Positions 1 to 64,000 of a DNA stretch of 64,000 nucleotides are shown piece after piece (within the stretch, counting starts at the first letter, position 1; each line of letters opens with the position of its first letter). The translations under genes were made by a program, and so were the position numbers. Source of the DNA: Chitinophagaceae bacterium UBA4407 (lineage in GTDB: Bacteria > Bacteroidota > Bacteroidia > Chitinophagales > Chitinophagaceae); the NCBI GenBank assembly GCA_002390845.1, contig DGQT01000050.1:48781-112780 (forward strand), written 5' to 3'. The notes under the pieces are model-generated. The model did not search any database. It was not told the DNA's origin and saw only the letters and a list, made by a program, of their open reading frames with translations.

Positions 1-2
1 TG

Positions 3-428
3 AGCGATGGCTGGCATCCTTATTTTAAACTTGGCGAAACGGTGAACAATCTAAAAGTACAGTTTAACAGCAACACTATGGTTGAATTTAATGAAAGCCT
101 GTTGCCTTCGGGTAATTATATCCGGAATAATTCTTTCGAAGCAATGCAACCGTTTGGAGACACTTTCCTGGACAACTGCTTTGTTCTAAAAGATCATAAA
201 GCAGCATCTTGCATTTTGAAGGATGAAACGACAAATTTGCAGCTAACTATACATGCAGAGAGGTCTTATCCTTACCTGCAGGTTTATACGCCGCCACACC
301 GTAATAGCATTGCTGTTGAAAACCTGAGTAGTGTACCCGATGCATTTAACAATGGCATTGGATTGATTATAGCAAAGCCCGGTGAATCACACGATTTTGT
401 TACCAGTTATTGTTTGCAAACAATTTGA
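3..428 (+). CDS. aldose 1-epimerase (mutarotase-like) family protein, C-terminal part; 5' end outside window
   Basis: The frame of ORF 42..428 stays open to the window edge (SDGWHPYFKLGETV...). It has a GWHPYF-type motif and a C-terminal sequence typical of the aldose-epimerase fold. Confidence 0.65.
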   Translation, partial: SDGWHPYFKLGETVNNLKVQFNSNTMVEFNESLLPSGNYIRNNSFEAMQPFGDTFLDNCFVLKDHKAASCILKDETTNLQLTIHAERSYPYLQVYTPPHRNSIAVENLSSVPDAFNNGIGLIIAKPGESHDFVTSYCLQTI

Positions 429-473
429 TGATGGCGTATGTATTGGCTGTTAATAGCTGAATAAAACTTTGCA

Positions 474-532
474 GCTCCAGTGTGCGACGCAAGTAAAGTT
501 TCACATTTGTTCATCAGCCGGGCTCAAAAAAT
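474..532 (+). repeat. CPIR short form, R orientation
   Basis: Core GTGCGACGCAA lies at 482-492. The outer arm ..CATCAGCCGGGCTCAAAAAA ends 5 nt before the ridA stop. Confidence 0.8.
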
Positions 533-537
533 ACTTC

Positions 538-924
538 TTAAATATTTATACTCGCAATCATACTGATCTCCACATTCACACCTTTAGGTAAACCCTTTAC
601 AGCAACGGTTTCACGGGCTGGATAATCGCCTTTAAAATAGGTGCCGTACACTTCATTTACTTCGGCGAATAAACTCATATCACTAAGGAATATGGTGGTT
701 TTTACAACATGTTCAAAAGTGAGTTTTGCTTCGCTTAAGATAGCTTCAAGGTTTTGCATGCTCTGGTGGGTTTCTGTTTTAATATCGCCACTTACGATTT
801 CACCGGTTGCAGGATTGATGGGTATTTGTCCGCTGATAAATAACATACCTCCAGCTTTTACACTTTGGTTGTAAGGGCCAATTGGTGCCGGTGCTTTTTC
901 TGTATTAATGATCTGCTTGCTCAT
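538..924 (-). CDS. ridA: RidA (YjgF/YER057c/UK114) family reactive-intermediate deaminase
   Basis: 128 aa with APAPIGPYNQ, FISGQIP, ARETVAV and a family-typical length. Confidence 0.9.
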   Translation of the reverse strand: MSKQIINTEKAPAPIGPYNQSVKAGGMLFISGQIPINPATGEIVSGDIKTETHQSMQNLEAILSEAKLTFEHVVKTTIFLSDMSLFAEVNEVYGTYFKGDYPARETVAVKGLPKGVNVEISMIASINI

Positions 925-967
925 GATTTAATTTTTAGAGCAGCAAATTGCAGTTTTTACTTCAACT

Positions 968-1624
968 ATGCAACCTATTTTTGCAACGCAACAGAATATT
1001 ATGCGGATTGTAGTAAGCGCAACGGAAATTCAAAAAGAAGAATGGCTGCAAAAGCCCATGGCTGCAGGTAATGAACTGGTTTTTATAAACGGGTTAAATA
1101 CAGAAACAGACCACGATAAAGCAGATGTTTTTTTTGATCTTGATTTCAATGAAAACAGCCCCACATTTTTTAAAACAGATAAACCCGTTTTTGTAAATGC
1201 TGTTATTAGTGTGCTTGATGAACTTCCTTCAAACTATATCCGCATAAATGCATGGAGTGGTTTTCTTAAAAGGGATATTACTGAAGTAGCTGCGGCTGAA
1301 ATAAATAAGCCATTTGTAGCTTTAGTTATGCAGGCATTGAACTGTAAATATATTCTTGCACCCGATGAGCCGGGTATGATTGCTGCAAGAACCATTAGTA
1401 TGATTATTAACGAAGCTTATTTTGCTTTAGGCGATGAAGTAAGTACCAAAGCAGAAATTGATATTGCTATGAAGCTGGGCACAAATTATCCTTATGGCCC
1501 TTTTGAATGGAGCGAAAAAATCGGTCTTGAAAAAATTTATTTTCTGCTGAAAAAGTTATCAGAAAAGAATGAACGTTATGCCATAGCGCCTTTGTTGCAG
1601 GAAGAAGCACTTAAAAAAATATAA
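968..1624 (+). CDS. 3-hydroxyacyl-CoA dehydrogenase family protein (C-terminal domain conserved, N-terminal Rossmann motif not seen)
   Basis: PGMIAARTISMIINEAYFALGDEV..IDIAMKLGTNYPYGPFEW matches the 3HCDH C-terminal domain. No GxGxxG is present. An alternative ATG lies at 1001. Confidence 0.6.
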   Translation: MQPIFATQQNIMRIVVSATEIQKEEWLQKPMAAGNELVFINGLNTETDHDKADVFFDLDFNENSPTFFKTDKPVFVNAVISVLDELPSNYIRINAWSGFLKRDITEVAAAEINKPFVALVMQALNCKYILAPDEPGMIAARTISMIINEAYFALGDEVSTKAEIDIAMKLGTNYPYGPFEWSEKIGLEKIYFLLKKLSEKNERYAIAPLLQEEALKKI

Positions 1625-1634
1625 ACTATAAATT

Positions 1635-2363
1635 TTGCCGCTATTACTTAATATAGACACAGCTACAGAACAGGCAAGCGTTTGCATAAGCAACGCAGAT
1701 AATATGGTGGCTTTAAAAATAAGCAGTGATCAAAAAAATCATGCATCATTTGTTCAAACTGCAATCAGAGCATTGTTTCAGGAAACGGGTTATTCCCTGC
1801 ACGAAACCGATGCTATTGCCGTAACTGCAGGGCCGGGTAGTTATACAGGCTTACGGGTTGGGATTGCTACTGCAAAGGGCTTATGCTACGCTCTGCAAAA
1901 ACCACTTATTCTAATAAATACTTTAGAAGTAATGGCCTTGGCCGGCATTGAAGAATATAAAGTAAAATTGCCTTTTGCCGATGCGTTAAAGATTTCAGAG
2001 ATGCTCTTCTGCCCGATGATTGATGCCCGCCGTATGGAAGTATTTACAGCATTATATAGCGAAGCGTTGCAGGCCATATCAGAGCCAACTGCAGTAATAC
2101 TTGATGAAAACAGCTTTAAAGAAAACCTTAGCAGCAACTCAATTTTATTTAGCGGAAGTGGCAGCTTTAAATTAAAAAATATCATTAGCCATCCCGGTGC
2201 TTTTTTTTCAAATGTACAACATCATGCCGGCCACCTTGCAATGCTTGCTTCAACGGCTTTTGAACAAAAAAAGTTTGCAGATATTGCTTATAGCGAACCT
2301 GCGTACCTCAAAGAATTTTTTACAGTAAAGCAACCGGTTCCACACACCAAAAATTTGTCATAA
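1635..2363 (+). CDS. tsaB: tRNA t6A37 biosynthesis protein TsaB (YeaZ)
   Basis: LLNIDTATE start and AVTAGPGSYTGLRVGIATAKGL motif. TTG start, with no nearby ATG. Confidence 0.85.
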   Translation: MPLLLNIDTATEQASVCISNADNMVALKISSDQKNHASFVQTAIRALFQETGYSLHETDAIAVTAGPGSYTGLRVGIATAKGLCYALQKPLILINTLEVMALAGIEEYKVKLPFADALKISEMLFCPMIDARRMEVFTALYSEALQAISEPTAVILDENSFKENLSSNSILFSGSGSFKLKNIISHPGAFFSNVQHHAGHLAMLASTAFEQKKFADIAYSEPAYLKEFFTVKQPVPHTKNLS

Positions 2364-2411
2364 TTTTACCAGCGTTTGCCAATATTGAGTTAACCCTGAA
2401 ATTTCCTAAAA

Positions 2412-2753
2412 ATGAGTAATCATCTGCAGGCTGCTGTTTTAACGGATCCCGGTACTAACGAAAGTATACGTTTAGATTTTTTTCATCTTAAAAAAACAAT
2501 GATTATTTTAAGAGCGATCAATCATAAGTTGCGGCAGCAACTTATAAAGCTGATTGATGAACGTAAGAAAATGACTGTAACAGAAATTTTTATAGAAATG
2601 CGTATTGAACAATCCGTGGCCTCGCAGCATTTAGCCATCTTGCGCCGGGCAGGTCTTGTAAATGCAAGCCGCGACGGAAAGTTTATTTATTATACGATCA
2701 ATTATAAACGTGTAAAGGAAATCAACGATCTTACCGAAGCATTTGTTGGTTAA
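2412..2753 (+). CDS. ArsR/SmtB-family winged-helix transcriptional regulator
   Basis: HTH segment MTVTEIFIEMRIEQSVASQHLAILRRAGLV..DGKFIYY; 113 aa. Confidence 0.75.
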   Translation: MSNHLQAAVLTDPGTNESIRLDFFHLKKTMIILRAINHKLRQQLIKLIDERKKMTVTEIFIEMRIEQSVASQHLAILRRAGLVNASRDGKFIYYTINYKRVKEINDLTEAFVG

Positions 2754-2805
2754 TAAACTTCATTTCAACTCGGAAATTCAGAAGACATATTTATTGCAGA
2801 AGGCA

Positions 2806-2903
2806 ACATTTAGTTAGGATGTTTGCACAGTGCCGAAGAAAGAACAGAACGCTGAAGTGTGCGACGCAACTGGGTTTTATAGTAGCAATGCAGTTGGGTT
2901 CAC
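2806..2903 (+). repeat. CPIR short form, R orientation, divergent outer arm; left member of a ~95-nt inverted pair
   Basis: Core lies at 2859-2869. The outer arm is TGGGTTTTATAGTAGCAATGCAGTTGGGTTC. By eye about 80 percent identical to the reverse complement of 4038-4135. Confidence 0.8.
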
Positions 2904-2950
2904 AATTGAATTTGTACTCCAAATATTGCCTCTTTCAATATCCCGGAATT

Positions 2951-3994
2951 TCAATCGAATTTATTCAAAAGCTTTCTAAGCCTGGGTGCCGGCATAATTT
3001 TTTTTGCAAGAATAATACGGTAATTGCCCGTTTGTAATAAATAGTTATTTGAAGAAGATGCGCTGCTAACAGGCTGCCTGTTCGCTACCCAGTTTGCACT
3101 CAAGTTCCAGGAGCTGCTGTTATACCCTGCAGCAACGCGAAAGAGGGCTGAGGTATTTATGGATGTTTTGTTACCTGTACCCGCAATTCCGGTTTCAGAA
3201 GAAAAACCTAGATTAAGATTTGCAGCAAGAGACCCCATAATAAAAAAATGATGCTGCACCACCAGTGTGTATGCGTACCCGATACCCGGCCCAATACTAA
3301 AATTTTTTATCTCATTAATGCCCGCTTGTTTATAATGATCCGCAACCGCTGCAGGCACCAAGGCACTGTCGGCTTTAATCACTCCATAGTAAATTTCTGC
3401 TCCCAGCAAAAGTGAGCCGGCAGATTTCCTTTGCCATTCATTTTGTATCATCGCAGCATTGTAAGAAAACCTTCTGTTGTTTAGTACACGGTATGCTGCA
3501 ACACCAAACAGGTTCACTTTTGCATCCGGACGAACATAATAATTACCGGAAATGGCCGCTGCATAATTTTTAGGGTACAGGTAATAACCTTTATACAATT
3601 GACCATTCCAGTCAACTACCCATTTCTTAGGATAAAAATGCCCCTGAAGATCCAGGTATTTTGTTTTGCCTTTTTCTTCGGTTTGATTTAAAAACCCAAA
3701 ACCATACGCAAGGTTTAAAGAGAAATTGTGATATGTAGCACCAACACCCATATTAAGCGTGGTATTGGGGCGGTATTGTAAATCTTTTGTTTGTCCGCTC
3801 CCCTGCAAAGTGAAAGCCGTATATTTTTGAGAAAAGTAAAAACGCCCTGTAAGCATTTTGGGGTAAGTTATATAGAAAGTAGTATCATTGGTTGTGTTTT
3901 TTGATAACTGTGCATTTGCTTTATGCATGTGCATGAAAAAAATGGCTGCAATAATCGTAACCCGGCTTAAATAAAAACATTTGTTTTTTTTCAT
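2951..3994 (-). CDS. signal-peptide protein, probable outer-membrane beta-barrel (DUF4421-like size and pattern)
   Basis: N-terminal signal sequence (IIAAIFFMHMHKANAQ), alternating aromatic/Gly-rich beta-strand pattern, 347 aa. Confidence 0.5.
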   Translation of the reverse strand: MKKNKCFYLSRVTIIAAIFFMHMHKANAQLSKNTTNDTTFYITYPKMLTGRFYFSQKYTAFTLQGSGQTKDLQYRPNTTLNMGVGATYHNFSLNLAYGFGFLNQTEEKGKTKYLDLQGHFYPKKWVVDWNGQLYKGYYLYPKNYAAAISGNYYVRPDAKVNLFGVAAYRVLNNRRFSYNAAMIQNEWQRKSAGSLLLGAEIYYGVIKADSALVPAAVADHYKQAGINEIKNFSIGPGIGYAYTLVVQHHFFIMGSLAANLNLGFSSETGIAGTGNKTSINTSALFRVAAGYNSSSWNLSANWVANRQPVSSASSSNNYLLQTGNYRIILAKKIMPAPRLRKLLNKFD

Positions 3995-4037
3995 TCACTT
4001 TTTTTAATTAGAGCAACATTAGTAAGGGTATTTTTTA

Positions 4038-4135
4038 TGAACCAGACTGCATTGCTACTATAAAACCTTGTTGCGTCGCACTCTTCGGGGCTTTGTTCGC
4101 TCTTCAGCTTAGTGCAGTCAACATTACTAAACAAT
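4038..4135 (-). repeat. CPIR short form, L orientation; right member of the ~95-nt inverted pair
   Basis: Core TTGCGTCGCAC lies at 4071-4081. The outer arm GAACCAGACTGCATTGCTACTATAAAACC mirrors 2870-2903. Confidence 0.8.
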
Positions 4136-4370
4136 GCTCCCTGTTATGTTACTACATGTACCTTGCTGGCAACACCAAAATCAAGCCATTGTAACCTTCA
4201 TTCGCTTAAAACAAAAATAAAGCTGATTTTTAAAACTGCCTTTAAAGTTTAAAGTGAGTGAATTGCAGATTACATGCCATAATGAAATATAGCGGTGAAA
4301 CATAATACCGCTTTACGTTTCAGTAAATTATAAGTTCATGAAGAGGTATTTTTATAGCTCAAAGATTCTT

Positions 4371-4640
4371 ATGAAAACGGTTCATATACTTATTAAAGGA
4401 AAAGTACAGGGTGTGTTCTTTAGGGCAAGTGCAAAAGAAATGGCAGATAAGCTTAATGTGAAAGGTTGGGTAAAAAACACCGCAACAGGTGATGTTGAGG
4501 TTATGGCTTCTGGTGAAGAAAACAATATTTACCAGTTTATTGAATGGTGCAAATATGGCCCCCGGAGAGCCTTTGTTACTGAGGTAATTGTTAGGCAAAA
4601 TGAAGCTGTATCGTTTAATGATTTTTCTGTAAGAAGATAG
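4371..4640 (+). CDS. acyP: acylphosphatase
   Basis: VHILIKGKVQGVFFRASAKEMA..GWVKNTATGDVEV signature. 89 aa from the ATG at 4371; the ORF track begins at 4338. Confidence 0.85.
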   Translation: MKTVHILIKGKVQGVFFRASAKEMADKLNVKGWVKNTATGDVEVMASGEENNIYQFIEWCKYGPRRAFVTEVIVRQNEAVSFNDFSVRR

Positions 4641-4683
4641 CTTTTATATTTTAAGAAGGCATTATTTTGCTGAATAATGTAAT

Positions 4684-4841
4684 GCTGTACAAGTGTGCGA
4701 TCCCGAAATAATCCTGAATCAAGTTCAGGACGGGACGGGCTGCCACGCTTCGCTTAAATGTTGCCATGAAAAGGGAACTTAGAACCGAGCGTGGCAAGAA
4801 AAGCTTCATTAATATTCTACAGCCGGGCTCATGATTAAAAA
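4684..4841 (+). repeat. CPIR long form, R orientation
   Basis: GTACAAGTGTGCGA is followed by an insert, then CAAGAAAAGCTTCATT..AGCCGGGCTC. The insert reads TCCCG..TCCTGAA/TTCAGGA..CGGGA, GCCACGCTTCGCTTAAATGTTGCCATGAAA..GAGCGTGG. Confidence 0.85.
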
Positions 4842-4905
4842 CAAACTTTAATATCACGCTGATCGAAATAAAATTCGTAAATTAAACTTCTTTATAAATG
4901 CATTA

Positions 4906-6021
4906 ATGAGAAGTTTGTACACCTTGGTATTTTCTAATAATTTAAAGTACCGCATCACCAGGCATTTTATTTTCTGGATGTTATGGATATCGTTCTACGC
5001 CTTTGTTGAATCGTACAGGGCTTATGAAATGAGGCATGCAGATTTCTGGTCTTACTTTCCTATTGCATGGGGGTCGATGCTGATTCAAATACCGATTGAT
5101 ATAGCCTTCTGCTATTCTGTAATCTATTTTTTACTACCCCATTTTTTTTTGAAGGGAAGGTATTTTGAATTTTTTCTGTGGTGGATTGTTTTTGCGTTTG
5201 CTACAGGCATTCTGGAAAGTCAATATTACTATTGGGCTGTGGGTGCATACCGAACCTGGTTTGGCTTAAACGCTCCTGTTAAAAACGGAAGCTCATTTTT
5301 GAGTGCATTGGAAATAGTAGGTTCTTTAAATACAGAAGGTGGCTTTGCTATTGCCATAAAATTTGGAAAAATGTTTGCTGTAAAACAAAAGGAAGCTGCG
5401 CTTTTATCCAGCGAGAAAGAGCAGTTGAAAGCTACTTTTGATTCAAGGGTTTATGATGAAGTAAAACCTACTTTTTTATTTAATGTGTTAAACCGCCTTT
5501 ACTCCCGTACACAAGAAACCAAAATTGATGCAGGGGAAAGTATAAAAAAGATCAATGACCTTATCTTATACACAAGCTATGATGCAAAAAAAACCTTGTT
5601 GCCATTAACCCGTGAACTGGAATCTTTAAAAGAATATATTGAACTTGAAAAGATATCGTATAATTATGCGGTACAGGCAGCATGTAACATAAAAGGCAGC
5701 ACACAGAATAAATTAATTGCACCTTATATTTTGATACCGGTTGCAGAATATGCTTTTGCCAACATTGGAAATGGTACCATACAGGATGCCTGGATAAATA
5801 TTGAAATTATCGTAGAGGGTAATGACCTTCGGGCAAAATTCTCCAGCAGCAAATCATCTGAAACATCAACCTTACTGGGCGATAAGAGCATTAATATCAA
5901 TTTAATTGCACAACGGTTGCAGCTACTCTATCCCGGCGGTCATCATCTGAAGAAAATTATTGAGTCGGAAAAATTAGTGATTGACCTTTACGTAAATCTT
6001 TCTATGCGCCTTGGCATATAA
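4906..6021 (+). CDS. multi-pass membrane protein with degenerate LytS/YehU-type histidine-kinase domain (phospho-acceptor His replaced)
   Basis: The N-terminal half is hydrophobic. EVKPTFLFNVLN sits where the family has PHFLFNSLN, and PVAEYAFAN sits where the N-box ENAIKH is expected. Confidence 0.55.
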   Translation: MRSLYTLVFSNNLKYRITRHFIFWMLWISFYAFVESYRAYEMRHADFWSYFPIAWGSMLIQIPIDIAFCYSVIYFLLPHFFLKGRYFEFFLWWIVFAFATGILESQYYYWAVGAYRTWFGLNAPVKNGSSFLSALEIVGSLNTEGGFAIAIKFGKMFAVKQKEAALLSSEKEQLKATFDSRVYDEVKPTFLFNVLNRLYSRTQETKIDAGESIKKINDLILYTSYDAKKTLLPLTRELESLKEYIELEKISYNYAVQAACNIKGSTQNKLIAPYILIPVAEYAFANIGNGTIQDAWINIEIIVEGNDLRAKFSSSKSSETSTLLGDKSININLIAQRLQLLYPGGHHLKKIIESEKLVIDLYVNLSMRLGI

Positions 6022-6025
6022 TTAA

Positions 6026-6057
6026 AAAAGCAGGTAGTAGAAACTACTTGCTTTTAT
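6026..6057 (+). terminator. rho-independent terminator after 4906..6021
   Basis: Hairpin AAGCAGGTAGT-AGAA-ACTACTTGCTT followed by TT(A)T. Confidence 0.6.
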
Positions 6058-6274
6058 GTGTTTTATCACATGAGAAAAATTGTAAAATAAAATTAAGTCT
6101 CCGCTATTACCTGCAACTAAAAAAGATACCCGCCTGTGATATTTTGACACTAAAGGATGATTTTATTTCTGCGTGTTTTTTATTTCTTAAAAGCTTTTGT
6201 CAAATTCCTTTTTAAGCGGTTATATACCGTGATTAATGCTGCAACAAATAGCATTGTTATCTTCTCTTATTTAA

Positions 6275-6320
6275 AGAGAGCGGGGATCTGGTTTCATAGT
6301 AGTAATACAGTTGGGCTATT
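6275..6320 (+). repeat. degenerate CPIR fragment (outer arm only), R orientation
   Basis: GGTTTCATAGTAGTAATACAGTTGGGCT resembles the outer arm at 2870-2903. The core has decayed to GAGCGGGGATC. Confidence 0.45.
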
Positions 6321-6453
6321 AATATAATTTACGCACTAAATGTTGTTGCTGTTAATAAAGCATCGTGGAAAAGAAAGCAAAAAGGAAACAGTATGAACAA
6401 TTCAGATTGGAAATGAGGCGTTAATTTCCGGAAACACAAAACAGACAAAGGGT

Positions 6454-7506
6454 ATGGCTGACCTTACTGCAAATACTACTTACCTGGAAAAAATAAACCA
6501 GTTTTTCCTATATGCAGTTGTGCCACTGCTCGGCATAACTGTACCCAATATTACAGGTATTATTGTTAACAGTCATTATAATTGGTGGCAGTTAATTTTA
6601 TCTTACGGATTTTTTATGCTGACCTCTTTTCTTGTTTGGAAAGGTAATATGTTGCTTGTGAAAAATATACGCAAACAGTCAGAAAAAAATACTCCGGCAT
6701 ATTACCGTATTGTTTTTTCGTACTTCATTTCCACTTTAATTTATACCGTTGTTTTGAGCGGGGCAATGCTTACGGGGTGGTATTTTATTTTTAATGGCCG
6801 TGCTTTTAACTGGGTGGCGATATCGCAGACTACTGCATTAATTGTATTCTGTGTAATACTGATCAATACGATCTATGAAATTATTTTTCTGCGCCAGGAA
6901 ATGGAAGATAGTTTTTTAAAAATGCGGCTGCTTGAAATGGATAAAATAAAAGCCGAGCTAACCTCTCTTAAATCTCAGATCGATCCGCATTTTATTTTTA
7001 ATTCACTAAACACGCTTTCGTATCTTATTACCGGCAAACCCGCAATCGCCAAGATATTCAATGAAACCCTTGCAAAAGTATACCGCTATATTTTAGTGTA
7101 CAAAGATGAAAATTTAGTGTTCCTTAAAGAAGAACTTGAGTTTGTAACCAACTATTTTTACCTAATCAGCATCCGGTACGAGCAAGCCGTAAACCTTATT
7201 ATAGAAATACCAGATACAAAAGCAGAAAACTATCTTATTACACCTGTTTCACTCCAGGTACTTATTGAGAATGCGATCAAGCATAACGACTTTTCAAAGA
7301 AAGAACCGCTTACTGTTTTCTTAAGTGTGCAATCTGGTTTTGTAACAGTAAACAACAGAATCAGGAAAAAGGAATATGCCGAAGCGTCCTCCGGTATCGG
7401 GCTTAATAATTTAAAGGAACGTTCATTTCTTATTACAAACAGAAATATTATTATAACCAATGAACATAATGAATTTACGGTAAGGGTCCCCATTTTAAAA
7501 TCTTAA
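6454..7506 (+). CDS. LytS/YehU-family sensor histidine kinase
   Basis: N-terminal TM helices, H-box QIDPHFIFNSLN, N-box LIENAIKHN. A LytTR regulator gene follows immediately. Confidence 0.85.
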   Translation: MADLTANTTYLEKINQFFLYAVVPLLGITVPNITGIIVNSHYNWWQLILSYGFFMLTSFLVWKGNMLLVKNIRKQSEKNTPAYYRIVFSYFISTLIYTVVLSGAMLTGWYFIFNGRAFNWVAISQTTALIVFCVILINTIYEIIFLRQEMEDSFLKMRLLEMDKIKAELTSLKSQIDPHFIFNSLNTLSYLITGKPAIAKIFNETLAKVYRYILVYKDENLVFLKEELEFVTNYFYLISIRYEQAVNLIIEIPDTKAENYLITPVSLQVLIENAIKHNDFSKKEPLTVFLSVQSGFVTVNNRIRKKEYAEASSGIGLNNLKERSFLITNRNIIITNEHNEFTVRVPILKS

Positions 7507-7509
7507 CCT

Positions 7510-8277
7510 ATGCTACGCATTGTAATTATAGAAGATGAGCAACCTGCTGTTGAAAACCTGCTGAATGAATTGAATACGGTTACCGGTGAATACACTATCG
7601 TTACTACATTACAATCTGTAGAAGAAAGTATTCGTTGGTTCAATACCCGGGAAGCAGAGATCGATCTTATCTTTCTCGATATTCACTTAAGCGATGGTTT
7701 GTCGTTCAATATTTTTAAATCGGTAAACATAACCACACCAATTGTTTTTACTACGGCCTACGATAAGTATTTGCTCAATAGCCTTGAGTACAACGGCATT
7801 GATTATTTATTAAAACCCATAAGCCATGAAAAATTAAAACACACACTCGCCAAACTCAGAAACCTTAAAACGCATTTTACCAATAATTACCTGCAATTGT
7901 TAAACCTGTCATCAACAGAAAAAAACACATTTTTAAAAGACCGCATTACGGTGCGTAAAGGCATTGAATTTCAAAGTATCAGAACCGAAGACGTTGCTTT
8001 TTTTTATACCGAACACAAGCTGGTATTTCTTGTAGATAAAGATGGAAAAAAATTTATGGCACATGCCACCAACCTCACCGATCTTATGCTGCAGCTTCAT
8101 AAGCGAATGTTTTACCGCGCCAACAGAAAATATATCATCAACATTAATTTTATAAAAAAGTATAAACCGCTCGACCGTGTAAAAATTGAAGTAGATCTAA
8201 GTGTTCCGGTTTCTGAAAGCATTGTTATCAGCCAGGAAAATACCAGCAGTTTTAAAGACTGGATCGAAAATTTATAA
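7510..8277 (+). CDS. LytR/AlgR-family response regulator (REC + LytTR)
   Basis: IVIIEDE..DLIFLDIHLSDG receiver domain and a C-terminal LytTR domain (FYRANRKYIINI). Confidence 0.9.
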   Translation: MLRIVIIEDEQPAVENLLNELNTVTGEYTIVTTLQSVEESIRWFNTREAEIDLIFLDIHLSDGLSFNIFKSVNITTPIVFTTAYDKYLLNSLEYNGIDYLLKPISHEKLKHTLAKLRNLKTHFTNNYLQLLNLSSTEKNTFLKDRITVRKGIEFQSIRTEDVAFFYTEHKLVFLVDKDGKKFMAHATNLTDLMLQLHKRMFYRANRKYIININFIKKYKPLDRVKIEVDLSVPVSESIVISQENTSSFKDWIENL

Positions 8278-8284
8278 AGCCATT

Positions 8285-8398
8285 TTTATTAGCCGGGCCA
8301 GAGAATTACTATGAAGCTTCACTTGCCACGCTCGTTTCACAGTTCCTCTTTCATGGCAACATTTAAGCGAAGTGTTGCAACCTGTCTTCACGCACCTT
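8285..8398 (-). repeat. CPIR long form, L orientation, inner end truncated or decayed
   Basis: AGCCGGGCC..ATGAAGCTTCACTTGCCACGCTCGTTTCACAGTTCCTCTTTCATGGCAACATTTAAGCGAAGTGTTGCAA. Degenerate fragments continue to about 8500. Confidence 0.75.
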
Positions 8399-8504
8399 TA
8401 TCATGTTTTATTCCGGTGCCTCAAAACACGAACCCGGGCTTGGAATTAGAATGCAGTCTGCCCGCAACCCTTGCTCATTGAAAATATTTTGTACAAATTA
8501 AAAA

Positions 8505-8813
8505 TTAATGTCCGGCGATGTTTGCCCGGCCCGTTGGTGTTTGTCTGTATTTTTCTGGTTTGGTTTTAGTTCTTTCAATTAGATTCCTTGCTTCCAGATC
8601 AAGTTTAATTGTTTCTCCGTACCATTGTACACCTCCTTCAAAATTATCTTTTACCCTGTTATACAATTCTTCCATAAGTTCTGTATGTGAGAGTTCTTTG
8701 CCAGTTAAAATGGTTAAAATATTTTCCCGGATAAAATTGTATTTGCTTAATAAGATCTTCTTGTTTGTTTTGTCAGCTTGTGGATGAAGTGTTTGAATTT
8801 TTTCTTCTTTCAT
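8505..8813 (-). CDS. conserved hypothetical small protein
   Basis: Clean ORF. ATG at 8813; the ORF track extends to a GTG at 8843. I recognise no domain. Confidence 0.5.
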   Translation of the reverse strand: MKEEKIQTLHPQADKTNKKILLSKYNFIRENILTILTGKELSHTELMEELYNRVKDNFEGGVQWYGETIKLDLEARNLIERTKTKPEKYRQTPTGRANIAGH

Positions 8814-9042
8814 TTTGCTTTTAGTGTTAAGAATTTGCCTCACTGTTTATTTATCGGAAATTTAAAACTTGTTTTTTATGGTTAACCGGCAATTGAAAAT
8901 ACCAAAGTTTCTATAATCTTTTTACATATTATTTTTTGCCGTTGGTGGTCTGTACTTAGCAGCAATTCGCTCCAATCTACGCATCTGTAAAAGCTCATTT
9001 ATAATCAGAACGTACAGGTACGCTGCCGCACAGGGTTATAGT

Positions 9043-9103
9043 GTTCAAATGTGCGACGCAACAGCAGCTTAATCTGTGTTTCAAAAGCCTGGCTCAAAAA
9101 AAT
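9043..9103 (+). repeat. CPIR short form, R orientation
   Basis: Core lies at 9051-9061. Outer arm CAGCAGCTTAATC..GCCTGGCTCAAAAAAA. Confidence 0.8.
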
Positions 9104-9104
9104 A

Positions 9105-9148
9105 ATCAAAAAAAAGGCCGTTTCAAATTTATGTTTGAAGCGGCCTTT
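9105..9148 (-). terminator. rho-independent terminator of the PUL lipoprotein gene
   Basis: On the minus strand, AAGGCCGCTTCAAA..TTTGAAACGGCCTT is followed by a T-run. Confidence 0.7.
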
Positions 9149-9167
9149 TGCATTAATAGAAGAAAAA

Positions 9168-10142
9168 TTATCTTGGACCTACATAAGTCAGTGTATCATA
9201 AATTTCCTGGTTAGGTCTTCCTATTTGTGTCATTATATATGCGGCGTAAATTGTTTTTGTTGCAGCATCATAACGGCTGTCTGTAACTGCAGGGTTCAAT
9301 TGAAAAGCTCTGCCTCTTCCATCATCCGGTGCAAGATTTCTTACATCAATTAATTTATCTGTTGCCAGGTCAAAGATGTATTGCGGTGCAGTTGCGCCAA
9401 AGCTTGTAATACCACCATCTGTTGTAAAACCTGGCTGGCCCGGGCCCGTTTCCTGTGTTAGTATTGTTACACTGGCAGGCCCCGATGTTATCATTGAAAC
9501 TGCTGAAGGCCATTGATAGGTGTCGCCATCTGCAATACCATAAGCAGACCAGCCAGCCAACTTCATTCTAAGATTATAATTGCCATCATATTTATTCTTG
9601 ATTGCAATAGCTACCACTCCGCTGCCAAGATTTCCACTGATGGTGTAACCAGATTCCTGTACAGCAGTTATCTGGAAGCCAACGGCCCAGTCTGCGCCAA
9701 GAAAATCTGATGGCTTGAATTTTATTTTCAGAAATCCTGTATACGAACCTTTTGGAATGGTAACTACACCACCATCTGCTAAAGTAAAAAAAGCAGATGG
9801 GTCGCCATAAGCAGTTCCGTTTGCCGTATTGTAATCATCTACCAGACTTTGTTTTGGTGTTAGTGTTATGTGCAGGTCTTGTAGTGCAGCATCATGCGTT
9901 GCAAGGTTTACAGGAATAAGATCAACAGTTGTATCTGCATTTGAATTATCATAAGATACAACAAGGAAATTGCTTACATCTGCTGCAGTTAATTTTATTT
10001 CCACCACACTTGGTGTTCCGCCTGTAGCGCGTACAGATTGTATAAGGCCCTTATCATAATCTTTGTCTTTAAGACAGCCTGTAACACTTACTGCAATTAA
10101 AACAACAGCTATTGCGGAAGATTTTATTTTATTTAGTTTCAT
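9168..10142 (-). CDS. PUL-associated cell-surface lipoprotein (SusE/F position; DUF1735/DUF4361-like)
   Basis: Lipobox AVSVTGC; located directly downstream of susD; beta-rich sequence. Confidence 0.6.
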   Translation of the reverse strand: MKLNKIKSSAIAVVLIAVSVTGCLKDKDYDKGLIQSVRATGGTPSVVEIKLTAADVSNFLVVSYDNSNADTTVDLIPVNLATHDAALQDLHITLTPKQSLVDDYNTANGTAYGDPSAFFTLADGGVVTIPKGSYTGFLKIKFKPSDFLGADWAVGFQITAVQESGYTISGNLGSGVVAIAIKNKYDGNYNLRMKLAGWSAYGIADGDTYQWPSAVSMITSGPASVTILTQETGPGQPGFTTDGGITSFGATAPQYIFDLATDKLIDVRNLAPDDGRGRAFQLNPAVTDSRYDAATKTIYAAYIMTQIGRPNQEIYDTLTYVGPR

Positions 10143-10171
10143 ATTGATTTTCTTTTTTAGTCAGTAAGTTT

Positions 10172-11686
10172 TTAATAAGGTTGCCAGAAAATTTTAGTGG
10201 TAAACTGGTTAATGGTTCCAACAGCCTGCACACTTTCTGCATTTGTTGTGTATTCACTTTGCGGATACAATAAACGTAAAGGCAATTGATCTGCAAGCCT
10301 GCTTGGATTAAGCGTAATAAAACCTTCCGGCAAAAAATTCAACCTTCTCTGATCAGCCCAGGCCTCTCTTGCATCTATGCAGGTAATTGCTATGTATTTT
10401 TGAAAGGCAATAAACTTAGCTTGCTCTTCTGCAGTTTCTCCGGCATTATCCCAGTTTGCAATATCATTACTTGCAATATAACCGGCTGCGGCAGTTTCAG
10501 CATCTTCTACACCCAGCCATACAAATGATTCAGTAATGGCAGCCTCGAATGCAGCTTTTGCATCACCGGGCATCCAGCCTCTTGCAATGGCTTCTGCCTG
10601 AAAGAACATACTTTCAAATGATGGTATCAACCATTGATTCTGTGCTCCGCTTCCTGCAATGCCGGGCCCGAAATAAGAAGCCTGTGCACCAAAGGGGTTT
10701 CCGGTTACTACTCCATAATCGCAACCAACATAGAAACCGCCTACGGTTGTAAAGAATCTTGTAATGCGCTCATCGTTTGTTGAAAGCAAAATGTTCAGAA
10801 TATAATTATTGGGTGCATAACCGGTTGCGGCTTTATTGCCGTTTGTGGTAAAACCATAATTGCCATAGAAAGGCGATTGCTTGAATTGTGCATTTGAAAA
10901 TCCGGGATTAACAGATACAGATTCGCCTGCACCAAGCACCCCACCTTTGGCTTCTATCTTTGCAATCTCCGCAGAAGGATTAAACCCGGGCACTTCAGAT
11001 TGTCTTATCAGTAACCGAAGTTTAAGTGTATTGGCAAATTTTTGCCACTTTACCTGATCGCCGTGGTTTACAACATCAACATTTGCAAAAGCAGCTGGTG
11101 CAGTTTCATTCATATAAGTGATGGCAGAATCTAAACTTAACTGCAACGCATTGTAAATATCCTGTGCTTTGTCGTAAACCGGATATTTATACACCTGTGT
11201 TTGAAAGGCCTGGCTGTAGGGAACGTCGCCATACGTGTCTACAACATCCTGGAACAATTTTGCAGACAAAATCATTGCAGCACCGGCAAGAACTTTATTA
11301 CCGTTTGCGAGTGCTTTTGTTTTAACCTGGTACAGGTCGAACAATGTTCCGTAATCTCTTTGCCATGCATTATCGCCAAAAGCAAAATCGATGTTGTAAG
11401 ATGATTCTATCTGTGGTAATGCAAAGTCTCCTGTATTGCACATATAACCAACCCAATCCTGTGCAAACTGCAGGTCAATGGTTGATCCTTCGCTGCCCGG
11501 CGATGCGCCTATATGCCGCATACTTACATTGGTTGCAGCCTGTGTAAATATAAGATCAGCCGTTATGTTATCGTCTGTAGTACGGTTGGGATCGCTGTTT
11601 ACATCCAGATAATCTTTCTTGCAACCTGCAAGAAAAACTGTTACTGCAAGTGCTGCAATCAATATGCTGTTATTTATTTTTTTCAT
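10172..11686 (-). CDS. SusD/RagB-family nutrient-binding outer-membrane lipoprotein
   Basis: Lipobox FLAGC; 504 aa; SusD-like helical/TPR core; paired with the upstream SusC gene. Confidence 0.9.
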   Translation of the reverse strand: MKKINNSILIAALAVTVFLAGCKKDYLDVNSDPNRTTDDNITADLIFTQAATNVSMRHIGASPGSEGSTIDLQFAQDWVGYMCNTGDFALPQIESSYNIDFAFGDNAWQRDYGTLFDLYQVKTKALANGNKVLAGAAMILSAKLFQDVVDTYGDVPYSQAFQTQVYKYPVYDKAQDIYNALQLSLDSAITYMNETAPAAFANVDVVNHGDQVKWQKFANTLKLRLLIRQSEVPGFNPSAEIAKIEAKGGVLGAGESVSVNPGFSNAQFKQSPFYGNYGFTTNGNKAATGYAPNNYILNILLSTNDERITRFFTTVGGFYVGCDYGVVTGNPFGAQASYFGPGIAGSGAQNQWLIPSFESMFFQAEAIARGWMPGDAKAAFEAAITESFVWLGVEDAETAAAGYIASNDIANWDNAGETAEEQAKFIAFQKYIAITCIDAREAWADQRRLNFLPEGFITLNPSRLADQLPLRLLYPQSEYTTNAESVQAVGTINQFTTKIFWQPY

Positions 11687-11721
11687 GTATAATCAGTTTA
11701 ATTATTTTATCTGTGTATCAA

Positions 11722-11948
11722 CTGTTTTTTTGCTTAGCTGCATTGCTGCTATTTGGCTTCTGTTGTGTCACTCACTTGTGCAATTAGTCCGGAAGTCGGC
11801 AAGACCGATAGTCCGAAAGATGATTATTGTTAACCGATTGTCTTTCTGACTTACCGACTTTCTGACTTTGCTGACTTGTACTCAACTTTACAAGAGTGCG
11901 ACGCAACGGAAGCTTCATAGCATTACAATTGTTTGGTTCAAAAAAAAT
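11722..11948. mobile_element. compact CPIR doublet (L + R, inner arms facing) between susC and susD
   Basis: The L core is the variant TTGTGTCACTCAC at 11763-11775; the R core is GTGCGACGCAA at 11896-11906. The centre holds an internal inverted repeat, AGTCCGGAAGTCGGCAAG / CTTACCGACTTTCTGACT. Confidence 0.8.
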
Positions 11949-11969
11949 CTCTCTAAAAATTTTAAGCAG

Positions 11970-14900
11970 TTAGAATTGTACCAGTACTGAGCCCCCGAAT
12001 AATCTTGAAGCTGGTGACTGGAAAGAGCTTGCGAGACCAAACGTATTGCCCAGTGACGAATAGTTAAATTCAGGATCTCCCCATTGATTTGATTTTGGAA
12101 CAAACAGGAATAGATTCTTACCAACTGCTGCTACGGTAACTTTCTTAATATACTTTGCATTACCAAGCCATTTTGCAGGAAGCGTGTAAGAAATGTTTAC
12201 TTCGCGCAAACGAATAGATGCAGCACTTGAAAAATAATTGGTGGCAATGGCTGTATTTACATTTCCGCCAGACCAGAAACCGTAGTTACCATCCTGTACC
12301 TGTATGTTTGTATTGTCAACATATTTTGATCCATCCCAATAGACAGAGTTGGGAAATACAAAACGCTGGCGGCCATATTCGGCACTTCTTGCAGAGATGC
12401 CTGCAAAGTCCATATCTGTTCCAAGACCTGAGAAGAAATCATGGCCACCTTTGTAATCCCACGTCATACTGAAAGAAAAATTACCAATTGAATAGGAAGG
12501 TGTAGCACCTACTACCCACAGTGGTATTGATCTTCCTTTAACGATCTGTGAACCTGCCTGTGATGGCAACCCGGTAACAGCATCAACTATTACTTTACCT
12601 GTTGCAGGGTCTCTTGCATAGTCTGTAAGCTGAAAAGCGAATGCAGGCATACCAACAACGGCAATATTGTTTGCTGTTGGAGAACTGGTTGAAGTTTGTA
12701 TAAAATTATTTGTACCACCAACAATAACAGATGTGTTGCCAAGTGTACGTGTAACCTCGTTATTGTTATAAGTTGCGTTCAGCTTCAGATCAACGCGGCC
12801 TCTGCCAATCTTAACAACAGGGCTTAAGCCCAGATCCATTTCAACGCCATAGTTCTTGAAATCTGCAGCATTGGCTAAGCCAAAAGCATAACCGGTGGTA
12901 GTAGACTGAGAAACAAATAATATCTGGTCTGTATTATTTTGGTTGAAGTATGTTGCTTCAAAGTTGATCCTGTTCTTTAAAAATCCTAATTCTATCCCAA
13001 CTTCTTTTGTATTTACAAATTCAGGTTTTATGCTGGCATCAGGAATCGTTGGATCTGCAGTAAAGCCTGCCACATTTCCGTAAGGGAAATTTATTGGCTG
13101 CGAATATGTTGAAGACAGTGAATATGGATTAAGATTTACGTTACCTGATTTAGAAATAGCACCGCGTATTTTTAAATAAGAAATAACGGCACTGTTCTTT
13201 AAAGAAGGTATTGCATCGGAAAGAACAATTGACAGGTTAGCCGCGGGATAAAAGAAAGAGCGGTTTGCTTTATTTAACCTGCTGTCCCAATCATTTCTTC
13301 CGGTAAATTCTACATTAGCCCAACCTTTATAACTAAAACCTACACTTCCGTAAACAGAAACAAGCCTCGACAGAATATCATAATTATAACTACCGAGTAA
13401 GGTGTTGGTACTATTGTTTGTGGTTCCGTTGAAAGTTGGCACATATGCATCTCCGCTACGAACTGCAACATTAAATAACTGTGGCACTACAAGGTTGTTA
13501 CCACCAATACCTATGTCTTTAGTACGGTTTTGTCTCAACATTCCGCCACCTACATATTTTACATTCAGGTCTTTTGTTATTTTACGGTCGCCACTTAAAT
13601 AGTAATCAAGATTGATTCGTGAAACATAGCTTTGGTCGTCAAATACAGAACCGGGTTGATTGGAGAAATTTGTCGGGCTTCTTGTTGCATGCGCATAATC
13701 TGATACAATGATCGGGGCGTTGGTATTTTTAAAGTTTGCAAAAGAAAGATTAGAACTGATGCGTGCAGTGGCTTTCAGCCAGGGGAATATCTGATAATTT
13801 ACATCAATATTTCCGATAAGATTATCACTACGGCCTTTTGTTCTTATGTTGCCTATGAACCAGTAAGGGCTAACAGCAAAATCATTGTAATAATTTGAGT
13901 AGGTTGAGTACTTGCCATTTTGCCAATCTTTATAATCGAGCAGCGGAACATTACTGGCCACCTGCATTACAAGAAAGAATAAACCACCATTGTAAGCTCC
14001 GGGAATAGAATTCTGTAAGCCCGCTTCATTTACTACATCATAATTCTGAAGTATATAGTTAAGACCATAATTCACAGAAAAATTACCATATTTCTTGTTG
14101 CCATTAAAGCGAAAACTTGTACGCCTGTTCTCATCGTTAGGAATCAATCCTTTAATCTTTGCATCCTCAATACTTACATAAAAATCTTCTCCTGAAATTG
14201 TTGCTGAGTTCTGCAAAGTAAGCCCCGTATTCCAGAACTTTATTTTGTCTTTGTAATGAGCGTTTGTGTACGGCAACATTTGTATTGAGCCATCTTCAAG
14301 GGGTCTGCCAACAGGCTGAATACTTCCATCGAATGCCGGGCCGTATTGCTGGTTCTCGTAAGGCACATAACCGAAATTTCCGTATTGATCTATTACCTCA
14401 CCGGCACCATTTCCAAATTCTTTCTGAATTTTTGGAAAAAAAGAAACCTGTGTTGCCTGCAATGTTGATGTTAATGTAACTGTAGGAACTTTGCCACCAC
14501 GTTTTGTAGTAATAACAATTACACCATTTACCGCATCAGGGCCATAGATAGCAGCAGATGCTGCACTTTTCAATACGGTTAAGCTTTGTACATCATCAGG
14601 CGGAATAGAAGAAAGATAGCCCAACGGTGTGGGTGCACCATCAACAACCAGCATAGGTTGGTTATTACCCGTTAAAGAACGGATACCCCTGATGTTGATC
14701 TTCGCATTTTCAAACACACCACTGTTAACTGTAGAAATATTCAAGCCGGAAACTTTACCATTTAACGCCTGCTCTATGTTAACAGATTTGCCCTGTGTAA
14801 GGGTTTTGTTGGTAATGGTGGTAGTTGAATATCCAAGGTCTTTGGCCTGCCGCTGTATACCCAAAGCGGTAGTTACAACCACGTTGGTTAATTCACCTGA

Positions 14901-15182
14901 GGTTTCCTGTAATACAATGCTGATATTATTTTCACTGCCCAGTTTAAACTCAGTGGCAGTAAATCCTGTTGAACTTACAACCAACACATCGCCGTCTTTG
15001 GCATTGATTGTAAAAAGACCAGTTGCATCTGCAGAAACGCCACCCTTTGCAGTTTTTACTTTAACCGATGCAAAGGGCACCGGATCGCCTTTACTATTTA
15101 ACACTTTTCCCGTAATGCTCCTTTGCTGGCCAAACGAAAAAAGCGCAGCGAAAACTGATAGCATTAAGAATAATTTTCTCAT
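11970..15182 (-). CDS. SusC/RagA-family TonB-dependent receptor
   Basis: 1070 aa with a signal peptide, an N-terminal carboxypeptidase-regulatory-like domain, a plug, and a C-terminal ..GGSVLVQF barrel end. Confidence 0.92.
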   Translation of the reverse strand: MRKLFLMLSVFAALFSFGQQRSITGKVLNSKGDPVPFASVKVKTAKGGVSADATGLFTINAKDGDVLVVSSTGFTATEFKLGSENNISIVLQETSGELTNVVVTTALGIQRQAKDLGYSTTTITNKTLTQGKSVNIEQALNGKVSGLNISTVNSGVFENAKINIRGIRSLTGNNQPMLVVDGAPTPLGYLSSIPPDDVQSLTVLKSAASAAIYGPDAVNGVIVITTKRGGKVPTVTLTSTLQATQVSFFPKIQKEFGNGAGEVIDQYGNFGYVPYENQQYGPAFDGSIQPVGRPLEDGSIQMLPYTNAHYKDKIKFWNTGLTLQNSATISGEDFYVSIEDAKIKGLIPNDENRRTSFRFNGNKKYGNFSVNYGLNYILQNYDVVNEAGLQNSIPGAYNGGLFFLVMQVASNVPLLDYKDWQNGKYSTYSNYYNDFAVSPYWFIGNIRTKGRSDNLIGNIDVNYQIFPWLKATARISSNLSFANFKNTNAPIIVSDYAHATRSPTNFSNQPGSVFDDQSYVSRINLDYYLSGDRKITKDLNVKYVGGGMLRQNRTKDIGIGGNNLVVPQLFNVAVRSGDAYVPTFNGTTNNSTNTLLGSYNYDILSRLVSVYGSVGFSYKGWANVEFTGRNDWDSRLNKANRSFFYPAANLSIVLSDAIPSLKNSAVISYLKIRGAISKSGNVNLNPYSLSSTYSQPINFPYGNVAGFTADPTIPDASIKPEFVNTKEVGIELGFLKNRINFEATYFNQNNTDQILFVSQSTTTGYAFGLANAADFKNYGVEMDLGLSPVVKIGRGRVDLKLNATYNNNEVTRTLGNTSVIVGGTNNFIQTSTSSPTANNIAVVGMPAFAFQLTDYARDPATGKVIVDAVTGLPSQAGSQIVKGRSIPLWVVGATPSYSIGNFSFSMTWDYKGGHDFFSGLGTDMDFAGISARSAEYGRQRFVFPNSVYWDGSKYVDNTNIQVQDGNYGFWSGGNVNTAIATNYFSSAASIRLREVNISYTLPAKWLGNAKYIKKVTVAAVGKNLFLFVPKSNQWGDPEFNYSSLGNTFGLASSFQSPASRLFGGSVLVQF

Positions 15183-15396
15183 AATGTTGTTTTTTTTACG
15201 TTATAAATTGAGCCTTTGGCTAACTTGGAAAAGCGGCCATCCTCGTTATATATATATTCAAATTGACAGTTCTTAAACGCACAATGCTTCAAAATCAACC
15301 GGCTTAAAAACCGAAGCATGAAGAAATATGATTGAAGCATGGAAATTGAAACCCAGATTTATAACGCTACTTTGCGCCTTATAGAAATGAGCATAG

Positions 15397-15456
15397 TTTT
15401 TTTGAGCCGGGCTATATTACTACTATTGAACTTTTGTTGCGTCGCACACTTATACA
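15397..15456 (-). repeat. CPIR short form, L orientation
   Basis: TTTTTTTGAGCCGGGC outer arm; core lies at 15437-15447. Confidence 0.8.
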
Positions 15457-15607
15457 ACAACAATTCTATGAAGCAATAAAGTGCAGTGTCGCTGAGAATG
15501 CGGTTCTGCTAATCCAGGCTGCTGCCTTTTATTCATTTTCGAAAAATTATTCTCAAAACTTGTAAAGCTCTTAGAGGAAATCCTTTACCTTAACCCAAAT
15601 ATTATTT

Positions 15608-16219
15608 ATGAAAAAAATACTTCTCTTGCTATTGGTTGCTGCAATAACATTTCAGTTGCAGGCGCAACGCAGAAAAAATTTATTCAATGGTAAAGACCTT
15701 TCGGGCTGGACGATTAACGGAACCGAAAAATGGTATGTTGACAATGGTGAGCTGGTTTGCGAAAGCGGGCCCGACAAACAATATGGTTATCTGTCTACAA
15801 ATAAAAGTTATAAGAATTTCGACCTTACACTAAAATTTAAACAGGAAGCTAACGGCAACAGCGGGGTATTCTTCCGCTCCTCAATCGATGGAGTAAAAAT
15901 AAGTGGCTGGCAGGCCGAGGTTGCTCCGCTGGGGCAGCACACTGGCGGCATTTATGAATCGTATGGCCGCGGCTGGCTGATACAACCAAAACCCGAAGAT
16001 GAACAATATTTAAAAACAGGTGAATGGAATGAGTACAGGATTAAAGTGGTTCAGGATAGAGTAACTACCTGGCTCAATGGCCATCAAATGATTTACCTGC
16101 AGGATTCAACAATAGGTAAGGGGAAGGGCTTTATCGCTTTACAGATACATGATGGCGGTGGTATTAAAGTAAGATGGAAAGATATGGTTCTCGAAGAATT
16201 TGAAGATGAAGAAAAATAG
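15608..16219 (+). CDS. secreted DUF1080 (3-keto-disaccharide hydrolase-like) protein
   Basis: Signal peptide, FNGKDLSGW, NSGVFFRS and GFIALQIHD motifs. Confidence 0.8.
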   Translation: MKKILLLLLVAAITFQLQAQRRKNLFNGKDLSGWTINGTEKWYVDNGELVCESGPDKQYGYLSTNKSYKNFDLTLKFKQEANGNSGVFFRSSIDGVKISGWQAEVAPLGQHTGGIYESYGRGWLIQPKPEDEQYLKTGEWNEYRIKVVQDRVTTWLNGHQMIYLQDSTIGKGKGFIALQIHDGGGIKVRWKDMVLEEFEDEEK

Positions 16220-16238
16220 TTTCTGCTATTCATAAATT

Positions 16239-16279
16239 AAACTGCCTGCATTTTTTACCATTGAGAATGCAGGCAGTTT
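16239..16279. terminator. hairpin between convergent genes (possible bidirectional terminator)
   Basis: 14-bp stem AAACTGCCTGCATT / AATGCAGGCAGTTT. The T tail is weak. Confidence 0.45.
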
Positions 16280-16292
16280 GCTGAACAGAATT

Positions 16293-16357
16293 ACCGAACG
16301 TAAAAGAGTGCGACGCAACAAAGCTTCATACATGTTCTACTGCATGGCACAAAAAAA
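16293..16357 (+). repeat. CPIR short form, R orientation
   Basis: Core lies at 16308-16318. The outer arm AAGCTTCATAC..GCATGGCACAAAAAAA ends at the stop codon of the AI-2E gene. Confidence 0.8.
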
Positions 16358-17458
16358 TTATAATGGCTTTTTTTCTTTTTTTGCAGTCCCTAAAAAGGGT
16401 TGCATGTATGATGGTACCAACTGCCGTGGCTTACTGCGTTTTGAAGCAATTGGTACCTGGTATTCCAGGTAATAAATTTTAAGCAGTATAATAAAAAATG
16501 ATATGAGCACCGGCCCGAATATCAACCCGATAAACCCGAAATATTTAAGGCCCATAATTACACCGAGGACTGTTACAATTGGGTGCACGTCGGCCATACG
16601 TTTTGCAAGCATAAAACGTATTACATTATCAATACTACCCATTAGTAAAGCCGCCCATGCGAGCAGGAAAAAGCCCTGCCAGTTGTGGCCATTCATAAAA
16701 TGTAAAAGTACAATGGGCACCCAAACGATGCCACTGCCCACGATGGGTATAATTGAACAAAAGCCTGTGATCACTGCCCAGAACCCCGCTTCGTTAACGC
16801 CTGTAATTGAATAAGCGATATAACCGAGCAGGCCCTGCGCAATTGCAATAAGTGGTATACCTACAGCATTGCTGAAAGTTTGCGCTACCAGTTCATCGCC
16901 AAACATTTTTATTTTATCGCGTTTAAATGGCAGGTATAAAATAATAGACGCTTCCATACGGTTAATGTTTTGTATCATAAAATACAAAAAGAAATACAGC
17001 ATAAGAATGGTGGAAAAAAAGCCTAACCCCTGGTTAACAATACCCGATAATAATGTGGTTGCGTAAGTTTTTATAGAAGCTAAATTTTCGTCTGTTATAA
17101 GTTCGAAACCTGTTTTCTCTTTTATTAAAGCGCCAAAGTTTTTAATGGAGTCAATAATGTCTGTAGGATTGGAAGCTACATGACTCACCTTGTTAAAAAC
17201 CAATGTTACCAATATGGTTATCGGCAGCAGTATAATAAAAAAAGAAATAATGATTACCAGTAAAGCAGCAGTACTTTTTTTCCATCTCTTCTTTTTTATA
17301 AGCCATTCAGTAAAAGGCTTGCTGAGGATATAAAAAATGATTGCCGAAAGAAATGCCGTAAAAAACTGGCCCAGGCTGTAGAGTAAAAAAAAGCCAAACA
17401 CTAAAATTATGGCAAGAAAAAAGTATCGGTTAACTTTATGATCTTTATTTGGTTCCAT
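16358..17458 (-). CDS. AI-2E family transporter (PerM/UPF0118)
   Basis: 366 aa with about 8 TM segments and the family-typical C-terminal half (VGIPLIAIAQG..IPIVGSGIVWVP). Confidence 0.85.
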   Translation of the reverse strand: MEPNKDHKVNRYFFLAIILVFGFFLLYSLGQFFTAFLSAIIFYILSKPFTEWLIKKKRWKKSTAALLVIIISFFIILLPITILVTLVFNKVSHVASNPTDIIDSIKNFGALIKEKTGFELITDENLASIKTYATTLLSGIVNQGLGFFSTILMLYFFLYFMIQNINRMEASIILYLPFKRDKIKMFGDELVAQTFSNAVGIPLIAIAQGLLGYIAYSITGVNEAGFWAVITGFCSIIPIVGSGIVWVPIVLLHFMNGHNWQGFFLLAWAALLMGSIDNVIRFMLAKRMADVHPIVTVLGVIMGLKYFGFIGLIFGPVLISFFIILLKIYYLEYQVPIASKRSKPRQLVPSYMQPFLGTAKKEKKPL

Positions 17459-17531
17459 GAAAATCTTTTATGGCAAAAATTTTGCCTGATATTTCAAAGT
17501 TATATGTTTCATTTTTAAAATTTTTAAACTA

Positions 17532-17783
17532 ATGAGTAGTCAAAAATTTGTAGCTGGTTTAATTCTGGGTGCGGCAGCAGGCGCAGCAGTTGCTTTGTTT
17601 TTGCAAACAGATAAAGGAAAAGAAATACTTTCCAATATAAAAGATGCCGCCAGCGATGCAGGTAATAATCTTAAAACAACAGTTCAGGATTTTGATGAAG
17701 AACTGAATGCATTAATAAAAAAAGGAAAACAGTTTGTAGAAGACCTTGAGAGCAGGGTAAAAGATACATCGTCAACTGTATAG
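17532..17783 (+). CDS. YtxH domain-containing protein
   Basis: 83 aa. N-terminal GLILGAAAGAAVALF helix followed by a charged coiled region. Confidence 0.75.
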   Translation: MSSQKFVAGLILGAAAGAAVALFLQTDKGKEILSNIKDAASDAGNNLKTTVQDFDEELNALIKKGKQFVEDLESRVKDTSSTV

Positions 17784-17785
17784 TA

Positions 17786-17845
17786 TTTTTTTGTACCCGG
17801 CAATTGCACTGGTGGCAGCATTGTTGCGTCGCACACTTGTACACT
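17786..17845 (-). repeat. CPIR short form, L orientation
   Basis: TTTTTTTGTACCCGGC outer arm starts 3 nt after the ytxH stop. Core lies at 17824-17834. Confidence 0.8.
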
Positions 17846-17951
17846 AAAAGTTATATCAGCTTTAGGTTTCATGTAAAAGAACCTGATTAAGTAAAGATAG
17901 CTTGCGGGTTTTAGTTGTTATAGAAAAGCTGTAAAAATAAAATAATAAAAA

Positions 17952-18317
17952 ATGCAGGAAGAAAACTTTTTTGATGAATCTAAGAAAGCTGTTGAAAAGT
18001 ACCTTGAAGACAGGATACTGTTGCTCAAGCTTCAGTCAGTTGAAAAAATATCCGTACTTGTATCTTTGATGTTTACCGGTTTGCTGGTTGCTTTATTAGG
18101 TTTCTTTGTTTTATTCTTCATTAGTATTATGGGTGGCTACTATTTTGCCGGTTTAACCGGAAGTTTATTTTTAGGTTTTGGTATTGTGGCAGCCATATAT
18201 ATTATTTTGTTGATTCTTGTAATCGTGTTGGGGAAAAAACACCTCACTGTATTTATCACAAACCTGGTAATAAAAATTTTCTTTGACCAAAATACTGATA
18301 ACGATGACACAAAATAA
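17952..18317 (+). CDS. holin-X-like (phage holin family) two-TM membrane protein
   Basis: 121 aa with two long hydrophobic helices. Follows a YtxH gene, as in the common Bacteroidota stress-type trio. Confidence 0.55.
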   Translation: MQEENFFDESKKAVEKYLEDRILLLKLQSVEKISVLVSLMFTGLLVALLGFFVLFFISIMGGYYFAGLTGSLFLGFGIVAAIYIILLILVIVLGKKHLTVFITNLVIKIFFDQNTDNDDTK

Positions 18318-18681
18318 CAAAGACCTTTCGCATATAGATAGTATGGATGAGCTTAAAGCTGAAATAAGAAATGTTGGTTCAAGAATAAAGCAGCAGGAAC
18401 GCGATTTAAATGAAAGGTTAGCAAGGTTGCCCCATGAAACCATAAAAGCAACAGTAAGCAAAGTTGTGCCTTCATTCATAAGTAGTTTTCTGCCTGGTAA
18501 ATCAATAGGCATTATTACGGGTGTTATAGGCTTATTACTAGGCAAAGGAAATTTTGAAAATGGAGGCTGGAAAAATAAAGCTATTGATATGGCCAGGCAG
18601 GTAAGTCTATATGCCGCTGCAAAAACAATATTTACGCTTTGGAGAAAACGTAAAAGAGTATCGGACAAAGCTCCTGGGTAA
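18304..18681 (+). CDS. hypothetical protein
   Basis: The ATG at 18304 overlaps the previous stop by 14 nt; the ORF track starts at a TTG at 18283. Coiled N-terminus and a hydrophobic central segment. Confidence 0.45.
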   Translation: MTQNNKDLSHIDSMDELKAEIRNVGSRIKQQERDLNERLARLPHETIKATVSKVVPSFISSFLPGKSIGIITGVIGLLLGKGNFENGGWKNKAIDMARQVSLYAAAKTIFTLWRKRKRVSDKAPG

Positions 18682-18777
18682 ATAGCAGGGAAGACTTTTT
18701 GCAATACTTAATAACAAAATACAAGTACAACAAATGTGTTCGCTGTATTTCGCTTTGCTCAATATAGCTCCGGCAGT

Positions 18778-18912
18778 TGAAGGGTGCGATCCCGAAATGA
18801 ATTTGGGACAGGCTGTCACGCTACGCTTAAATGTCGCCATGAAAGGGGAACTGTGAAACGAGCGTGGCAACGGAACTTTAATGTATGTTCAAATGCCTGG
18901 TTCATAAAAAAT
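18778..18912 (+). repeat. CPIR long form, R orientation
   Basis: GGGTGCGATCCCGAAATGAATTTGGGACAGGCTGTCACGCTACGCTTAAATGTCGCCATGAAAGGGGAACTGTGAAACGAGCGTGGCAAC..GCCTGGTTCATAAAAAA. Confidence 0.85.
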
Positions 18913-19024
18913 ACTGCACATTTTATGCGGTACACATCATAATATATAAAGCAACTTATTTAAATCACCTTTTCTGCGGTTTAAAAAAATTCTATATAAA
19001 TCATTAAAGATTACGGGCTGGATA

Positions 19025-22000
19025 TTGGCAGGCATCATCTTTCTGTTGGTGCTTGTTCTTATTTTAATACAAGTACCAGCCGTGCAAAATTTTGCAAAAA
19101 ATAAGGCGGTAAGTTATCTGCAGGATAAGATTAAAACCAAGGTGGAGATCGGTAAATTAAGTATTGATTTCCCTAAACAAATCGTACTTGAAAAGGTGTA
19201 TTTCGAAGACCAGCAAAAAGATACACTTCTGGCTGGTGAAAAAATAAGATTGGATATTTCTTTATTCAAATTGCTCAGCAACACTGTAGAAGTAAACTAC
19301 GTTTCACTTGATGGAATAAGGGCGAATATTTACAGGAAAGGAACAGATACTTCCTTCAATTTTGATTACATAATAAAAGCATTTGTATCAGAAGAAAAGA
19401 AGCAGGTGGTTAAGGATACCACCGCAGGTATGAAGTTTAAGATTGCCAAAATTGAACTGAATAAAATACTTGCTACCTATAAAGATGATGTTACCGGAAA
19501 TGATGTGTATTTCTACCTGGGAAAGTTTGAAACCAGGATAGATAAATTTGATCCGGAGCATGCTGAATATGCAATTCCTGCTATTTCCGTTGCAGATATA
19601 ACTGCACGCATAAAACAATATAAACCTTTGATCGAACCTAAAACACCCCTGCAGGTAGAAGCGGAAAGTAATAAACCTGTACAAACCAAACTTGATCTCG
19701 GTACACTGAATCTTAAAAATATAAATCTCAATTACACAAATGATATTTCTGTATTAAGCGCTCAATTAAATCTAGGAGAATTAATTACAGAGTTCGGCAA
19801 AATGGATCTTGCAAAACTTTTTATTCCATTGAAAAAATTACAACTCAATAATACTCTCTTAAAAGTTGTAATGGGCAAGTCTGCGGCTTCTGCAGTGGCT
19901 GCAAAAGAAATTGAAAAGCATGCTGCGGCACAAGCCAACAATCCATGGCAAATTGCTATGAACAATGTAAGCTTTAGTAATAATGAAATTCAATTTGATA
20001 ATAATAATAATAATCCTGTTGCAAAAACCGGGATGGATTACAGCCACCTGCACATAAAAGACTTAATGGTTAATGCAGACAGTCTAAACTTTACACCAGC
20101 TATTTATAAAGGAAATATTCAGCAAATTGCTTTTAATGAAAAGAGCGGGTTTAATTTACAAAAGCTTCAAACCAATTTCTTTTACAGCGATAAGGAAACC
20201 AAGCTGCAAAACCTTTTATTGCAAACCGATAAAACAGTTTTGCGGGATCATATTTTATTACAATATCCATCCATAAGTACAATTGCAGATAAACCCGGTG
20301 AAATTTTTATTGATGCCAATTTAAACCAGTGTAAACTCGCTGTAAAAGATATACTCACTTTTGCACCAATGCTTGCAGCAAATTTAAAAGGTAATGAGCA
20401 GGCAATATTTGCATTGAATGGAAGTGCGAAAGGGTTTGTAAAAGATATAGCGATTCCAAATTTCGAGTTAAGCGGTTTGGGCAGTACTGCGGTGCAGTTA
20501 GCTGGTAACATTAAAGGCTTACCCGATGCAAAGAATGCCTGGTACAATCTTCAGCTTACAAAATTTGTAACAACAAAAAAAGATATTGAAAACCTGGCTC
20601 CCAGGAATTCAATCCCTTCAACGATCCGGATACCTGAAAGGCTTTCAGCCAAAGGATTTTTCAAAGGCACTATGAAAGATTTGACAGCTAAACTAAGCAC
20701 ACAAACTACCAATGGCAATGCGGATATTACCGGTTCAATAAGCAATAGCGGTAAATCCTACACAGCAAAAATTTTATTAAATAAACTTGATCTTGGGTAT
20801 CTTTTAAAACAGGAAGATAATTTAGGCAAAATCAGTCTTGAAGCAAATGCAAATGGCAGTGGGTTCGACTATAAAACAATGACCGCAACTCTGCATGCAA
20901 AACTGCTTGAAGGCGAAATAAAAAAATACACCTATAAGAACTTATACCTTGATGCATCAGTTGCAAAAGGAAATGCTGTTGTTGAGTCTTCAATTAAAGA
21001 CCCATACATCAGTTACTTATTAAAAGCCACCGCTGATCTAAAGAATAAATACCCAGCTGTACAAATGAACCTACAGCTCGATACGCTTAACCTTTTAGCG
21101 CTTCATTTACTTGCAGACAGTTTGCAGCTAAGCGGTATTTTAAATGCTGATTTTGCCAATACCGATCCTGATGCATTGCAAGGCAATCTTAAAATTTATA
21201 ACCTGGCTTTGAATAGCAACAATAAGAATATTAGTACCGATACCATTACCCTGGTGGCAGCCAATTCAAAAGACTCAGGTGTACGCATAAACCTGCACGC
21301 AGAGATGGCTGATATAGACTTGAATGGAGATTATAAGCTTACAGAAGTAGCAAAGGCTTTGCAACATACCATTAACCGCTATTACAATATTCCAGGTTTT
21401 AAAGACACTTTATTTACAGCACAGCAATGGCAAATGAATGTGCATTTGCGGCCTTCTGCGGTAGTATTGCAATTAATGCCTGAATTAAAAGGGACCGATA
21501 CCATTGGAGCGAAAATCAGTTTCAACAGCGAACAAAATAATCTTGATCTTTCCATTACAGCGCCTAAAATTCAATATGGAGAACAGGCGATTGAACAATT
21601 AAGTGTAACTGCTTCTTCAGATGATAAGCAACTTAACTACAAACTGAATGTAAATAAAGCCGGTAGCAAAAGCGTTCAGTTATATAAGACTTCCTTAACG
21701 GGTAGTGTCGCCAATAATATATTAAACACATCCTTGCTGGTAAAAGATAAAAAGGAAACCAATCGTTACCAGTTTGCAGCTACGTTAAAACAGGTAAGCA
21801 GCGGAATTAGATTTGCACTTAAACCCGACAGTCTTTTGCTCGACTATGAAAAATGGCAGGTAAGCAACGATAACTTTCTGCAATACGATTCAACAGGTAT
21901 TATTGCGAACAACTTTCTTTTAAGTAATAAAGATCAATCTCTGCGCATCAATAGTGCCACAACATACACACAAGCTCCTTTAGAAGTGGCGTTCAAAAAT

Positions 22001-24007
22001 TTCAGTATTCATACACTTACTTCTTTTGCTGAGCAGGATTCTTTGTTTATGGATGGCATTATTGACGGCACCGCAATAGTAAAAAATGCAACTGCCAATC
22101 CGGTTTTTACTTCTGATCTCCATATCAAAAACTTTACGTATAAAAAAGATACTGTAGGTAATATTTCAGTAAAAGTTGACAACGAAACAGCCAATGCTTT
22201 TAATGCAAATGTAAAAATCGAAGGCAATGGAAACGATGTGCAGTTAGCCGGAAAATATTACACAGGCGAAAGTAAAATGGACCTTCAGTTAAATATTGGC
22301 AGTTTAAATCTTGCTACAGTAAAACCTTTTGCATCAACACAATTAAAGGATGCAGGTGGTAATTTAAAAGGTAATATCACTATTGCAGGAACCCTTGATA
22401 AACCCGCCGTAAACGGCAATGTTCATTTTGAAAATTCGTTTATTGTACCAACAGTTTTAGGCGAACGCTTTACACTTCCAAATGAAAAAATTGCAATAAG
22501 TTCTCAAGGAATCAACTTTAATAAATTTACGTTGGTAGATTCTGCCGGCAACAAAGCCATCATCAATGGTGATGTACTTACAACCGATTTTAAAAATTAT
22601 AAATTTGCTATTGATCTTAACGCCGATGATTTTAATCTCATTAATTCCACCCAGGCAGACAATTCATTGTTTTATGGCAAATTCAATACCGATGCAAGGA
22701 TAAAGCTGAGCGGTGATATGCAGGCACCTGTTGTTGATGCAAACATTAGGGTAAACAAATCCACCGCATTCACTTTAATACTGCCAACCGACAATCCTGA
22801 AGTTCAAGAACGGGAAGGTGTAGTAAATTTTATTGATATGGATGCACCGAAAGACACACTCCATAAAATTAATTTTACCGATACACTCATTAATACAGCC
22901 GCACTTGCAGGTATGAATTTATCTGCCATAATTGAAACAGATACCGCCGCACTGTTTACTTTGGTAATTGATGAGCGCACAGGCGATGCACTTAATTTAA
23001 AAGGCAAAGCAGATCTTGCAGCAGGAATTGATGAAAGCGGTAAACTAAGCCTTACCGGCAACTACGAAATTGAAAAAGGTTCTTACCAGTTGTCCTTTAA
23101 TTTTTTAAAAAGAAAATTCGATATACAGAAAGGAAGCGTGATTACCTGGACAGGAGACCCTACTTCTGCAACCGTTGATATAGCTGCATTGTACGAGGTA
23201 AAGGCACCACCTATTGATCTGGTAGAAGCGCAACTCTCCACAGCAGACTTAATCAGGTACAAGCAACGCATTCCCATTCAGGTGTTCCTTAAAATGAAAG
23301 GGGAATTATTAAAACCGCAAATAACATTTGATATCGTTTTACCCGCCAGTGAAGTATCGCAATGGCCGGTAGTTGATGGCAGATTAACGCAATTGCGTAC
23401 CGATGAATCTGAATTAAACAAGCAGGTTTTTGCATTGCTTTTACTCAACCGTTTTGTAGGAGAAGATATTACAAAAAGCGCCGCAGGCAGTACCACTACA
23501 GCCACCCTGGTAAGGCAAAGTGTTAGCAGCATCCTTGCCGATCAACTGAATAAAATTGCCGGCAGTTTAATAAAAGGTGTTGATATAAATTTTGGCATCA
23601 ATTCGGAAGATGATTATACAACAGGGGCTCAGCAAACACGCACCGATCTTACCGTTGGAGTGTCAAAATCCCTGCTGAACGACCGCATTAAAGTTAGTGT
23701 TGGCAGCAACTTTGCATTAGAAGGTACAACCAATACAAACCAGGCCGCATCTACCATTGCAGGCGATGTGTCGGTTGATTACCAGGTAAGTAAAGATGGC
23801 CGCTACATGCTGCGTGCTTACCGTAAAAATAATTACGAAGGTGTAATAGAAGGCCAGGTAATTGAAACAGGTTTAACCTTCATTTTTACATTGGAATACG
23901 ATCAGTTAAAAGAATTGTTTAAAAAGAAAGACCAGGCTTTAAAAGAAGACAGGAAAAAAGAAAAGCAGGAACATAAGCAAGAGAAACAGGCAAGTGAAAA
24001 TAATTAG
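19025..24007 (+). CDS. tamB: translocation and assembly module protein TamB (AsmA-like, C-terminal DUF490)
   Basis: 1660 aa with an N-terminal TM anchor, long beta-rich repeats, and a C-terminal TamB-type domain (..DLTVGVSKSLLNDRIKVSVGSNF..MLRAYRKNNYEG). An Omp85 gene follows. The start is uncertain: TTG at 19025, and the frame is open from 18950. Confidence 0.85.
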   Translation: MAGIIFLLVLVLILIQVPAVQNFAKNKAVSYLQDKIKTKVEIGKLSIDFPKQIVLEKVYFEDQQKDTLLAGEKIRLDISLFKLLSNTVEVNYVSLDGIRANIYRKGTDTSFNFDYIIKAFVSEEKKQVVKDTTAGMKFKIAKIELNKILATYKDDVTGNDVYFYLGKFETRIDKFDPEHAEYAIPAISVADITARIKQYKPLIEPKTPLQVEAESNKPVQTKLDLGTLNLKNINLNYTNDISVLSAQLNLGELITEFGKMDLAKLFIPLKKLQLNNTLLKVVMGKSAASAVAAKEIEKHAAAQANNPWQIAMNNVSFSNNEIQFDNNNNNPVAKTGMDYSHLHIKDLMVNADSLNFTPAIYKGNIQQIAFNEKSGFNLQKLQTNFFYSDKETKLQNLLLQTDKTVLRDHILLQYPSISTIADKPGEIFIDANLNQCKLAVKDILTFAPMLAANLKGNEQAIFALNGSAKGFVKDIAIPNFELSGLGSTAVQLAGNIKGLPDAKNAWYNLQLTKFVTTKKDIENLAPRNSIPSTIRIPERLSAKGFFKGTMKDLTAKLSTQTTNGNADITGSISNSGKSYTAKILLNKLDLGYLLKQEDNLGKISLEANANGSGFDYKTMTATLHAKLLEGEIKKYTYKNLYLDASVAKGNAVVESSIKDPYISYLLKATADLKNKYPAVQMNLQLDTLNLLALHLLADSLQLSGILNADFANTDPDALQGNLKIYNLALNSNNKNISTDTITLVAANSKDSGVRINLHAEMADIDLNGDYKLTEVAKALQHTINRYYNIPGFKDTLFTAQQWQMNVHLRPSAVVLQLMPELKGTDTIGAKISFNSEQNNLDLSITAPKIQYGEQAIEQLSVTASSDDKQLNYKLNVNKAGSKSVQLYKTSLTGSVANNILNTSLLVKDKKETNRYQFAATLKQVSSGIRFALKPDSLLLDYEKWQVSNDNFLQYDSTGIIANNFLLSNKDQSLRINSATTYTQAPLEVAFKNFSIHTLTSFAEQDSLFMDGIIDGTAIVKNATANPVFTSDLHIKNFTYKKDTVGNISVKVDNETANAFNANVKIEGNGNDVQLAGKYYTGESKMDLQLNIGSLNLATVKPFASTQLKDAGGNLKGNITIAGTLDKPAVNGNVHFENSFIVPTVLGERFTLPNEKIAISSQGINFNKFTLVDSAGNKAIINGDVLTTDFKNYKFAIDLNADDFNLINSTQADNSLFYGKFNTDARIKLSGDMQAPVVDANIRVNKSTAFTLILPTDNPEVQEREGVVNFIDMDAPKDTLHKINFTDTLINTAALAGMNLSAIIETDTAALFTLVIDERTGDALNLKGKADLAAGIDESGKLSLTGNYEIEKGSYQLSFNFLKRKFDIQKGSVITWTGDPTSATVDIAALYEVKAPPIDLVEAQLSTADLIRYKQRIPIQVFLKMKGELLKPQITFDIVLPASEVSQWPVVDGRLTQLRTDESELNKQVFALLLLNRFVGEDITKSAAGSTTTATLVRQSVSSILADQLNKIAGSLIKGVDINFGINSEDDYTTGAQQTRTDLTVGVSKSLLNDRIKVSVGSNFALEGTTNTNQAASTIAGDVSVDYQVSKDGRYMLRAYRKNNYEGVIEGQVIETGLTFIFTLEYDQLKELFKKKDQALKEDRKKEKQEHKQEKQASENN

Positions 24008-24012
24008 GAATT

Positions 24013-24282
24013 TTTTGGGCCGGGCAGTAGAACATGAATGAAGCTGCTGTTGCGTCGCACACTTGTATGTTCGGATTATAATTGAGCAACGCGAAGTAAT
24101 CAAAACAACGTGCGTCATTTCGAAGGAGGTACGACTGAGAAATCTCATACTCGTTGCAACAGATTTCTCAATACGTTCGAAATGACGCACAGGATGCTAA
24201 ATGATGCCATGGATTCCGAACGTACACGAGTGCGACGCAAGGAACGATGAAAAAAGAACCAATGCATGGCTCAAAATAAAAA
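24013..24282. mobile_element. compact CPIR doublet between tamB and the TamL-like gene
   Basis: L core lies at 24050-24060 and R core at 24230-24240. The centre has a perfect 15-bp inverted repeat, GTGCGTCATTTCGAA / TTCGAAATGACGCAC, enclosing GAGAAATCT / AGATTTCTC. Confidence 0.85.
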
Positions 24283-24297
24283 TTATTAAATTAAGGA

Positions 24298-26601
24298 ATG
24301 AATTGGATTAAACACATAGCTGGCCTTCTACTGATCTTATTTGCATGCTCCTGCAATGTAACCAAACATATACCCGAAAACGACGCATTATACGACGGAT
24401 CAACCATTAAAATAAAACCGGTAAACGACAGTATAAAGTTCGATTCAAAAGCAATTAAAGAAGAGCTGGATGCATTGCTGCGGCCCAAACCCAATGCATC
24501 TTTCCTTGGAATAAAATATAAGTTGGCCATCTACAACCTGGCGGGCACACCAAAAGGCAAAGGGTTGCGTTACTGGTTAAAAACAAAAGTAGGAGAACCG
24601 CCTGTACTCGGCAGCAGCGTGAACCTTGAAAAGAACCGGCAGATACTGGAGAACAGGGTTGAGAACAGGGGCTATTTTCGCAGCACTGTAACAGTTGATA
24701 CAACTATAAAAAAGAAAGAATTAAAAGTTACTTACACAGCCAGTTTAAACCCACAATACAAAATACGTAACTTAACTTATGTTATCGATTCAACGCCATT
24801 GGGCAGGCAGTTGCGAAACCTCTCGAAATTTTCTTTTTTAAAACCGGGTAATCCTTATGACCTCGACGTAATTAAAGCAGAAAGGGAAAGAAACGACGGG
24901 CGTTTAAAAGAGCGTGGCTTCTATTTTTTTAACCCTGATTTTTTAATCATAGATGTTGATTCAACCGTAGGCAACCACCAGGTTGACATGTATGTAAAAA
25001 TAAAAAAGGAAACACCTGATAAAGCGGAACATATTTACCGCATCAATGATGTAATTGTTTACGCAGACTACAACCTGGTTAACGATACTGCGGCTATTTC
25101 AGCAAAAGAGCAGGCAGTTAAATACGACTACTATTACATCTATGATCCGGATAAAAAATTCAATCCCAAAGTATTCAGCAGAACGTTGGTGTTTAAACCC
25201 GGTGATCCTTATAACAGAACAGCGCACAACCTTTCTTTAAACAGGCTGGTAAGCCTTGGGGTTTATAAATTTGTAAGGGCCCGGTTTCAGGAAACAGATA
25301 CAACAAAAGTTCCCACACTTAATGCATTTTACTATTTAACTCCTGCGCCCAAAAAATCATTGCGGCTGGAGTTATCGGGGCTTACAAAATCGAACAACTC
25401 TACCGGTACGGAGCTTTCACTAACCTGGCGCAACCGGAATTTTTTAAAAGGCGCAGAACTCTTTTCTGCAAAGGTTTTTGGCGGCCTGGAAAAGCAGGTA
25501 TCTGCACAACAGCCTGCTATTAATACTAACCGTTTAGGCGTTGAATTTAATTTGCTGGTTCCGCGTATTATTGCGCCGGTACGCTTTAATACCAACAGTA
25601 ATTTTGTACCGCAAACAAAGGCTACAATTGGCTACGAATTGTTTCAACGAAACACACAGTATACGCTCACTTCTGCAAAAGCGAGCTTTGGATATATATG
25701 GAAACAAGATGTACGCAAAGAACACCAGCTTGATATTATTTCTCTCAACTACGTCCAGCCAACATCTGTTACAGCAAGTTTCCAGGATTCACTTGATCAT
25801 AATATTACATTGGCCCGTAGTATTGAAAAGCAATTCATCATCGGCTCAAATTATAATTTCAATTACAACTCGCAGGCAAGGCCCAACATTAAAAAGAATA
25901 ATTTTTATTTCAATGGCAACCTCGATCTGTCAGGAAATATTTACGGGCTGTTATCTGGTGCCAATGTAGAGAGCGGTAATCAAAAAGGGATTTTTGGTAC
26001 AGCATTTTCACAGTACATCCGCACCGAAATTGATTTCCGCCATTATCTTAAAACGGGTAAAAAAAGTATGCTCGCAAGCCGTGCTCTTGCAGGTATTGGA
26101 TATGCCTATGGCAACAGCGCAACACTCCCTTTTATAAAAGCATTTTTTGCCGGAGGAACCAACGATATCAGGGCTTTCAGGGCAAGGTCGCTTGGCCCGG
26201 GAAGTTATTATGCAGGCAATGCAGCGGTAGTTGGTTTTCTGCCAGATCAGCCCGGCGATGTAAAGCTCGAACTCAACACAGAATTCCGCACAAAACTATT
26301 CTCTGTTTTCTACGGTGCCGTTTTTGTTGATGCAGGAAATATATGGTCGCTGAAAGAGAACCCGCAAACACCGGACGGTAAATTCACCAGTAAATTTTTA
26401 AACGATTTTGCAGTGGGTACCGGCGCAGGTTTGCGCATCGATATAAGCTTTTTCGTACTGCGTTTAGATGTTGCGTTCCCCATACGCAAACCTTATATAA
26501 TCGAAGGGTCAAAATGGGTTTTACAAGATGTAAGTTTCGGCAGCAGCGACTGGCGTAAACAAAACCTGGTGTACAATCTTGCTATTGGTTATCCTTTCTA
26601 A
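24298..26601 (+). CDS. BamA/TamA-family (Omp85) outer-membrane protein with lipoprotein signal (TamL-like)
   Basis: Lipobox LFACSC, a POTRA-like N-terminal region, and a C-terminal bacterial surface-antigen barrel ending ..YNLAIGYPF. Confidence 0.85.
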   Translation: MNWIKHIAGLLLILFACSCNVTKHIPENDALYDGSTIKIKPVNDSIKFDSKAIKEELDALLRPKPNASFLGIKYKLAIYNLAGTPKGKGLRYWLKTKVGEPPVLGSSVNLEKNRQILENRVENRGYFRSTVTVDTTIKKKELKVTYTASLNPQYKIRNLTYVIDSTPLGRQLRNLSKFSFLKPGNPYDLDVIKAERERNDGRLKERGFYFFNPDFLIIDVDSTVGNHQVDMYVKIKKETPDKAEHIYRINDVIVYADYNLVNDTAAISAKEQAVKYDYYYIYDPDKKFNPKVFSRTLVFKPGDPYNRTAHNLSLNRLVSLGVYKFVRARFQETDTTKVPTLNAFYYLTPAPKKSLRLELSGLTKSNNSTGTELSLTWRNRNFLKGAELFSAKVFGGLEKQVSAQQPAINTNRLGVEFNLLVPRIIAPVRFNTNSNFVPQTKATIGYELFQRNTQYTLTSAKASFGYIWKQDVRKEHQLDIISLNYVQPTSVTASFQDSLDHNITLARSIEKQFIIGSNYNFNYNSQARPNIKKNNFYFNGNLDLSGNIYGLLSGANVESGNQKGIFGTAFSQYIRTEIDFRHYLKTGKKSMLASRALAGIGYAYGNSATLPFIKAFFAGGTNDIRAFRARSLGPGSYYAGNAAVVGFLPDQPGDVKLELNTEFRTKLFSVFYGAVFVDAGNIWSLKENPQTPDGKFTSKFLNDFAVGTGAGLRIDISFFVLRLDVAFPIRKPYIIEGSKWVLQDVSFGSSDWRKQNLVYNLAIGYPF

Positions 26602-26627
26602 ATTAAAAGACCTGAGCGGAGCCGAAG

Positions 26628-26700
26628 GATTAGCCGGGCATTGGTAATGCAATGAAGCTTCTGTTGTGTCACTCACTTGTGCGTTCGGATTATTACTGAA
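26628..26700 (-). repeat. CPIR variant-core copy, L orientation
   Basis: TTAGCCGGGCATTGGTAATGCAATGAAGCTTCTG, then the variant core TTGTGTCACTCAC at 26664-26676, then the inner arm CTTGTGCGTTCGGATTATTACTGAA. Confidence 0.8.
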
Positions 26701-26808
26701 CTTTTACCGAAGCGAAAATTGGAGCGGATGTTTTAAGCGAAGGAAAGAAAAGCCGCAAGGTATTATCCCGCAGATGTAGGTTAAATACTTTTGTAATCTT
26801 AAAGTATT

Positions 26809-27795
26809 TTACACAATCAACGCCGCGCATTCACTCAACAGTTTTTCTTTATTTACTGCAACGGTGCCTACTTCCTCGCAAACAAGCCCGCCTGCAAGGT
26901 TGGCAATCTGCGCCGCAAGGGTAATATCTTTTGTAGCAGCATAAACGAGTGAAGCAACAGCAATTACTGTATCGCCTGCCCCGCTTACATCGGCAATACT
27001 GCGCATGTGCGATGGGATGATCTTTGCAAAGTTGCCTTTTTGAATATACACACCTTTCTCAGAGAGCGTAATCAATGAAATGCGGTGCTGTAATATTTGA
27101 TGTAACTCCTGGTGAATGTTTTTGAGTGATTGTTCGGTTACTTCATCGAAGAGCATGTTGAGGCCTTCTTTTACCTCTTTAAGATTTGGCTTAAAAATAT
27201 CAACCCCGGTGTAAGAGAAGAAATTTTTACGCTTGGGGTCAACGGTTGTAACAATATTATGTTCTTTGCAATAAGCAATCATTTTTTTAATAAGGGTTTC
27301 GGTAAGTACACCTTTATTATAGTCTTCAAAGATTACCAATGCGGGTTGGTAGCGTTTTGCAAAAGAAGTAAAATTGTTGAAAAGTAATTGTTCATCATCT
27401 TCCGAAATATTATCGGTTACTTCGGAATCGAGGCGCATCATTTGCTGGTTGCGGCTGATGATGCGGATCTTATTGGTTGTAATACGTTCACTGCTTTTAA
27501 TGATATACTTTGTATCAATATGTTCTGCCTGTAGTAAACCCATCAGTATTTCAGCATCATCATCATCGCCGGTTACAGAAAACAAGGTGGTTTCTGCACC
27601 AAGCGAAACGGTATTCAATGCTACATTACCTGCACCGCCAATACGTTGCTCCCTTTTATGCATGGCCACTACCGGAACAGGCGCTTCTGGTGAAATACGT
27701 TCTACCCTGCCCCACCAGTAAGTATCGAGCATTACATCGCCTATTACGGCAACTTTGATGTTAGAAAAATCGTTAAACAGCTTCGCGAAATCCAT
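26809..27795 (-). CDS. PfkB-family sugar kinase, RfaE domain-I-like (heptose-7-phosphate kinase type)
   Basis: VAVIGDVMLDTYWWG..ISPEAPVPV..GGAGNVA and C-terminal SGAGDTVIA motifs. Confidence 0.8.
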   Translation of the reverse strand: MDFAKLFNDFSNIKVAVIGDVMLDTYWWGRVERISPEAPVPVVAMHKREQRIGGAGNVALNTVSLGAETTLFSVTGDDDDAEILMGLLQAEHIDTKYIIKSSERITTNKIRIISRNQQMMRLDSEVTDNISEDDEQLLFNNFTSFAKRYQPALVIFEDYNKGVLTETLIKKMIAYCKEHNIVTTVDPKRKNFFSYTGVDIFKPNLKEVKEGLNMLFDEVTEQSLKNIHQELHQILQHRISLITLSEKGVYIQKGNFAKIIPSHMRSIADVSGAGDTVIAVASLVYAATKDITLAAQIANLAGGLVCEEVGTVAVNKEKLLSECAALIV

Positions 27796-27864
27796 AACAA
27801 TGATTTTATATGCCGGGCACTTTCATAAAAATGCCCGGCTGTTGAAAGCTTAGTAAAGTTAATA

Positions 27865-28012
27865 CTGTACAAGTGTGCGATCCCGAAATAAATTCGGTCC
27901 CGAAATACTTCGGGATGCCACGCTTCGCTTAAATGTCGCCATGAAAGAGGAACCGTGAAACGAGCGTGGCAAGGAACGCTTAATTGAAATTATTAAGCCC
28001 GGCTCAAAAAAA
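27865..28012 (+). repeat. CPIR long form, R orientation
   Basis: Full-length copy. Hairpins CCGAA/TTCGG and CCCGAA/TTCGGG are followed by GCCACGCTTCGCTTAAATGTCGCCATGAAA..GAGCGTGGCAAG, and AAGCCCGGCTCAAAAAAA ends at the permease stop. Confidence 0.88.
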
Positions 28013-29449
28013 TTACACCTTCCTGTTTGCCACTGCAATATAATACAACGGAATGCCAGCAAGTGTTATAAGCAAACCTGGCCATGTATAACCGCTTTTA
28101 AAAAATATAAGCAACACGCAAAATGATACGCCCATTAAAATATAAATGGCGGGCAGCACGGGATACCCGAATGCTTTATATGGCCTTTCGGCATCGGGCA
28201 TTTTTTTGCGCAGAATAAAAATACCCGCAATGGTGAGTACATAAAAAATTACAACGACAAAGGAAACCATATCGAGCAGATCGCCATACTTGCCGCTTAA
28301 GCATAAAATGGAAGCTACCAGGCATTGCGCCCATAAAGACCATGCAGGCACTGCATTTTTATTTAATGTTCCGGCATTTTTAAAGAACACGCCATCTTTT
28401 GCCATGGTATAATAAACCCTTGCCCCGGCGATGATCAACCCGTTGTTGCAGCCAAATGTAGAGACCATGATGAGTACCGCAATTACGTAAGTGCCCACGC
28501 TGCCGAAAATATTATTGGCGGCGGCAACTGCTACCCGGTTTTGCGGCGCATAAGCTATTTCGCTTACAGGCAGCACAGACAAATACATGAGGTTGCAGCT
28601 AATATAAATTACAGTAACAATCAACGTTCCGAGGAAAAGGCTTAAGCCGATATTTTTCTTGGGGTTTTTTATTTCGCCTGCAATAAAAGTTACATTGTTC
28701 CATGCATCGCTGCTGAAGATGGAGCCTACCATTGCACTGGCCATTGCACCCAGCATGGCAACACCCATTACAGGTTGCCAGGAAATAATATCTGTACCAT
28801 TGGGTGTGGTTTGTTTGGTGGCTTTCATCATGCTCCATGCATCGCTCCAGTTAAGGCTCCATATTTCTGATTTGGCAGCAAAAAAACCGAAAATAATCAA
28901 GCCGAATAATGCCAGTAGTTTGGTAGAAGTAAAAATATTCTGTATCCATTTACCACCTTTTAATCCTTTGGTATTGGTATAGGTTAGAAACACAAGAAGT
29001 AAAATGGAAACCAACTGTGCGGGGTAAACTTTGAATGAGCCCAGCGCAAAAATGATATTCTCATCTTTTAGCTCAAGAACCGGGAAAAAATATCCGGCAA
29101 ACTTGCTGAAAGCCACCCCCACAGCAGCCATGGTACCGGTTTGAATAACGGCGAAAAAACTCCAGCCATATAAAAAAGCAATCAGTGGATTGTATGCTTC
29201 TTTAAGATAAACATATTGTCCGCCAGCTTTAGGAAACATGGCGCTGAGTTCACCATAACTTAATGCAGCGGTTAAGGTCATAAAACCTGTGAGGCCCCAT
29301 GCAAGTATCAGCCAGCCTGCAGAGCCGAGGTCTTTAAGCATATCGGCGCTTACAATAAAAATACCCGAGCCGATCATGCTGCCGGCAACAATCATGGTTG
29401 CATCTAAAAGTCCGAGCGATGGTTTAAATGACGATGAGGTTTCTTGCAT
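28013..29449 (-). CDS. APC-superfamily amino-acid permease
   Basis: 478 aa with about 12 TM segments and an N-terminal GSGIF motif. Confidence 0.88.
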   Translation of the reverse strand: MQETSSSFKPSLGLLDATMIVAGSMIGSGIFIVSADMLKDLGSAGWLILAWGLTGFMTLTAALSYGELSAMFPKAGGQYVYLKEAYNPLIAFLYGWSFFAVIQTGTMAAVGVAFSKFAGYFFPVLELKDENIIFALGSFKVYPAQLVSILLLVFLTYTNTKGLKGGKWIQNIFTSTKLLALFGLIIFGFFAAKSEIWSLNWSDAWSMMKATKQTTPNGTDIISWQPVMGVAMLGAMASAMVGSIFSSDAWNNVTFIAGEIKNPKKNIGLSLFLGTLIVTVIYISCNLMYLSVLPVSEIAYAPQNRVAVAAANNIFGSVGTYVIAVLIMVSTFGCNNGLIIAGARVYYTMAKDGVFFKNAGTLNKNAVPAWSLWAQCLVASILCLSGKYGDLLDMVSFVVVIFYVLTIAGIFILRKKMPDAERPYKAFGYPVLPAIYILMGVSFCVLLIFFKSGYTWPGLLITLAGIPLYYIAVANRKV

Positions 29450-29498
29450 AATGCTGGTTTGTTTAAAAGTCTTATGCCCTGTTTACAATTTATTGAGG

Positions 29499-29533
29499 CT
29501 AAAAAAACCCCGTTGTTTTTACAACGGGGTTTG
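29499..29533 (-). terminator. rho-independent terminator after the OmpH gene
   Basis: On the minus strand, AAACCCCGTTGT-AAAA-ACAACGGGGTTT is followed by TTTTT. Confidence 0.75.
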
Positions 29534-29557
29534 AAGATATAAAAATATGTTTGAAGT

Positions 29558-30157
29558 TTATTTGATCTTCGTTTTTTGGTAAGCTTCATTAAGGCCTTTT
29601 ACCACATCGGGGGTTATATCTCTTACAGTATCTTTATAATAGAGATAATCACTTTCGTTCGACGCAAAAACAAAAGCAAAACCTTTGGCGGCGCAGTATG
29701 TTTTAAGAAAATCCTGTATGGCCATTTTTACTGCCTGTAGTTTCTCTGCAGATTCAGCCTGCATTTCCTGCCCTAAACTTTGTTCTGTTTCACTGTAGTC
29801 GTTTTGCAGTTTGCCCAGAGCCTGCTGGTATTCGCTTTGCTGATTCTGCGTCATACTCGGGCCTTTTTGCTGGTATTCTTTTAATTTATTCAGGTAGTTG
29901 CTCTTAATTTTATTCAGCTTCTCTGTGTTTTGCTGGTCTTTTTTTGTGAGAATATCCCTGATCTCTTTATAATAAACATAATTTTCCTGTAACGAATCAA
30001 GTTCAAAATAAGCCACTTTAAAAGCATTAAGTTCTGCCTTTTTACTGGTTTCTACTTTATGCTGGTCTTCGGTTATGTAACTGTAATGCAGGTAAAAAAG
30101 GTAAGCAACGGCTGCAACCAATAACACATTTACGATTATTAAAACTTTTTTCATCAA
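29558..30157 (-). CDS. OmpH/Skp-family periplasmic chaperone
   Basis: Signal anchor and a long Gln/Lys/Glu-rich coiled region. 199 aa, which is typical for the family. Confidence 0.75.
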   Translation of the reverse strand: MMKKVLIIVNVLLVAAVAYLFYLHYSYITEDQHKVETSKKAELNAFKVAYFELDSLQENYVYYKEIRDILTKKDQQNTEKLNKIKSNYLNKLKEYQQKGPSMTQNQQSEYQQALGKLQNDYSETEQSLGQEMQAESAEKLQAVKMAIQDFLKTYCAAKGFAFVFASNESDYLYYKDTVRDITPDVVKGLNEAYQKTKIK

Positions 30158-30250
30158 CAGGTTTTAAGGCGGTGAAGGTAAATTTATGGTTAAATAAAAT
30201 TTGTTAAAAGAATTGTAAGAGGGGAATATTTAGCGAATTTAAAAATACAT

Positions 30251-30392
30251 TTTTTAACCCAGGTTTTGAATAAGAATGAGGCTTTTCTTGCCACGCTCGG
30301 TTCACAGTTCCTCTTTCATAGCAGCAAAAGCTCAGTAGCTTTTATGAGCGTATTTCGGCTTTGCTTAATATTCAAAGGATCGCATACTTGTG
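30251..30392 (-). repeat. CPIR long form, L orientation, diverged insert
   Basis: AATGAGGCTTTTCTTGCCACGCTCGGTTCACAGTTCCTCTTTCAT is followed by the replaced segment AAAAGCTCAGTAGCTTTT, then ..ATTTCGG..GGATCGCATACTTGTG. Confidence 0.7.
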
Positions 30393-30467
30393 TTATAAAA
30401 TAAATTCAGGCTTTCAACAGCCGGTACACCCGTGTGTAAAAGCCTGTATAAAAGTGCGGTTTTTTCA

Positions 30468-30506
30468 ATAAAAAAGATACAGTCTTTTACGGCTGTATCT
30501 TTTTTA
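30468..30506 (-). terminator. rho-independent terminator after the SH3b-protein gene (A/T runs on both sides)
   Basis: Stem AGATACAG / CTGTATCT flanked by an A-run and a T-run. Confidence 0.6.
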
Positions 30507-30525
30507 TTAAAGACCATATTTTAAT

Positions 30526-30945
30526 TTAAGCAGGCGTAAGGTATTGCGCATATGAGTAGCCTTCCTCGCCAGCATCTGTTCTAACCAGCCACCATTGATC
30601 GCTGGATTTGCTTACCAATGTTACAATTTCATTGTGTGCAGCTTTGCCCACAATCGGCTGGTCGGTGCCCGGCCCTTTTCTAATATTCAGGTTTGATGAT
30701 TGTGTAACTACCTTAAGTTTGGTACCTTCAATAAGGCCGGTAACATTTATGTTCATTACAAGGTCTCCTGCACGAAAGTCAGGATCTATTTTATTGTAAA
30801 TATCCCATAACCGGTCTTTTGCAGCGCCGCCTGGTGCATCGCCGTCAATATACAACACACCATCCTGTTCGCGTACCTGCAGGTTTGTAACACCTGATGC
30901 AGTTGCAGCATCTGTTAGTTCTTTGTATTTATCCTGTAGTGCCAT
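30526..30945 (-). CDS. SH3b-domain protein with BON/YgaU-like N-terminal region
   Basis: The C-terminus NLNIRKGPGTDQPIVGK..WWLVRTDAGEEGYSYAQYL is bacterial SH3-like. Confidence 0.55.
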   Translation of the reverse strand: MALQDKYKELTDAATASGVTNLQVREQDGVLYIDGDAPGGAAKDRLWDIYNKIDPDFRAGDLVMNINVTGLIEGTKLKVVTQSSNLNIRKGPGTDQPIVGKAAHNEIVTLVSKSSDQWWLVRTDAGEEGYSYAQYLTPA

Positions 30946-30962
30946 TGTTTCTTCCTCCTTAA

Positions 30963-31472
30963 TTATTTAATGACAAGCTGATTGTCGATTTTTTTAGGTT
31001 TCAAAGTATTGAGCGACATCATGAGTGTTTTAAGATCGGCCTTTTTAATTTCGCCGGTAAGGGTTATTACCCCGTCTTTTACATCTGCTTTTACACCGGT
31101 AAAATCTTTAATGGCATCGGTTACACCTTTTGTAAGCGGATCATCGGCAGCAATTACTACAGGTGCTGCGGGCGGCGGCGGGGGTGGCGCAACCGTGCAA
31201 TTGTTAACCACAGACTTTACACCAGCAACGCCTTTTGCCACCGTTTCGCACATTGCTTTGGTTGCATCGTCTTTTACTTCGCCGGAAAGTGTTACTACGC
31301 CGTCTTTAACATCGGCAGTCATACCAGACATATCTGGCATAGCCTGCATTTGTTTTGTTACAGCCGCTTTAATGTCAGCGTCTTTTGGCCCGCAAGATGA
31401 GAGTGTAGCGGCAATCATCGTGGCAGATGCCAGTACAATAAGATAATTTAAAATACTTCTTTTCATAGACAA
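30963..31472 (-). CDS. BON-domain lipoprotein (two BON repeats joined by a Pro/Ala linker)
   Basis: Lipobox LSSC; two repeats (DVKDGVVTLSGEVKD.. and DVKDGVITLTGEIKK..); linker PPPPPPAAP. Confidence 0.75.
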   Translation of the reverse strand: MSMKRSILNYLIVLASATMIAATLSSCGPKDADIKAAVTKQMQAMPDMSGMTADVKDGVVTLSGEVKDDATKAMCETVAKGVAGVKSVVNNCTVAPPPPPPAAPVVIAADDPLTKGVTDAIKDFTGVKADVKDGVITLTGEIKKADLKTLMMSLNTLKPKKIDNQLVIK

Positions 31473-31640
31473 TTTTTTAATGAAAAAGAAAGATACAGGT
31501 TTTAAAGTACCCGCACAATTCTTAAAAATATTTTCTTTGCCGGGATATTAAAAAAGTAATGAACAGTGAACAACGAACAGTGAAAAATCAAATGCACCTT
31601 GCTGCCCTTTCTTCCAAACCCCGCCTGAAGCGGGGCAAGC

Positions 31641-31704
31641 TGTACAAGTGTGCGACGCAAGAGGCGATGCCATGAAAAATAATTGCAGGGCCAATAAATT
31701 TTTG
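31641..31704 (+). repeat. CPIR short form, R orientation (outer-arm subtype GGCGATGCCATGAAAAA)
   Basis: Core lies at 31650-31660. The copy ends 10 nt before the ABC-F stop. Confidence 0.8.
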
Positions 31705-31713
31705 TGTCAAAGT

Positions 31714-33684
31714 TTAAGCAACAACCTGCTTTTCAAGGTTCATGATCTGCTCAAATAATTTCTCGTATTGCTCTTCTGCAACAGCAATTTTTTGCTGAAT
31801 ATTTTTATGGTCTGTTTCTATTTGCCTGAATTTATTTTGATCTGCATAGTTTGCCGGCTTAGAAAGTTCCAGTTCAATTTCGGCCTTATTTTTATTCAAC
31901 TGGTTTATTTGTTCTTCCAGTTTATTAAACTGTTTTTGTAATTTTTCAAGTTCTTTTTTCTGTTCTTTGTTTTGCTGTGTAACGATTGCCAGCTGTGGCT
32001 TTGCAACAACAATCGGTTTTTCCTTTTCCTCTTTCACTTGTTGCTGGGCTGCGGCTTTTTCTGATTTTTCTTTACGCTCTTTCCAGTCAACCCATTCTTC
32101 ATACCCGCCTTTAAAAACTTTTATTTCGCGGTCAACAATCTCCCAAATAGTGTTTGCTGTTTTTGAAATAAAATAGCGGTCGTGACTTACCAAAATTGAA
32201 GTGCCTTCATATTTATTCAATGCTTCGGCAAGCAGTTCCACACTGTGCATGTCGAGGTGGTTGGTAGGTTCATCCAACATCAAAAAATTGCCTTTACCCG
32301 TAATAACTTTTGCAAGTGCCACCCTTGCTTTTTCACCACCACTCAGTATCTTGATTTTTTTATCCGTATCATCGCCACTAAACAAGAAACAACCCATTAA
32401 AGAACGCAGCTCCAATTCGTTTTTACCACTGCCACATTCTTTCATTTCATCAAGAATGGTGTTGTTAATATTCAAAGCTTCCAACTGGTGCTGGGCGTAA
32501 AAACTTTCATCAACATTATGGCCCCAAACCCTTTCACCTTCGAATGGTTCAGTGCCTGCGATCATGCGCAGCAGCGTAGATTTTCCTTTACCGTTAGCAC
32601 CGATCAATGCAATTTTATCGCCGCGGTTTATTTCTGCTTCGGCGTTTTCTACAATTGTGTTTGCTCCGAATTTCTTTGTTGCATTTTTAAGCGTTGCAAT
32701 TATTTTTCCCGGTTGTTTATCTACTTTAAAACTGATGCGCAGGTTGGGGCGTTCTATTTCTACCTGTTCAACTCTTTCCAGTTTATCAAGCTTCTTCATT
32801 ATGCTCTGTGCCATTGCTGCTTTGCTTGCTTTAGCCCTAAAACGTTCTACCAGGCGTTCATTTTGTCTTATATAATCCTGTTGATTCTCATAAGCCCGCT
32901 GCTGCATTTCTATACGCAGTTCTTTTTCAGTGGCGTAATAATCATAGTTACCGTTGTAAATATGCAGCTCCTGCTGGTAAACTTCCACGATCTTATTTAC
33001 CATGCGGTTCAGAAAATATTTATCGTGGCTTACAATCACAACGCTGCCTTTATAGTGCAGCAGGTATTTCTCCAGCCATTCAATCGAGGGAAGGTCAAGG
33101 TGGTTGGTAGGTTCATCCAGTAAGAGCACATCCGGTTGCTGCAGAATCATTTTAGCCAGCAACACACGCATGCGCCAGCCTCCGCTGAATTCTTTGTACG
33201 GCCTTTGCAAATCTGCATTTGGAAAGCCAAGCCCCTGCAATACCTCTTCAGTTTTATGATGAATATTATACCCGCCTAAAATTTCCAGTTCGTGCAGTTT
33301 ATCTGAGTATTCGTGCAGCAACGCTTCTTCATCGCCTTCGCCTGTAAAAGAAGGATGTTCCATTTTTTTGCCCAGCGCTTCAATTTCTTTCTCCAGTTGC
33401 TTTACCTGCTCAAATGCACCCATTGCCACTTCAAGAATGGAATCGTTGGTATCGAAACTCAGCAGGTCCTGGTGCAGGTAACCAATGGTGGTATCGCGGC
33501 TTTTTTCAACCGATCCCGATGAGGGCTGGTATTCGCCTACCAGTAATTTAAGAAGGGTTGATTTGCCGGTTCCGTTGTAGCCGATAAGGCCCACGCGGTC
33601 GCCGGGAAGTATATGCCAGGTAGCATCCTGCACAATTACACGGGCACCAAATTCGAACGTAATATTGTTGAGTCCTATTAACAT
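31714..33684 (-). CDS. ABC-F family ATPase (two ABC cassettes, C-terminal coiled coil)
   Basis: Two Walker A motifs (GYNGTGKST, GANGKGKST), two LSGG signatures, no TM domain, 656 aa. Confidence 0.92.
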   Translation of the reverse strand: MLIGLNNITFEFGARVIVQDATWHILPGDRVGLIGYNGTGKSTLLKLLVGEYQPSSGSVEKSRDTTIGYLHQDLLSFDTNDSILEVAMGAFEQVKQLEKEIEALGKKMEHPSFTGEGDEEALLHEYSDKLHELEILGGYNIHHKTEEVLQGLGFPNADLQRPYKEFSGGWRMRVLLAKMILQQPDVLLLDEPTNHLDLPSIEWLEKYLLHYKGSVVIVSHDKYFLNRMVNKIVEVYQQELHIYNGNYDYYATEKELRIEMQQRAYENQQDYIRQNERLVERFRAKASKAAMAQSIMKKLDKLERVEQVEIERPNLRISFKVDKQPGKIIATLKNATKKFGANTIVENAEAEINRGDKIALIGANGKGKSTLLRMIAGTEPFEGERVWGHNVDESFYAQHQLEALNINNTILDEMKECGSGKNELELRSLMGCFLFSGDDTDKKIKILSGGEKARVALAKVITGKGNFLMLDEPTNHLDMHSVELLAEALNKYEGTSILVSHDRYFISKTANTIWEIVDREIKVFKGGYEEWVDWKERKEKSEKAAAQQQVKEEKEKPIVVAKPQLAIVTQQNKEQKKELEKLQKQFNKLEEQINQLNKNKAEIELELSKPANYADQNKFRQIETDHKNIQQKIAVAEEQYEKLFEQIMNLEKQVVA

Positions 33685-33800
33685 GATTTTTAAAAATTCT
33701 GCGCAAAACTAATTGAAACAGGAAAAGTAAACGCATAAGATTTTCAGGCTGCAAAAAAGCTGGCGTAAATGCTTGCTCTGTTAGAAATAAAAGGCAGTTT

Positions 33801-33876
33801 ATGAACCGGGCGTATGGGAATTTCTATGAAGCATTGTTGCGTCGCACACTTGTACGGTTGGATTATATATTGAGCA
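33801..33876 (-). repeat. CPIR short form, L orientation; left border of the AT-rich island
   Basis: ATGAACCGGGC..CTATGAAGCATTG; core lies at 33837-33847; inner arm CTTGTACGGTTGGATTATATATTGAGCA. Confidence 0.85.
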
Positions 33877-33945
33877 TTAACAGCCCTGCAAAATATATTG
33901 GTGTATTAATTATGCAACACAACCATTTTTTGCAAGGCGGTTTAG
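33877..33945 (+). other. imperfect palindrome, attC-like (TTAAC...GTTTAG)
   Basis: Arms 33877-33893 (TTAACAGCCCTGCAAAA) and 33928-33944 (TTTTGCAAGGCGGTTTA) pair at 14 of 17 positions, with a 34-nt loop. Confidence 0.4.
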
Positions 33946-33976
33946 TTCGTTTATTTTTGAGAGTACGGCAATTATT

Positions 33977-34855
33977 ATGAATGTTAGAAAACCACTATAT
34001 AGAATTTGTGAATACTGTAAGTGTATGCTTAGGGTTGAAAATTATAGCCAACACTTGGATAGAGTTCACAAAACGCAAATCGAGGCGCGACATAGAAGTA
34101 ACAATAATAAATCCGAGGAAGTCGAAATTCTTGAACTCATTTGGGATGACATCGATTTTGGAAAGGATTGCCTTAAGTTTAAATCATCCAGATTAAATAA
34201 AATTATACAACCTTTTCCTCACGAAGGATTAATCGAAGGCCTTAATTTAATAAAGCAAGAATATTTTCAAAAATTGGTGTTCAAAATAGCAGTATCAAAT
34301 GGGAAAATTATTCCCGAAAACTCAAAAGGATTAAATAACCTGTTTGACAAGATTGAGGTAGCAAAAGCATACTATTCTTTTAAACGACCTAGTCAAAAAA
34401 ACAAATTTTTTACGACAGAAAAGCTATCCAATAATGATATACTAGATTTATTTAAAGAGGCTTTTGACAAATCTGAATACATAAAATATTTGGCAAAAAA
34501 ACAGCGGAAAAATTCCCTTAAACTTATTCCGATAATTGAATACATTAATAACAAGTATGAAGAAGCTTTTCTTTTTAGGTATAAAGTAAGACAAAATTCT
34601 ATTTTGTTGGTTTGGGAAAACGTAAACGATGGACGGGCATCACATCTGTTTGAATACTGTATTTCTGAGGAAGGCAAGGTATTAAGAGAAATAAAGTATT
34701 TTGTTAACAGGGATGATTTAATTAACAAGCGAAGCGGTTTACATTCACAAACTGCAGAAGTATCACAAACTAAATACGCCCTAAAATATAAAGGCCATAT
34801 TAAGCATAATAGCCTCAAAGAGTACATAACAAAATTAGATAAGATCATTTGTTAA
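33977..34855 (+). CDS. hypothetical protein (AT-rich island gene 1)
   Basis: 292-aa ORF, visibly AT-richer than its surroundings, with an N-terminal CEYC..(13)..HLDRVH zinc-finger-like spacing. I recognise no family. Confidence 0.5.
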   Translation: MNVRKPLYRICEYCKCMLRVENYSQHLDRVHKTQIEARHRSNNNKSEEVEILELIWDDIDFGKDCLKFKSSRLNKIIQPFPHEGLIEGLNLIKQEYFQKLVFKIAVSNGKIIPENSKGLNNLFDKIEVAKAYYSFKRPSQKNKFFTTEKLSNNDILDLFKEAFDKSEYIKYLAKKQRKNSLKLIPIIEYINNKYEEAFLFRYKVRQNSILLVWENVNDGRASHLFEYCISEEGKVLREIKYFVNRDDLINKRSGLHSQTAEVSQTKYALKYKGHIKHNSLKEYITKLDKIIC

Positions 34856-34858
34856 AGC

Positions 34859-34950
34859 AGCTAACATTGGCTTCAAGCACTTGTGCAGCACTAAGTCACC
34901 GCTGTTTATTTTCACCGTAATCCTTCGCTTAAATCTTTTTGTGTTAACGG
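34859..34950 (+). other. weak attC-like site (AGCTAAC ... GTTAACG) containing a CCTTCGCTTAAATCT box
   Basis: The terminal TAACA / TGTTA pairing is only 5 bp. The box at 34922-34936 is shared with CPIR inner arms. Confidence 0.25.
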
Positions 34951-35027
34951 TCATTTTTTCTTTCAATTTTAATAAGCTGTTTTTCAAATTACCAATTTTT
35001 GGTAACTTTATTTAAAATTTAAAAAAT

Positions 35028-35279
35028 ATGGGGCGAAACACATCTATATCGCTTGGGAACCATTTTGAAGATTTTGTTGACGATAAAGTTTCTAGCGGAC
35101 GATTTAAGAATGCAAGTGAGGTGATACGTGCCGGGCTTCGTTTACTGGAAGAGGAAGAAAGCAAAATTGTAGCATTAAAAAAAGCCATTGACGAAGGCTT
35201 TGAAAGTGGATTGGCTAAAAACTTTAATGCAAAAAAGCACCTCGAAAAACTAAAAGCCGCCAAACGAAAAAATGGCTAA
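35028..35279 (+). CDS. parD: type II antitoxin ParD (ribbon-helix-helix, COG3609-like)
   Basis: MGRNTSISLGNHFEDFV..GRFKNASEVIRAGLRLLEE. Overlaps parE by 8 nt. Confidence 0.85.
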   Translation: MGRNTSISLGNHFEDFVDDKVSSGRFKNASEVIRAGLRLLEEEESKIVALKKAIDEGFESGLAKNFNAKKHLEKLKAAKRKNG

Positions 35280-35571
35280 TTATATTCTTACCAATAAAGC
35301 GGTTGAAGATTTATCGGAAATCTGGGATTATACATTTGAAGCCTGGTCAGAAACACAGGCTGACAGATATTATTATATGCTTCTTGACTCTTGCCAGGAA
35401 CTGGCTGATGAAAAAGTGCACGGCAAAAATTATCCTGAAGTGAGAGAAGATATTTCAGGTTTTAGAGTGGGTTTGCATATCATCTTTTACAGAAAATTAA
35501 AAGGCAATAAAATTGAAATTGCCAGGATTCTTCACAGCAGAATGGATTTAAAAAGCAGAATGCAAGAATAA
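35272..35571 (+). CDS. parE: type II toxin ParE (RelE/ParE superfamily)
   Basis: 99 aa. A..DLSEIWDYT..RYYYMLLDSCQ..GFRVGLHIIFYR..IEIARILHSRMD is a typical ParE pattern. Confidence 0.88.
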   Translation: MANYILTNKAVEDLSEIWDYTFEAWSETQADRYYYMLLDSCQELADEKVHGKNYPEVREDISGFRVGLHIIFYRKLKGNKIEIARILHSRMDLKSRMQE

Positions 35572-35578
35572 AAACCAC

Positions 35579-35655
35579 CACTAACAGTGGGCCAGGCAAT
35601 ATGGTGTCTTGAAGGAAGTTCAATCGACTATTGTATAAAGCCTTTACTGTTAGCT
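35579..35655 (+). other. imperfect palindrome, attC-like (CACTAAC ... GTTAGCT)
   Basis: CTAACAGT (35581-35588) pairs perfectly with ACTGTTAG (35646-35653). A further GGC/GCC pairing has bulges. The site starts 8 nt after the parE stop. Confidence 0.4.
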
Positions 35656-35698
35656 GCCATTACATACAACTTTGACGAATTAATCAACTTAGATACAA

Positions 35699-36235
35699 GT
35701 GACATTTCAAATAGAACAAATACTTTTAATAAAGAACAAAGCTTATTTGCTAACAAGAAGTTTGAACGACAATATCAGATTTAAACTTTCTGACAATTCT
35801 TTATTAGGCGATTTTGAAATAGAAAATTGGTTTGACATACCAAAGGCTAAAGACGAAAATGGTAATTATAGAAAAGACAATTTCGCATTCGTACTCAAGA
35901 ATGAACGTGATACAGAAAGAATAAAAGAAGGTGACATCTTAAAGCTTTCAGACGTTTATGTTGGAATAGTTGAATCATTTTATACTGTGTCGGGAGTAAT
36001 AGGTTCAGTGTTAGAATGTGGGACGGGCATGCTTGACATCAACACAGTTTTAACCTACAATGAAAAGAAATGGAAAATCACTAAAAACAATCTGCTTATT
36101 GGCAGACAGAAAGACACTGAACTTCAGAAAAGTGTAACTGAAAACTTTTGGTTTCTATATAATCTGGAACCGATTGGCCATACGACAAAACCAGAGGTTG
36201 GCAAAAAGTTACGAGTGATACAAAACGGCTGCTAA
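35699..36235 (+). CDS. hypothetical protein (AT-rich island gene 4)
   Basis: 178-aa ORF with a GTG start. I recognise no domain. Confidence 0.4.
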   Translation: MTFQIEQILLIKNKAYLLTRSLNDNIRFKLSDNSLLGDFEIENWFDIPKAKDENGNYRKDNFAFVLKNERDTERIKEGDILKLSDVYVGIVESFYTVSGVIGSVLECGTGMLDINTVLTYNEKKWKITKNNLLIGRQKDTELQKSVTENFWFLYNLEPIGHTTKPEVGKKLRVIQNGC

Positions 36236-36345
36236 TAAAGCATTGTGCAATTGGAACTTATGAATAGGGTCTTTCATCTCTCCGTTGCAAGCGTTGTAAA
36301 CAGCACCTTCGCTTAAATCTACTACATAATAAAAGTTCAATAGAA

Positions 36346-36413
36346 TATCCGAAAGTACAAGAGTGCGACGCAAGAAAAGCCTCATAGAAAATCTAAAGCC
36401 GGGAACATAAAAA
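36346..36413 (+). repeat. CPIR short form, R orientation; right border of the AT-rich island
   Basis: TATCCGAAAGTACAAGA; core lies at 36363-36373; outer arm GAAAAGCCTCATAG..AAGCCGGGAAC. An inner-arm box CCTTCGCTTAAATCT lies at 36306-36320. Confidence 0.85.
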
Positions 36414-36496
36414 TGTATTTATAAATTATTGCAGTAAAAAATAGTTGGCAATTTTAAAATGATTTGTAAATTGAAGAAAATTAAAACGATTGCACT

Positions 36497-36904
36497 ATGA
36501 TAAAATTCAGCGAAATTAAAATGGGCGATTATGTAATGGCCGAATATGAAGGCCAGTTGCGCCGCGGCGAAGTAACACGCCTTAACGGTGATGAAAAGCA
36601 GGTTTGTGTAGAAACCGATGTACAGGAATTCTGGTACGAAACAGAACACCTTTTACCCATTGCTATTAACGACGAAGAGTTATTAAAACTTAATTTTTCG
36701 AAAGAAGCATTACCGGATGGAACCGTGAAGTATAAAAAAGGATCTTTCAGGCTGGTAATACCCGGCAAGGATAATTTTTCAACAGTTGATATGTGGTACA
36801 GAGAAGACAGGCGGCAACACCCCAATGTTCATTATATTCATCAGTTACAGAACCATTATTATCAAATGACCAAGGTTCATTTAACCAATGAAGTAATGGC
36901 TTAA
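36497..36904 (+). CDS. conserved hypothetical protein
   Basis: 135-aa ORF with normal composition. I recognise no domain. Confidence 0.5.
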   Translation: MIKFSEIKMGDYVMAEYEGQLRRGEVTRLNGDEKQVCVETDVQEFWYETEHLLPIAINDEELLKLNFSKEALPDGTVKYKKGSFRLVIPGKDNFSTVDMWYREDRRQHPNVHYIHQLQNHYYQMTKVHLTNEVMA

Positions 36905-36987
36905 TCCAATCAAAACGTATTTTATAAGGCCATTCCCTTTAACAGGGGATGGTTTTTATTTTCTGCTATCTTCACAAAAAATATTTC

Positions 36988-39792
36988 ATGCTTAAACGCA
37001 GTTGCCTGCCTGTAATTTTCTTTATTTTTTTTAGTTTTTTTTATGCTGGTGCGCAACGTTTTGGAGGCACCCCATCTTCGGTAAAATGGAAACAAATTAA
37101 TACTGACACGGTACGCATTGTATTTCCTGCAGGCCTGGATTCCCTGGCACAACGCGTTGCATTGGTTACACACGATCTTCAAAAAAATTACACCCTTACT
37201 ATTGGTAATAAAATAAGAAAAGTAAGTATTGTGTTGCAGAAAGATCTTACCCTTTCAAATGCCTATGTGGGTCTGGGGCCATACCGGAGTGAGTTTTATT
37301 TAATGCCCCCGCAAGATGCGTTTGAACTGGGCGCACAGAACTGGGCCGATAACCTGGCGATTCATGAGTTCAGGCATGTTCAGCAGTACAGCAATTTTAA
37401 TATTGGTGTATCGAAAGCTTTGCGTGTTGTGTTTGGTGAAAACGGCCAGGCACTGGCAAACGCAGCCTCGGTACCAGATTGGTTTTTTGAAGGAGATGCT
37501 GTGTACAACGAAACCATGCTTAGTGCACAGGGGCGTGGCCGGCTGCCGCAATTTTTTAATGCCTATAAAAGTTTGTATTTCGAAAACAGGCATTACAGTT
37601 ATATGCAATTGCGCAATGGTTCTTTTAAAAATTATATTCCGGGGCATTATGAATTGGGTTATTTATTGGTTGCTTACGGACGGGAGAAATACGGGGCTGA
37701 TTTCTGGAAAAATGTAACACAAAATGCAGCGGCTTTTAAACCATTATTTTATCCGTTGCAGGGTGCATTAAAAAAAGCTTCGGGTATTTCTTATAACCAG
37801 TTTGTAGATGACGCTTTTGGGTTTTATCAAAGTCAATGGAATAAAGTTGACACAACGCTGCCTGTGGAATGGTTAACGGCAATACAAAAAAACAACCTGG
37901 TAAATTATCGTTATCCCTATGTAACAGCGGGTGGTTCTGTTATTGCATTAAAAACTTCCAATAAAAATATACCAACTATTTGCATGGTGCATGCTGATGG
38001 AAAGGAAGATAAGATTGCAGTAAGGGATATTGCGTATGATGATTACTTTTCTTACAATAATGGTAAAGTTATTTATGCGGCTTATCAGCCAGATGTTCGC
38101 TGGGGCAACAGGGATTATAGTTTAATAAAAGTTATAGACGTAATTAGTGGTGAAGAGAAAAAAATATCATCACATACCAAATATTTCTCTCCTGATATTT
38201 CTCATAATGGCAAATCAATTGCTGCCGTAGAAATGGAGCAGGGCTTACATTCTGACATCGTTTTATTGAATGAAGAGGGCGTTGTTACAAAAAGATTTAC
38301 AGGCAACGGCAATACGATTTACTCCTATCCTAAATTCTCTGAAGATGACCAGTTTCTTTATGTAATTACAAGAAACGATAAAGGTGAAATGGGTATTGAA
38401 AAAAGAAACCTTATCAATGACAGCAATAGTACAGTACTTCCTGTTCAAAACCGTATTCTTGGTTTCCCTGTAGTAAAAGGCGATACGCTTTTATATAGTT
38501 GCTCCAACAATGGCCGCGATGAAATTTGGGCATTTATTAATGCCCAAAATAAAAATTATCGCCTGGCTTCGTATCAAACCGGGCTATACCAGGCATCAAT
38601 TACAAGCAACGGTACATTGATTTCAAGTGCCTTTACCAGCAATGGTTACAGGTTAGCAAAACTAAATGCCCAATGGCAGCAAATAAGCAGCAGCGATACA
38701 TTAACGAACCTCTATGTTACCAACCCTTTTAATCTAAAAGACAATGCTGTTTTATCATCACTCCGTCAGAAAGTATATACTGTAACAAAATATCCCAAAC
38801 TGTTTCATCCTTTTAATTTTCACAGTTGGAACCCCTACCTGAGTAACCCTGATTATTCATTTAACATTTACGGCGAAAACGTTTTGAATACTTTACAAAG
38901 CCAGGTTTACTACAGTTACAATGCCAATGAAAAATACAATCGTATAGGCTACACCGCTGTATATGGCGGATGGTATGTGCAACCGGTACTGGATATTAAC
39001 CAAACATATAAAAGAAATGGCCACCTGAACAGCGATACAACATTGTACTGGAATGAATTTAATGCTGCGGCCGGTGTGCGGTTGCCGTTGAATTTATCGG
39101 GTGGCAAACAGTTGCGCAACCTTTCGCTAACCACAACATACAACATTAATAATGTTCAATGGACCGGCTTTGCAAAACAGTTTCTACAGAACCTGAATTT
39201 TAATTATGTACAGGCAAAGCTTATTTATACTGGGCAAATACAAAAAGCAACGCAACAGATCTATCCAAGATGGGGCCAGGCTTTTGTTTTTCAATACAGG
39301 AATATTGTACAAAAATATACCGCGCATCAAATGCTGGCAAGTGGAACACTCTACTTGCCAGGTATTGGAAACACACACAATCTTGTTTTAAATGGTGCAT
39401 ACCAGGCCAGGGATACAGCCGGCGATTATGCGTTCACCAATAACTTTCCTTTTTCAAGGGGCTACGATGCAGTAGACCGTCCCCGGGTTTGGAAGGTGGG
39501 GGTTAATTATCATTTTCCACTGTTCTACCCGGATTGGGGATTCGCCAACCTCGTGTATTTCCGCCGCATTCGTGCAAATGCCTATTACGATTATTCCAGT
39601 ACAAAAAGTTTAAAAACTGGTATCATTTCACAGTACAGATCTTACGGGGCCGAAATCTATTTCGACACCAAATGGTGGAACCAGCAATCCCTGATCTTCG
39701 GTATTCGTTATAGCAGACTTATCGATCATCAACTTGCCGGTTTACAACCCAACCAATGGCAAATAATTTTACCCGTTACCATTTTAAATTAG
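36988..39792 (+). CDS. large secreted protein with an HEXXH motif (HEFRH) and beta-propeller-like central repeats
   Basis: A signal peptide follows the ATG at 36988. It has an AIHEFRHVQQ motif, TolB/WD40-like repeats in the centre, and an aromatic-rich C-terminal beta region. Confidence 0.55.
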   Translation: MLKRSCLPVIFFIFFSFFYAGAQRFGGTPSSVKWKQINTDTVRIVFPAGLDSLAQRVALVTHDLQKNYTLTIGNKIRKVSIVLQKDLTLSNAYVGLGPYRSEFYLMPPQDAFELGAQNWADNLAIHEFRHVQQYSNFNIGVSKALRVVFGENGQALANAASVPDWFFEGDAVYNETMLSAQGRGRLPQFFNAYKSLYFENRHYSYMQLRNGSFKNYIPGHYELGYLLVAYGREKYGADFWKNVTQNAAAFKPLFYPLQGALKKASGISYNQFVDDAFGFYQSQWNKVDTTLPVEWLTAIQKNNLVNYRYPYVTAGGSVIALKTSNKNIPTICMVHADGKEDKIAVRDIAYDDYFSYNNGKVIYAAYQPDVRWGNRDYSLIKVIDVISGEEKKISSHTKYFSPDISHNGKSIAAVEMEQGLHSDIVLLNEEGVVTKRFTGNGNTIYSYPKFSEDDQFLYVITRNDKGEMGIEKRNLINDSNSTVLPVQNRILGFPVVKGDTLLYSCSNNGRDEIWAFINAQNKNYRLASYQTGLYQASITSNGTLISSAFTSNGYRLAKLNAQWQQISSSDTLTNLYVTNPFNLKDNAVLSSLRQKVYTVTKYPKLFHPFNFHSWNPYLSNPDYSFNIYGENVLNTLQSQVYYSYNANEKYNRIGYTAVYGGWYVQPVLDINQTYKRNGHLNSDTTLYWNEFNAAAGVRLPLNLSGGKQLRNLSLTTTYNINNVQWTGFAKQFLQNLNFNYVQAKLIYTGQIQKATQQIYPRWGQAFVFQYRNIVQKYTAHQMLASGTLYLPGIGNTHNLVLNGAYQARDTAGDYAFTNNFPFSRGYDAVDRPRVWKVGVNYHFPLFYPDWGFANLVYFRRIRANAYYDYSSTKSLKTGIISQYRSYGAEIYFDTKWWNQQSLIFGIRYSRLIDHQLAGLQPNQWQIILPVTILN

Positions 39793-40021
39793 ATTTTGTA
39801 CCCGGCATTGGATATTTCATGGCATCTTCTCTTGCGTCGCACACTTGTGCTTTGGGAACAGCTATGAGCTTTTAGCTAAGAGCTTTTGTTTTTTGCTCAT
39901 AGCCCGAAGCTCATGGCTCGTTGCTTGTGGCTTGTTGCTTCCTGTTACGAACGTACCAGTGTGCGACGCAACAAAAGCTTCGCAAAGTATCTGCTGATGG
40001 GCTTAAAAAAACAGATTGCAA
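39793..40021. mobile_element. compact CPIR doublet upstream of infA
   Basis: L core lies at 39832-39842 and R core at 39961-39971. The centre is made of short reiterated words (GCTATGAGCTTTTAGCTAAGAGCTTTT / GCTCATAGCCCGAAGCTCATGGCTCG). Confidence 0.85.
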
Positions 40022-40181
40022 CTTTAAACGGGTAACAATTAGAGTGAAATTTCGAATAATTTCCATTTTCTTTGCCTTTCAGGCCTTTATTTAATGTTAG
40101 TTTACCCCATTTGTGGAAAATTTTCCTTTATTTTTTTCTTATTCCATTGCATTCTACTATCTTCGCGCTCCGAAAAAATTT

Positions 40182-40400
40182 ATGTCAAAACAACCGTTGA
40201 TTAAACAGGATGGAGTTATTTTAGAAGCTTTAAGCAATGCCATGTTCAAGGTAAAATTGCAGAACGGCCACGAAATATTAGCTACCATCTCGGGAAAAAT
40301 GCGGATGAATTATATAAGAATTTTACCGGGAGATAAAGTAGGTGTAGAGATGAGCCCGTATGATTTAACAAGAGGCAGAATTATATTCAGGTATAAATAA
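40182..40400 (+). CDS. infA: translation initiation factor IF-1
   Basis: [62 protein letters not shown]; 72 aa. The upstream extension in the ORF track is rejected. Confidence 0.95.
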
Positions 40401-40451
40401 ATAGTTTGCAGCTTTGGCTGCTACTTTATAAAACAGGAAAACTTTACTAAA

Positions 40452-40568
40452 ATGAAGGTTAGAGCATCCGTAAAAAAGCGCAGCGCAGATTGCAAAATTG
40501 TACGCCGTAAAGGCAAATTGTACATCATCAACAAAAAGAACCCGCGCTTTAAGCAGCGCCAGGGATAA
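40452..40568 (+). CDS. rpmJ: 50S ribosomal protein L36
   Basis: My translation is [38 protein letters not shown] (38 aa). It is below the ORF-track length cut-off. Confidence 0.93.
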
Positions 40569-40620
40569 TAATTGCACGGTTCTGTCTGAAACTTGAAATC
40601 TAAAATTTTAAAATTGTAAT

Positions 40621-41001
40621 ATGGCTCGTATTGCCGGTATAGATTTACCCAAAAACAAAAGAGGCGAAATTGGTCTTACCTATATATTTGGTATTGGCCA
40701 GTCTACTGCACGTTATATTCTTGACAAGGCTGGTATCAGCTACGATAAGAAAGTGAATGAATGGAACGATGAAGAGCAAGGTGCTATACGTAACATCATT
40801 ACAAATGAATTTAAAGTTGAAGGTCAGCTACGCAGTGAAGTTCAAACAAGTATCAAGCGCTTGCTTGATATTGCCTGCTACCGCGGACTTCGTCATCGTA
40901 AAGGTTTGCCGGTTCGTGGCCAGCGTACACGTACCAATAGCCGTACAAGAAAGGGTAAGCGCAAAACAGTTGCCGGTAAAAAGAAGGCACCTAAGAAATA
41001 A
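40621..41001 (+). CDS. rpsM: 30S ribosomal protein S13
   Basis: [34 protein letters not shown]. Confidence 0.96.
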
Positions 41002-41151
41002 AACAAAAACATTGAGGATTTTACAAAATGCTCAATGTCTGTTTATAAAACCCGGTACAGTTTGGATCGCCAGGCAATAAGCATGGCAGGAGAATATACC
41101 GGTTCCCACAATTCGGGATTTTTTCATATAAAAGATTACCTCAAAAAAATC

Positions 41152-41571
41152 ATGGCAAAAGCACAAAACACAGGAAAAGGCCAGAACAGCGCAAAGACTA
41201 CGGCCAAAAAAAGGGTTGTAAAAGTTGACGTTTACGGCGATGCGCACATCAACGCTACTTTCAACAATCTTATCGTTTCCCTTACAAACAAGCAGGGACA
41301 AGTTATCAGTTGGTCATCTGCCGGTAAAATGGGATTCAGAGGTTCAAAGAAAAATACACCTTACGCAGCTCAAATGGCGGCCGCAGATGCAGCTAAAGTT
41401 GCAATAGAAGCAGGTTTGAAAAAAGTAGATGTTTACGTAAAAGGCCCCGGTGCCGGACGCGAAGGTGCTATTCGTTCACTTGCACAAAACGGTATTGAAA
41501 TTACAATGATAAAAGACGTTACCCCTTTGCCACACAATGGCTGCCGTCCTCCAAAGAAAAGAAGGGTGTAG
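41152..41571 (+). CDS. rpsK: 30S ribosomal protein S11
   Basis: Starts at MAKAQNTGK. It has NNLIVSLT and [11 protein letters not shown] motifs and ends ..[13 protein letters not shown]. Confidence 0.95.
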
Positions 41572-41707
41572 AAAATTTAAGAAGTACGATTTTAGATTTA
41601 CGATTTATTGTAGTTCTTAAATCGTAAATATTTATAACCGGGTGCATCATTCATTTTAGATTTTTAATAATGCTGCATCGTCACTAAAAAATCAAAAAAA
41701 TAAATTA

Positions 41708-42313
41708 ATGGCACGTTACACAGGTCCTAAAACCAAGATCTGCCGAAAGTTTGGCGAACCGATCCTTGGCAATGGTAAATATCTTACCAAAACATCCGTT
41801 CCTCCCGGTCAGCATGGCGCAACACGCAAGCGCAAACAACCAGGTGAATATGCATTACAGTTAAAAGAAAAGCAAAAAGCAAAATATACTTACGGATTGC
41901 TGGAGCGCCAGTTCCGCAATACTTTTGAGGAAGCTTCACGTATTAAAGGTGTTACCGGTGAAAATCTTATTAAGCTTTTAGAAGCAAGGTTAGACAACAC
42001 TGTTTACCGTTTAGGCATTGCTCCATCACGCCCTGCTGCACGCCAGTTGGTTAGCCATAAACATGTAACCGTAAACGGTGAAGTGGTTAATATTCCTTCT
42101 TTTCAGCTTAAAGCCGGTGATATTATCAGTTTAAAAGGGAAGAGTATTGCGAACAGTTCTGTTACCAGCTTTATTCGTGGGAAAAATCCAAAGTTTGGCT
42201 GGCTTGACTGGAACGACAATGAAAAGAAAGGTACATTCATCACTTACCCTGAAAGGGAAAGTGTTCCTGAAAACATCAAGGAGCAACTGATTGTGGAATT
42301 GTACTCTAAATAG
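41708..42313 (+). CDS. rpsD: 30S ribosomal protein S4
   Basis: [17 protein letters not shown]..; S4 domain [10 protein letters not shown]. Confidence 0.96.
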
Positions 42314-42371
42314 TGAGCCTGACCCCGGAAGGGAGTTGCGGAATTGCAGTAGCTGATTAATGAACTCAATG

Positions 42372-42433
42372 ATGAAAGGATTGCAACGCAACAGGCGATG
42401 CTACAAAGTACAAAAGCTGGTATCTCAATAAAT
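42372..42433 (+). repeat. degenerate CPIR copy (R orientation) between rpsD and rpoA
   Basis: ATTGCAACGCAACAGGCGATGCTACAAAG..GCTGG..CAATAAAT aligns with the copy at 31650-31704. Confidence 0.5.
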
Positions 42434-42450
42434 AGTAAAAAATTCTTAAG

Positions 42451-42467
42451 CCCGCCGCGGCGGGTTT
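42451..42467 (+). terminator. GC hairpin plus T-run between rpsD and rpoA (possible attenuator)
   Basis: CCCGCCGCGGCGGG palindrome followed by TTT. Confidence 0.45.
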
Positions 42468-42497
42468 AGGGCAAACAATAAAAAACCAAGTTTTAAT

Positions 42498-43499
42498 ATG
42501 GCCATATTAAACTTTCAGAAGCCTGACAAGATAGTTTTACAGAAAGCAACTGACTTTGAAGGTCAGTTTGAATTTCGCCCATTAGAGCCGGGTTATGGCT
42601 TAACAATAGGTAATGCCCTACGCAGGGTATTACTAAACAGTTTGGAAGGTTATGCTATTACAGGCATAAAAATAGAAGGTGTAGATCATGAATTTGCTGT
42701 AATTAAAGGTGTAACTGAAGATGTAACTGAAATGATCCTTAACCTGAAACAAGTACGTTTCAGGAAGAAAGTAGAGCATGATGTGCCGAGTGAAAAAGTA
42801 ATGCAGAGCATTAAAGGAAAGACTGAATTTACTGCTGCAATGATTGGTGATGCTACTCAAAGTTTTGAGGTGATGAACCCTGAACTGGTTATTTGCACTA
42901 TGGATATTTCTTCAAGGCTTGATATTGAGATTACCATTGCAAGAGGCCGTGGTTATGTACCTTCAGAAGAGAACAGGCAGAAAGATATGCCATTCGGTTA
43001 CATTCCTGTTGATTCAATTCATACGCCTATCAAGAATGTAAAATATTCAATTGAGAACTATCGTGTAGAACAAAGAACTGATTACGAAAAATTAGTGCTT
43101 GATGTTCATACCGATGGAACGATTCATCCGGAAGATGCTGTAAAGCAGGCTTCACGCATATTGATACAGCACCTGATGATCATCACCGACGAGAACATCA
43201 CTTTCGACAATAAAGAAGATAAGAAAGAAGATGTTGTTGATGAGCAGGTATTGCAGTTACGCAAAATATTAAAGACACCATTGGAAGATTTAGACCTTTC
43301 AGTTCGTGCTTTCAATTGCTTAAAGGCAGCAAAGATAAATTCACTTAGTGAGCTGGTACAATACGAGCAGGAAGACCTGATGAAATTCAGAAACTTTGGA
43401 CAAAAGAGTTTGAGCGAAATAGAACAGGTATTGGGCGAAAGAGGTTTACATTTTGGTATGGACCTTAATAAGCTTGGCCTGGATGATCTTGATAGATAA
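42498..43499 (+). CDS. rpoA: DNA-directed RNA polymerase subunit alpha
   Basis: 333 aa. N-terminal GYG.TIGNALRR motif and a C-terminal alpha-CTD (LSVRAFNCLK..). Confidence 0.96.
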   Translation: MAILNFQKPDKIVLQKATDFEGQFEFRPLEPGYGLTIGNALRRVLLNSLEGYAITGIKIEGVDHEFAVIKGVTEDVTEMILNLKQVRFRKKVEHDVPSEKVMQSIKGKTEFTAAMIGDATQSFEVMNPELVICTMDISSRLDIEITIARGRGYVPSEENRQKDMPFGYIPVDSIHTPIKNVKYSIENYRVEQRTDYEKLVLDVHTDGTIHPEDAVKQASRILIQHLMIITDENITFDNKEDKKEDVVDEQVLQLRKILKTPLEDLDLSVRAFNCLKAAKINSLSELVQYEQEDLMKFRNFGQKSLSEIEQVLGERGLHFGMDLNKLGLDDLDR

Positions 43500-43588
43500 T
43501 CATTAATCAATAACCGCTCTTTGCAATAATGCATTGAAGCAAAGTCTTATAATTCCTGACACGGTATAAGGCTATAAAATAAAATGTC

Positions 43589-44152
43589 ATGCGTCACGGA
43601 AACAAAAACAACAACCTCGGCCGTAAAAAAGCCCACAGAGAAGCGCTGTTTTCCAATCTTGGAAGCCAGTTGATCGTACACAAACGTATTGTAACTACGC
43701 TTGCAAAAGCAAAAGCACTTCGTGTTTATATTGAGCCATTGCTTACAAAAACGAAGCATGGCGAAAGCAAAGAGCAGATCATGCACCAGCACAGGGTAGT
43801 ATTCAGCTACCTTAATGATAAAGCCGCTGTAAAAGAACTTTTTACAGTAGTTGCCCCAAAAATTGCAGGTCGCCCAGGTGGTTATACACGGATCATTAAG
43901 TTAGGCATCCGTCATGGAGATAATGCCGAAATAGCAATGATTGAACTGGTTGACTTTAATGATGTGTACGGTAAAGGCGTGGAAAAAGCAGAAGCTACAA
44001 AGAAAACACGTCGTGGTCGTAGTGCAGCAGGAGCTAAAAAAATTGAAACTGCCGCAGTTGCAGCAGCAGCTCCGGTTACAGAAGCTTCGCCAGCTATTGA
44101 AGATGCGATCGTGGTTGAAGAAACAAAGACAGAAGAAAAAGCCGCTGAATAA
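43589..44152 (+). CDS. rplQ: 50S ribosomal protein L17 with Ala/Glu/Lys-rich C-terminal extension
   Basis: [25 protein letters not shown], plus a low-complexity tail of about 60 aa. Confidence 0.93.
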
Positions 44153-44176
44153 GAATGAAGCTGTTTTAAAAATACA

Positions 44177-44211
44177 AAAGGCAAAATCGTTTTTCGGTTT
44201 TGCCTTTTTTC
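44177..44211 (+). terminator. rho-independent terminator after rplQ
   Basis: AAAGGCAAAATCG / CGGTTTTGCCTTT stem followed by TTTT. Confidence 0.8.
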
Positions 44212-44220
44212 TTGTATAAA

Positions 44221-44300
44221 TTTTTTGTACCCAACTTAGGTTTTTATGGCATCGTCTGTTGCGTCGCGCTCTTGTACGTTCTTATCAGTATTGAGCAAAT
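44221..44300 (-). repeat. CPIR short form, L orientation (core variant TTGCGTCGCGC)
   Basis: TTTTTTGTACCCAAC..TTATGGCATCGTCTG; core lies at 44259-44269; inner arm CTTGTACGTTCTTATCAGTATTGAGCAA. Confidence 0.75.
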
Positions 44301-44429
44301 AATGCAGCAACCAGATTGAATTAAAGCCTTTAAAAACTTAATAACTTTTCAGAAAATCAGTGTGCGAAAATTTATGCTGAAAATTAAAAATGATATTCTT
44401 TTTTTGCACTCGAAAACTATTAAATAAAA

Positions 44430-45530
44430 ATGCCCCATACACAACAACAAGCCATATTACTGTTAGCCGATGGCAATATATTTTATGGTTATGCTTTCGG
44501 GAAAACAGGAACCGCCACTGGAGAAATATGTTTTAATACCGGTATGACTGGTTACCAGGAAGTTTTTACTGATCCAAGTTACTATGGACAAATGCTGGTA
44601 ATGAATAACGTGCATATTGGCAACTACGGTGTAAAAAATACTGATGTTGAAAGTAAAACCGTAAAGATCCGTGGATTGATTGGCAGAAACCTGGAAGAAA
44701 AATTCTCCCGTTACCAGGCAACAGATAGCCTTGATTCCTATTTAAAAGTCAACAATATCGTAGCCATCGAAGGTATTGACACCAGGGCATTGGTTGCGCA
44801 CATACGTACAGCGGGTGCTATGAACTGCATCATTTCTTCAGAGATTTCAGATATTGAAGTTTTAAAAGCTGAGTTAGCAAAAGTGCCTGACATGGATGGG
44901 CTGGAGCTTGCAAGCCTTGTAAGTACCAACGAAGAATACGAATTAGGGGATCCTGATTCAACAATGAAAGTGGCAGTGCTTGACTTTGGAGTAAAACAAA
45001 ATATTCTTAACTGTCTGGTACAACGTGGTGCGCATGTTAGAGTTCATCCTGCAAAGACTCCTTTGAACAGACTGAAAGAATTTAATCCCGATGGATATTT
45101 TATTTCAAATGGCCCCGGCGATCCTGCAGCTATGCCTTACGCCGTTGAAACTTTAAAAGCAATCCTGCAAGAAAATAAACCTTTGTTTGGTATTTGCCTT
45201 GGTCACCAGTTGCTGGCTTTGGCGAATGATATTCCAACATTTAAAATGCACCATGGACACAGGGGCTTAAACCACCCGGTAAAAAATATTATAACAGGGC
45301 GCTGCGAAATAACCACGCAAAATCATGGGTTTGGTGTTGAGCCTTCTGCGGTAAGAGATAACGAAAATGTAGAGATAACACATTTAAACCTGAATGATGA
45401 AAGTATTGAAGGCATCCGTATAAAAAATAAACCCGCTTTTAGTGTGCAATATCACCCCGAAGCTACACCAGGTCCACACGACAGCCGTTACTTGTTCGAT
45501 GATTTTGTGGCAATGATGAAAGCGAATTAA
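44430..45530 (+). CDS. carA: carbamoyl-phosphate synthase small (glutaminase) subunit
   Basis: 366 aa. N-terminal CPSase small-chain domain and the class-I GATase motifs GICLGHQ and HGHRG.NHP. Confidence 0.95.
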   Translation: MPHTQQQAILLLADGNIFYGYAFGKTGTATGEICFNTGMTGYQEVFTDPSYYGQMLVMNNVHIGNYGVKNTDVESKTVKIRGLIGRNLEEKFSRYQATDSLDSYLKVNNIVAIEGIDTRALVAHIRTAGAMNCIISSEISDIEVLKAELAKVPDMDGLELASLVSTNEEYELGDPDSTMKVAVLDFGVKQNILNCLVQRGAHVRVHPAKTPLNRLKEFNPDGYFISNGPGDPAAMPYAVETLKAILQENKPLFGICLGHQLLALANDIPTFKMHHGHRGLNHPVKNIITGRCEITTQNHGFGVEPSAVRDNENVEITHLNLNDESIEGIRIKNKPAFSVQYHPEATPGPHDSRYLFDDFVAMMKAN

Positions 45531-45550
45531 ACTCAAATAAAAGAAATACA

Positions 45551-45720
45551 TTTTGAGCCGGGCTGAGGAAGAAGTATTAAGCTTTTGTTGCGTCGCACAC
45601 TTTTTCAGTTGATTCTCTGGTCAACAGTTGACTGTTTACTGTCGACCGATGTTCTAAACGTACAAGTGAGTGACACAACGGAAGATGAAAAAAGATATAT
45701 CGCAAGGTTCAAAAAAAAAT
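45551..45720. mobile_element. compact CPIR doublet between carA and yigZ
   Basis: L core lies at 45588-45598. The R core is the variant GTGAGTGACACAAC at 45666-45679. The centre is only about 65 nt. Confidence 0.85.
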
Positions 45721-45737
45721 TATTGAACCTTGCTTTT

Positions 45738-46349
45738 TTATTGGCGAATATTGCTGATCTCAACACCACGCATATCAGCGAAAAGGTTTTTTAAATCGTT
45801 CATACGGCTACGGGGAACATCGATAATTAATTTGCAGAATAATTGCATGTCCTGTTCTATAACATTACAGCCGAAAGCCTTTACCCAACGCATAACATCG
45901 TTCATTTGAGTGTAATCGAAAGTTACCTGCCAGCGAACAGTTATTGGCTTTTGTATAGAAGGTGTAAGCTGCAAAGCCATAGCAGCCGCGGTTTTGTACG
46001 CATTGATTAAGCCGGGCACTCCGAGCAGGGTACCACCAAAATAGCGAACCACAATTACCAGAACATTGGTTAACCCTTTACTGTCTATTTGCCCGAGGAT
46101 GGGTTTGCCTGCAGTTCCTGAAGGTTCGCCATCATCACTTACACGAAAATTATTACCATTGGTTCCAAGCCTGTACCCAAAGCAATGGTGCACGGCTTTA
46201 GTGTGTTCTTTCTTTAGTTGCTGCAGGTGATTTTTAAAATCATCTGCTGTTTGAATTGAAAATGTGTATGCGATAAAACGGCTGCCCCTGTCTTTAAATT
46301 CTGCTGATGATGGTTGTTCGATTGTCTGATAAAATTCTGGTACGCTCAT
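45738..46349 (-). CDS. yigZ: YigZ (IMPACT/UPF0029) family protein
   Basis: KDRGSRFIAY, HHCFGYRLG and DDGEPSGTAGKPIL motifs. Confidence 0.85.
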   Translation of the reverse strand: MSVPEFYQTIEQPSSAEFKDRGSRFIAYTFSIQTADDFKNHLQQLKKEHTKAVHHCFGYRLGTNGNNFRVSDDGEPSGTAGKPILGQIDSKGLTNVLVIVVRYFGGTLLGVPGLINAYKTAAAMALQLTPSIQKPITVRWQVTFDYTQMNDVMRWVKAFGCNVIEQDMQLFCKLIIDVPRSRMNDLKNLFADMRGVEISNIRQ

Positions 46350-46370
46350 GTGTTGCGAAAATAATACCTG

Positions 46371-47417
46371 CTATGAAATGAAGGGAAAGAAATAATCAAT
46401 ACGATCAGTAAAAACATTTTCACTGTGCGATAGTGTATAAGCTGCAGGTTGCGGTGCATTTAATCCGTTTTCTATATAAAGTTCAGTATTGGTAATAACT
46501 CTTGCTTCATCCCAAAGGCCTGCATCAATAAAGGTTTGCAAAAGCTTTGCACCACCTTCTACAATAATGCTTTGAATGTTTTTTTGAAAGCAGATGTCCA
46601 ATATTTGTGCTGCAATATTTTCATCTTTTGTAACCTGACAGTATTGTAAGTTATTCTCCTCTTTATTCCGAAGGAGATTTAATAAAATCGTGGGTTGCTG
46701 CCGGTTAAATATTTTGGATGATTGCGGCAAACGTAAATTTATATCTAAAACCAGGCGCACCGGGCTTTTGCCACTCCATAAACGATTGGTAAGTTCAGGA
46801 TCATCAAGTAAGGCAGTATTGGTACCAACCAGTATTCCCATTTCTTCGCTGCGCCATTTATGAACCAGCCGGTTGGTAAATTCGTTGGTAATATATAATC
46901 GCTCATTTGTAGTTGATGCAATTTTGCTATTGGCCGTTTGTGCCCATTTTAAAATGATATACGGTCTTTGCTTCGTGTGAAAAGTAAGGAACCGTTTATT
47001 TAGTTCCAAGCATGCTTGTTCCAGTATTCCGGTTGTAACTTCTACACCGGCCCGTTGAAGTTTTTCAATGCCTTTTCCATCAACCTGAACAAATGGATCG
47101 CGGCAGCCCACAATAACTTTTTTAATCTCTTTTTCAATGATCAAATCTGCACAAGGCGGCGTTTTACCATGGTGTGCGCAGGGTTCAAGAGAAACATACA
47201 ATGTAGATAAAGGAATTAAAGGAATATCATTCTGTTCAACAGCATTGATACAATTTACTTCTGCATGCGCCTGGCCATACTGCTTATGATAACCTTCACC
47301 AATAATGCGGTTATTATAAACGAGCACTGCCCCTACCATTGGATTGGGTGCAACATTTCCCATACCCAACGAAGCCAATTGCAGGCAACGGTGCATATAT
47401 ATTTCGTCAATAGTCAT
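46371..47417 (-). CDS. ribD: bifunctional riboflavin biosynthesis protein RibD (deaminase/reductase)
   Basis: HAEVNCI..PCAHHGKTPPC zinc deaminase motif and a C-terminal RibD reductase domain. Confidence 0.93.
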   Translation of the reverse strand: MTIDEIYMHRCLQLASLGMGNVAPNPMVGAVLVYNNRIIGEGYHKQYGQAHAEVNCINAVEQNDIPLIPLSTLYVSLEPCAHHGKTPPCADLIIEKEIKKVIVGCRDPFVQVDGKGIEKLQRAGVEVTTGILEQACLELNKRFLTFHTKQRPYIILKWAQTANSKIASTTNERLYITNEFTNRLVHKWRSEEMGILVGTNTALLDDPELTNRLWSGKSPVRLVLDINLRLPQSSKIFNRQQPTILLNLLRNKEENNLQYCQVTKDENIAAQILDICFQKNIQSIIVEGGAKLLQTFIDAGLWDEARVITNTELYIENGLNAPQPAAYTLSHSENVFTDRIDYFFPFIS

Positions 47418-47458
47418 TGCTGCGCAAATCTAACAGAAATCATCCTTATCATTGCAGT

Positions 47459-48352
47459 ATGAGGGTGCAGGAAGCATATAAGCAACTGATGTATCAACTA
47501 TTTGAGCTGTACGATGACCGCGAAGCTGCGAATATTGCTGATATGATAATAGAACATATTACCGGCTTTAAAAGGATTGACCGCATTATCAATAAACAAT
47601 TTCCTTTAACCAAAGAGCAGGAGCAATTACTAAACAGCTATACTGTTCAGTTACTGGATCATAGACCCGTTCAGTACGTTTTACATGAAGAATGGTTTGC
47701 AGGCATGCAGTTCTATGTTGACGAAAATGTTCTAATACCAAGACCGGAGACAGAAGAACTGGTTGAATGGATAACAAGAGAAGTTGCCAGTTTAGAGTTT
47801 AGAGTTTACAGTGTGCTGGACATTGGCACGGGCAGTGGCTGCATACCAGTTGCAGTGAAGAAAAAAATATCTTCTCTTGAAGTTCACGCTTTGGATGTAT
47901 CTGCAACGGCATTAGCAATTGCTAAAAAAAATGCAGCAATACAGAAAACCGAAATCGTATTTCATCAGCTGGATATTCTGAACAAAGATGAATGGAAACG
48001 TTTACCAAAATTTGATATAATCGTTAGTAACCCGCCTTATATTAAACAAAGCGAAGCGAATGAAATGCATAAAAATGTATTGCAGCATGAACCGCATCTT
48101 GCACTCTTTGTTCCGGATGAAGATGCATTGTTGTTTTATAAAACAATCGCAGTCTTTTCAAAACAACATTTAAACAGTAAAGGGAAATTATTTTTTGAGA
48201 TCAATGAAGCATTGGGTAAGGAAGTTTGTGCCTTGCTGGAACAACAGGGCTACACAAACATTGAATTAAGAAAAGATATGCAGGGAAAAGACAGAATGGT
48301 GAAGGCTGAAATAAATATTTTAATTACTACTTTACAATCGCCACAACCTTAG
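47459..48352 (+). CDS. prmC: release-factor glutamine N5-methyltransferase
   Basis: LIPRPETE, DIGTGSGCI and IVSNPPYI motifs. The ATG at 47459 is preferred over the ORF-track start at 47417. Confidence 0.88.
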   Translation: MRVQEAYKQLMYQLFELYDDREAANIADMIIEHITGFKRIDRIINKQFPLTKEQEQLLNSYTVQLLDHRPVQYVLHEEWFAGMQFYVDENVLIPRPETEELVEWITREVASLEFRVYSVLDIGTGSGCIPVAVKKKISSLEVHALDVSATALAIAKKNAAIQKTEIVFHQLDILNKDEWKRLPKFDIIVSNPPYIKQSEANEMHKNVLQHEPHLALFVPDEDALLFYKTIAVFSKQHLNSKGKLFFEINEALGKEVCALLEQQGYTNIELRKDMQGKDRMVKAEINILITTLQSPQP

Positions 48353-48725
48353 CCCCTGCACGCTTTGCGCTTTGCATTACACGAAATACTTCGCCGTAAT
48401 AAGAGGATGTATCGGCATTTACAACAACAGAAGGCGTATCGGTAAACGCTCTTTGCTTCATTACTTCTGCACGAAGAATTGTATCGATCATGCTAATATC
48501 AATCAGCTTTTGACCAAGAAAAAGCTGCTGGTTTTTATCTATTGAAATAACAATATTCTGCTTGGCTTTTGTATCTTTTTTACCTGCCGGATTGTTCACC
48601 TTAACAATATTGGGATTGGCTAGTGTTGATACAATTAAAAAGAAGAACAGGAGTATGAACAGGATGTCGTTAAGCGAACCTGCATGCAGTTCAGAATGTG
48701 TTTTTAATCTTCTGTTCAGTTTCAT
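48327..48725 (-). CDS. exbD: biopolymer transport protein ExbD/TolR
   Basis: 132 aa with a single N-terminal TM helix (INDILFILLFFFLIV) and the ExbD fold pattern. Confidence 0.85.
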   Translation of the reverse strand: MKLNRRLKTHSELHAGSLNDILFILLFFFLIVSTLANPNIVKVNNPAGKKDTKAKQNIVISIDKNQQLFLGQKLIDISMIDTILRAEVMKQRAFTDTPSVVVNADTSSYYGEVFRVMQSAKRAGAKVVAIVK

Positions 48726-48741
48726 CTTTTGGATTGATGTT

Positions 48742-48828
48742 TAAATTCGCTTTGCTCAAAATGTTATGTTGTACAAGAGTGCGACGCAACTAAAGCTTCA
48801 TAGAATTTCCTTAGCCCGGCCAAAAAAT
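48742..48828 (+). repeat. CPIR short form, R orientation, inside the exbB-exbD intergenic region
   Basis: Inner arm TTCGCTTTGCTCAAAATGTTATGTTGTACAAGA; core lies at 48779-48789; outer arm CTAAAGCTTCATAGAATTTCCTTAGCCCGGCCAAAAAA. Confidence 0.85.
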
Positions 48829-48838
48829 TTACTTGCAA

Positions 48839-49531
48839 CTACCTTGTTGGTTCCTGTAAAATATCTACAAATTCGCTGCTCGCTATTTCCATTTTATTAA
48901 TCGTTTTATTGATCTGTGTATTCAAAAAATTATACGCCACATAAGCCAGCAAACCAATGATTAAACCAGATGCAGATGTAACCATTTTTGTATAAATGCC
49001 ACCTGCAATAGATGCGGGTGTAAAGTCGCCGGTTGAGTTAATGGTGTAAAATAATTGCAGCATACCAAAGATGGTTCCAAGAAAACCGATCATCGGCGCT
49101 ATGCCGTATACTAACGAGAGCACAGACAGGTTGCGCTCCATTTTATAGATCTCAAGATTGCCAACGCTTTCCATACTTTTTTCAATAGCATCAATTGGTT
49201 TGCCAATACGCTGAATGCCTTTATCAATCATTCGTGCCACCGGGTTATCGGTATTCTTTGCAAGGTTTCGTGCAGCGGTAAGATTGCCTGTAACAATATT
49301 GTCGCGGATGATGTTCATGAAATTATTATCGATCTTCGATGCTTTGCCAATGGCAATCAGCCTTTCAAAAAAAATAAAAATAGTTGCGGCGAAAAGCAGG
49401 TACAGCGGGTACATAAGCCAACCGCCACGTTCCAGTAAACTTAAAAGATTAAAACTTTCTGCTGCCTTTTGCGCACCATTCAGCGCGTTTGCAGCGGTGC
49501 TTGTATCAGCAATCTGTAATAAAATACCCAT
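48839..49531 (-). CDS. exbB: MotA/TolQ/ExbB proton-channel family protein
   Basis: 230 aa with 3 TM helices and the conserved APMIGFLGTIFGM segment. Confidence 0.88.
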   Translation of the reverse strand: MGILLQIADTSTAANALNGAQKAAESFNLLSLLERGGWLMYPLYLLFAATIFIFFERLIAIGKASKIDNNFMNIIRDNIVTGNLTAARNLAKNTDNPVARMIDKGIQRIGKPIDAIEKSMESVGNLEIYKMERNLSVLSLVYGIAPMIGFLGTIFGMLQLFYTINSTGDFTPASIAGGIYTKMVTSASGLIIGLLAYVAYNFLNTQINKTINKMEIASSEFVDILQEPTR

Positions 49532-49646
49532 GCTCTTTGTTTATGATTTTTGCTAAAGTATGCTTAAACACAAAACAACGGATATGCTGTGCATAAATTA
49601 TGATGCAATGTGCTTTTTGTGAAACATTTTGCAAACTATAACAGCC

Positions 49647-49931
49647 ATTTTGAGCCGGGCAGATGTATTTTAATTTGGCGTTCCTTGCGTCGCACATTTC
49701 CTCTGAAGGAACAATAACCGGCAAAGCGAAGATGGCAACATCGGTGTGACTGCTCAAAGCCGTCTGACCGTTATCCTTCATGTGCCTGTGTGTGCCTATG
49801 GTTCATGATTGATTGTACTGTTGGTTCTTCGTCGACCGTTGACCGTCGACTGTCGAATGCTGTTCCGAACGTACAAGTGAGTGACACAACAGGCGATAAA
49901 AAGCATTCCTGTAGCTGGTTACAAAATATTT
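49647..49931. mobile_element. compact CPIR doublet between exbB and the M61 peptidase gene
   Basis: L core lies at 49685-49695. The R core is the variant GTGAGTGACACAAC at 49877-49890. The outer arm ends at the M61 stop codon. Confidence 0.85.
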
Positions 49932-51797
49932 TCAGGATTGTGGCTTCAGCCATTGATCTCTTAATAAACGTTGCTGCTGATCTGCATTTTTATCAAACGT
50001 AAGTGTATTGTATTTCTTAATTGGATACTTTGTCATTTTTCCTTTCAGTTCAACCTGAGCTTCATTTCCCGATGCATCTTTGCGCATTACTTTCACAATA
50101 AAATCATCACCAGGATTTGAAGTCTTTCCAAAATCAGTAAAGAACTTGTTAGCGTTGGCGCCTGTAATTTCTTCACCATTAACAGCAATAATTTCATCAT
50201 TTTTCTGGTAGCCCATTTGCCTGCCCAATTCATTCATGCTTGTTACATCGTTTATGATCAGCCTTCCCGTTGCCGGGTTAAAACCAATACCTACTTTACC
50301 CATTGAAAACATACTGTCTTTTGTTTCAACTTCTTTTTGAAAATTTACGCCAACAATCCTAAATACATCTTCAAGTGGCAAAGGTTGGTTACCAGCAACA
50401 TAAGTATCTAAAAACTGTTTTATCTCAGGGTAAGTAAACTTTTCAATTTCACCAAACAACTCATCGTCTTTAAAGCCTTTTTGCTTGCCGTATTTGTTTG
50501 AAAGATCATGAATTAAGTTCATTATGCCGTATTTGCCGTTGGATAACTGTAGCAGTTTTATATCCAGGCACATATTAATCAATGCCCCTTTCTGGTAAAC
50601 ATTGCCAAACTGGTTTTTATAAGTACCCAATGTTCTGCTGCTCATTACTGTGAACGGAACGGTATCGTTGTATCTTGTTCTTGAATTGGTAATTTTTCCA
50701 CCTAACCTTTTAAGTAGGTCTTCAGGTGTTATCAACCCATATTTTTCCTGTACCATGTTGGCGTGATACTCTGTTGAGCCTTCGTACAACCAAAGATGTT
50801 GCGACATTCTTGGGCTGTTAAAATCAAAGAATTGTATTTCTTCTGAATGTATTGTAAGCGGTGTGATAATATGAAAAAACTCATGCGCCGCATGATCGGT
50901 AAATTCTACCGACATTTCCTCTGCTGATCTTTCAGGGTAGTAATACATAGAGCAATAAGAATGTTCCAATGCACCCTCACCATCGGAATAGCCGGGCTTA
51001 TCGTTAAAGTACACAAGAAACGCATATTTATCAACGGGTAATTTACCACCAAGGTATTTTCCCTGCGCCTGTAAAAGTGTATCTAATTTTTTTGCAAGAA
51101 ATTTCGAAGTAATTTGTTTTGTTGGCGAATACACGCTGATCAAAACATCTGTTGCACCAATCTTTATAATAGTGGTGTCCGGCGCATCGTACATAAAAGG
51201 ATTGTCAACGATCCTGTTATAAGATTCTGTAGTAAACCTGTCGTTTGTATCGCTGTTATCAAGATCAGTTAAAGCAGTACTGCCATATATATTCGATGGA
51301 TGCTTAATATTAATTTCATAAGTAACATTTTTCATATCGTCGAAATAACCAAGAAAGCAATGGTTGTTGATTACATAGTTGGTATCCTTCTGAATGTTGC
51401 TGCCTGCTGGTTCAAAGATCACCTGTTTTGTGGTGGAATCATCGTAAGAATCATTCACCAGGTAAGAGAGTCTGTATAATTTATCAGCATCAGCAATACT
51501 CCAACTGTTCACATCAATTTTAACAACAGTAAGCGCATTCCCCTTTTTATCAAAAGCCTGAAACTGCTCAATATAACGGCCGTAATCATCTTCAGAATAA
51601 GTGCCGGGAACAATCTTCGGAATATGATACGTAATAGTAGCTTGTTTAATTTTCGGCACAAGCAGCTCTATTTTTACTTTATCATCACTCACATTTACGA
51701 GGTCAATCATAAACTTATACTGGTTTGTTTTCTTTGCAAAAGAAGAAAAACAAAAAATGGTTAACACCATTACTGCCAAAGAGATTTTCCTGAACAT
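49932..51797 (-). CDS. M61-family metallopeptidase with C-terminal PDZ domain
   Basis: Signal peptide, HEFFH zinc motif with a downstream E, and a PDZ-like C-terminus (NDEIIAVNGEEI). Confidence 0.8.
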   Translation of the reverse strand: MFRKISLAVMVLTIFCFSSFAKKTNQYKFMIDLVNVSDDKVKIELLVPKIKQATITYHIPKIVPGTYSEDDYGRYIEQFQAFDKKGNALTVVKIDVNSWSIADADKLYRLSYLVNDSYDDSTTKQVIFEPAGSNIQKDTNYVINNHCFLGYFDDMKNVTYEINIKHPSNIYGSTALTDLDNSDTNDRFTTESYNRIVDNPFMYDAPDTTIIKIGATDVLISVYSPTKQITSKFLAKKLDTLLQAQGKYLGGKLPVDKYAFLVYFNDKPGYSDGEGALEHSYCSMYYYPERSAEEMSVEFTDHAAHEFFHIITPLTIHSEEIQFFDFNSPRMSQHLWLYEGSTEYHANMVQEKYGLITPEDLLKRLGGKITNSRTRYNDTVPFTVMSSRTLGTYKNQFGNVYQKGALINMCLDIKLLQLSNGKYGIMNLIHDLSNKYGKQKGFKDDELFGEIEKFTYPEIKQFLDTYVAGNQPLPLEDVFRIVGVNFQKEVETKDSMFSMGKVGIGFNPATGRLIINDVTSMNELGRQMGYQKNDEIIAVNGEEITGANANKFFTDFGKTSNPGDDFIVKVMRKDASGNEAQVELKGKMTKYPIKKYNTLTFDKNADQQQRLLRDQWLKPQS

Positions 51798-51893
51798 ATT
51801 ACACGTTTATTTGAAGCCGCAATTAAATAAATTCATTATTCACAAAAGCATATTTTTGGATGAGTAACACACAGCAAATGATTAAAGGCAATT

Positions 51894-52152
51894 ATGAACC
51901 AGGCTTTTAATTTATAATGAGGCTTTACTTGCCACGCCCGGTTCAGGGTTCTGTTTTCATGGCGACATTTAAGCGAAGTGTAGCAGCTAAATAAGCACCT
52001 ATTACTAATAGGGCCTTTCTATAATACCACTTAAACATTTAATGCATTCGATTTAATAATGCGGCTGCACAGTGCTGCATAGCATTACAACAGTACAAGT
52101 GAGTGACACAACCAAAGCTTAATAGTAGCAGCATAGTTTAGTACAAAAAAGT
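51894..52152. mobile_element. CPIR doublet: long-form L half plus variant-core R half
   Basis: The L half is ..AATGAGGCTTTACTTGCCACGCCCGGTTCAGGGTTCTGTTTTCATGGCGACATTTAAGCGAAGTGTAGCAGC. The R variant core lies at 52099-52112. Confidence 0.75.
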
Positions 52153-52168
52153 AATAGTTTTTCCGGTT

Positions 52169-52203
52169 TAAAAAAAGGGCCGCTTCAAGATTGAAGCAGC
52201 CCG
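52169..52203 (-). terminator. rho-independent terminator of the tail-fibre-like gene
   Basis: On the minus strand, GGGCTGCTTCAA-TC-TTGAAGCGGCCC is followed by TTTTTTT. Confidence 0.8.
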
Positions 52204-52223
52204 TTACATACCCCTTTGAAAAC

Positions 52224-53921
52224 TTATTTAGTAAGCACCATTTTTTTTGTGTCGGCAATTTTTCCGTCGATAATTAATGAGTACTGGTACATACCAGCGC
52301 TAAGCATACTGCCATCGATATTTACAGTGCCGGCACCAGCGGTTGTAAGTTGCATTTGCTTTAAAATTTTGCCCGTGTTATCTGTAATAATCAACTGTGC
52401 AGTTTTAAAACCCGCCGGAATATTATACCGGATGGTTGTTGCTTTATTAAAAGGATTTGGTGTGTTTTGTTCTAACCGGGTGTTGCTGATTGCAATGCTA
52501 TTGATTGCTCCGCCATCAGTTGCAGATTGACTTTGAGACAATTTATCGATTACCTGTTGCATTTGTTCAATCTGTTGCTGTTGTTCCTGCATGCCTCTTA
52601 TAAGTACCGGGATAATATCAGCATACATTACACCCAGCTTAGCAGAAGGCACTTTTGTTTTCTTGCCTGTTGTTTCGTCAACACTATATTGCCAGTCTCT
52701 TACAACTTCGGGCAATACCTTTTGAATCTCCTGTGCTATTACACCAAGTTTATCACCTTCGTCTGGATTGTTTTTCCAGGCGTATTTTACGCTACGTAAT
52801 TTCATTATTTCTTTAAGGCCATAATTCATATCGCGTATATTGGTTTTATCCCTTGCGTCAGAAGTGTTGATTGTGCCATCTACTGCCCATACATCCTGCC
52901 AGCGGTAGGTTGAATTTCCCAGGCTGTAAACATTATCTGTTACAGGCAACCAGCTTGCTGCCGTAGATAAGCTGCTGGTACCGGCATCCTGTATATATTC
53001 CGCAGTACCAATGCCTACCAAAGCGCCTAGTGTGCTACCTATTTGTAAGGTTCTGGTATTGGGGGCAGTTTGAATACCCATATTGCCTGAAAATCGCGAG
53101 GTGCCAGTAATATCAAGTATATACGAAGGTGTTGCATTCCCAATTCCTACCCTGCCATTACTAAGATTTATTGCCATTTTATTGCTGCCGTTGCCCAAAT
53201 AATTAAACTGATCTGTTGCATCATCGTACTGCAGCCCCCAGTTGCTGAAAGCTTTGGAATGGGCCAGTACCATTCTTGCATTTGCAGTTGTTTGGTCAGT
53301 CATATAGATCATTGCCGAGTTTTCGTTGGTGGCCCCAAAAGTTGGAAACCTTATTCCCTGTTGGTAATAAGTAAAAAACAAATCACCCAGACCATTAGTG
53401 CCCGCTACAGTAAGGTCAGATGAAATTTTGGTGCTGTTAAGAATATCTATTTGTGCCGCAGGCGTAAACTGATTGCCAATCTGAACATTTCCGGTACCCC
53501 TGTTTACAGCAAAGCTGCTAATGTATGGGCTTGTAACATTTATATTAAAACTGTTACCCGATTGGTCGTAACCAAAAATGGTTTTTAATGTATCATTTGT
53601 TCTTAGCTCAATGGTTGCGTTGTTGCTTCTGCCATTTAAAATCAGCAACGGTAAAAGCGAAGAACCTAACGAATCATCGATACGCGTTAGCCCGTAAAAA
53701 TTGTATTTTGCCAAAGGGTTTGTTGTACCAAAACCAATTTTGCCATCAGCTTTAATGGTCATGCGCTGCAGGCTGTTGGTGTAAAGTTTAAGGTCAAAAG
53801 CATTCCTGCTGCCAAGCAGTTCTGTTCCGGTTAAAGTGTTACCGTTAAGCTTCCAGGTTTGTGCGTTTGCGCCGCTACTTACAATAAGTATAAGAAATGC
53901 AGCAATGAAGATTTGTTTCAT
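52224..53921 (-). CDS. tail-fibre-like secreted protein with S74-type intramolecular-chaperone domain and T9SS C-terminal sorting domain
   Basis: Signal peptide and repetitive beta N-terminal region. SDARDKTNI..LRSVKYAW..GVIAQEIQKVLPEVV is a Peptidase_S74-like chaperone segment. The C-terminus NTPNPFN..TIRY..MYQYSLIIDGK is a Por/T9SS CTD. Confidence 0.75.
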   Translation of the reverse strand: MKQIFIAAFLILIVSSGANAQTWKLNGNTLTGTELLGSRNAFDLKLYTNSLQRMTIKADGKIGFGTTNPLAKYNFYGLTRIDDSLGSSLLPLLILNGRSNNATIELRTNDTLKTIFGYDQSGNSFNINVTSPYISSFAVNRGTGNVQIGNQFTPAAQIDILNSTKISSDLTVAGTNGLGDLFFTYYQQGIRFPTFGATNENSAMIYMTDQTTANARMVLAHSKAFSNWGLQYDDATDQFNYLGNGSNKMAINLSNGRVGIGNATPSYILDITGTSRFSGNMGIQTAPNTRTLQIGSTLGALVGIGTAEYIQDAGTSSLSTAASWLPVTDNVYSLGNSTYRWQDVWAVDGTINTSDARDKTNIRDMNYGLKEIMKLRSVKYAWKNNPDEGDKLGVIAQEIQKVLPEVVRDWQYSVDETTGKKTKVPSAKLGVMYADIIPVLIRGMQEQQQQIEQMQQVIDKLSQSQSATDGGAINSIAISNTRLEQNTPNPFNKATTIRYNIPAGFKTAQLIITDNTGKILKQMQLTTAGAGTVNIDGSMLSAGMYQYSLIIDGKIADTKKMVLTK

Positions 53922-54097
53922 AGTAATTTTTTTTTATTAATAATTTTTGCATGAAAGTATACCTGTAGTTATGCTCACTGCAAATGCAATTATTAAATGG
54001 CAACAGTTAGTGAGTAAACGGTATGGCATAAATGAGCTTTAGGGTTTATTTTTGATCAGTAGAAAATTGAATGTGAAGCCATTTATTAAAGAAATAA

Positions 54098-54160
54098 TTT
54101 TTTGTACCGGGCAGTGTGGTTATCAAATCAGCATTCTTGCGTCGCACACTTGTACTGCAA
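54098..54160 (-). repeat. CPIR short form, L orientation
   Basis: TTTTTTGTACCGGGC outer arm; core lies at 54137-54147. Confidence 0.8.
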
Positions 54161-54255
54161 CAATTCTTTTGAACAGTTCAGGTGCAGCTACGCTTACATT
54201 TTGCAGGGCTGGCATTCATTAACATTATTCAGCAATAAAGCCAACAGTATCTATC

Positions 54256-56247
54256 ATGCAGTTCCTGAAAATAAATATTTGCATCTTCATTTTACACGCT
54301 GCAGTTGGTGCAGCGGCGCAGGATGAAGCTCAAATCCTGCTGCTTAAAAAAGAGCTTGCTTCGGCAAGTGGCGATTCAGCAAAAGCAGTAGCCTTTGCAA
54401 AACTCGGGTATGAATACCGCAACACCAATCCGGATTCAGGTATCTACTACACAAACAGCAGTCTTGCACTTTCGCAAAAAATAAAAGATCAGGCGCTTAT
54501 TGCAAAAGCGAAATATCAACTGGGCCGCCTTTATCATACAAAAAGTAACGACAGTGCAGCAATCATCCTTTATAATGAATCATTAAAATTATTCGAGCTG
54601 CTAAAAGATACAGCGAATATGGCAACCCTTCACATGCAGATGGGTTATGTGTATTCAAGAAGCTTCCGCAATGCAGATATGCTTAAAGAGTTCCTGCTAT
54701 CGCTTAAACTTGCCGAAAGAAGTAACAACAAAGAAAAAATGTCTGATGCATTGTATTCCATCAGTGATTATTACCGGCATATAAAAGACGACAGTACTGC
54801 TGTTATTTACCTTAAACAGGCACTTGAGATCGATACACAACTTGGTAACAAGAAAAATATTGCAAGTGATTACCAATACCTGGGATTGTGTTACGGACGG
54901 TTGCGAAAATACAGAGAGGGTGAAGAATACTTGAACAAGGCACTTGTAATATTTAAATCGCTTAAAGATGATTTTCGCCTTGCCACATCCTACAGCTACC
55001 TGGCTGACCTCTACAATGAAAAGCAAGATTTTGATAAAAGCATCGAAGCTTATTTAAAAGCTAAAAATATTATGGACGCCATTGGTGCAAAAATAGAATC
55101 GGCAGATATTACTGATAATATTGCTTCCGAATTTTTAAGAAAGAAAGAATATGCCAATGCCATAAAATATGCCACAATGGGCCTTGCAGTTGCAAATGAA
55201 ATAAAGGCCCAACCTCAGTTATACTATTTATACAATACACTTGCAAAAGCCTCAGAAGGTTTAATGGATTATGAAAGCGCTTACGAGTACATGCAAAAAG
55301 CAGCCGTACTGCACGACACACTGATAGCACTTGAACAGAACGACAAACTTGCACAAATGCAAACACAGTTCGAAACAGAAAGAAAAGAGAAAGAGAACCA
55401 GCTATTAAAAGCTCAAAACGAAACAGCCAATGCCAACCTGCAACGCAACCGCATATTTCTTATTGCAGCAGTTTCAGGCTTACTACTATTGGCTATTCTG
55501 TTGTATGTTATTTATAAAAACAAAGAAGCAAAAGCGAAATACATTTCAGTATTACAAAACCTTAATAAACAGCTAAACGATAAAAAAGAAGAAATATCGG
55601 GCATTAATACAGTACTGCAGTTAAAAGCATTGCGTGCACAAATGAACCCCCATTTTATTTTTAATTGTATGAGTTCTATACAGGAATGTATCTTAACCGG
55701 CCGTGTAGACGATGCCAACAAATACCTCTCAAAACTTTCCCGCCTGTTAAGAATGGTGCTGATGTATGCAGACGAAGAAAGTATTGCACTGGATAAGGAA
55801 TTAGAAATGCTTGAACTGTATCTTGAGCTTGAATCTGTGCGGCTGAAACAAAATTTTCAATATACAATAGAGATTGATGAAACCATATTTCCCGACGAAG
55901 TGCAGGTGCCTACCTTATTGCTGCAGCCTTTTGTTGAAAATGCAATATGGCATGGCCTTCTTCATAAACAGGATGACCGGTTACTTACAGTAAAAATATC
56001 CTGCACAAATAATTATTTGCATTGCATTATAGAAGACAATGGAATAGGCAGGCAAAAAGCAGCAGAATTATTACAATTTAAAAAACGCCATCAAAGTAAG
56101 GGTTTAAAAATTACCGCAAACCGGCTAGTCATTCTTAAAGAACGGACAGGCCACCCCGAAACCGGTTTTGAAATTATTGATCTCTTTAATGCGTCACAAG
56201 AGGCAACAGGTACCAGGGTTTATATAAAACTTCCGTTCGATAACTAA
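54256..56247 (+). CDS. TPR-repeat sensor histidine kinase (LytS/YehU-type kinase core)
   Basis: Signal sequence, about 7 TPR-like repeats, one TM helix, H-box QMNPHFIFNCM, N-box FVENAIWHG. No adjacent response regulator. Confidence 0.8.
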   Translation: MQFLKINICIFILHAAVGAAAQDEAQILLLKKELASASGDSAKAVAFAKLGYEYRNTNPDSGIYYTNSSLALSQKIKDQALIAKAKYQLGRLYHTKSNDSAAIILYNESLKLFELLKDTANMATLHMQMGYVYSRSFRNADMLKEFLLSLKLAERSNNKEKMSDALYSISDYYRHIKDDSTAVIYLKQALEIDTQLGNKKNIASDYQYLGLCYGRLRKYREGEEYLNKALVIFKSLKDDFRLATSYSYLADLYNEKQDFDKSIEAYLKAKNIMDAIGAKIESADITDNIASEFLRKKEYANAIKYATMGLAVANEIKAQPQLYYLYNTLAKASEGLMDYESAYEYMQKAAVLHDTLIALEQNDKLAQMQTQFETERKEKENQLLKAQNETANANLQRNRIFLIAAVSGLLLLAILLYVIYKNKEAKAKYISVLQNLNKQLNDKKEEISGINTVLQLKALRAQMNPHFIFNCMSSIQECILTGRVDDANKYLSKLSRLLRMVLMYADEESIALDKELEMLELYLELESVRLKQNFQYTIEIDETIFPDEVQVPTLLLQPFVENAIWHGLLHKQDDRLLTVKISCTNNYLHCIIEDNGIGRQKAAELLQFKKRHQSKGLKITANRLVILKERTGHPETGFEIIDLFNASQEATGTRVYIKLPFDN

Positions 56248-56529
56248 TTATTTTGCAGCAACCTTTTTTGCTGCTTTTTTTACAGTTGCTTTTGTTGCTT
56301 TTTTTACTACCGCAGTTTTTTCCGCTTTCTTTATTACAGGCGCTTTGCTTACGTTTTTAAAACCGTGCGCTAAAATTTTTGCTGCTTTTTTTACGCGGTT
56401 CTTAAATTTTTTTTCGCCAATTTCAGCTTTAAGTTCTCCAAGTGCAGCCTCTATTTTTTTCTCTATGTCTTCACGGATTGTTTTTTTTGAAACAGTATCT
56501 GGTTGCGCAGCTTTTTTTGTATTTGCCAT
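56248..56529 (-). CDS. histone H1-like Lys/Ala-rich basic protein
   Basis: 93 aa with a KKAxK repeat-rich tail (AVVKKATKATVKKAAKKVAAK). Confidence 0.6.
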   Translation of the reverse strand: MANTKKAAQPDTVSKKTIREDIEKKIEAALGELKAEIGEKKFKNRVKKAAKILAHGFKNVSKAPVIKKAEKTAVVKKATKATVKKAAKKVAAK

Positions 56530-56587
56530 TTGTAAATTATTTCATACAAACTTAACAATAAGATAATATTGTCAATGTTAAGTTTTG

Positions 56588-56716
56588 TTTTTTTGAGCCA
56601 GGCATATGAACATATATGAAGCATTGTTGCCACGCTCGTTTCGAGGTTCTGTTTTCATGGCAACATTTAAGCGAAGCGTGGCAGCCCGTCCCGAATTCAT
56701 TTCGGGATTGCACGCT
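56588..56716 (-). repeat. CPIR long form, L orientation
   Basis: TTTTTTTGAGCCAGGC..ATGAAGCATTGTTGCCACGCTCG..CATGGCAACATTTAAGCGAAGCGTGGCAGCCCGTCCCGAATTCATTTCGGGATTGCAC. Confidence 0.88.
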
Positions 56717-56856
56717 TCAGGGGTTTGTTCGCTTATCGGCAAAAAGTGCAGCAGGCTAATTAAATTTAACCGGTTATTTCATCTAATTGGTTTGGGCAAA
56801 TGTGTACATCAATGCCGGGTAAAAACCAGGCAAAAAATGTAAGAAAAAGCTGTATA

Positions 56857-57240
56857 TCAGTGTGTAGCAAATGGCGCAAAATAGTATGCTTCGTGTGCCG
56901 AAGTATATACCTGCTGCTGCTCCATCTTAGTTGCAATTTTCTTAAGCAAGTCTTGCATCATACCAGAAAAAACAAAACCGTCTTTCGAGGTTGGAATAAT
57001 TTTTTCGCCATTGATTACTGTAAATTCCCTTTGGCCCGATACGAGTTCAAAAATTACCTGAACAATTGATGCTTTACATGAAAATTCAACAGGTTCTTTC
57101 GTTTCTGCATAGGTTAACGTACCAATCTCGAAGATGATTTTTTTTATTGCAGATTTTTTGTCTTTTGATTGCACGAACAAAGCGGCCAGTTCATTTGCAA
57201 TCTCAATTGTAGTTGCCATGATATTGGATATTGGATACAC
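56857..57240 (-). CDS. hypothetical protein
   Basis: 127-aa ORF with a GTG start at 57240 and an alternative ATG at 57219. I recognise no domain. Confidence 0.45.
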   Translation of the reverse strand: MYPISNIMATTIEIANELAALFVQSKDKKSAIKKIIFEIGTLTYAETKEPVEFSCKASIVQVIFELVSGQREFTVINGEKIIPTSKDGFVFSGMMQDLLKKIATKMEQQQVYTSAHEAYYFAPFATH

Positions 57241-57424
57241 TAAAGTAGTACTGTTTACCAGTTAACCAAATGAAAATAGCCTTAATTTTTAATTGGCGGT
57301 GCAGTGTGCGGTGCTGAAACAGGTTTGTGCTGAAATTCTTTGGTATGCAACGCTTCGCTTATACTTTGCACAGGAAAGTTTTGTACATAACACCAAGCAG
57401 CCTGCAAATTGCCCAATAAAGAAT

Positions 57425-57490
57425 AAAACGTATAAGTGAGTGACACAACGGAAGCTTAATAGTAGCAATGGCTTATGGCTAATGATACCT
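57425..57490 (+). repeat. CPIR variant-core copy, R orientation
   Basis: The variant core GTGAGTGACACAAC lies at 57436-57449. The outer arm GGAAGCTTAATAGTAGCAATGGCTTATGGC ends about 7 nt before the TamB-2 stop. Confidence 0.8.
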
Positions 57491-57496
57491 GTGGAA

Positions 57497-60400
57497 TTAA
57501 TTTGTGGCAGAGTCTTTTATTACGGGTTTTATTTTAATTGCTTGTATGGCGGTATCGCCCTGGAGTATTTCGGGATTGTCTTTTGGAAAATCGAACGAAT
57601 AGGAAATACTTACACCCTGCCTTATACGGCGGCCAATAATGCCCGTGCTTACATCTAAACTGCTTTTATTGAATACGATTGCCCGTAATTTTCTGTCGCG
57701 GGAAAGCACGAATTGTACCGATATATCAGGCAGCCACTGGAAGTTACCCGATTGTACCGCGGAACCGCTGATATTAAAATCGAGCCCTGTACCAAAGGTA
57801 ATGATGATCTTATTGTTGGCGAGGCTTTGGCTTAGTTTAAGGTTTACTGTTTGCCGGTCTAAGCGGTTGGAAGAACCTGAATTTCCATAGAGAACAGCAC
57901 TACTGTAGGTTGATGTATTTACATCGAACTGAAGGCTTTTATCGCCGGTAATTTTTGCGAGCAGGTTGGATACGAGCTTGTTTAATTCGCCTGTGATTTT
58001 TTGTGAAATGGTATTGATACCTGTTGACCGTGCTACATTACCGCCGCTGCCAATTTCGCCATAAGGTGCAAAGGAACCGAATACGATGAGCCAGGTAACC
58101 TGTTTCAGCATTTCATTATCATCGTTTTGAACTTTGGTTAAAAAGTACTTCAGGTTGTTGTCGTTTTTAATAGGACTGTTGTCGGGAAAGTCAAATGCAA
58201 ATTTTATCTGCGGATTGCTGAGTTTACCGGTTAATGTTGCAATAACATATACTTCGCCGCGGTATCCGCTTATGGTGCCCCCAAGATTATAGCCTGTGTT
58301 AGTGAGCAGATCGCTGAATGTAACATTTTTTGCGGTGTATTGTGCATCTATGTGCATGTCTGCTTTATAAGGATCGCCGGTCCATTCGATATAGTTGCCT
58401 GCATCTCGTTTAAGATCAAAAGGCTTGCGCAAAAACGATTGAAAGTTGAAATTATAACCACCGCTTTCTATATTGTAACGCCCATTCATGGTCATGTTTC
58501 CGTTTGAAGGTATATTGATCTTCAATCTTCCATTACCTGTTGCTTTAATTACATCGCCGGTAAGTTCATCGAGTATCAGGTCTATCTGTGCCTTATTGTT
58601 AGCTGTAAGATCGAGGTCTATATTTAGCTTATTATCACCCGATATAGTTTTTTGCTCTAACTCTGTTCCGTATTTTTTGAACACAATAAAATCTGCATCA
58701 GAACTTTCCTTACTGCTTGCCGGGGCTATAAAAATATGGGTAGTATCATTTACCTCGCCGGTAATATTCATCTTCATATTTTCCTCCGGCCCCTTTAAGC
58801 TGAGGGTAGCTTTACCAATAGCTTTGCCATAAAACAACGGGTTGTCTTTTGCTTTTGTATCCAGCAGTAACATTTTTTCTGTAGCGAGATCAAAATCATA
58901 TCGCATTTTTTTAAAGCCACTTTCATATAATATGCCTCTGACTGTGCCTTTATTATTGTATTTATCGCGAATATTAAACCTGCCAAAGTCGATACCATTA
59001 TCGTCAAAAATAAAAAAGGCAGAATCTATAGAATAACGTACCTGTGTATAATTGATGGTTATTGCAGCATTTTTAAGTTTAATTCTTCCCAGCAACTGAG
59101 GCGATGAGGGATTACCTTGTATGGTAAGGTCACCATTGGCAACCCCATCTATATTTGAAAAAAGAGACCCAAGTAGTTCATTTACTAAACCAATTTTAGT
59201 GCTGTTAAGATGTACTTTAGTACTTAACGGCATACTAGCCGAGTCTTTAATATTGTAAAACCCGGAGGCTAAAAAATTATAATCCTGGTTATACGATTTA
59301 ACATCAAAATTGATCTTGCCAATCTCCTTAGAATAATCTGCTTTTACATGTACAATACCCACTGAATCATCGTTTAACCTGAACTGTGTTGCATTAAGGT
59401 CAGCAGATGCATTAAATTTATTATAAAAATCACGCAGGTAAATATTACCGGTAGCCATACCTTCAATCCTTGGTTTTTGTGTAAATAGCGGAACAAAATC
59501 ACTGAGATTTACATCCTTAAGTTTTACAACCAGGTTGCTTGTATTACTACCATCTTCCTCTTCCGTTTCTACTGTTATCTGTTGAAAACCCTGAGTGAAT
59601 TTTACATTTTTTGCCGTTGCGAAATTTTTTCTGATAACGATTTCGCCTTCTTTCTCCAACTGCCATTTATTTGTATTTAATACAAATGAAGAAGGTTGAA
59701 AATTAATACGAACACCGTCTTCCATTGTATAAACATCTGCATTAAGAAGTGCTTCATTCAATGTTTCATTTGCACTTGTTGCCAGGTGTAAAGCAGAGTG
59801 GTCGTTACTTGATCTGATATCGAAATGTGTTCCAGGAAAAAAGAGGCTGTCGCCAATATAAAACCTGCCAACGTCACCATTCAGGCTAAGGCTGTCATGA
59901 CTACCTGCACCATTAATCAAAGCATCTTCCAGCTTATAATTATCAAATTTTGCAAAAGGTATTTTGGCATACAGGTAAAACCCGGAATCCTGCCTGTTTG
60001 TATTTACGCCTCCAACAATCTTTATACTATCAAGCCCTGATAATTTTGAATGAATTACCTGTGCGTATTTATCGAAGTTCTTCGTGTTAACAACCAAAAC
60101 AAACTTTTGATCCTTAGGAGTGGTTTTAGGTACATTGATATACGCGGGATAGTATCGGCTTAAAAAAGATTGAAAACTGTTTGGAAGATCGAGTATATTA
60201 TACTCACCGGTTACAGTTGCGTCGAACTGGTTACTCTGTACACTCAGTATTTTTTTATTGATGGAATCATAAGATGCAGTTACTGTAAGCGAATCGAAAT
60301 CAAGCTGTGTACTATCGTGCAAAAGTGTTGCATTCAGTATCTTGGCAGAACCCAGAAATTCATCAATATTACGGCCAGTAAAGTTAAGGTCAAACAGGCC

Positions 60401-62398
60401 CGTTAAAGTAAAGTTCTCGTTGGTAAAATGCAGCTTTTTAAAATTGGCAGTTGCCAGGTCACCAAGTATATTGAATAAAGGTTGCTCGCCGGTAAAGTCA
60501 ACCTGTATACTACTGGTAAAATCAAAGTTCGGGTCGCTTGCTTTAAAATCGCCGTTAAATTTCTTTTTTTCAATAGCGCCATTAAAAGTAAGGTTGCGGT
60601 AGGTATAGCCGTTAAAATCCAGGGAGTCAAATGTACCATCCAGCGTAGTTTTTGTTTTATCCAGAATAAAACTCCTGCCTTCAATTTTACCTTTAAAGCT
60701 TGCTTTACCTAAAGAACTTACTTCAAGGAATTTACCAAAATCAAATTGCCTTGTTTGAATATTTCCGCTGTAGGTGGGCTCCCCTTTTACAGGTAATTTC
60801 AGGTTAAGATCACTATACAAACTTCCCAGTAACGTGCTGATATTTCCTTTGGCAGTAAAATCATTTACTGTGCCGGAAAAATTTCCCCGAAAAAGCACAT
60901 TACCTAATGCTGCAAAATCAGGGTTGCTGATTTTTTTTATTCCGGGATACAAAAAAGCAACTTCATTATTATTCGTCTGTATAACTGCATCGCTTAAATT
61001 AATCTGTGTTTTTTTTATTGCAGGCAAACCCTTCATGGTTAGGTTACCACTGGCATACATATTAGGGCCCGTACGTAGAAACAGGTCATCTACTTTAAAA
61101 TCTTCAATCGTACCGGCAAATTTTCCGTTAATGTCAGCAGTCTTGTTCCAGTCGCTTAATGCCGGGGCAAAAAAAGCAATATCGTTGCTGCTAATCACAG
61201 AATTTTTAATGCGGGCATCCAATATAACTCTGTGAATAAAATAAGGCATGTCCTCATTAAAGTCTTTATAATGCATGGCATAATAATTCCCCAGCCTGCT
61301 GTTTGCGGTACGTAAATCAAGGTTGGCAAATTCCATTACCTGTGGTGTTAGTTTAAAGTCAGCCTTCAGCTTTTTTAATTCAAGCCCGCTGCGTTCCGTT
61401 GCTGTTAAATCAACTTTGGCTTTTATGGTATCTTTTATAAAACTCAGTTGTTTAAAATTTCCATTGATCTTATTTAGCTTTATATAAGCCCCGTCAAACA
61501 GACCTTTTTCAGGAACGTCACCCCGCTTAATACTGGCAAACACACCATCCGTTATTTTTAAATCAGCAATCCTTACAACAATATCACCTGCATTAAAATA
61601 CATTCCTGTATCCTGTACAAAAATTGGTGGCGCCGGGCGGTTACCATCAAAATCTTCAATCGAAAAATATGGCTTGTCAATATCAACCGAATTAATACTA
61701 AACTCGCTTTTACCAAGATCTGTGCTTTTAATATCTGCCAGCAAACTACCCACTCTTGCGGTCATTTTCTGCCCCTTCCATTCATCGTTTTGAATAAAAG
61801 TTACCTTCTTCAGGTCAATCTTCTGAATGTTGAATGCTATTACTTTTTTCGAGGTATCCTTAACTGTATTTGGCGAAGCAAAATGCTCTGCAATAAAAGC
61901 GTAGTTCCATACCGAATCGGTTCGCTTCAGGTTTATTTTCGCATCTTCAAGACCAATATATTTCAGGTCGGTTCTGTCTTTTAAAAAGAACCAGTCAGTA
62001 ATACGCAGTTTTAAAATCCCTGCAGAAAGCAACGTATCTTTTTTTTGATCCAGTATCAGTACCCCGTTAAGGTTTACCTTATCAAAAAAAGAGAGGCTCA
62101 TGTGTTTTATCTCAACCGTTGTTTCAAGATCTTTCGAAAGCCTGGCGGTAACCTTGCCCAATATATAATTCTGAACAAGCTCTGTTTGAAGCATTATTAT
62201 AATCAGTAGCAGTAACCCAAATAAAATAAATATACCGCGTCGCACATGCTTCAGGGTAGTAATGGCGTGTAGCAGCGCACCAATAAGCATATACAAAACC
62301 CTGTTGGTCCATGGGTAAGGCAATGGAACAACAAACAAGGTTAGCACAAGTGCAAGAACCAAAATCCAGCTAAATATTTTCAGAAATTTGTTCAGCAA
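57497..62398 (-). CDS. second TamB/AsmA-like translocation-and-assembly-module protein
   Basis: 1633 aa with an N-terminal TM anchor, a beta-rich body, and a C-terminal TamB-type domain (..LKLSQSLANNKIIITFGTGLDF..RAIVFNKSS). No adjacent Omp85 gene. Confidence 0.82.
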   Translation of the reverse strand: MLNKFLKIFSWILVLALVLTLFVVPLPYPWTNRVLYMLIGALLHAITTLKHVRRGIFILFGLLLLIIIMLQTELVQNYILGKVTARLSKDLETTVEIKHMSLSFFDKVNLNGVLILDQKKDTLLSAGILKLRITDWFFLKDRTDLKYIGLEDAKINLKRTDSVWNYAFIAEHFASPNTVKDTSKKVIAFNIQKIDLKKVTFIQNDEWKGQKMTARVGSLLADIKSTDLGKSEFSINSVDIDKPYFSIEDFDGNRPAPPIFVQDTGMYFNAGDIVVRIADLKITDGVFASIKRGDVPEKGLFDGAYIKLNKINGNFKQLSFIKDTIKAKVDLTATERSGLELKKLKADFKLTPQVMEFANLDLRTANSRLGNYYAMHYKDFNEDMPYFIHRVILDARIKNSVISSNDIAFFAPALSDWNKTADINGKFAGTIEDFKVDDLFLRTGPNMYASGNLTMKGLPAIKKTQINLSDAVIQTNNNEVAFLYPGIKKISNPDFAALGNVLFRGNFSGTVNDFTAKGNISTLLGSLYSDLNLKLPVKGEPTYSGNIQTRQFDFGKFLEVSSLGKASFKGKIEGRSFILDKTKTTLDGTFDSLDFNGYTYRNLTFNGAIEKKKFNGDFKASDPNFDFTSSIQVDFTGEQPLFNILGDLATANFKKLHFTNENFTLTGLFDLNFTGRNIDEFLGSAKILNATLLHDSTQLDFDSLTVTASYDSINKKILSVQSNQFDATVTGEYNILDLPNSFQSFLSRYYPAYINVPKTTPKDQKFVLVVNTKNFDKYAQVIHSKLSGLDSIKIVGGVNTNRQDSGFYLYAKIPFAKFDNYKLEDALINGAGSHDSLSLNGDVGRFYIGDSLFFPGTHFDIRSSNDHSALHLATSANETLNEALLNADVYTMEDGVRINFQPSSFVLNTNKWQLEKEGEIVIRKNFATAKNVKFTQGFQQITVETEEEDGSNTSNLVVKLKDVNLSDFVPLFTQKPRIEGMATGNIYLRDFYNKFNASADLNATQFRLNDDSVGIVHVKADYSKEIGKINFDVKSYNQDYNFLASGFYNIKDSASMPLSTKVHLNSTKIGLVNELLGSLFSNIDGVANGDLTIQGNPSSPQLLGRIKLKNAAITINYTQVRYSIDSAFFIFDDNGIDFGRFNIRDKYNNKGTVRGILYESGFKKMRYDFDLATEKMLLLDTKAKDNPLFYGKAIGKATLSLKGPEENMKMNITGEVNDTTHIFIAPASSKESSDADFIVFKKYGTELEQKTISGDNKLNIDLDLTANNKAQIDLILDELTGDVIKATGNGRLKINIPSNGNMTMNGRYNIESGGYNFNFQSFLRKPFDLKRDAGNYIEWTGDPYKADMHIDAQYTAKNVTFSDLLTNTGYNLGGTISGYRGEVYVIATLTGKLSNPQIKFAFDFPDNSPIKNDNNLKYFLTKVQNDDNEMLKQVTWLIVFGSFAPYGEIGSGGNVARSTGINTISQKITGELNKLVSNLLAKITGDKSLQFDVNTSTYSSAVLYGNSGSSNRLDRQTVNLKLSQSLANNKIIITFGTGLDFNISGSAVQSGNFQWLPDISVQFVLSRDRKLRAIVFNKSSLDVSTGIIGRRIRQGVSISYSFDFPKDNPEILQGDTAIQAIKIKPVIKDSATN

Positions 62399-62514
62399 TG
62401 AATCCCTTTTATCCGGTAAAAATAAAGATAAAGCGTTAAGGGCGAAACGAATGCCAAAAGCTTGTAAGACTTTGCCAAATTAGCAGTATGTGGTCTGTTT
62501 ACAGCAATAATACA

Positions 62515-62590
62515 ATTTTATACCCGGCAGATTACAATAATTAAACTTTTCTTGCGTCGCACACTTGTACGTTCAGATTATGATTCGGCA
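62515..62590 (-). repeat. CPIR short form, L orientation
   Basis: ATACCCGGCAG outer arm; core lies at 62552-62562; inner arm CTTGTACGTTCAGATTATGATTCGGCA. Confidence 0.85.
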
Positions 62591-62596
62591 GAAGGT

Positions 62597-63103
62597 TCAA
62601 CGTTTAGTGTTGTTGTTGAATACTGTTTCTTTAAAATGAATCCATTGCTCAGCAGTCATTTCAAACTTTACTTCAGTCCACATAGAATGGTCTTTCTTTC
62701 TTGTCTGCGTTTTTCTTTCCACTTCTTTCCATCCGCATATTTTGTAAAATTTTTCAGCCCGGGTATCAGAAGCGGTACCCAGCCAAATAGTATGATCTGT
62801 TTTACTAAAATACCAATCAAGCATAAGATCATGTAATTTTTTGCCAATGCCTTTTCCTTCATACCCGGGCAGTACAAATAATGCCCAAACATCATTACCT
62901 GTTAAATCAACTATTGAAAACCCTACGATCGTATTTCCAGCTTCGCATACCCAGCCCGCCCCCCTGACTGTAATGTAATTTTCACAATCTTTATTTGTAA
63001 CCAAAGCAGGATCGGATAGTGTATTTTCTTTTACAGCATTTCTTACCACCTGTATTTGTGGTATATCGCTTATTTGCGCTTCTCTAAAAATCATTGAAGC
63101 CAT
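62597..63103 (-). CDS. GNAT-family N-acetyltransferase
   Basis: Starts at MASMIFREAQISDI. The acetyl-CoA motif is LFVLPGYEGKGIGKKLH. The upstream part of the ORF-track model runs into the repeat. Confidence 0.85.
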   Translation of the reverse strand: MASMIFREAQISDIPQIQVVRNAVKENTLSDPALVTNKDCENYITVRGAGWVCEAGNTIVGFSIVDLTGNDVWALFVLPGYEGKGIGKKLHDLMLDWYFSKTDHTIWLGTASDTRAEKFYKICGWKEVERKTQTRKKDHSMWTEVKFEMTAEQWIHFKETVFNNNTKR

Positions 63104-63194
63104 TTGTATATTACGTTTGTAGTTGGTTGCAAACTTAAATTGCAAATAAATAAAAATATAGCGGTTCTTTCTTCGCACTGCTGAGTGATTTTCA

Positions 63195-63256
63195 GAAAGC
63201 CCCAGTGTGCGACGCAAGAAAAGCTTAATAGAAATACCTGTGCCTGGTACAAAAAA
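63195..63256 (+). repeat. CPIR short form, R orientation
   Basis: Core lies at 63207-63217. The outer arm GAAAAGCTTAATAGAAATACCTGTGCCTGGTACAAAAAA ends at the stop of the next gene. Confidence 0.85.
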
Positions 63257-64000
63257 TTAATCAACAAATATTTCATGCAGACAAGCAGCAAGATACTCCA
63301 GGTCCTGAAAATTGTGCAATGCATTTAATACAATGCGATGGTGTTTTGTACCAGCAGGATCGGGATAGGCAAAGGATGAAATAATAATATTTTTTTGATG
63401 AAGCTTATATTCATTTATAGTGGACGGCAAAATAACCACCGGCAATTGCGGATGATAACTAACCTGCTTAATATGCTGTATTAGCGAATGAAAATAACTG
63501 GTATTCTTTTGCAGTTTTTCGCGTTGCTGCTGATACAAATGCTGACCTTTTAAGAAAGCGTGCAACATAGCGGGAGATGGCGCTGTGGCAGCAGTGTATG
63601 CAGGCAACAACCGTAGATCATCAGCAATTTTTCTGGAACAGCTTACTGCGCCACCCTGTATATTCCATGCCTTTGACAAAGAGTAACTGAGTAAGTATTC
63701 TATATTCATATGTTTGGGGAAATTGCCTGAAATACCTTCTCCGTTTTTACCTATAAGGCCGATACCATGCGAGTCATCAACGATAATAATCTTTTCATTT
63801 TCGCCAGAACTTATTAACGAAAGATCTGTGATGTCAGCAGTGAGCATATTTACCGAATCGACTGCAAATTTTTTTGGTGTATGATCATTGCTGCCGTTAT
63901 TATTTCCATAAATAGCGGGGTGAGAAGGGTAGAGGTTAATGAGTTCATCTTTCCATAATGTTGTAGCAAGCTGGCCTGCTAAAAAACCTGAAGAAGCCAG
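63257..64000 (-). CDS. PLP-dependent alpha-oxoamine synthase family enzyme (BioF/Kbl-like), 5' end outside window
   Basis: IIVDDSHGIG and the SLSKA PLP-lysine motif. The frame stays open to the window edge (..LASSGFLAGQ..). Confidence 0.7.
   Translation of the reverse strand: MASSGFLAGQLATTLWKDELINLYPSHPAIYGNNNGSNDHTPKKFAVDSVNMLTADITDLSLISSGENEKIIIVDDSHGIGLIGKNGEGISGNFPKHMNIEYLLSYSLSKAWNIQGGAVSCSRKIADDLRLLPAYTAATAPSPAMLHAFLKGQHLYQQQREKLQKNTSYFHSLIQHIKQVSYHPQLPVVILPSTINEYKLHQKNIIISSFAYPDPAGTKHHRIVLNALHNFQDLEYLAACLHEIFVD

Follow-up and report, generated by a model that had tools for sequence, protein, structure and literature searches.

An uncatalogued intergenic repeat family with a palindromic core in Chitinophagaceae

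Copies of the repeat in the window

The window, i.e., the whole 64-kb stretch of DNA analysed here, carries 37 copies of a non-coding DNA repeat of about 80 bases (the module), built around an invariant 19-base core and present at a density of 0.58/kb. The counts are far above chance and confirm that the family is genuine: a 22-nt core with ≤3 mismatches occurs 15 times in the window against 0.00 expected, and TTGCGTCGCA has 21 exact occurrences, or 29 when ≤1 mismatch is allowed, where 3.6 would be expected. An nhmmer profile trained on exact copies, with E ≤ 1e-3 taken as a solid match, recovered 35 of the 37 positions proposed by the first-pass annotation, each long form showing up as two partial matches. 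The remaining two are weak, and they are the ones that had been termed degenerate: a remnant at 6291..6324 (−; E = 0.74 only) and a copy of a second subfamily (TTGCGTTGCAATCCTTTCATC) at 42350..42420 (−; E = 0.024) between rpsD and rpoA. The proposal of a single non-coding family that is conserved centrally, in a palindromic core, holds, as do the earlier estimates of about one copy per 1.7 kb and of a 20 to 17 split in orientation (17 copies on the + strand and 20 on the − strand).

Besides the doublets and long forms described below, modules with the canonical core lie at 445..541 (−; nhmmer E = 2.8e-19), where the T-run abuts the stop codon of the gene at 538-924, and at 2822..2915 (−; 7.9e-16), which belongs to the CACTTCAGC subfamily. 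The module at 4027..4118 (+; 8.7e-15) is of this same subfamily, and the similarity of its outer arm to that of the copy at 2859 is 0.73. Further canonical cores are found at 9019..9108 (−; 8.3e-17), 15390..15481 (+; 4.4e-19), 16273..16362 (−; 5e-19), 17780..17864 (+; 2.2e-15), 36341..36420 (−; 7.2e-17), 54090..54181 (+; 1.3e-17), 62508..62595 (+; 7e-19) and 63169..63263 (−; 5e-22); at both 16273..16362 and 63169..63263, the stop codon TAA is followed directly by the T-run. A gene for an ABC-F protein is flanked by two modules, one of the ATGGCATCG outer subtype just past its stop codon (31622..31708, −; 1.5e-13) and one upstream that points away from it (33789..33877, +; 7e-18). Other modules lie at 44216..44302 (+; 1.4e-12) and between exbB and exbD (48748..48835, −; 1.2e-18).

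Architecture of the module

The module is asymmetric, about 80 nt long, and runs from a T-run through a CCnGGC box, approximately 15 variable bases, a weak box and TTGCGTCGCACACTTGTAC into a variable low-complexity tail. In the sequence logo, the T-run (−39..−33), the CCnGGC box (−29..−24), the weak box (−10..−1) and the 19-mer (0..18) are conserved at fixed spacing, and the logo is flat beyond +19. In our own reading of this logo, the block centres are roughly whole helical turns apart. TTGCGTCGCACACTTGTAC starts with a 9-11-nt palindrome, TGCG-T-CGCA, which has a single central base (4+1+4 nt, up to 5+1+5). The "inner arm" GTTCGGATTATAATTGAGCA, previously described as conserved, does not stand up, since it has 2 matches only at ≤3 mismatches and falls in the flat part of the logo. 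In 6 window copies, the canonical GCGTCGC is replaced by GTGTCAC (variant core, TTGTGTCACTCACTTGTAC), a GCG/CGC to GTG/CAC change that preserves the symmetry of the core; the variant core is also present in other genera. Outside the doublets, it is found at 26631..26704 (+; E = 9.3e-11) and 57401..57467 (−; 6.8e-6). In addition, the signature immediately 5' of the core differs genome by genome, and arms compared between copies of the same genome are nearly random.

The "long" forms of the first-pass annotation are real: in 7 window copies, a segment of 76-95 nt sits exactly within the palindrome, taking the place of its central G. They lie at 4662..4832 (−; nested insert, recognised from split nhmmer matches and the sequence), 8279..8400 (+; E = 1e-6 for the outer arm, the 3' half decayed in the alignment), 18750..18913 (−; split nhmmer matches), 27838..28014 (−; nhmmer, sequence and strain comparison), 30240..30400 (+; an insert variant, E = 1.9e-4 for the outer arm), 51884..51990 (+; truncated, E = 7.6e-6) and 56586..56746 (+; nhmmer, sequence and strain comparison). 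Between 95%-identical strains, the insert is present or absent at two of these loci: the 88-nt insert of 27838..28014 (27881-27968) is missing in strain L115, and strain L223 lacks that of 56586..56746 and reads TTGCGTCGCAC. The copy at 30240..30400 is long in L115 as well. The inserted segment is polymorphic separately from the module, a point missed in the first-pass annotation.

Compared with shuffled controls, the long form has a much lower folding energy (z = −4.9), and this, together with the symmetry-preserving core change, would suit a structured non-coding RNA family or an RNA that regulates in cis (e.g., a riboswitch or leader). However, no conserved RNA fold was found by RNAalifold on 131 copies (−0.3 kcal/mol on either strand), single-sequence folds disagree with one another, and a palindrome with a single central base is unable to make a hairpin loop. 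The long-form stems decay in the alignment without compensation, the module has no polarity relative to transcription, and Rfam is negative; the RNA explanation is largely refuted, with next to no probability left to it.

Genomic context

All window copies fall between long ORFs. The earlier statement that the family fills nearly every intergenic region goes too far: by our count from the ORF list and the profile matches, about 31 gene boundaries out of roughly 50 hold a module. In the broader sample, 12 copies were called inside genes, a figure that rests on crude ORF calls, and none is a solid coding copy. Pfam and the gene tables agree with the first-pass annotation that the window holds no transposase, RAYT or recombinase gene. 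Similarly, the 298 ORFs adjoining copies in 112 loci include no recurrent protein family and no RAYT.

Stop codons lie directly against the T-run, with a sharp cut-off at −35, a feature that the first-pass annotation had missed. Among copies between tandem genes, 62 point the same way as the genes and 65 the opposite way, and 28 others point into convergent gene ends; module orientation is not tied to transcription. These counts bear on whether the module could serve as a portable promoter or a gene for a small RNA, in which the T-run with TTTG would be the Bacteroidota −33 element next to a −7-like box, or in which a sigma-54 or ECF promoter would have the 19-mer as its transcript start. Indeed, the T-run ends in TTTG as does the −33 motif, one subfamily has the sigma-54 spacing (TGGCAT-N5-TTGC), and the module takes a promoter position in compact tandem genes. 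On the other hand, 19-21 nt past TTTG, the logo reads TATTnAAC or TATGAAGC and not TAnnTTTG; the main family does not fit sigma-54, as its spacing is N6 and it lacks a GG dinucleotide; and AAC is 8 nt from CGTC, compared with 16-17 for an ECF promoter. The actual ABC-F promoter (TAGTTTTG) is conserved and situated outside the module. Given the balanced orientations and the lack of conserved RNA structure as well, a promoter or small-RNA gene is very unlikely.

Orientation of neighbouring copies

Adjacent copies form 113 inverted and 22 same-orientation pairs. Among pairs less than 1 kb apart, 47/47 are inverted and none has the same orientation, and the effect fades to random past 3 kb. All 29 tight pairs are head-to-head, forming imperfect palindromes of 165-295 bp in which the inner arms face each other, with a T-run at one outer end and an A-run at the other, and they often combine a canonical core with a variant core. 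The natural unit of the family is the head-to-head pair. Neither the inverted neighbours nor the head-to-head tight pairs had been noticed in the first-pass annotation.

In the window, the variant module at 11723..11803 (+; TTGTGTCACT; E = 4.2e-5) and the canonical module at 11866..11952 (−; 3.1e-17) form a tight doublet whose fold is a long, imperfect hairpin (z = −4.65). Two canonical modules, at 24003..24096 (+; 6.5e-22) and 24194..24287 (−; 3.4e-15), make up the tight doublet between TamB and Omp85, and another tight doublet is formed by 39785..39878 (+; 6.4e-18) and 39926..40014 (−; 9.2e-17). In a further one, a canonical module at 45540..45633 (+; 9.8e-20) is paired with a variant module at 45631..45724 (−; 5.8e-9), and the spacer is hypervariable between strains. 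Variant modules also form the right halves of the doublets 49638..49731 (+; 7.9e-17) with 49843..49932 (−; 2.3e-9) and 51884..51990, the truncated long form, with 52063..52158 (−; 4.1e-9). Around 17 tight doublets, there is no sign of a target-site duplication. The genes between facing copies are ordinary housekeeping genes, e.g., PGK, TrpG, IlvH and HisB; gene-enclosing pairs are therefore not transposon cargo, and doublet insertion alone does not explain the kilobase-scale inverted-neighbour rule.

REPIN-RAYT systems are long-lived and vertically inherited, which would suit a classical REP/REPIN family kept by a single-copy RAYT (Y1 HUH transposase) that lies elsewhere in the genome and is flanked by copies. 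The abundance and extragenic location of the copies, the tetranucleotide CGTC in the core, the presence of head-to-head and absence of head-to-tail dimers, as for REPs in PMC3733652, and the heterodimers of two unit types, which resemble BIME heterodimers (PMC3733652), point in the same direction. However, the short palindrome provides no 5-13-bp stem-loop and its fold is not conserved, CGTC is within the palindrome and not an unpaired tag beside a stem, the module far exceeds a REP in length and is asymmetric, and no RAYT is encoded in the 64 kb or the adjoining ORFs. We regard a RAYT-maintained family of this kind as quite unlikely.

Spread and density

The exact 19-mer is present in at least 12 genera of Chitinophagaceae, a family of soil and water bacteria, and in >112 stretches. 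These genera include Segetibacter, Flavisolibacter, Limnovirga, Ferruginibacter, Hydrotalea, Paracnuella, Puia, Flavihumibacter, Ilyomonas, Terrimonas and Niastella, among others; this genus-spanning spread had escaped the first-pass annotation. An assembly artefact or a repeat restricted to the window is ruled out, as the same copies are found in independent assemblies of related strains and the family recurs in these stretches of many genomes. Density is patchy: Limnovirga and Panacibacter have 7 and 9 matches in 22 kb, whereas unselected relatives, an unbiased sample, have 8 matches in 848 kb (0.009/kb). Copy number varies as in a mobile family. Copies also sit within a genuine phage structural (late) gene cluster. 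The family is uncatalogued: Rfam contains no match, nor do curated plasmid, phage and E. coli genome collections, and in a literature search no relevant paper was found to contain the core sequence.

Orthologous sites and strain comparison

The spacer between the ABC-F and BON genes is 242 nt long here and contains a module, whereas that of Limnovirga is about 70 nt (called genes) and has none. The module at 31622..31708 has no counterpart in the orthologous spacer of Limnovirga. Occupied intergenic regions are approximately 170-200 nt longer than empty ones, which indicates inserted DNA and not point mutations. In Panacibacter, the ABC-F gene is flanked by modules of the other polarity. At the site 2822..2915, strain L200 has a module from another subfamily that faces the other way, between flanks that are 94-99% identical to the source contig. 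Place and orientation of the module upstream of ABC-F are kept in five lineages, and in orthologous copies at this site and between nuoC and nuoD the boxes are retained and the arms randomised. In two contigs of a 95%-identical strain, 19/19 comparable modules have the same place and orientation, so module movement is rare on that time scale. Between such strains, 2 substitutions fall within about 220 sites of the palindrome and GC box (~0.9%), compared with ~5% at other module positions and in the flanks; the CACTTGTAC half of the core evolves no more slowly than these. Variants that are derived and shared at many loci (the 7 long forms and the 6 variant cores) imply copying. No close relative yielded an empty site that defines the exact boundaries of the element.

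The added DNA weighs against a DNA uptake signal, i.e., accumulation by biased uptake and recombination like the USS of Pasteurellaceae or the DUS of Neisseriaceae. Such a signal would account for the invariant core with phased A/T-rich flanks, the density of the copies and their equally common orientations, the family-wide core with GTGTCAC as a second "dialect", the phage copies and the lack of an associated transposase. However, USS and DUS occur in coding regions, where the module has no solid copy, the exact 19-nt core with its boxes is too long for repeated origin by drift, and the head-to-head polarity is unexpected. We know of no competence in Chitinophagaceae, and an uptake signal seems extremely unlikely.

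The retention of copies raises the possibility of a host cis-element that is not mobile, namely a composite site to which a conserved DNA-binding or nucleoid protein would bind, with inverted pairs serving as a boundary or insulator round transcription units (by DNA looping or as a topological barrier) and the module sequence being maintained in place by selection. It is consistent with block-wise conservation at fixed spacing close to whole helical turns, the low substitution rate of the palindrome and GC box, the retention of orthologous copies across genera while their arms are randomised, the inversion of neighbours to about 3 kb, the sharp limit of the T-run at stop codons, the module in the phage late-gene cluster and the stability of all 19 modules between strains. 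On the other hand, the near absence of the family from 848 kb of related genomes implies no general requirement, occupancy and polarity vary at the same gene among Limnovirga, Panacibacter and the source genome, and near-identical strains carry oppositely oriented copies of different subfamilies at one site. The rapid change of the CACTTGTAC half and the copying implied by shared derived variants also argue against a host element, which we consider possible but rather unlikely.

Origin and constraint of the family

Based on the results presented above, we lean towards a mobile origin for the family, as a dispersed repeat of the REP/BIME or ERIC kind in which the palindrome and GC box are constrained, probably as a protein-binding site. 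The family fails the strict definitions of both REP and MITE. The first-pass annotation had judged it REP/REPIN-like and unlike classical MITEs; in its behaviour it is indeed closer to REP/BIME, but with a palindrome of only 9-11 nt around a single central base and no conserved hairpin, it is not a strict REP/REPIN. We infer transposition as the copying mechanism, a trans-acting protein and a function at the DNA level. The family would have multiplied, and may occasionally still turn over, as non-autonomous DNA, with an enzyme encoded away from the copies acting in trans and recognising the palindromic core. Once a copy has been inserted, its palindrome and GC box would remain constrained, most simply by protein binding on duplex DNA, and the rest of the module would drift. 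The palindrome centre is also where a second, nested element of 76-95 nt enters.

Several observations speak against a mobile reading. Conservation is weakest at the outer ends, and a transposase-bound terminal repeat usually has the opposite pattern; the near-random arms within a genome are unlike those of a recently amplified family; and target-site duplications and a transposase, RAYT or recombinase gene in the window are lacking, with 19/19 modules stable.

Comparison with known repeat systems

Like USS and DUS, the module has a high density, orientation symmetry, a family-wide core with dialects and phased A/T-rich flanks; unlike them, its copies have no solid coding instance, add intergenic DNA and are arranged head-to-head. 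CGTC-tagged REPs, which have been reported in Bacteroidetes (PMC3733652), are defined by an 8-9-bp stem that follows CGTC, a loop of 4-5 nt and a CCA tail (Di Nocera et al. 2013, PMC3733652). The module shares with them CGTC, the predominance of head-to-head dimers and the lack of a dedicated transposase (PMC3733652), but none of the defining stem, loop and CCA tail. Like the module, Correia elements, MITEs of Neisseria, are dense, small, intergenic inverted-repeat elements that are common to a genus or family, occur in prophage regions and vary in occupancy between close strains (PMC3184786). However, Correia elements have 26-bp terminal inverted repeats, a TA duplication, functional promoters and an IHF site, whereas the module has no terminal repeats, duplications or promoter match.

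ERIC resembles the module in having longer forms, which reportedly arise via insertion at a fixed internal site. It is also a family-wide repeat common to many genera with very uneven copy number among lineages, and an intergenic imperfect palindrome of 100-300 bp with the highest conservation centrally (PMC3184786). ERIC has terminal inverted repeats, target duplications and flanking TA (PMC3184786), none of which is seen in the module; each half has the invariant 19-mer as its conserved centre, the two halves of a pair frequently differ in type, many copies consist of one half, and there is no sequence similarity.

Compared with REP/BIME of Enterobacteriaceae and Pseudomonas, including REPIN doublets, the module has a palindrome of 9-11 nt instead of a stem-loop, is asymmetric with ~80 nt instead of 20-40 nt, has no unpaired GTAG or CGTC tag and no RAYT found, and lacks sequence similarity to E. 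coli genomes. Its inverted-neighbour rule spans genes to 2-3 kb, and we know of no such rule for REPs. On the other hand, both are abundant and strictly extragenic, both occur as single or inverted-pair units in which head-to-head arrangements dominate and head-to-tail ones are absent, and in both the dimers are often of two unit types and the units alternate in orientation (PMC3733652 and PMC2817692 for REP/BIME). Finally, the palindromic unit itself receives insertions in both; for REPs, these are IS621, IS1397 and ISKpn1 (works cited in PMC3184786).

Extent and anatomy of the repeat family

The intergenic repeat of this window, an asymmetric module of about 80 nt whose positions are counted here from the start of its 19-mer core (0), is a real family, richer than first described. 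A 22-nt core occurs 15 times in the window at ≤3 mismatches and never in shuffles, and the 10-mer TTGCGTCGCA has 21 exact occurrences, and 29 at ≤1 mismatch (3.6 expected). With an nhmmer profile made from the exact copies and a threshold of E <= 1e-3, 35 of the 37 positions named by the first-pass annotation were recovered as solid copies, while the two that it had itself called degenerate (6291-6324 and 42350-42420) are weak. The orientation split (17 '+' and 20 '-') and the non-coding location are as it had described them, every copy sitting between long ORFs and no solid copy in a coding region; its 'inner arm' consensus, with 2 matches at ≤3 mismatches, is not a conserved part of the module.

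In an ungapped logo of 210 core-anchored copies, drawn from this window as well as from other genomes, conserved blocks lie at fixed distances: a T-run at -39..-33, usually with G last, a GC box CCnGGC at -29..-24, a weak box T.AAC.TTyG at -10..-1, and the 19-mer TTGCGTCGCACACTTGTAC at 0..18; the sequence between the blocks and beyond +19 is near-random. Six window copies carry the variant core TTGTGTCACTCACTTGTAC, in which GCG/CGC becomes GTG/CAC with the symmetry kept, and this variant is also present in other genera. A second subfamily has only the palindrome in common with the main one and reads ...TTCATGGCATCaTCG TTGCGTCGCAA TCCnTTCATC (window example 42350-42420). In the long form (7 copies), a 76-95-nt segment, CACGCTCG...TTTCGGGA, replaces the central G of the palindrome.

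The subfamily with the full palindrome TTGCGTCGCAA also carries TGGCAT-N5-TTGC directly 5' of the core (window 42350-42420 and compared loci L017, L021, L027, L036, L039 and L046), a spacing equal to that of a sigma-54 -24/-12 promoter and absent from the main family. At its inner side, the module runs into short-period, low-complexity sequence, and even 95%-identical strains differ strongly there. These tails and spacers consist of runs like AGTCGGCAAG.., GTCAACAGTTGAC.. and CATTCA.. (window 11805-11865, 45607-45655, 39880-39925 and many loci), and the spacer 45588/45666 is unalignable between the 95%-identical strains, the flanking modules being conserved.

Position relative to genes

The T-run end of the module adjoins the gene boundary. 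Stop codons accumulate at -45..-36 from the core with an abrupt limit at -35, and many genes end in ...TAA followed immediately by TTTTTTTG.., the stop codon abutting the T-run; at its other end, the module usually leaves 90-130 nt to the following gene. According to crude gene calls, 62 copies in tandem-gene contexts are co-oriented and 65 anti-oriented, and 28 copies lie between convergent and 22 between divergent genes.

Several neighbourhoods may be recorded here. The degenerate module at 42350-42420 lies within the ribosomal alpha operon, in the rpsD/rpoA gap, and the infA-rplQ block is bracketed by intact modules at 39926-40014 and 44216-44302. Two giant TamB-like genes (~1,650 aa) occupy 19025-24007 and 57497-62398, the former followed by an Omp85/TamA gene from which a module doublet separates it. 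A strain-variable islet at 33961-34967 (up to 36305) lies between the facing modules 33837 (+) and 36363 (-). Its gene at 33977-34855 has no Pfam match, and in its place there is a 238-aa ORF in L115, a contig of a 95%-identical strain, and an Imm44 immunity protein in the compared locus L203, which is also without 35585-36305; a ParD/ParE toxin-antitoxin pair (35028-35571) stands beside the islet.

Orientation of neighbouring copies

The first-pass annotation missed a rule of inverted neighbours: adjacent copies form 113 alternating versus 22 same-orientation pairs (P = 3e-16), and 83 versus 18 when the window is left out (P = 2e-11). The rule is distance dependent. All 29 pairs with a gap of <150 nt have their inner arms facing ('+-'), and at 150-1000 nt 13 pairs are facing, 5 are back-to-back and 0 share an orientation, so that same-orientation pairs closer than 1 kb are absent; their share is 11% at 1-2 kb, 19% at 2-3 kb and 40% beyond 3 kb, the last not different from 50%. 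The tight pairs (doublets) span 165-295 bp, with the T-run and the A-run at opposite outer ends. Canonical (GCGTCGC) and variant (GTGTCAC) cores are combined in 10 of the 29, and two variant cores in none. On folding, one doublet forms a long imperfect palindrome (z = -4.65) and another does not (z = -0.5). The strict polarity of the tight pairs suggests that the doublet is a structural unit, an arrangement that REPINs, BIMEs and ERIC also have.

The doublet unit alone does not explain the rule at the kilobase scale, which could reflect deletion-driven loss of close direct repeats or a function requiring inverted pairs. The wider facing pairs of the window enclose ordinary genes (acylphosphatase, GNAT, DUF6958, 3-keto-disaccharide hydrolase, PfkB, SH3/BON), and those outside it enclose, for example, PGK, TrpG, IlvH, HisB and RdgB. 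A transposon with cargo was rejected because the enclosed genes are housekeeping genes and because partner copies, with the exception of 2859/4070, are not clearly more similar than random pairs.

A functional reading is that inverted module pairs are boundary elements of transcription units, the near-absolute inversion rule within ~1 kb, random by 3 kb, being a functional signature and not a by-product of copying; we hold this to be rather improbable. On such a reading, a protein on the palindrome and GC box would synapse two opposed sites and loop out the gene block (micro-domain insulation), or read-through transcripts across two copies would form a long-range duplex and then be cut, and host phages would have taken up the same punctuation. 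Should the inverted-neighbour rule prove functional, the finding would merit far more interest.

Turnover and constraint between related genomes

Alignment of orthologous loci, proposed in the first-pass annotation as a check for presence/absence differences, gave a divided answer: occupancy differs at the ABC-F/BON spacer and at the L200 site (a related strain), but all 19 of the 19 modules covered by L115 and L223, two contigs of one 95%-identical strain, are unchanged in place and orientation, and no whole-module indel was found in these contigs. The ABC-F/BON spacer measures 242 nt with a module in the window and ~70 nt with no module in Limnovirga (called genes); the two spacers are too diverged for alignment, and occupied spacers are ~170-200 nt longer than the empty orthologue. 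In Panacibacter, modules flank ABC-F on both sides with opposite polarity. In L200, whose two flanks match the source contig at 93.8% and 99.2% identity, a copy of another subfamily lies in the opposite orientation between the same flanks. Derived variants are shared at many loci, and immediately 5' of the core every genome carries a distinct signature. The density differences, the occupancy and polarity at ABC-F, the L200 swap, the shared variants and the genome signatures are evidence for copying and turnover. We consider that the family would be of mobile origin and would move rarely on recent time scales.

The main rival is that the module is a purely host-encoded paired boundary element. 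The inverted-neighbour rule and the unchanged places of modules in the 95%-identical strain fit it, the evidence for copying does not, and we regard it as unlikely.

Uptake signal sequences lie in coding as well as non-coding DNA and arise by in-place substitution. An abundant core of fixed sequence recalls them; here there is no solid coding copy, and occupied spacers exceed the empty orthologue in length, leaving an uptake sequence only a slender chance.

Stability and constraint also show in orthologous modules: five lineages retain the one upstream of ABC-F and three genomes the one between nuoC and nuoD, in both cases with conserved boxes and randomised arms. In the comparison of the 95%-identical strains, 2 substitutions fall within the ~220 sites of palindrome and GC box, against ~5% at the other module positions and flanks; neither the box at -10..-1 (12%) nor CACTTGTAC (~7%) is protected, and all of these are small numbers. 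Protein binding on DNA would be the simplest reason for the constraint on palindrome and GC box. In ERIC and Correia elements, the target-site duplication is TA; flanking 17 tight doublets of the present family, whose element ends are known only approximately, no direct repeat is visible.

The nested insert

Long-form modules were compared between strains. Those at 27838-28014 and 56586-56746 are long here, and the related strain shows TTGCGTCGCAC as a plain core between arms that are otherwise ~95% identical; those at 30240-30400 and 51884-51990 are long in both strains. Presence or absence at two loci and a shared long form at two others indicate that the insert comes and goes on its own. 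Its site is always the palindrome centre, TTGC[G]TCGCA becoming TTGC[CACGC...CGGGA]TCGCA. Movement of the insert may involve either a site-specific enzyme or the conversion of one copy by another, and the shared flanks of only ~10-13 nt argue against ordinary homologous conversion. The fold of the insert comprises two or three hairpins (z = -4.9, calculated on the complete long module), whose stems decay with no compensation. The insert matched no Rfam family, a search of one long form in E-value mode gave chance-level hits only, and it was not found in 112 loci of other genomes or in viral contigs.

Two further insertions were seen. In Limnovirga soli, the module upstream of ABC-F has an orthologue (L116:9760-9860) whose palindrome has given way to ~38 nt of unrelated sequence, which may mark a different insertion at this centre. 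At L115:6964-7210, beside window ~27805, there is an insertion of ~247 nt that is absent in the window, with the long-form module on one side and the PfkB gene on the other; it has its own internal inverted repeats, e.g. CCCCGATGCAGATCGGGG, and may be another small mobile element.

RNA, promoter and terminator readings

No match to a catalogued family turned up in Rfam (0 at gathering thresholds across the whole window). RNAalifold on 131 copies gave no consensus structure on either strand (-0.3 and -0.4 kcal/mol), and single-sequence folds are heterogeneous and mutually inconsistent. The stable fold of the long form speaks for a structured RNA; this explanation was rejected for the family on the Rfam negative, the disagreeing folds and the RNAalifold result, and we give it next to no credence.

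A promoter was also rejected as a general explanation. Compared by eye, the logo does not fit the Bacteroidota -33/-7, sigma-54 or ECF consensus; only one subfamily has a sigma-54-like spacing. In the sigma-A test, TTTG is present in the T-run and TAnnTTTG at 19-21-nt spacing is absent, and orientation to genes is random. The conserved ABC-F promoter TAGTTTTG sits between module and start codon, outside the module. A promoter or sRNA reading is accordingly considered very unlikely. The block upstream of ABC-F (window 33700-33790 and orthologues) is conserved in seven genomes and holds TAGTTTTG, a canonical Bacteroidota -7 box, which shows the true position of the ABC-F promoter relative to the module. 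[quoted passage not shown]

As for intrinsic terminators, the T-run serves as the U-tract of a hairpin in ~11% of copies and a terminator lies downstream in ~10%. There is no systematic link, and the order within the doublet (T-run, stem, A-run) is the reverse of that in a bidirectional terminator; this candidate was rejected.

Occurrence in other genomes and phages

The repeat is not confined to the window. Among the matches listed, the exact 19-mer was found in more than 112 stretches, almost all from Chitinophagaceae, including Segetibacter, Flavisolibacter, Limnovirga, Ferruginibacter, Hydrotalea, Paracnuella, Puia, Flavihumibacter, Ilyomonas, Terrimonas and Niastella. The high density first noted for the window holds (0.58/kb). 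Limnovirga and Panacibacter gave 7 and 9 profile hits in 22 kb; the ABC-F protein of the window shares 87% identity with its counterpart in Limnovirga soli and 84% with the one in Panacibacter ginsenosidivorans. Unselected relatives (80 metagenome loci around ABC-F homologues of 67-86% identity) gave 8 hits in 848 kb. Module density is thus very uneven, from 0.009 to 0.58 per kb across Chitinophagaceae samples.

In IMG/VR, 18 stretches contain the 19-mer, with 36 modules in 158 kb. One of them, L216:1-11034 (IMGVR_UViG_3300006805_000180), is a genuine myovirus-like cluster of structural genes (portal, head/protease, tail sheath, tape measure), and three modules lie between its late genes in the order -,+,-. 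The Chitinophagaceae 19-mer was also seen in two contigs of proteobacterial MAGs, L067 (labelled Bosea thiooxidans) and L106 (Methylophilus rhizosphaerae), most likely through binning error; given these cases, the repeat could act as a contamination marker.

Nothing similar to the module was found among curated plasmids and phages, a doublet compared by blastn with 5,426 E. coli genomes matched nothing there, ERIC and other E. coli repeats included, and the core sequence matches no relevant paper in the literature. As far as the Rfam, plasmid, phage, E. coli and literature comparisons show, the family is uncatalogued.

Interpretation and comparison with known repeats

Based on the results presented above, the family is probably, in our cautious judgement, a new dispersed intergenic repeat of the REP/BIME-ERIC kind, of mobile origin, with the doublet as its unit and with a palindrome and GC box under constraint, in the simplest case because a protein binds the DNA there. 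The kind of repeat is already known; what is new, as far as these resources show, is this uncatalogued variant of it. With about one copy per 2 kb in these genomes, it accounts for much of the intergenic DNA of a family widespread in soil, freshwater and activated sludge, and gene callers, promoter and terminator predictors and ncRNA screens will misinterpret it. Function and mechanism are directly testable in the cultured Limnovirga soli KCS-6 and Panacibacter ginsenosidivorans, the handles being the distance-dependent inverted-neighbour rule, the exact stop-codon abutment and the nested insert at the palindrome centre. In strain typing, after the manner of ERIC-PCR, or in binning, as a marker of Chitinophagaceae contigs, the invariant 19-mer could be of use.

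The likeness to REP/REPIN proposed in the first-pass annotation stands in that the copies are extragenic, abundant (37 in 64 kb, all between ORFs) and arranged as head-to-head dimers with negligible head-to-tail pairing (29/29 pairs <150 nt), but the stem-loop and the unpaired tag are missing. A REP is a unit of 20-40 bp with a stem of 5-13 bp, and the palindrome here is 4+1+4, at most 5+1+5. CGTC-type REPs have an unpaired CGTC at one end of the stem, followed by stem, loop and a CCA tail (PMC3733652); here CGTC lies inside the palindrome (+3..+6) with no following stem and no CCA tail, and membership of that class was rejected because its defining stem, loop and tail are missing. As first reported, Pfam and the gene tables show no transposase, RAYT or recombinase in the window; in particular, no Y1 (HUH) transposase gene lies within the 64 kb, and clustering of 298 ORFs adjoining copies gave no recurrent protein family. 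A classical REP-RAYT system, which would share the dimers and the abundance, is therefore less likely than both the preferred reading and the host-encoded boundary element, and we think it improbable.

The earlier distinction from MITE terminal repeats is upheld, the information content peaking 30-55 nt inside the ends and dropping to the outer T-run. The halves of a doublet are nevertheless inverted copies of each other, and presence/absence between related genomes, as at the ABC-F/BON spacer in Limnovirga and the L200 site, is found as for MITEs.

By its defining features, the family thus falls outside REP, CGTC-REP, MITE/ERIC/Correia and USS. The missing hairpin points to a different, putative mobilising or binding protein. 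On the reading that we prefer, the REP/BIME/ERIC class is extended to Bacteroidota by a form without the hairpin thought central to REP recognition, and among known systems the module works most like a BIME or ERIC.

Follow-up and report, generated by a model that had tools for sequence, protein, structure and literature searches.

The window analysed here, a stretch of 64,000 nucleotides, contains seven long copies of a short intergenic repeat, and the question they raise is what lies in the middle of them. The initial annotation described a structured insert that splits the core palindrome exactly at its centre, and offered two readings, either another small element directed at the core or a structured RNA module. 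The coordinates of the copies (c1 to c7) and of their parts are collected in Table 1.

The parent short repeat is a polar unit of about 60–70 nt that reads inner arm, head A (GTACAAGWGTGCGA^CGCAAS) and outer arm (..AAAGCTTCAT..GCCNGGCTCAAAAAA). Its core palindrome is the 9 nt sequence TGCGACGCA, which is preceded by GTACAAG and has the slot for inserts (^) at its centre. There are 2,602 copies in this genome (G000), the short core is present in 1,500–2,200 copies in each of four congeners, and it is abundant in all four as well as in several Chitinophagaceae genera; none was found outside the Chitinophagaceae in the genomes sampled. In 54–62% of copies the outer end points towards a stop codon, at a median distance of 17–24 nt (62% and 17 nt in the placement analysis). 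Long copies are placed like short ones, and they lie in either orientation with respect to the adjacent genes.

The seven long copies are readily recovered. The 16-mer GAAMCGRGCGTGGCAA, the 16-nt end common to all of them, matches exactly these seven loci in the 64-kb window when up to two mismatches are permitted (chance expectation 0.10), and GCCACGCTTCGCTTAAATGT matches six of the seven with up to three mismatches (chance expectation 0.00 in the window). The position ascribed to the insert is correct for four of the seven, c1, c3, c4 and c7, where 78–94 nt lie exactly between GYGCRA and CAAS; c2 and c6 are without a clean left half-core, and c5 has a different 5′ part, retaining the left half-core (GTATGCGA) and the alternative head that we call head B while lacking both the TCCCGAA hairpin and GCCACGCTTCGCTTAAATGT. 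That hairpin had been thought to begin every insert, and it is absent from c2 and c5. Several finer details were described accurately, namely the nested hairpin of c1, the G-U pair in the hairpin of c3, and the uncompensated changes in an 8-bp stem in c2 (GCAACACT) and c6 (GCTACACT). Contrary to the description, conserved sequence does not end at CAA(C/G) but runs on beyond it into the ordinary outer arm.

Table 1. Locations of the long copies, their component parts and associated features.
Feature	Coordinates	Strand	Details
c1, long copy	4684..4841	+	insert 4701-4794, 94 nt
c1 left half-core	4687-4700	+	GTACAAGTGTGCGA
c1 outer hairpin	4701-4735	+	TCCCG 4701-4705, CGGGA 4731-4735
c1 nested hairpin	4712-4730	+	in loop of outer hairpin; TCCTGAA 4712-4718, TTCAGGA 4724-4730
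c1 GCCACGCT	4742-4749	+	
c1 CGCTTAAATG	4751-4760	+	
c1 head B	4763-4797	+	outer arm runs to GCCGGGCTCA, ~4831
c2, long copy	8285..8398	-	head B, CGCTTAAATG and decayed 5′ stem half GCAACACT
c2 half-core remnant			GGTGCG only; hairpin absent
c2 outer arm			adjoins stop of gene 7510-8277
c3, long copy	18778..18912	+	half-core GGGTGCGA, last base 18789
c3 insert	18790-18867	+	78 nt; one hairpin, TCCCGAA/TTTGGGA; head B ends at 18870
c4, long copy	27865..28012	+	half-core 27867-27880; insert 27881-27969, 89 nt
c4 hairpin, truncated	27881-27897	+	
c4 hairpin, full	27898-27915	+	
c4 GCCACGCT	27917-27924	+	
c4 CGCTTAAATG	27926-27935	+	
c4 head B	27938-27972	+	
c4 outer arm	27974-28012	+	adjoins stop of gene 28013-29449 (minus strand)
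c5, variant copy	30251..30399	-	insert 30291-30389, 99 nt, unrelated 5′ part
c5 half-core	30390-30399	-	AAGTATGCGA
c5 head B, 3′ part	30288-30303		
c6	51894..51985	-	head B, CGCTTAAATG and decayed stem half GCTACACT; left half-core absent
c7, long copy	56588..56716	-	half-core variant GCGTGCAA 56708-56715
c7 insert	56630-56707	-	78 nt; hairpin 56689-56707; head B ends at 56627
Partial eighth copy	57297..57378	+	CAGTGTGCG, then hairpin-like GTGCTGAAA.., then TGCAACGCTTCGCTTATAC; without head B
Complete variant short element	57430-57467		GTATAAGTGAGTGACACAAC; downstream of partial eighth copy
Y1_Tnp genes	C91:74330-75572		flanked by TTGCCCC-N-GGGGCAA hairpins

Across the genome the long form and its modules are present in about 290–320 copies (323 by nhmmer), and the insert is composed of three parts. 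These are small GC-clamped hairpins, one to three in number, each with CAGG or TAAA at its end; a linker, GCCACGCT-TCGCTTAAATGT (also written TGCCACGCT-TCGCTTAAATGT); and head B, YGCCATGAAA-N3-GAAC-N3-GAAMCGAGCGTGGCAAS, which joins the outer arm via ..GCGTG|GCAAS. The insert is not the single unit that had been described: among 289 copies in this genome, the left half-core with a hairpin is seen in 125 and the linker (CGCTTAAATG) in 161, and all three 5′ features (half-core, hairpin, linker) are missing from 58. In G003, G100 and G110 head B sits directly on the outer arm without half-core, hairpin or linker, and in G008 the linker motif is found before an ordinary head A. There are also hairpin-only inserts, GTGCGA|CCCCGAG..GGGGCAGG|CGCAAS, that leave the right half-core intact. 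Constant end modules enclose internal modules that vary in number and kind, as in BOX elements: there are 0–3 hairpins, an optional linker and either head A or head B, and the outer arm is the same throughout.

The left junction is always directly after GYGCRA, and at least three unrelated hairpin types share the slot; about 55% of the head B copies in this genome are without a split core. The sequence following GTGCGA is CGCAAS in about 1,800 cases, TCCCGAAA in 38, CCCCGAGT in 34, TCCTTCGG in seven and TACCGAAA in five. Nearly all the hairpins fall within the repeat family, and where the context is clear they occupy a single slot of the repeat heads, ..CGA^, after GYGCRA or, in a few copies, after GAAMCGA of head B. 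A generic hairpin scan returned 25 hairpins within ORFs, and among the 14 listed most are unrelated sequences. A true MITE that is nested in hairpin loops has both terminal inverted repeats and a target duplication. Pairwise identity among long copies is 82% in the module, 50% in the outer arms and 34% in the inner arms, compared with 43% and 33% for the outer and inner arms of short copies; the arms are no less diverse in long copies than in short ones, and the module that they enclose is far more strongly conserved. Flank variants show no linkage to internal variants.

Head B itself has about 300 copies in G000, 219 in G003, 21 in G001 and six in G002, and 71 and 30 in other genera. The composite of half-core, hairpin and linker occurs almost exclusively in the source species, and CGCTTAAATGTYGCCATGAAA is present 171 times in G000, 57 times in G008 and 0–3 times in the congeners. 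Orthologous loci are polymorphic in length: G000 has the long form at c4, c5 and c6 and its relatives have the short one, G001 at all three sites and G002 at c4 and c5. The outer arms of G001 at these sites are recognisably orthologous, with head A on the orthologous outer arm at c6, and those of G002 differ; the site orthologous to c3 is empty in both. A short, low-depth contig from metagenome run X10 (319 nt, depth 3.5) has the short form at c4 and a single mismatch in 116 nt of the right flank. Because the sister species and the metagenome strain are short on the same outer arm, the long form appears to have been acquired in place. The direction from short to long is inferred by parsimony, and since head B is old in the genus, precise loss in G001 or G002 would be possible at any single locus.

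We interpret the long form as a DNA-level composite variant of a polar Chitinophagaceae intergenic repeat, at a probability of roughly 0.6, and probably not as a self-standing RNA gene; the best reading is of a mobile or recombining modular DNA repeat variant. In the long form the slot in the middle of the palindrome holds, in order, one to three hairpins, the linker and head B, the last being an older alternative head on the same outer arm. Modules may enter pre-existing short copies in place, either by short-tract recombination or template switching among the thousands of dispersed copies, or through a putative site-specific activity at the core centre, and the data fit gene conversion and site-specific insertion alike. 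The invariant GAAMCGAGCGTGGCAA may be kept because a protein reads it, possibly a mobilising or core-binding factor for which head B would be a second specificity, and a need for single-stranded DNA or RNA to fold may preserve the hairpins as such.

A functional nucleic-acid structure would also fit the strong conservation of head B across genera and the folding z-scores (−2.1 to −4.5 on both strands). The RNA reading, in which the insert is an sRNA or cis-acting switch with two predicted mutually exclusive stems, GCCACGCT/AGCGTGGC and GCCATG/CGTGGC, flanking a five-codon mini-ORF, is quite improbable. Stable folds and alternative pairings are predicted, the mini-ORF (ATGAAA-NNN-GAA-CNN-TGA) closes after five codons in 172 of about 210 copies, and the small 7-bp hairpin covaries, with 80.1% pairing compared with 75.0% after shuffling (observed value attained in 0 of 500). 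The 8-bp stem shows none: 84.6% of cells pair against 84.5 ± 0.2% when shuffled (observed value attained in 150 of 500), all eight pairs form in only 83 of 250 copies, and the variation is one-sided, at 1–6% in the 3′ half and 5–41% in the 5′ half. The alternative stem is invariant in this genome, and in most of the G110 copies listed an uncompensated change (GCCATA) disrupts it. Both strands fold equally stably, gene orientation is mixed, and copy number among the four congeners ranges from six to about 300. The initial annotation recognised no Rfam family, and none was matched at gathering thresholds in the 64-kb window; searching c4 at E-values up to 10 gave chance-level matches only. Shine-Dalgarno initiation is generally not used by Bacteroidota, which also counts against the RNA reading. 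It is highly improbable that the long form is ancestral, with the short core GTGCGACGCAAS as a precise deletion product and the orthologous short forms as losses. The presence of head B in all four congeners and other genera is consistent with this, as is the resemblance, by direct reading, of GAGCGTGGCAAG to GTGCGACGCAAG at 9 of 12 positions; however, the short core is far commoner and more widely distributed, including genera with zero head B (e.g. G005 and G019), the composite is almost restricted to one species, and the same precise deletion would need to have happened independently many times.

The proposal of a second small element targeting the core is supported in spirit. The fixed left junction shared by several insert types, the short orthologous sites and the module's conservation relative to the arms all agree with a discrete non-autonomous element mobilised in trans by a transposase or recombinase (e.g. 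Y1/HUH or IS110) that targets the palindrome centre, which would liken it to insertion sequences targeting REP centres. Y1_Tnp genes are present, and two other genera, with only 30 and 71 head B copies, have head B at distances of 186 nt and 313 nt from Y1 genes. There is a precedent in ISPpu9 of the IS110 family, which is inserted in REP sequences of Pseudomonas putida (PMC12288879), likewise a second element within a pre-existing intergenic palindromic repeat; the insert here differs in being 78–99 nt, non-coding and without a flanking core-dinucleotide repeat. We nonetheless regard such an element as unlikely, given that the insert is a mosaic and that head B stands alone in most copies and in other genera. 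A MITE was rejected, as there are no terminal inverted repeats and no target duplication, and the insert ends TCCCGAAAT.. and ..GAGCGTGG do not match each other in inverted orientation. Neither an encoded transposase nor ends stemming from a coding parent were found: the inserts contain no ORF, and this genome yielded neither a kilobase-scale parent at any half-core or core centre nor an autonomous relative that shares these ends. A cognate RAYT flanked by the repeat itself was also rejected, the hairpin that flanks Y1_Tnp being a different one with only eight genome copies, which also brackets the orthologues in G001, G002 and G004. A bolder version, in which the head centre (..CGA^CG..) is a dedicated integration slot for a putative Chitinophagaceae-wide enzyme specific for sequence or structure, is distinctly unlikely. 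If true, the thousands of heads would be landing pads that collect hairpin cassettes and swap heads, somewhat like attC sites, the reader protein would have head B as its second specificity, and in the long form one would see the outcome of a new recombination system that targets repeats.

For the favoured reading, a modular DNA repeat variant, there are partial parallels in several known systems. With REP, BIME and REPIN-RAYT systems (Bertels and Rainey 2011, PMC3116915; Nunvar et al. 2010, PMC2817692; Di Nocera et al. 2013, PMC3733652) the repeat shares very high copy number, a strictly intergenic location just past stop codons, inverted pairs, and subfamily bursts by lineage. REP sequences are 20–40-nt hairpins with a GTAG or CGTC tag, unlike the longer polar unit with its 9-nt palindrome, and the Y1 transposases of this genus have their own, different hairpin in only eight copies. 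ERIC long forms and cyanobacterial SDRs also offer resemblances. ERIC/IRU, reportedly described by Wilson and Sharp in 2006 (Mol Biol Evol 23:1156), is a 127-bp imperfect palindrome that is likewise dispersed between genes and has short and long forms side by side, the long ones being a subset of copies with about 70 nt of extra segment at a fixed internal site. ERIC copies are far fewer, and the ERIC insert is neither nested mini-hairpins nor a stand-alone alternative head. The SDRs of heterocyst-forming cyanobacteria, reportedly treated by Elhai et al. in 2008 (Genome Res 18:1484), are tiny hairpin elements that nest in repeats and in each other, as do the Chitinophagaceae hairpins (17–31 nt; nested in c1), whose sequences are unrelated and which are almost confined to one repeat family, those of clear context being at one slot. 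The long form also resembles the BOX elements of Streptococcus pneumoniae and S. suis, which have the structure boxA-boxB(n)-boxC with boxB units in tandem arrays, terminal inverted repeats and target duplications, and in S. suis alternative end modules, boxE and boxF, with the inner modules unchanged (Croucher et al. 2011, PMC3049150). The Chitinophagaceae form differs in lacking terminal inverted repeats and target duplications, in a copy number about ten-fold higher, and in inner modules that are unrelated hairpins plus a second head at the dyad of the palindrome. Both are composite intergenic repeats with constant ends and a variable number of largely self-folding internal modules, both vary in length at one locus between strains, and both have alternative end modules in relatives.

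All seven long-form copies reported for the window in the initial annotation (c1 to c7; see the table) are real. When the loci were read and aligned, every one was found to carry a strongly conserved block, ..GCCACGCTTCGCTTAAATGTYGCCATGAAA-N3-GAAC-N3-GAAMCGAGCGTGGCAA(G/C), followed on its 3′ side by AAAGCTTCAT..N12..GCCNGGCTCAAAAAA, which is the outer arm of the short repeat abundant in the window. A scan with GAAMCGRGCGTGGCAA, allowing up to two mismatches, returns exactly these seven loci from the window, where 0.10 matches are expected by chance. The proposal that the insert splits the core palindrome exactly is largely accurate for c1, c3, c4 and c7, in which the extra DNA lies precisely between ..GYGCRA and CAAS. 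It does not extend to c5, which has the left half-core but an insert whose 5′ part is unrelated, to c2, where the half-core is reduced to GGTGCG, or to c6, where it is absent.

Positions of repeat copies, modules and associated genes (window positions unless a contig is named)
Feature	Position	Strand	Insert (nt)	Remarks
Long copy c1	from 4684		94	
Long copy c2	from 8285			
Long copy c3	from 18778		78	
Long copy c4	from 27865		89	
Long copy c5	from 30251		99	
Long copy c6	from 51894			
Long copy c7	from 56588		78	
Decayed eighth 5′ fragment	57297-57378			
Five-codon ORF in head B	27941-27958			Example
Short repeat	24013-24069	minus		Example
Short repeat	24222-24286	plus		Example, paired with 24013-24069
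Short repeat	62515-62571			Example
Short repeat	63187-63256			Example, paired with 62515-62571
Variant head A	45660-45697			
Variant head A	49871-49908			
Variant head A	52093-52130			
Variant head A	57430-57467			
Tandem units in inner arm	45620-45660			
Tandem units in inner arm	49831-49870			
MITE	C37:84333-84621			Outside window
MITE	C21:21368-21655			Outside window
MITE	C57:118061-118350			Outside window
MITE	C95:6458-6744			Outside window
Tandem pair of near-identical Y1_Tnp (IS200-like) genes	C91:74330-75572			Region C91:73840-75911; L001, L002; outside window
Third Y1_Tnp copy	C106:27046-27297			Degenerate, two internal stops
Locus with head B near a Y1 gene	G100:C1:282738-283406			L059
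Locus with head B near a Y1 gene	G110:C1:282128-282866			L060

Rather than being one unit, the insert is a mosaic: nested modules occupy a fixed slot. Among 289 genome copies identified by their conserved 3′ end, the left half-core is followed by the start of a hairpin in 125, CGCTTAAATG is present in 161, and 58 have none of the 5′ features. Genome-wide, GTGCGA is followed by CGCAAS about 1,800 times, by TCCCGAAA 38 times, by CCCCGAGT 34 times, by TCCTTCGG seven times and by TACCGAAA five times. The hairpin CCCCGAG..CGGGG often occurs alone, as GTGCGA/hairpin-CAGG/CGCAAS, and because these copies keep the right half-core intact, the slot lies between the A and the C of the core. One way to parse the full long form is GTGCGA / hairpin(s)-CAGG / C / TGCCACGCT..GAGCGTG / GCAAS, in which case the central C and G would be retained with a second block between them. 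Hairpins can nest one inside another, as in c1, and in a few copies a hairpin follows the GAAMCGA of head B (the conserved block that stands in for the head of the short repeat, head A), a position analogous to the slot in the core. The initial annotation had offered two readings, a small element targeting the core and a structured RNA; the former is the better of the two, but what fills the fixed slot is a mosaic of nested modules rather than one element.

A conventional MITE of about 270–290 bp lies inside the hairpin loops of roughly 15–20 copies. Its terminal inverted repeats are CGCATWGGCGTCAAGCTAA(T/A)TTT, and its target duplications are AT-rich and 8–9 bp long. About 15 complete copies are seen as pairs of ends, and most are in loops of the small GC-clamped hairpins of the long form, so that the MITE represents a third level of nesting. 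A further 5′ context (TTAGCTTGACGC..ATGCGAAAT), which at first seemed free of the core repeat, is this MITE nested in a hairpin loop. A search of this genome for an autonomous parent of kilobase size occupying a half-core found none.

The genome assembly is 5.83 Mb at 39% GC, with the window at C106:48781-112780; its DNA matches are from activated-sludge metagenomes. It belongs to the Chitinophagaceae, with Limnovirga soli as its nearest named relative (87% amino-acid identity for one protein). Profile searches find 323 copies of the long-form module and 2,602 of the short parent repeat, about one per 2.2 kb and an estimated 3% of the genome (taking 65–70 nt per copy). By our own crude ORF calls, 54% of all profile hits to the short repeat (55% excluding hits to long copies) have a stop codon opposite their outer end, with a median gap of 24 nt and a lower quartile of 8 nt; among the long copies 62% do, with a median gap of 17 nt. 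The two forms are thus placed alike, both occurring in both orientations relative to neighboring genes. The short repeat's outer end reads TTTTTTTGAGCC.. on the strand of the gene whose stop codon it adjoins, and since this conserved terminus contains TGA it could supply that stop codon. Some inner arms are made up of tandem GTCGACNGTTGACNGTCRAC-like units, which are a further class of module upstream of the head. There is also a head A subfamily in which GAGTGACACAAC replaces GTGCGACGCAAC, the inner palindrome pair C-G being changed to T-A with compensation. Hairpin selection was ruled out as the cause, since it would leave a loop of just 1 nt; the change fits a site for a dimeric protein with two specificities.

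Comparison of orthologous sites bears on how the long form arises. At c4, the congeners G001 and G002 read ..GGCTGTTGAAAG..GTACAAGTGTGCGACGCAAS.., oriented as in the source genome, with an outer arm in G001 that is recognisably the same (CAAGGAACG(C/T)T..), and a third congener, G003, has no element. At c5 and c6, G001 carries head A, and its outer arm aligns with that of the source genome as far as ..CTTGC, the point from which the heads differ; the c3 site is empty in both G001 and G002. In a freshwater metagenome (run X10), a contig of 319 nt has the short form at c4. It departs from the source genome at one position in 116 of the right flank and over about 16 nt of the inner arm, a hint that the replaced block extended beyond the insert. 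Reads from four metagenomes show that related strains of about 95% identity are also long at c3, with no polymorphism seen there. The simplest reading of these sites is that short forms turn into long ones in place. The 56-nt module averages 82% identity between copies, and the arms average 50% (outer) and 34% (inner) in long copies and 43% and 33% in short ones. The variable positions just outside the insert, W ahead of GTGCGA and S behind CAA, are unlinked to variable positions inside it (p 0.3–1.0), so either the module has come to sit between many unrelated arms or short tracts are exchanged freely between copies.

Among relatives, each of the four congeneric species has 1,500–2,200 copies of the short core ARDGTGCGACGCAAS, and several other genera have 40–470; this core is absent from the genomes sampled outside the family. 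Head B is distributed differently, with about 300 copies in the source genome, 219 in G003, 21 in G001 and six in G002; beyond the genus, two other genera have 71 (G110) and 30 (G100), with traces in about ten more, and counts are low in G005 and G008. In G003, G100 and G110 it is joined directly to the outer arm, and the upstream sequence lacks the half-core, the hairpin and GCCACGCTTCGCTTAAATGT. The motif CGCTTAAATGTYGCCATGAAA is abundant only in the source genome (171) and in G008 (57), a relative in which, in the three copies read, it precedes an ordinary head A. On this distribution, head B is an old alternative head and the composite a species-level amplification. Head B, a 16-nt sequence, stays constant across genera while all of its surroundings change. 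Some IMG/VR viral contigs carry several copies of head A (ACAAGWGTGCGACGCAAS) each (L167–L203, e.g. IMGVR_UViG_2920066549_000001). The full head B pattern has no match in viral contigs; a 17-mer alone has 15, all without the rest of head B and, by a rough estimate, about as many as expected by chance.

Rfam gives no match at gathering thresholds or at permissive E-values, in keeping with the initial annotation, which had recognised no family. Predicted folds do beat shuffled sequence (z −2.1 to −4.5), on both strands, as expected for DNA palindromes. Covariation, a check suggested at the outset, gave a divided answer. The small 7-bp hairpin covaries, with 80.1% of cells pairing versus 75.0% after shuffling (0 of 500 shuffles reach the observed value) and pair types including TA/CG, AT/GC and CG/TA, so that its shape is selected, whether as DNA or RNA. 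The 8-bp stem GCCACGCT/AGCGTGGC shows none: 84.6% of cells pair versus 84.5% shuffled, a level matched in 150 of 500 shuffles, all eight pairs form in only 83 of 250 copies, and variation affects 1–6% of copies in the 3′ half and 5–41% in the 5′ half. The alternative stem GCCATG/CGTGGC is invariant in this genome and so uninformative on covariation here; most of the G110 copies listed disrupt it (GCCATA) with no compensating change. Selection does not act on the large stem as a structure, and in head B it acts on sequence.

In 172 of about 210 copies, head B contains ATGAAA-NNN-GAA-CNN-TGA, a five-codon ORF (M-K-x-E-x-stop) that the conserved GAAC-NN-TGAAMC probably produces incidentally. A leader peptide or attenuator built on it was rejected, as its orientation relative to genes is mixed and covariation absent, and promoter and sigma-54 readings of the motifs do not match consensus spacing, as judged by eye. 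With neither an Rfam match nor covariation in the 8-bp stem, the structured RNA module is not supported, and the long form is very probably a DNA-level variant, selfish or recombinational, rather than an RNA gene.

Y1 transposase genes were considered as a cognate, RAYT-like system and rejected. Each of the C91 genes is preceded by TTGCCCCGGAGGGGCAA hairpins, an arrangement also seen in G001, G002 and G004, and these genes and their orthologues are flanked by a hairpin of their own, TTGCCCC-N-GGGGCAA, present in eight copies in the genome; being bracketed in this way, they are not the cognate system of the repeat. Head B lies 186 nt from a Y1 gene in G100 and 313 nt from one in G110, genomes with so few copies (30 and 71) that chance is unlikely. 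These two genes also carry their own flanking hairpins, however, and we note the proximity as a lead only.

The long form exposes the internal logic of the family, in which the slot at the dyad is fixed, heads can be exchanged and mini-hairpins can nest, and the constancy of head B offers a concrete handle for finding a putative protein that reads or moves the repeats. There are practical consequences too: the repeats break metagenome assemblies, contigs of related strains ending inside elements, and they could be mistaken for riboswitch-like RNAs. No description of the family was found in the literature (core, head B and Chitinophagaceae repeats, with core sequences sought in full text in PubMed Central and bioRxiv). 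In its behavior the parent family resembles REP/BIME/REPIN elements, but neither of the two properties that define a REP-RAYT system was found. The pairing of long and short forms resembles that of ERIC long forms, and the nested mini-hairpins resemble those of cyanobacterial SDRs. The closest analogy to the architecture of the long form is the pneumococcal BOX element, in which the end modules are constant, the self-folding inner modules vary in number and length is polymorphic at a locus (PMC3049150).

Follow-up and report, generated by a model that had tools for sequence, protein, structure and literature searches.

The segment lies between an ABC-F gene and g135 of a Chitinophagaceae chromosome, in a window of 64 kb (the whole stretch of DNA that was analysed). 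Two copies of a repeat, here called the L arm and the R arm, enclose four ORFs that all run on the + strand (33977-34855, 35028-35279, 35272-35571, and 35699-36235), as had been predicted. Together they form an AT-rich island of ~2.5 kb that consists of three mutually unrelated accessory modules, ORF1, parDE, and ORF4. From left to right, the features are as follows.

33791-33914, + strand: L arm; nhmmer profile, model positions 4-126, E 2.1e-18 (earlier limits 33801-33876)
33977-34855, + strand: ORF1; 292 aa, a C2H2-like finger followed by a ~240-aa domain of an undescribed family
34914-34952, + strand: hairpin 3' of ORF1; ACCGTAA ... TTAACGGT, then a T-run; stem present in the MFE fold
34989-35005, + strand: palindrome TTACCA-ATTTT-TGGTAA, 23 nt upstream of parD; presumed ParD operator/promoter region
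35028-35279, + strand: parD antitoxin; 83 aa; PF03693 5.9e-26, TIGR02606 1.8e-26, PDB 3KXE ParD1 1.2e-20
35272-35571, + strand: parE toxin; 99 aa; PF05016 4.6e-17, PDB ParE1 8C24 2.7e-12, 3KXE 7.6e-09
35581-35653, + strand: hairpin 3' of parE; imperfect, 73 nt, CTAACAGTGG ... CTTTACTGTTAG, 88%
35699-36235, + strand: ORF4; 178 aa, two beta-barrel domains (AF2 pLDDT 88)
36298-36416, - strand: R arm; nhmmer profile, model positions 6-123, E 1.1e-17 (earlier limits 36346-36413)

The island interior has a GC content of 33.4%, compared with 38.6% for the window, and is the GC minimum of the window: all 2469-nt stretches with a GC content at or below that of the island (0.37% of positions) overlap it. 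The original prediction held that all four ORFs are AT-richer than their flanks. This is true of the interior as a whole, of ORF1 (30.8%, z -3.1), and of ORF4 (33.7%, z -2.0), but parD, at 39.3%, is not AT-rich, and synonymous codon use in the four genes could not be distinguished from the background. Because the codon usage is not foreign, the cargo probably came from related Chitinophagaceae or has ameliorated since. Within the 64 kb, toxin–antitoxin (TA) or mobile-type content is confined to the islet. A Pfam scan of ~40 genes in the window turned up no transposase, integrase, or recombinase, and no tRNA or tmRNA was detected there; the tRNA-adjacent insertion and the integrase that mark a classical genomic island or prophage remnant are thus both missing. 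Rfam searches, at both the gathering and the E<=1 threshold, were negative, and a terminator scan detected no + strand terminator in the island. Against PHROGs, parD matches the antitoxin phrog_6494 (2.6e-07) and parE matches phrog_18611, of unknown function (9.3e-20), while ORF1 and ORF4 have weak matches only (E 0.009-0.015).

ParDE systems are autoregulated through an operator palindrome, and their toxin poisons gyrase unless it is neutralised by the antitoxin. Two of the ORFs had been called a canonical ParD/ParE pair, and both Pfam and solved ParD/ParE structures confirm this. ParD scores 91 bits with PF03693 (cut-off 21) and 92 bits with TIGR02606 (cut-off 46.2), and ParE scores 62.8 bits with PF05016 (cut-off 23). 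The antitoxin comes first, and the last 8 nt of parD are also the first 8 nt of parE. The pair is therefore a type II ParDE system, with a ParD-family antitoxin, a toxin of ParE/RelE fold, and bicistronic overlapping ORFs. The palindrome TTACCA-N5-TGGTAA upstream is compatible with a presumed operator for ParD autoregulation, and an operator-like palindrome is conserved in another parDE locus, L185 (ATTACCAATTTTTGGTAAC). In another organism the module has 74% DNA identity over 34987-35586, from the operator until 15 nt after the stop codon, and similarity to foreign parDE modules stops at 35586. The palindrome region at 34989-35005 would presumably be the left end of a transferable parDE module. 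The same arrangement of 83 and 99 aa is found in five other loci (L185-L189), where neighbour genes vary from contig to contig. Clustered at 90% identity, ParD falls in a group of 142 members, a Ferruginibacter MAG among them; the housekeeping ABC-F protein has 69-77% identity to its relatives, except for the two closest at 87-88%.

ORF1 and ORF4 had been described as lacking a recognisable family, and one of the two as having a zinc-finger-like N-terminus of CxxC...HxxxH type. The finger is in ORF1 (C12-x2-C15 ... H27-x4-H32), is C2H2-like, and is conserved in relatives. No Pfam, NCBIfam, or PADLOC family and no PDB sequence matched ORF1, but it is not an orphan: 133 remote relatives were found, the best at 39% identity, sharing the finger, IWDDIxF, EESFIFR, WENxNxxRATHxF, KRS, and H277. 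In larger relatives an OB fold plus LRR replaces the finger. The AF2 model is confident (pLDDT 92.5), and Foldseek found no match for it in PDB or BFVD. Searches by tblastn of 50,697 phage and 72,556 plasmid records gave no hit for ORF1, and no IMG/VR relative was found. The order of its secondary structure elements, with conserved E188, E195, and E214, leads us to guess at a PD-(D/E)xK-like beta-sheet. The public gene call is 276 aa long and loses the first CxxC.

ORF4, whose public gene call is also truncated, likewise matched no Pfam, NCBIfam, or PADLOC family, in agreement with the original prediction, and its model has no significant PDB match by Foldseek. Its relatives number only 7, at 49-93% identity, and include a protein from a Parafilimonas sp. 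Five of their contigs were examined: one is a strain variant of this locus (L184), and four are unrelated neighbourhoods. In one context ORF4 follows FtsK, and it was considered as an immunity protein or LolA; both assignments were dropped for want of Pfam support.

The hairpins after the modules raise the question of an integron-like cassette array, in which the hairpins that follow ORF1, parE, and ORF4 would be the 3' recombination sites of their modules and the recombinase would be encoded elsewhere. Chromosomal integrons typically include TA cassettes. The ORFs here are co-directional, the hairpin ends are AAC...GTT-like, with CTAAC...GTTAG after parE and GCTAAC...GTTAAC after ORF1, and in L185-L189 parDE lies between ~130-nt direct repeats with shuffled neighbours. 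However, the L185 repeats are a different composite family that does not match the arm profile, the three hairpins are mutually non-homologous, and the core sites fit RYYYAAC/GTTRRRY only loosely. The window scan contained no integrase. Nor are the hairpins more stable than shuffled sequence: this holds for the region of 34914-34952 and for 35581-35653, at -24 kcal/mol (z -0.97 vs shuffles, not significant). Integron cassettes usually lack promoters, whereas parDE travels with a conserved operator palindrome and an AT-rich promoter region. We therefore consider a cassette array very unlikely. A role as structured RNA or as terminators was rejected for the inter-module hairpins on the same folding result and on the terminator scan. 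Within the parE hairpin lies AAGTTCAATCGACTAT, similar to AAGTTCAATAGAATAT of the inner R arm.

The flanking L and R half-copies are true members of a repeat family, with their inner ends toward the cargo, as predicted. Arms are ~75-125 nt long and modular, with conserved blocks and variable spacers. In the L arm, the outer module consists of a T-run, CCGGG, a variable 13 nt, and ATGAAGC, the core is GTTGCGTCGCACACTTGTAC, and the inner module is GGATTATATATTGAGCA; it aligns in register with 34 other arms. The R arm has a 15-mer at its inner end (36306-36320) and the core palindrome TGCGACGCA at 36364-36372. With a profile built from 28 arms, no further arm-like sequence was detected within the island, including between the modules (nhmmer E<=10). 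About 35 arms occur in the window, where they border essentially every gene block and alternate L/R throughout (30/34 neighbour pairs, P ~3e-6). A conserved arm in the rpsD-rpoA spacer consists of the outer module only. C-type arms are all split at model position 52/54 by an insert of ~100 nt that has subterminal hairpins but neither TIR nor TSD and always enters at this point. Both observations, like the strain polymorphism of the insert at the island's R arm, mark the core as a junction. Nothing relevant on repeats of this kind in Chitinophagaceae came up in the literature.

The interval from L to R core, at 2524 nt, is indeed the largest filled doublet in the window, the runner-up being 1360 nt, and short L-R doublets of 78-200 nt are numerous. 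The idea that an L...R position marks cargo did not survive: nine further brackets contain ordinary genes (e.g., acylphosphatase, GNAT, PfkB, and SH3+BON), of which BON lies ancestrally beside ABC-F in many genera, and the alternation is window-wide. The L and R arms of the island were also rejected as a matched pair, their similarity being 0.52 against a mean of 0.50 for random arm pairs. Exact copies of CCTTCGCTTAAATCT occur at 34922 and 36306, and allowing <=2 mismatches the motif has 8 copies in the window vs 0.12 expected, all 8 in the orientation of the host arm or insert. Fragments of the 15-mer had been reported after both gene 1 and gene 4. Because the copy at 36306 falls inside the profile-defined R arm, only the one at 34922-34936 is a stray fragment; it sits in the loop of the ORF1 hairpin in R-arm orientation.

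Horizontal acquisition of addiction or defence cargo had been proposed. The four island genes are absent (tblastn E<=1e-5) from 80/80 ABC-F loci and 80/80 g135 loci of relatives, and the synteny that would have spoken against acquisition, all four genes together at either locus, was looked for and found at 0/160. Relatives of ORF1, relatives of ORF4, and parDE each occur elsewhere without the other two, in unrelated neighbourhoods, and the loci of cargo-gene relatives have no arms. These distributions, the ParD identities given above, and the variable content at the arms described below support the reading as acquired, addiction-related cargo; the defence part was not supported, PADLOC having no match for ORF1, ParE, or ORF4 and a spurious 13.8-bit match only for ParD. 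Identical copies of the island come from the same locus in other samples only.

Upstream of ABC-F and of g135, each species examined has different content next to its arms. In one relative (L006) the orthologous L arm upstream of ABC-F is accompanied by a lipoprotein and a type II restriction-modification system instead of the island, six island-free species (L104, L105, L108, L122, L136, and L151) have R arms directly upstream of g135, and L104/L102 have ~490 nt of non-coding DNA between an L and an R arm at that position. The arms are older than the island. ABC-F and g135 are adjacent in this species only, according to a genome scan with ABC-F and a metagenome scan with g135, and for this reason no strict empty allele was found. 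In exact-protein look-ups of g135 and ABC-F all contigs end at the arms (short-read breaks), and no empty or module-subset allele was recovered among the relatives retrieved. It is because of these breaks, the missing alleles, and the non-conserved adjacency that we infer, and do not observe, the order and mechanism of acquisition.

This comparison bears directly on whether the islet is a cargo-bearing MITE, a non-autonomous transposon with the arms as its TIRs, the four genes moving as a unit and the short doublets being its empty derivatives. The arms are inverted, with 45 nt at 78% complementarity plus an 18-nt outer match and inner ends toward the genes, and short L-R doublets of the kind expected are many. 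However, the arms exist without the island in L006 and the six species, they are not a matched pair, and no target-site duplication or direct repeat was seen just outside them. No transposase was found in the 64 kb, the four genes are never together elsewhere, the cargo relatives reside in arm-free loci, and the identical copies are all from the one locus. A MITE is accordingly very improbable. Inverted repeats around a 2.4-kb segment could also suggest an invertible, phase-variable cassette flipped by an arm-acting recombinase. Bacteroidota are rich in invertons, and inversions would preserve the strict L/R alternation. Yet all independent assemblies that cover some of the island (L001, L002, L003, L087, and L184) share one orientation, no invertase lies nearby, and the promoter and operator are inside the segment, and we find inversion extremely hard to credit.

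Strain variation is seen at the R arm. The near-identical strain L101 matches at 97.7% identity to the right of a breakpoint at 36365/36366, and its sequence to the left is unrelated. In L184/L088 a C-type insert of ~100 nt lies between 36368 and 36370, within the R-arm core. These two independent strain differences begin <=4 nt apart inside the 9-nt core palindrome. The left arm offers no crossover evidence; L087 has diffuse divergence over 33786-33930 with no sharp break.

Another account would be that no mechanism is at work, with ordinary lineage-specific genes in one of many inter-arm segments and the arms marking transcription-unit boundaries, uninvolved in gain or loss. Arms do flank essentially all gene blocks, and codon use is native-like. 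Because other L...R brackets enclose ordinary and partly ancestral genes, the arms need no causal role. Against this account stand the two junctions inside the R-arm core, the species-by-species turnover of arm-adjacent content, and the position of the islet as the sole TA/mobile-type content and GC minimum of the 64 kb. We regard it as unlikely.

Taken together, our results indicate that the segment is probably a small strain- and species-specific accessory islet, TA-stabilised, and a patchwork of three independently acquired modules in an inter-repeat spacer. On this reading the islet itself is not a transposon, integron, or prophage. It sits where synteny breaks, with the ABC-F block on one side and the g135-g947-infA ribosomal block on the other. 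The spacer in which the modules would accumulate separates two adjacent copies of an intergenic repeat that is hyper-abundant and alternates in orientation; ORF1, parDE, and ORF4 would have arrived in separate steps. The stepwise build-up in the original prediction stands in this conditional form, suggested by three independent modules of different GC and one stray motif. DNA may enter or leave the spacer by recombination at or beside the arm core, either through homologous or gene-conversion exchange, the conserved arms serving as portable homology, or through a site-specific activity on the TGCG-W-CGCA palindrome. That the core is the crossover point is suggested by two junction polymorphisms, both at the R arm. 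ParE/ParD could then stabilise the islet through post-segregational (addiction) killing of cells that lose it.

A bolder version would make the TGCG-W-CGCA core a dedicated chromosome-wide insertion/exchange site. The ~2,000+ arms would be landing pads that capture, swap, and lose modules and C-type inserts, in a form of cassette exchange distinct from integrons. The islet would be the window's largest loaded site and ORF1, with its nucleic-acid-binding finger, a new conflict-system effector domain. We hold this version to be decidedly improbable.

The accessory islet is a routine, presumably TA-stabilised patch; the repeats, not the islet, are the unusual part of the locus. The R arm exists as a full arm, as an arm with a ~100-nt insertion, and as an arm truncated at the core. 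With the window's clearest natural polymorphisms at this one arm, the locus is a good place to test the repeats as recombination or insertion sites. ORF1 is the founding case of an undescribed family whose confident fold is unmatched in PDB/BFVD, and the fusions of this family to DNA-binding and LRR modules are suggestive.

Among known systems, the Caulobacter ParD1-ParE1 pair (PDB 3KXE), a chromosomal ParDE, likewise places its RHH antitoxin before a toxin of RelE/ParE fold. Chromosomal ParDE modules share the overlapping ORFs (8 nt here), the upstream palindrome, the location in accessory DNA, and the spread between genomes on their own. By this measure the pair is ordinary, and its neighbours ORF1 and ORF4 are neither known TA partners nor co-travelling. 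Integron cassettes are alike in being small co-directional modules, TA systems included, each followed by an imperfect palindrome and independently distributed among species. In contrast, the islet and its window show no integrase or attI, its hairpins are unlike one another and of low stability, parDE is driven from a promoter within its module, and the border repeats are inverted, not direct.

REP/REPIN sequences are 20-40-nt palindromic units with a GTAG or CGTC tag, which form inverted doublets and are accompanied by a RAYT gene. The arms recall such RAYT-mobilised REP/REPIN/BIME repeats in their abundance, inverted pairs, vertical persistence at orthologous sites, and association with assembly breaks, but they are 3-5 times longer, combine conserved blocks with variable spacers, and have L/R partners that are not sequence-matched. 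No RAYT or Y1 transposase was seen in the 64-kb window. A REP has been defined by a short 8-9-bp hairpin tagged GTAG/CGTC (PMC3733652). Under this definition a CGTC-type REP identity was set aside for the arms, as the core holds CGTC but without the adjacent hairpin. The C-type insert resembles IS200/IS605-derived PATEs, which also have subterminal hairpins, no TIR/TSD, and a fixed insertion point.

The minimal mobile elements of Neisseria, and its variable intergenic sites with flanking repeats (dRS3/Correia context), have by strict definition the same flanks and alternative cargo, whereas here the two flanking core genes do not stay together from species to species. The arms are also a different, much longer (~75-125 nt) modular family of strictly alternating orientation. 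What the two have in common is the presence of alternative accessory genes (TA, restriction-modification, and unknowns) at one site without mobility genes, abundant small repeats at the borders, and exchange that presumably proceeds through recombination within the flanks.

The islet lies between the ABC-F gene and the conserved gene g135 and holds four ORFs, all on the plus strand. It sits between an L and an R copy of the repeat, as the original prediction had it, and a profile built from 28 arms places their limits.

Features of the islet and its flanks
31714-33684, minus strand, ABC-F gene, left flank, divergently transcribed from the islet ORFs
33791-33914, L arm
33977-34855, plus strand, ORF1
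35028-35279, plus strand, parD, antitoxin gene
35272-35571, plus strand, parE, toxin gene, its start overlapping parD by 8 nt
35699-36235, plus strand, ORF4
36298-36416, R arm
36497-36904, g135, conserved 135-aa gene, right flank

The predicted identities of ParD and ParE are secure. ParD matches Pfam (5.9e-26) and NCBIfam TIGR02606, ParE matches Pfam (4.6e-17), both match solved ParD/ParE structures and the genes overlap, bearing out the canonical pair first suggested. All four ORFs had also been described as AT-richer than the flanking genes. The islet interior, at 33.4% GC against 38.6% for the window, does have the lowest GC anywhere in the 64 kb, and every 2469-nt stretch at or below 33.4% overlaps it. 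ORF1 (30.8%, z -3.1), the spacers and ORF4 (z -2.0) account for most of this deficit. The GC of parD is average, and the islet shows no foreign preference among synonymous codons.

Homologues of the four islet proteins were found at none of 80 ABC-F loci and none of 80 g135 loci of relatives; in many of them the flank in question is covered for several kb. The window falls within contig DAORIG010000001.1 (GCA_035438405.1), and comparison with related ABC-F loci assigns it to the Chitinophagaceae. The closest ABC-F relatives belong to a Chitinophagaceae MAG (88% identity) and Limnovirga soli (87%), and the contigs with the same genes come from activated-sludge metagenomes. Together with the separate occurrence of the modules elsewhere, this absence from 160 loci supports horizontal acquisition, and the islet genes are probably acquired cargo.

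The three modules, ORF1, parDE and ORF4, each have a history of their own. For ORF4 just seven relatives are known, one of them in a Parafilimonas sp.; the closest, P0002 (93%), comes from the same locus in strain DRR046817, and on four of the relative contigs examined the gene lies beside unrelated genes. ORF1 looked like an orphan in a word-indexed search, but exhaustive phmmer searching returned 133 remote relatives of at most 39% identity. These are rare: no cluster has more than two members, and metagenomes supply most of them, with one from a Bacteroidota MAG. Genes for a putative AbiC and for a Bro-N protein are among their neighbours; neither parDE nor ORF4 was seen next to them in the neighbourhoods examined. 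ParD falls in a cluster of 142 members at 90% identity or more, including a Ferruginibacter MAG. Five contigs (L185-L189) carry an 83+99-aa parDE pair with 74% DNA identity to window 34987-35586, the similarity running from a conserved palindrome, TTACCA-N5-TGGTAA (34989-35005), to 15 nt beyond the parE stop. Because the similarity spans palindrome to stop among neighbours that are different and shuffled, with the pair flanked by that organism's own composite repeats, parDE appears to be a self-contained module that moves alone and regulates itself via a putative operator. In L185 (3294-3443 and 4109-4241; likewise in L186-L189) those repeats are direct, about 130 nt long, one each side of parDE, with several small hairpins. 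The small neighbouring genes there (DUF4397, a DUF433 pair, esterases) differ in order by contig and give the look of a shuffled cassette field.

The proteins encoded by ORF1 and ORF4 are uncharacterised. The public ORF1 call starts at Met17 (276 aa, omitting window 33977-34024) and drops the first CxxC of a CxxC...HxxxxH zinc finger; since that finger is kept across the family, the correct start is the one giving 292 aa, and the public call is truncated. Similarly, the public ORF4 call starts at residue 22 (157 aa, omitting 35699-35761), and homologues back the longer form of both proteins. The C-terminal domain of ORF1, about 240 aa with invariant E188, E195, W213, R220, F225, R252 and H277, has no match in Pfam or among PDB sequences, and for the confident AlphaFold model of ORF1 (pLDDT 92.5) Foldseek gives no significant hit in either PDB or BFVD. 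The same domain ends relatives of 660-1108 aa (P0067, P0078, P0117, P0118, P0136 and P0140), following an OB_YrrC fold and BspA-type leucine-rich repeats. Its repeated pairing with nucleic-acid-binding heads suggests that it may act on or sense nucleic acids. Structural searches with the ORF4 model, a pair of beta-barrels (pLDDT 88), gave no significant match, and PADLOC returned nothing for either protein.

The arms belong to a family of about 35 copies in the 64 kb, one per 1.8 kb, with cores at, for example, 480, 2857, 4071 and so on to 63205. Each starts with a T-run and CCNGG; some 13 variable nt separate these from ATGAAGC, after which come the core GTTGCGTCGCACACTTGTAC and the inner tail (GGATTAT..TGAGCA..GCGAAG). 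Among the cores (for example those at 11763, 26664, 45666, 49877, 52099 and 57436), variants A (TGCG-T-CGCA) and B (TGTG-T-CAC) differ by symmetric changes that keep the palindrome, and many neighbouring L and R arms are heterotypic, A with B or C. Orientation alternates through the window in 30 of 34 neighbouring pairs (binomial P ~3e-6), and the T-rich outer ends abut the genes of R...L intervals irrespective of gene strand. The R and L arms around a DUF4421 gene (2809-2905 and 4035-4131) are 93% identical even in the usually variable 13-nt segment, a pairing (R...gene...L) opposite to the doublet originally conceived.

The L...R bracket around the islet is not special. Nine other such intervals hold ordinary small genes, among them acylphosphatase, DUF6958, 3-keto-disaccharide hydrolase, GNAT, PfkB and SH3+BON; in many genera BON is the gene that ancestrally lies downstream of ABC-F. 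The variable segments of the two islet arms are 52% identical, against a mean of 50% for random arm pairs, and therefore do not form a matched doublet. The arms were also there before the cargo: a related MAG (L006) has an orthologous L arm upstream of ABC-F, and six other species (g135 64-82% identical) have an R arm immediately upstream of g135. A transposon with the arms as its TIRs is contradicted by these older, unmatched arms; nor is there any obvious target duplication or a further copy. A scan of about 40 window genes found no transposase, integrase or recombinase, and the window has no tRNA. An integron-like array is unlikely, given that no integrase was found among those genes, that convincing attC sites are lacking and that parDE has its own putative promoter.

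The site itself varies between strains and species. In strain DRR046817 (about 96-97% nucleotide identity) ORF4 is in place (93% aa), and the R arm is interrupted right within its core palindrome by an insertion of about 100 nt (GTGTGA / insert / GCAAG, equal to window 36368^36370). Another contig, L101, matches the window at 97.7% identity from 36366 up to and including the promoter region of g135 (g135 protein 96%) and breaks at 36365/36366, within the palindrome TGCGACGCA (36364-36372); the 104 nt left of the break match nothing in the window or any fetched locus. In a species whose g135 is 82% identical, some 490 nt of DNA without genes make up the L...R interval upstream of g135, with a sulfatase to the left. 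The interior of that interval contains three tandem GTGATAAATCACAT copies (L104:4660-4735, also L102), which look like operators or iterons. In L006 a lipoprotein gene and a putative type II restriction-modification system lie beside the orthologous L arm. Judged by their ORF translations, the products encoded at L006:283-1996 resemble an HTH controller, a restriction enzyme (207 aa) and a DNA methyltransferase (302 aa). The arm in the rpsD-rpoA spacer, at 42350-42420, has just the outer module (TTGCRACGCAAC plus GAAG..GCTAC..) and ends at the palindrome; its conservation in several species (L088:6077, L102:5677, L159/L162/L163:18868) suggests that this module stands as a unit by itself and may have a function. 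Taken together, these cases indicate that the arms are modular and that the core palindrome is where continuity between strains breaks. In a co-occurring strain (L087:1-170 against window 33761-33930) the islet and 6.5 kb rightwards are 100% identical, mismatches cluster in the L arm and about 40 nt inside it (33854-33930), the outer half and core are nearly identical, and sequence left of the arm is scarcely alignable, a pattern suggesting that recombination has left a mosaic or that arms turn over fast.

We propose that three modules came together to form the islet at a synteny breakpoint, in a spacer between arms that is prone to recombination, and that the ParDE addiction module may keep the islet in place. 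The two junction polymorphisms and the modular arms suggest that DNA would enter and leave by recombination at the arm core. Inversion of the inter-arm segment is opposed by its single orientation in all assemblies. Stepwise build-up had been proposed from an inner-arm fragment at two sites. The copy at 36306-36320 is the inner end of the R arm; that at 34922-34936, which lies 66 nt past the ORF1 stop in the loop of a hairpin, is the sole stray fragment, the profile detecting no further arm-like sequence inside the islet. From this motif, the independent distributions and the differing GC of the modules, we infer that assembly was stepwise. The main remaining rival, that the arms are irrelevant boundary elements and their position pure coincidence, we regard as rather unlikely. 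One genome scan and one metagenome scan gave no same-species empty allele, and short-read contigs break at arms.

The earlier observation is thus confirmed and its interpretation partly supported: the islet is an ordinary accessory patch, probably TA-stabilised, with two uncharacterised proteins. Its chief value is as a test locus for the far stranger repeat family around it. The type of insert seen in the DRR046817 R arm also splits seven window arms at the same profile position, 52/54.

C-type arms
4655-4836, window
8282-8386, window
18723-18912, window
27828-28014, window
30242-30438, window
51885-51987, window
56587-56783, window
L184:670-768, strain DRR046817

In each, a 77-93-nt element interrupts an otherwise ordinary arm precisely at its core palindrome; at the islet R arm the presence of the element varies by strain. 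With two subterminal hairpins and neither TIR nor TSD, the element has the look of a PATE or of an IS200-605-like sequence.
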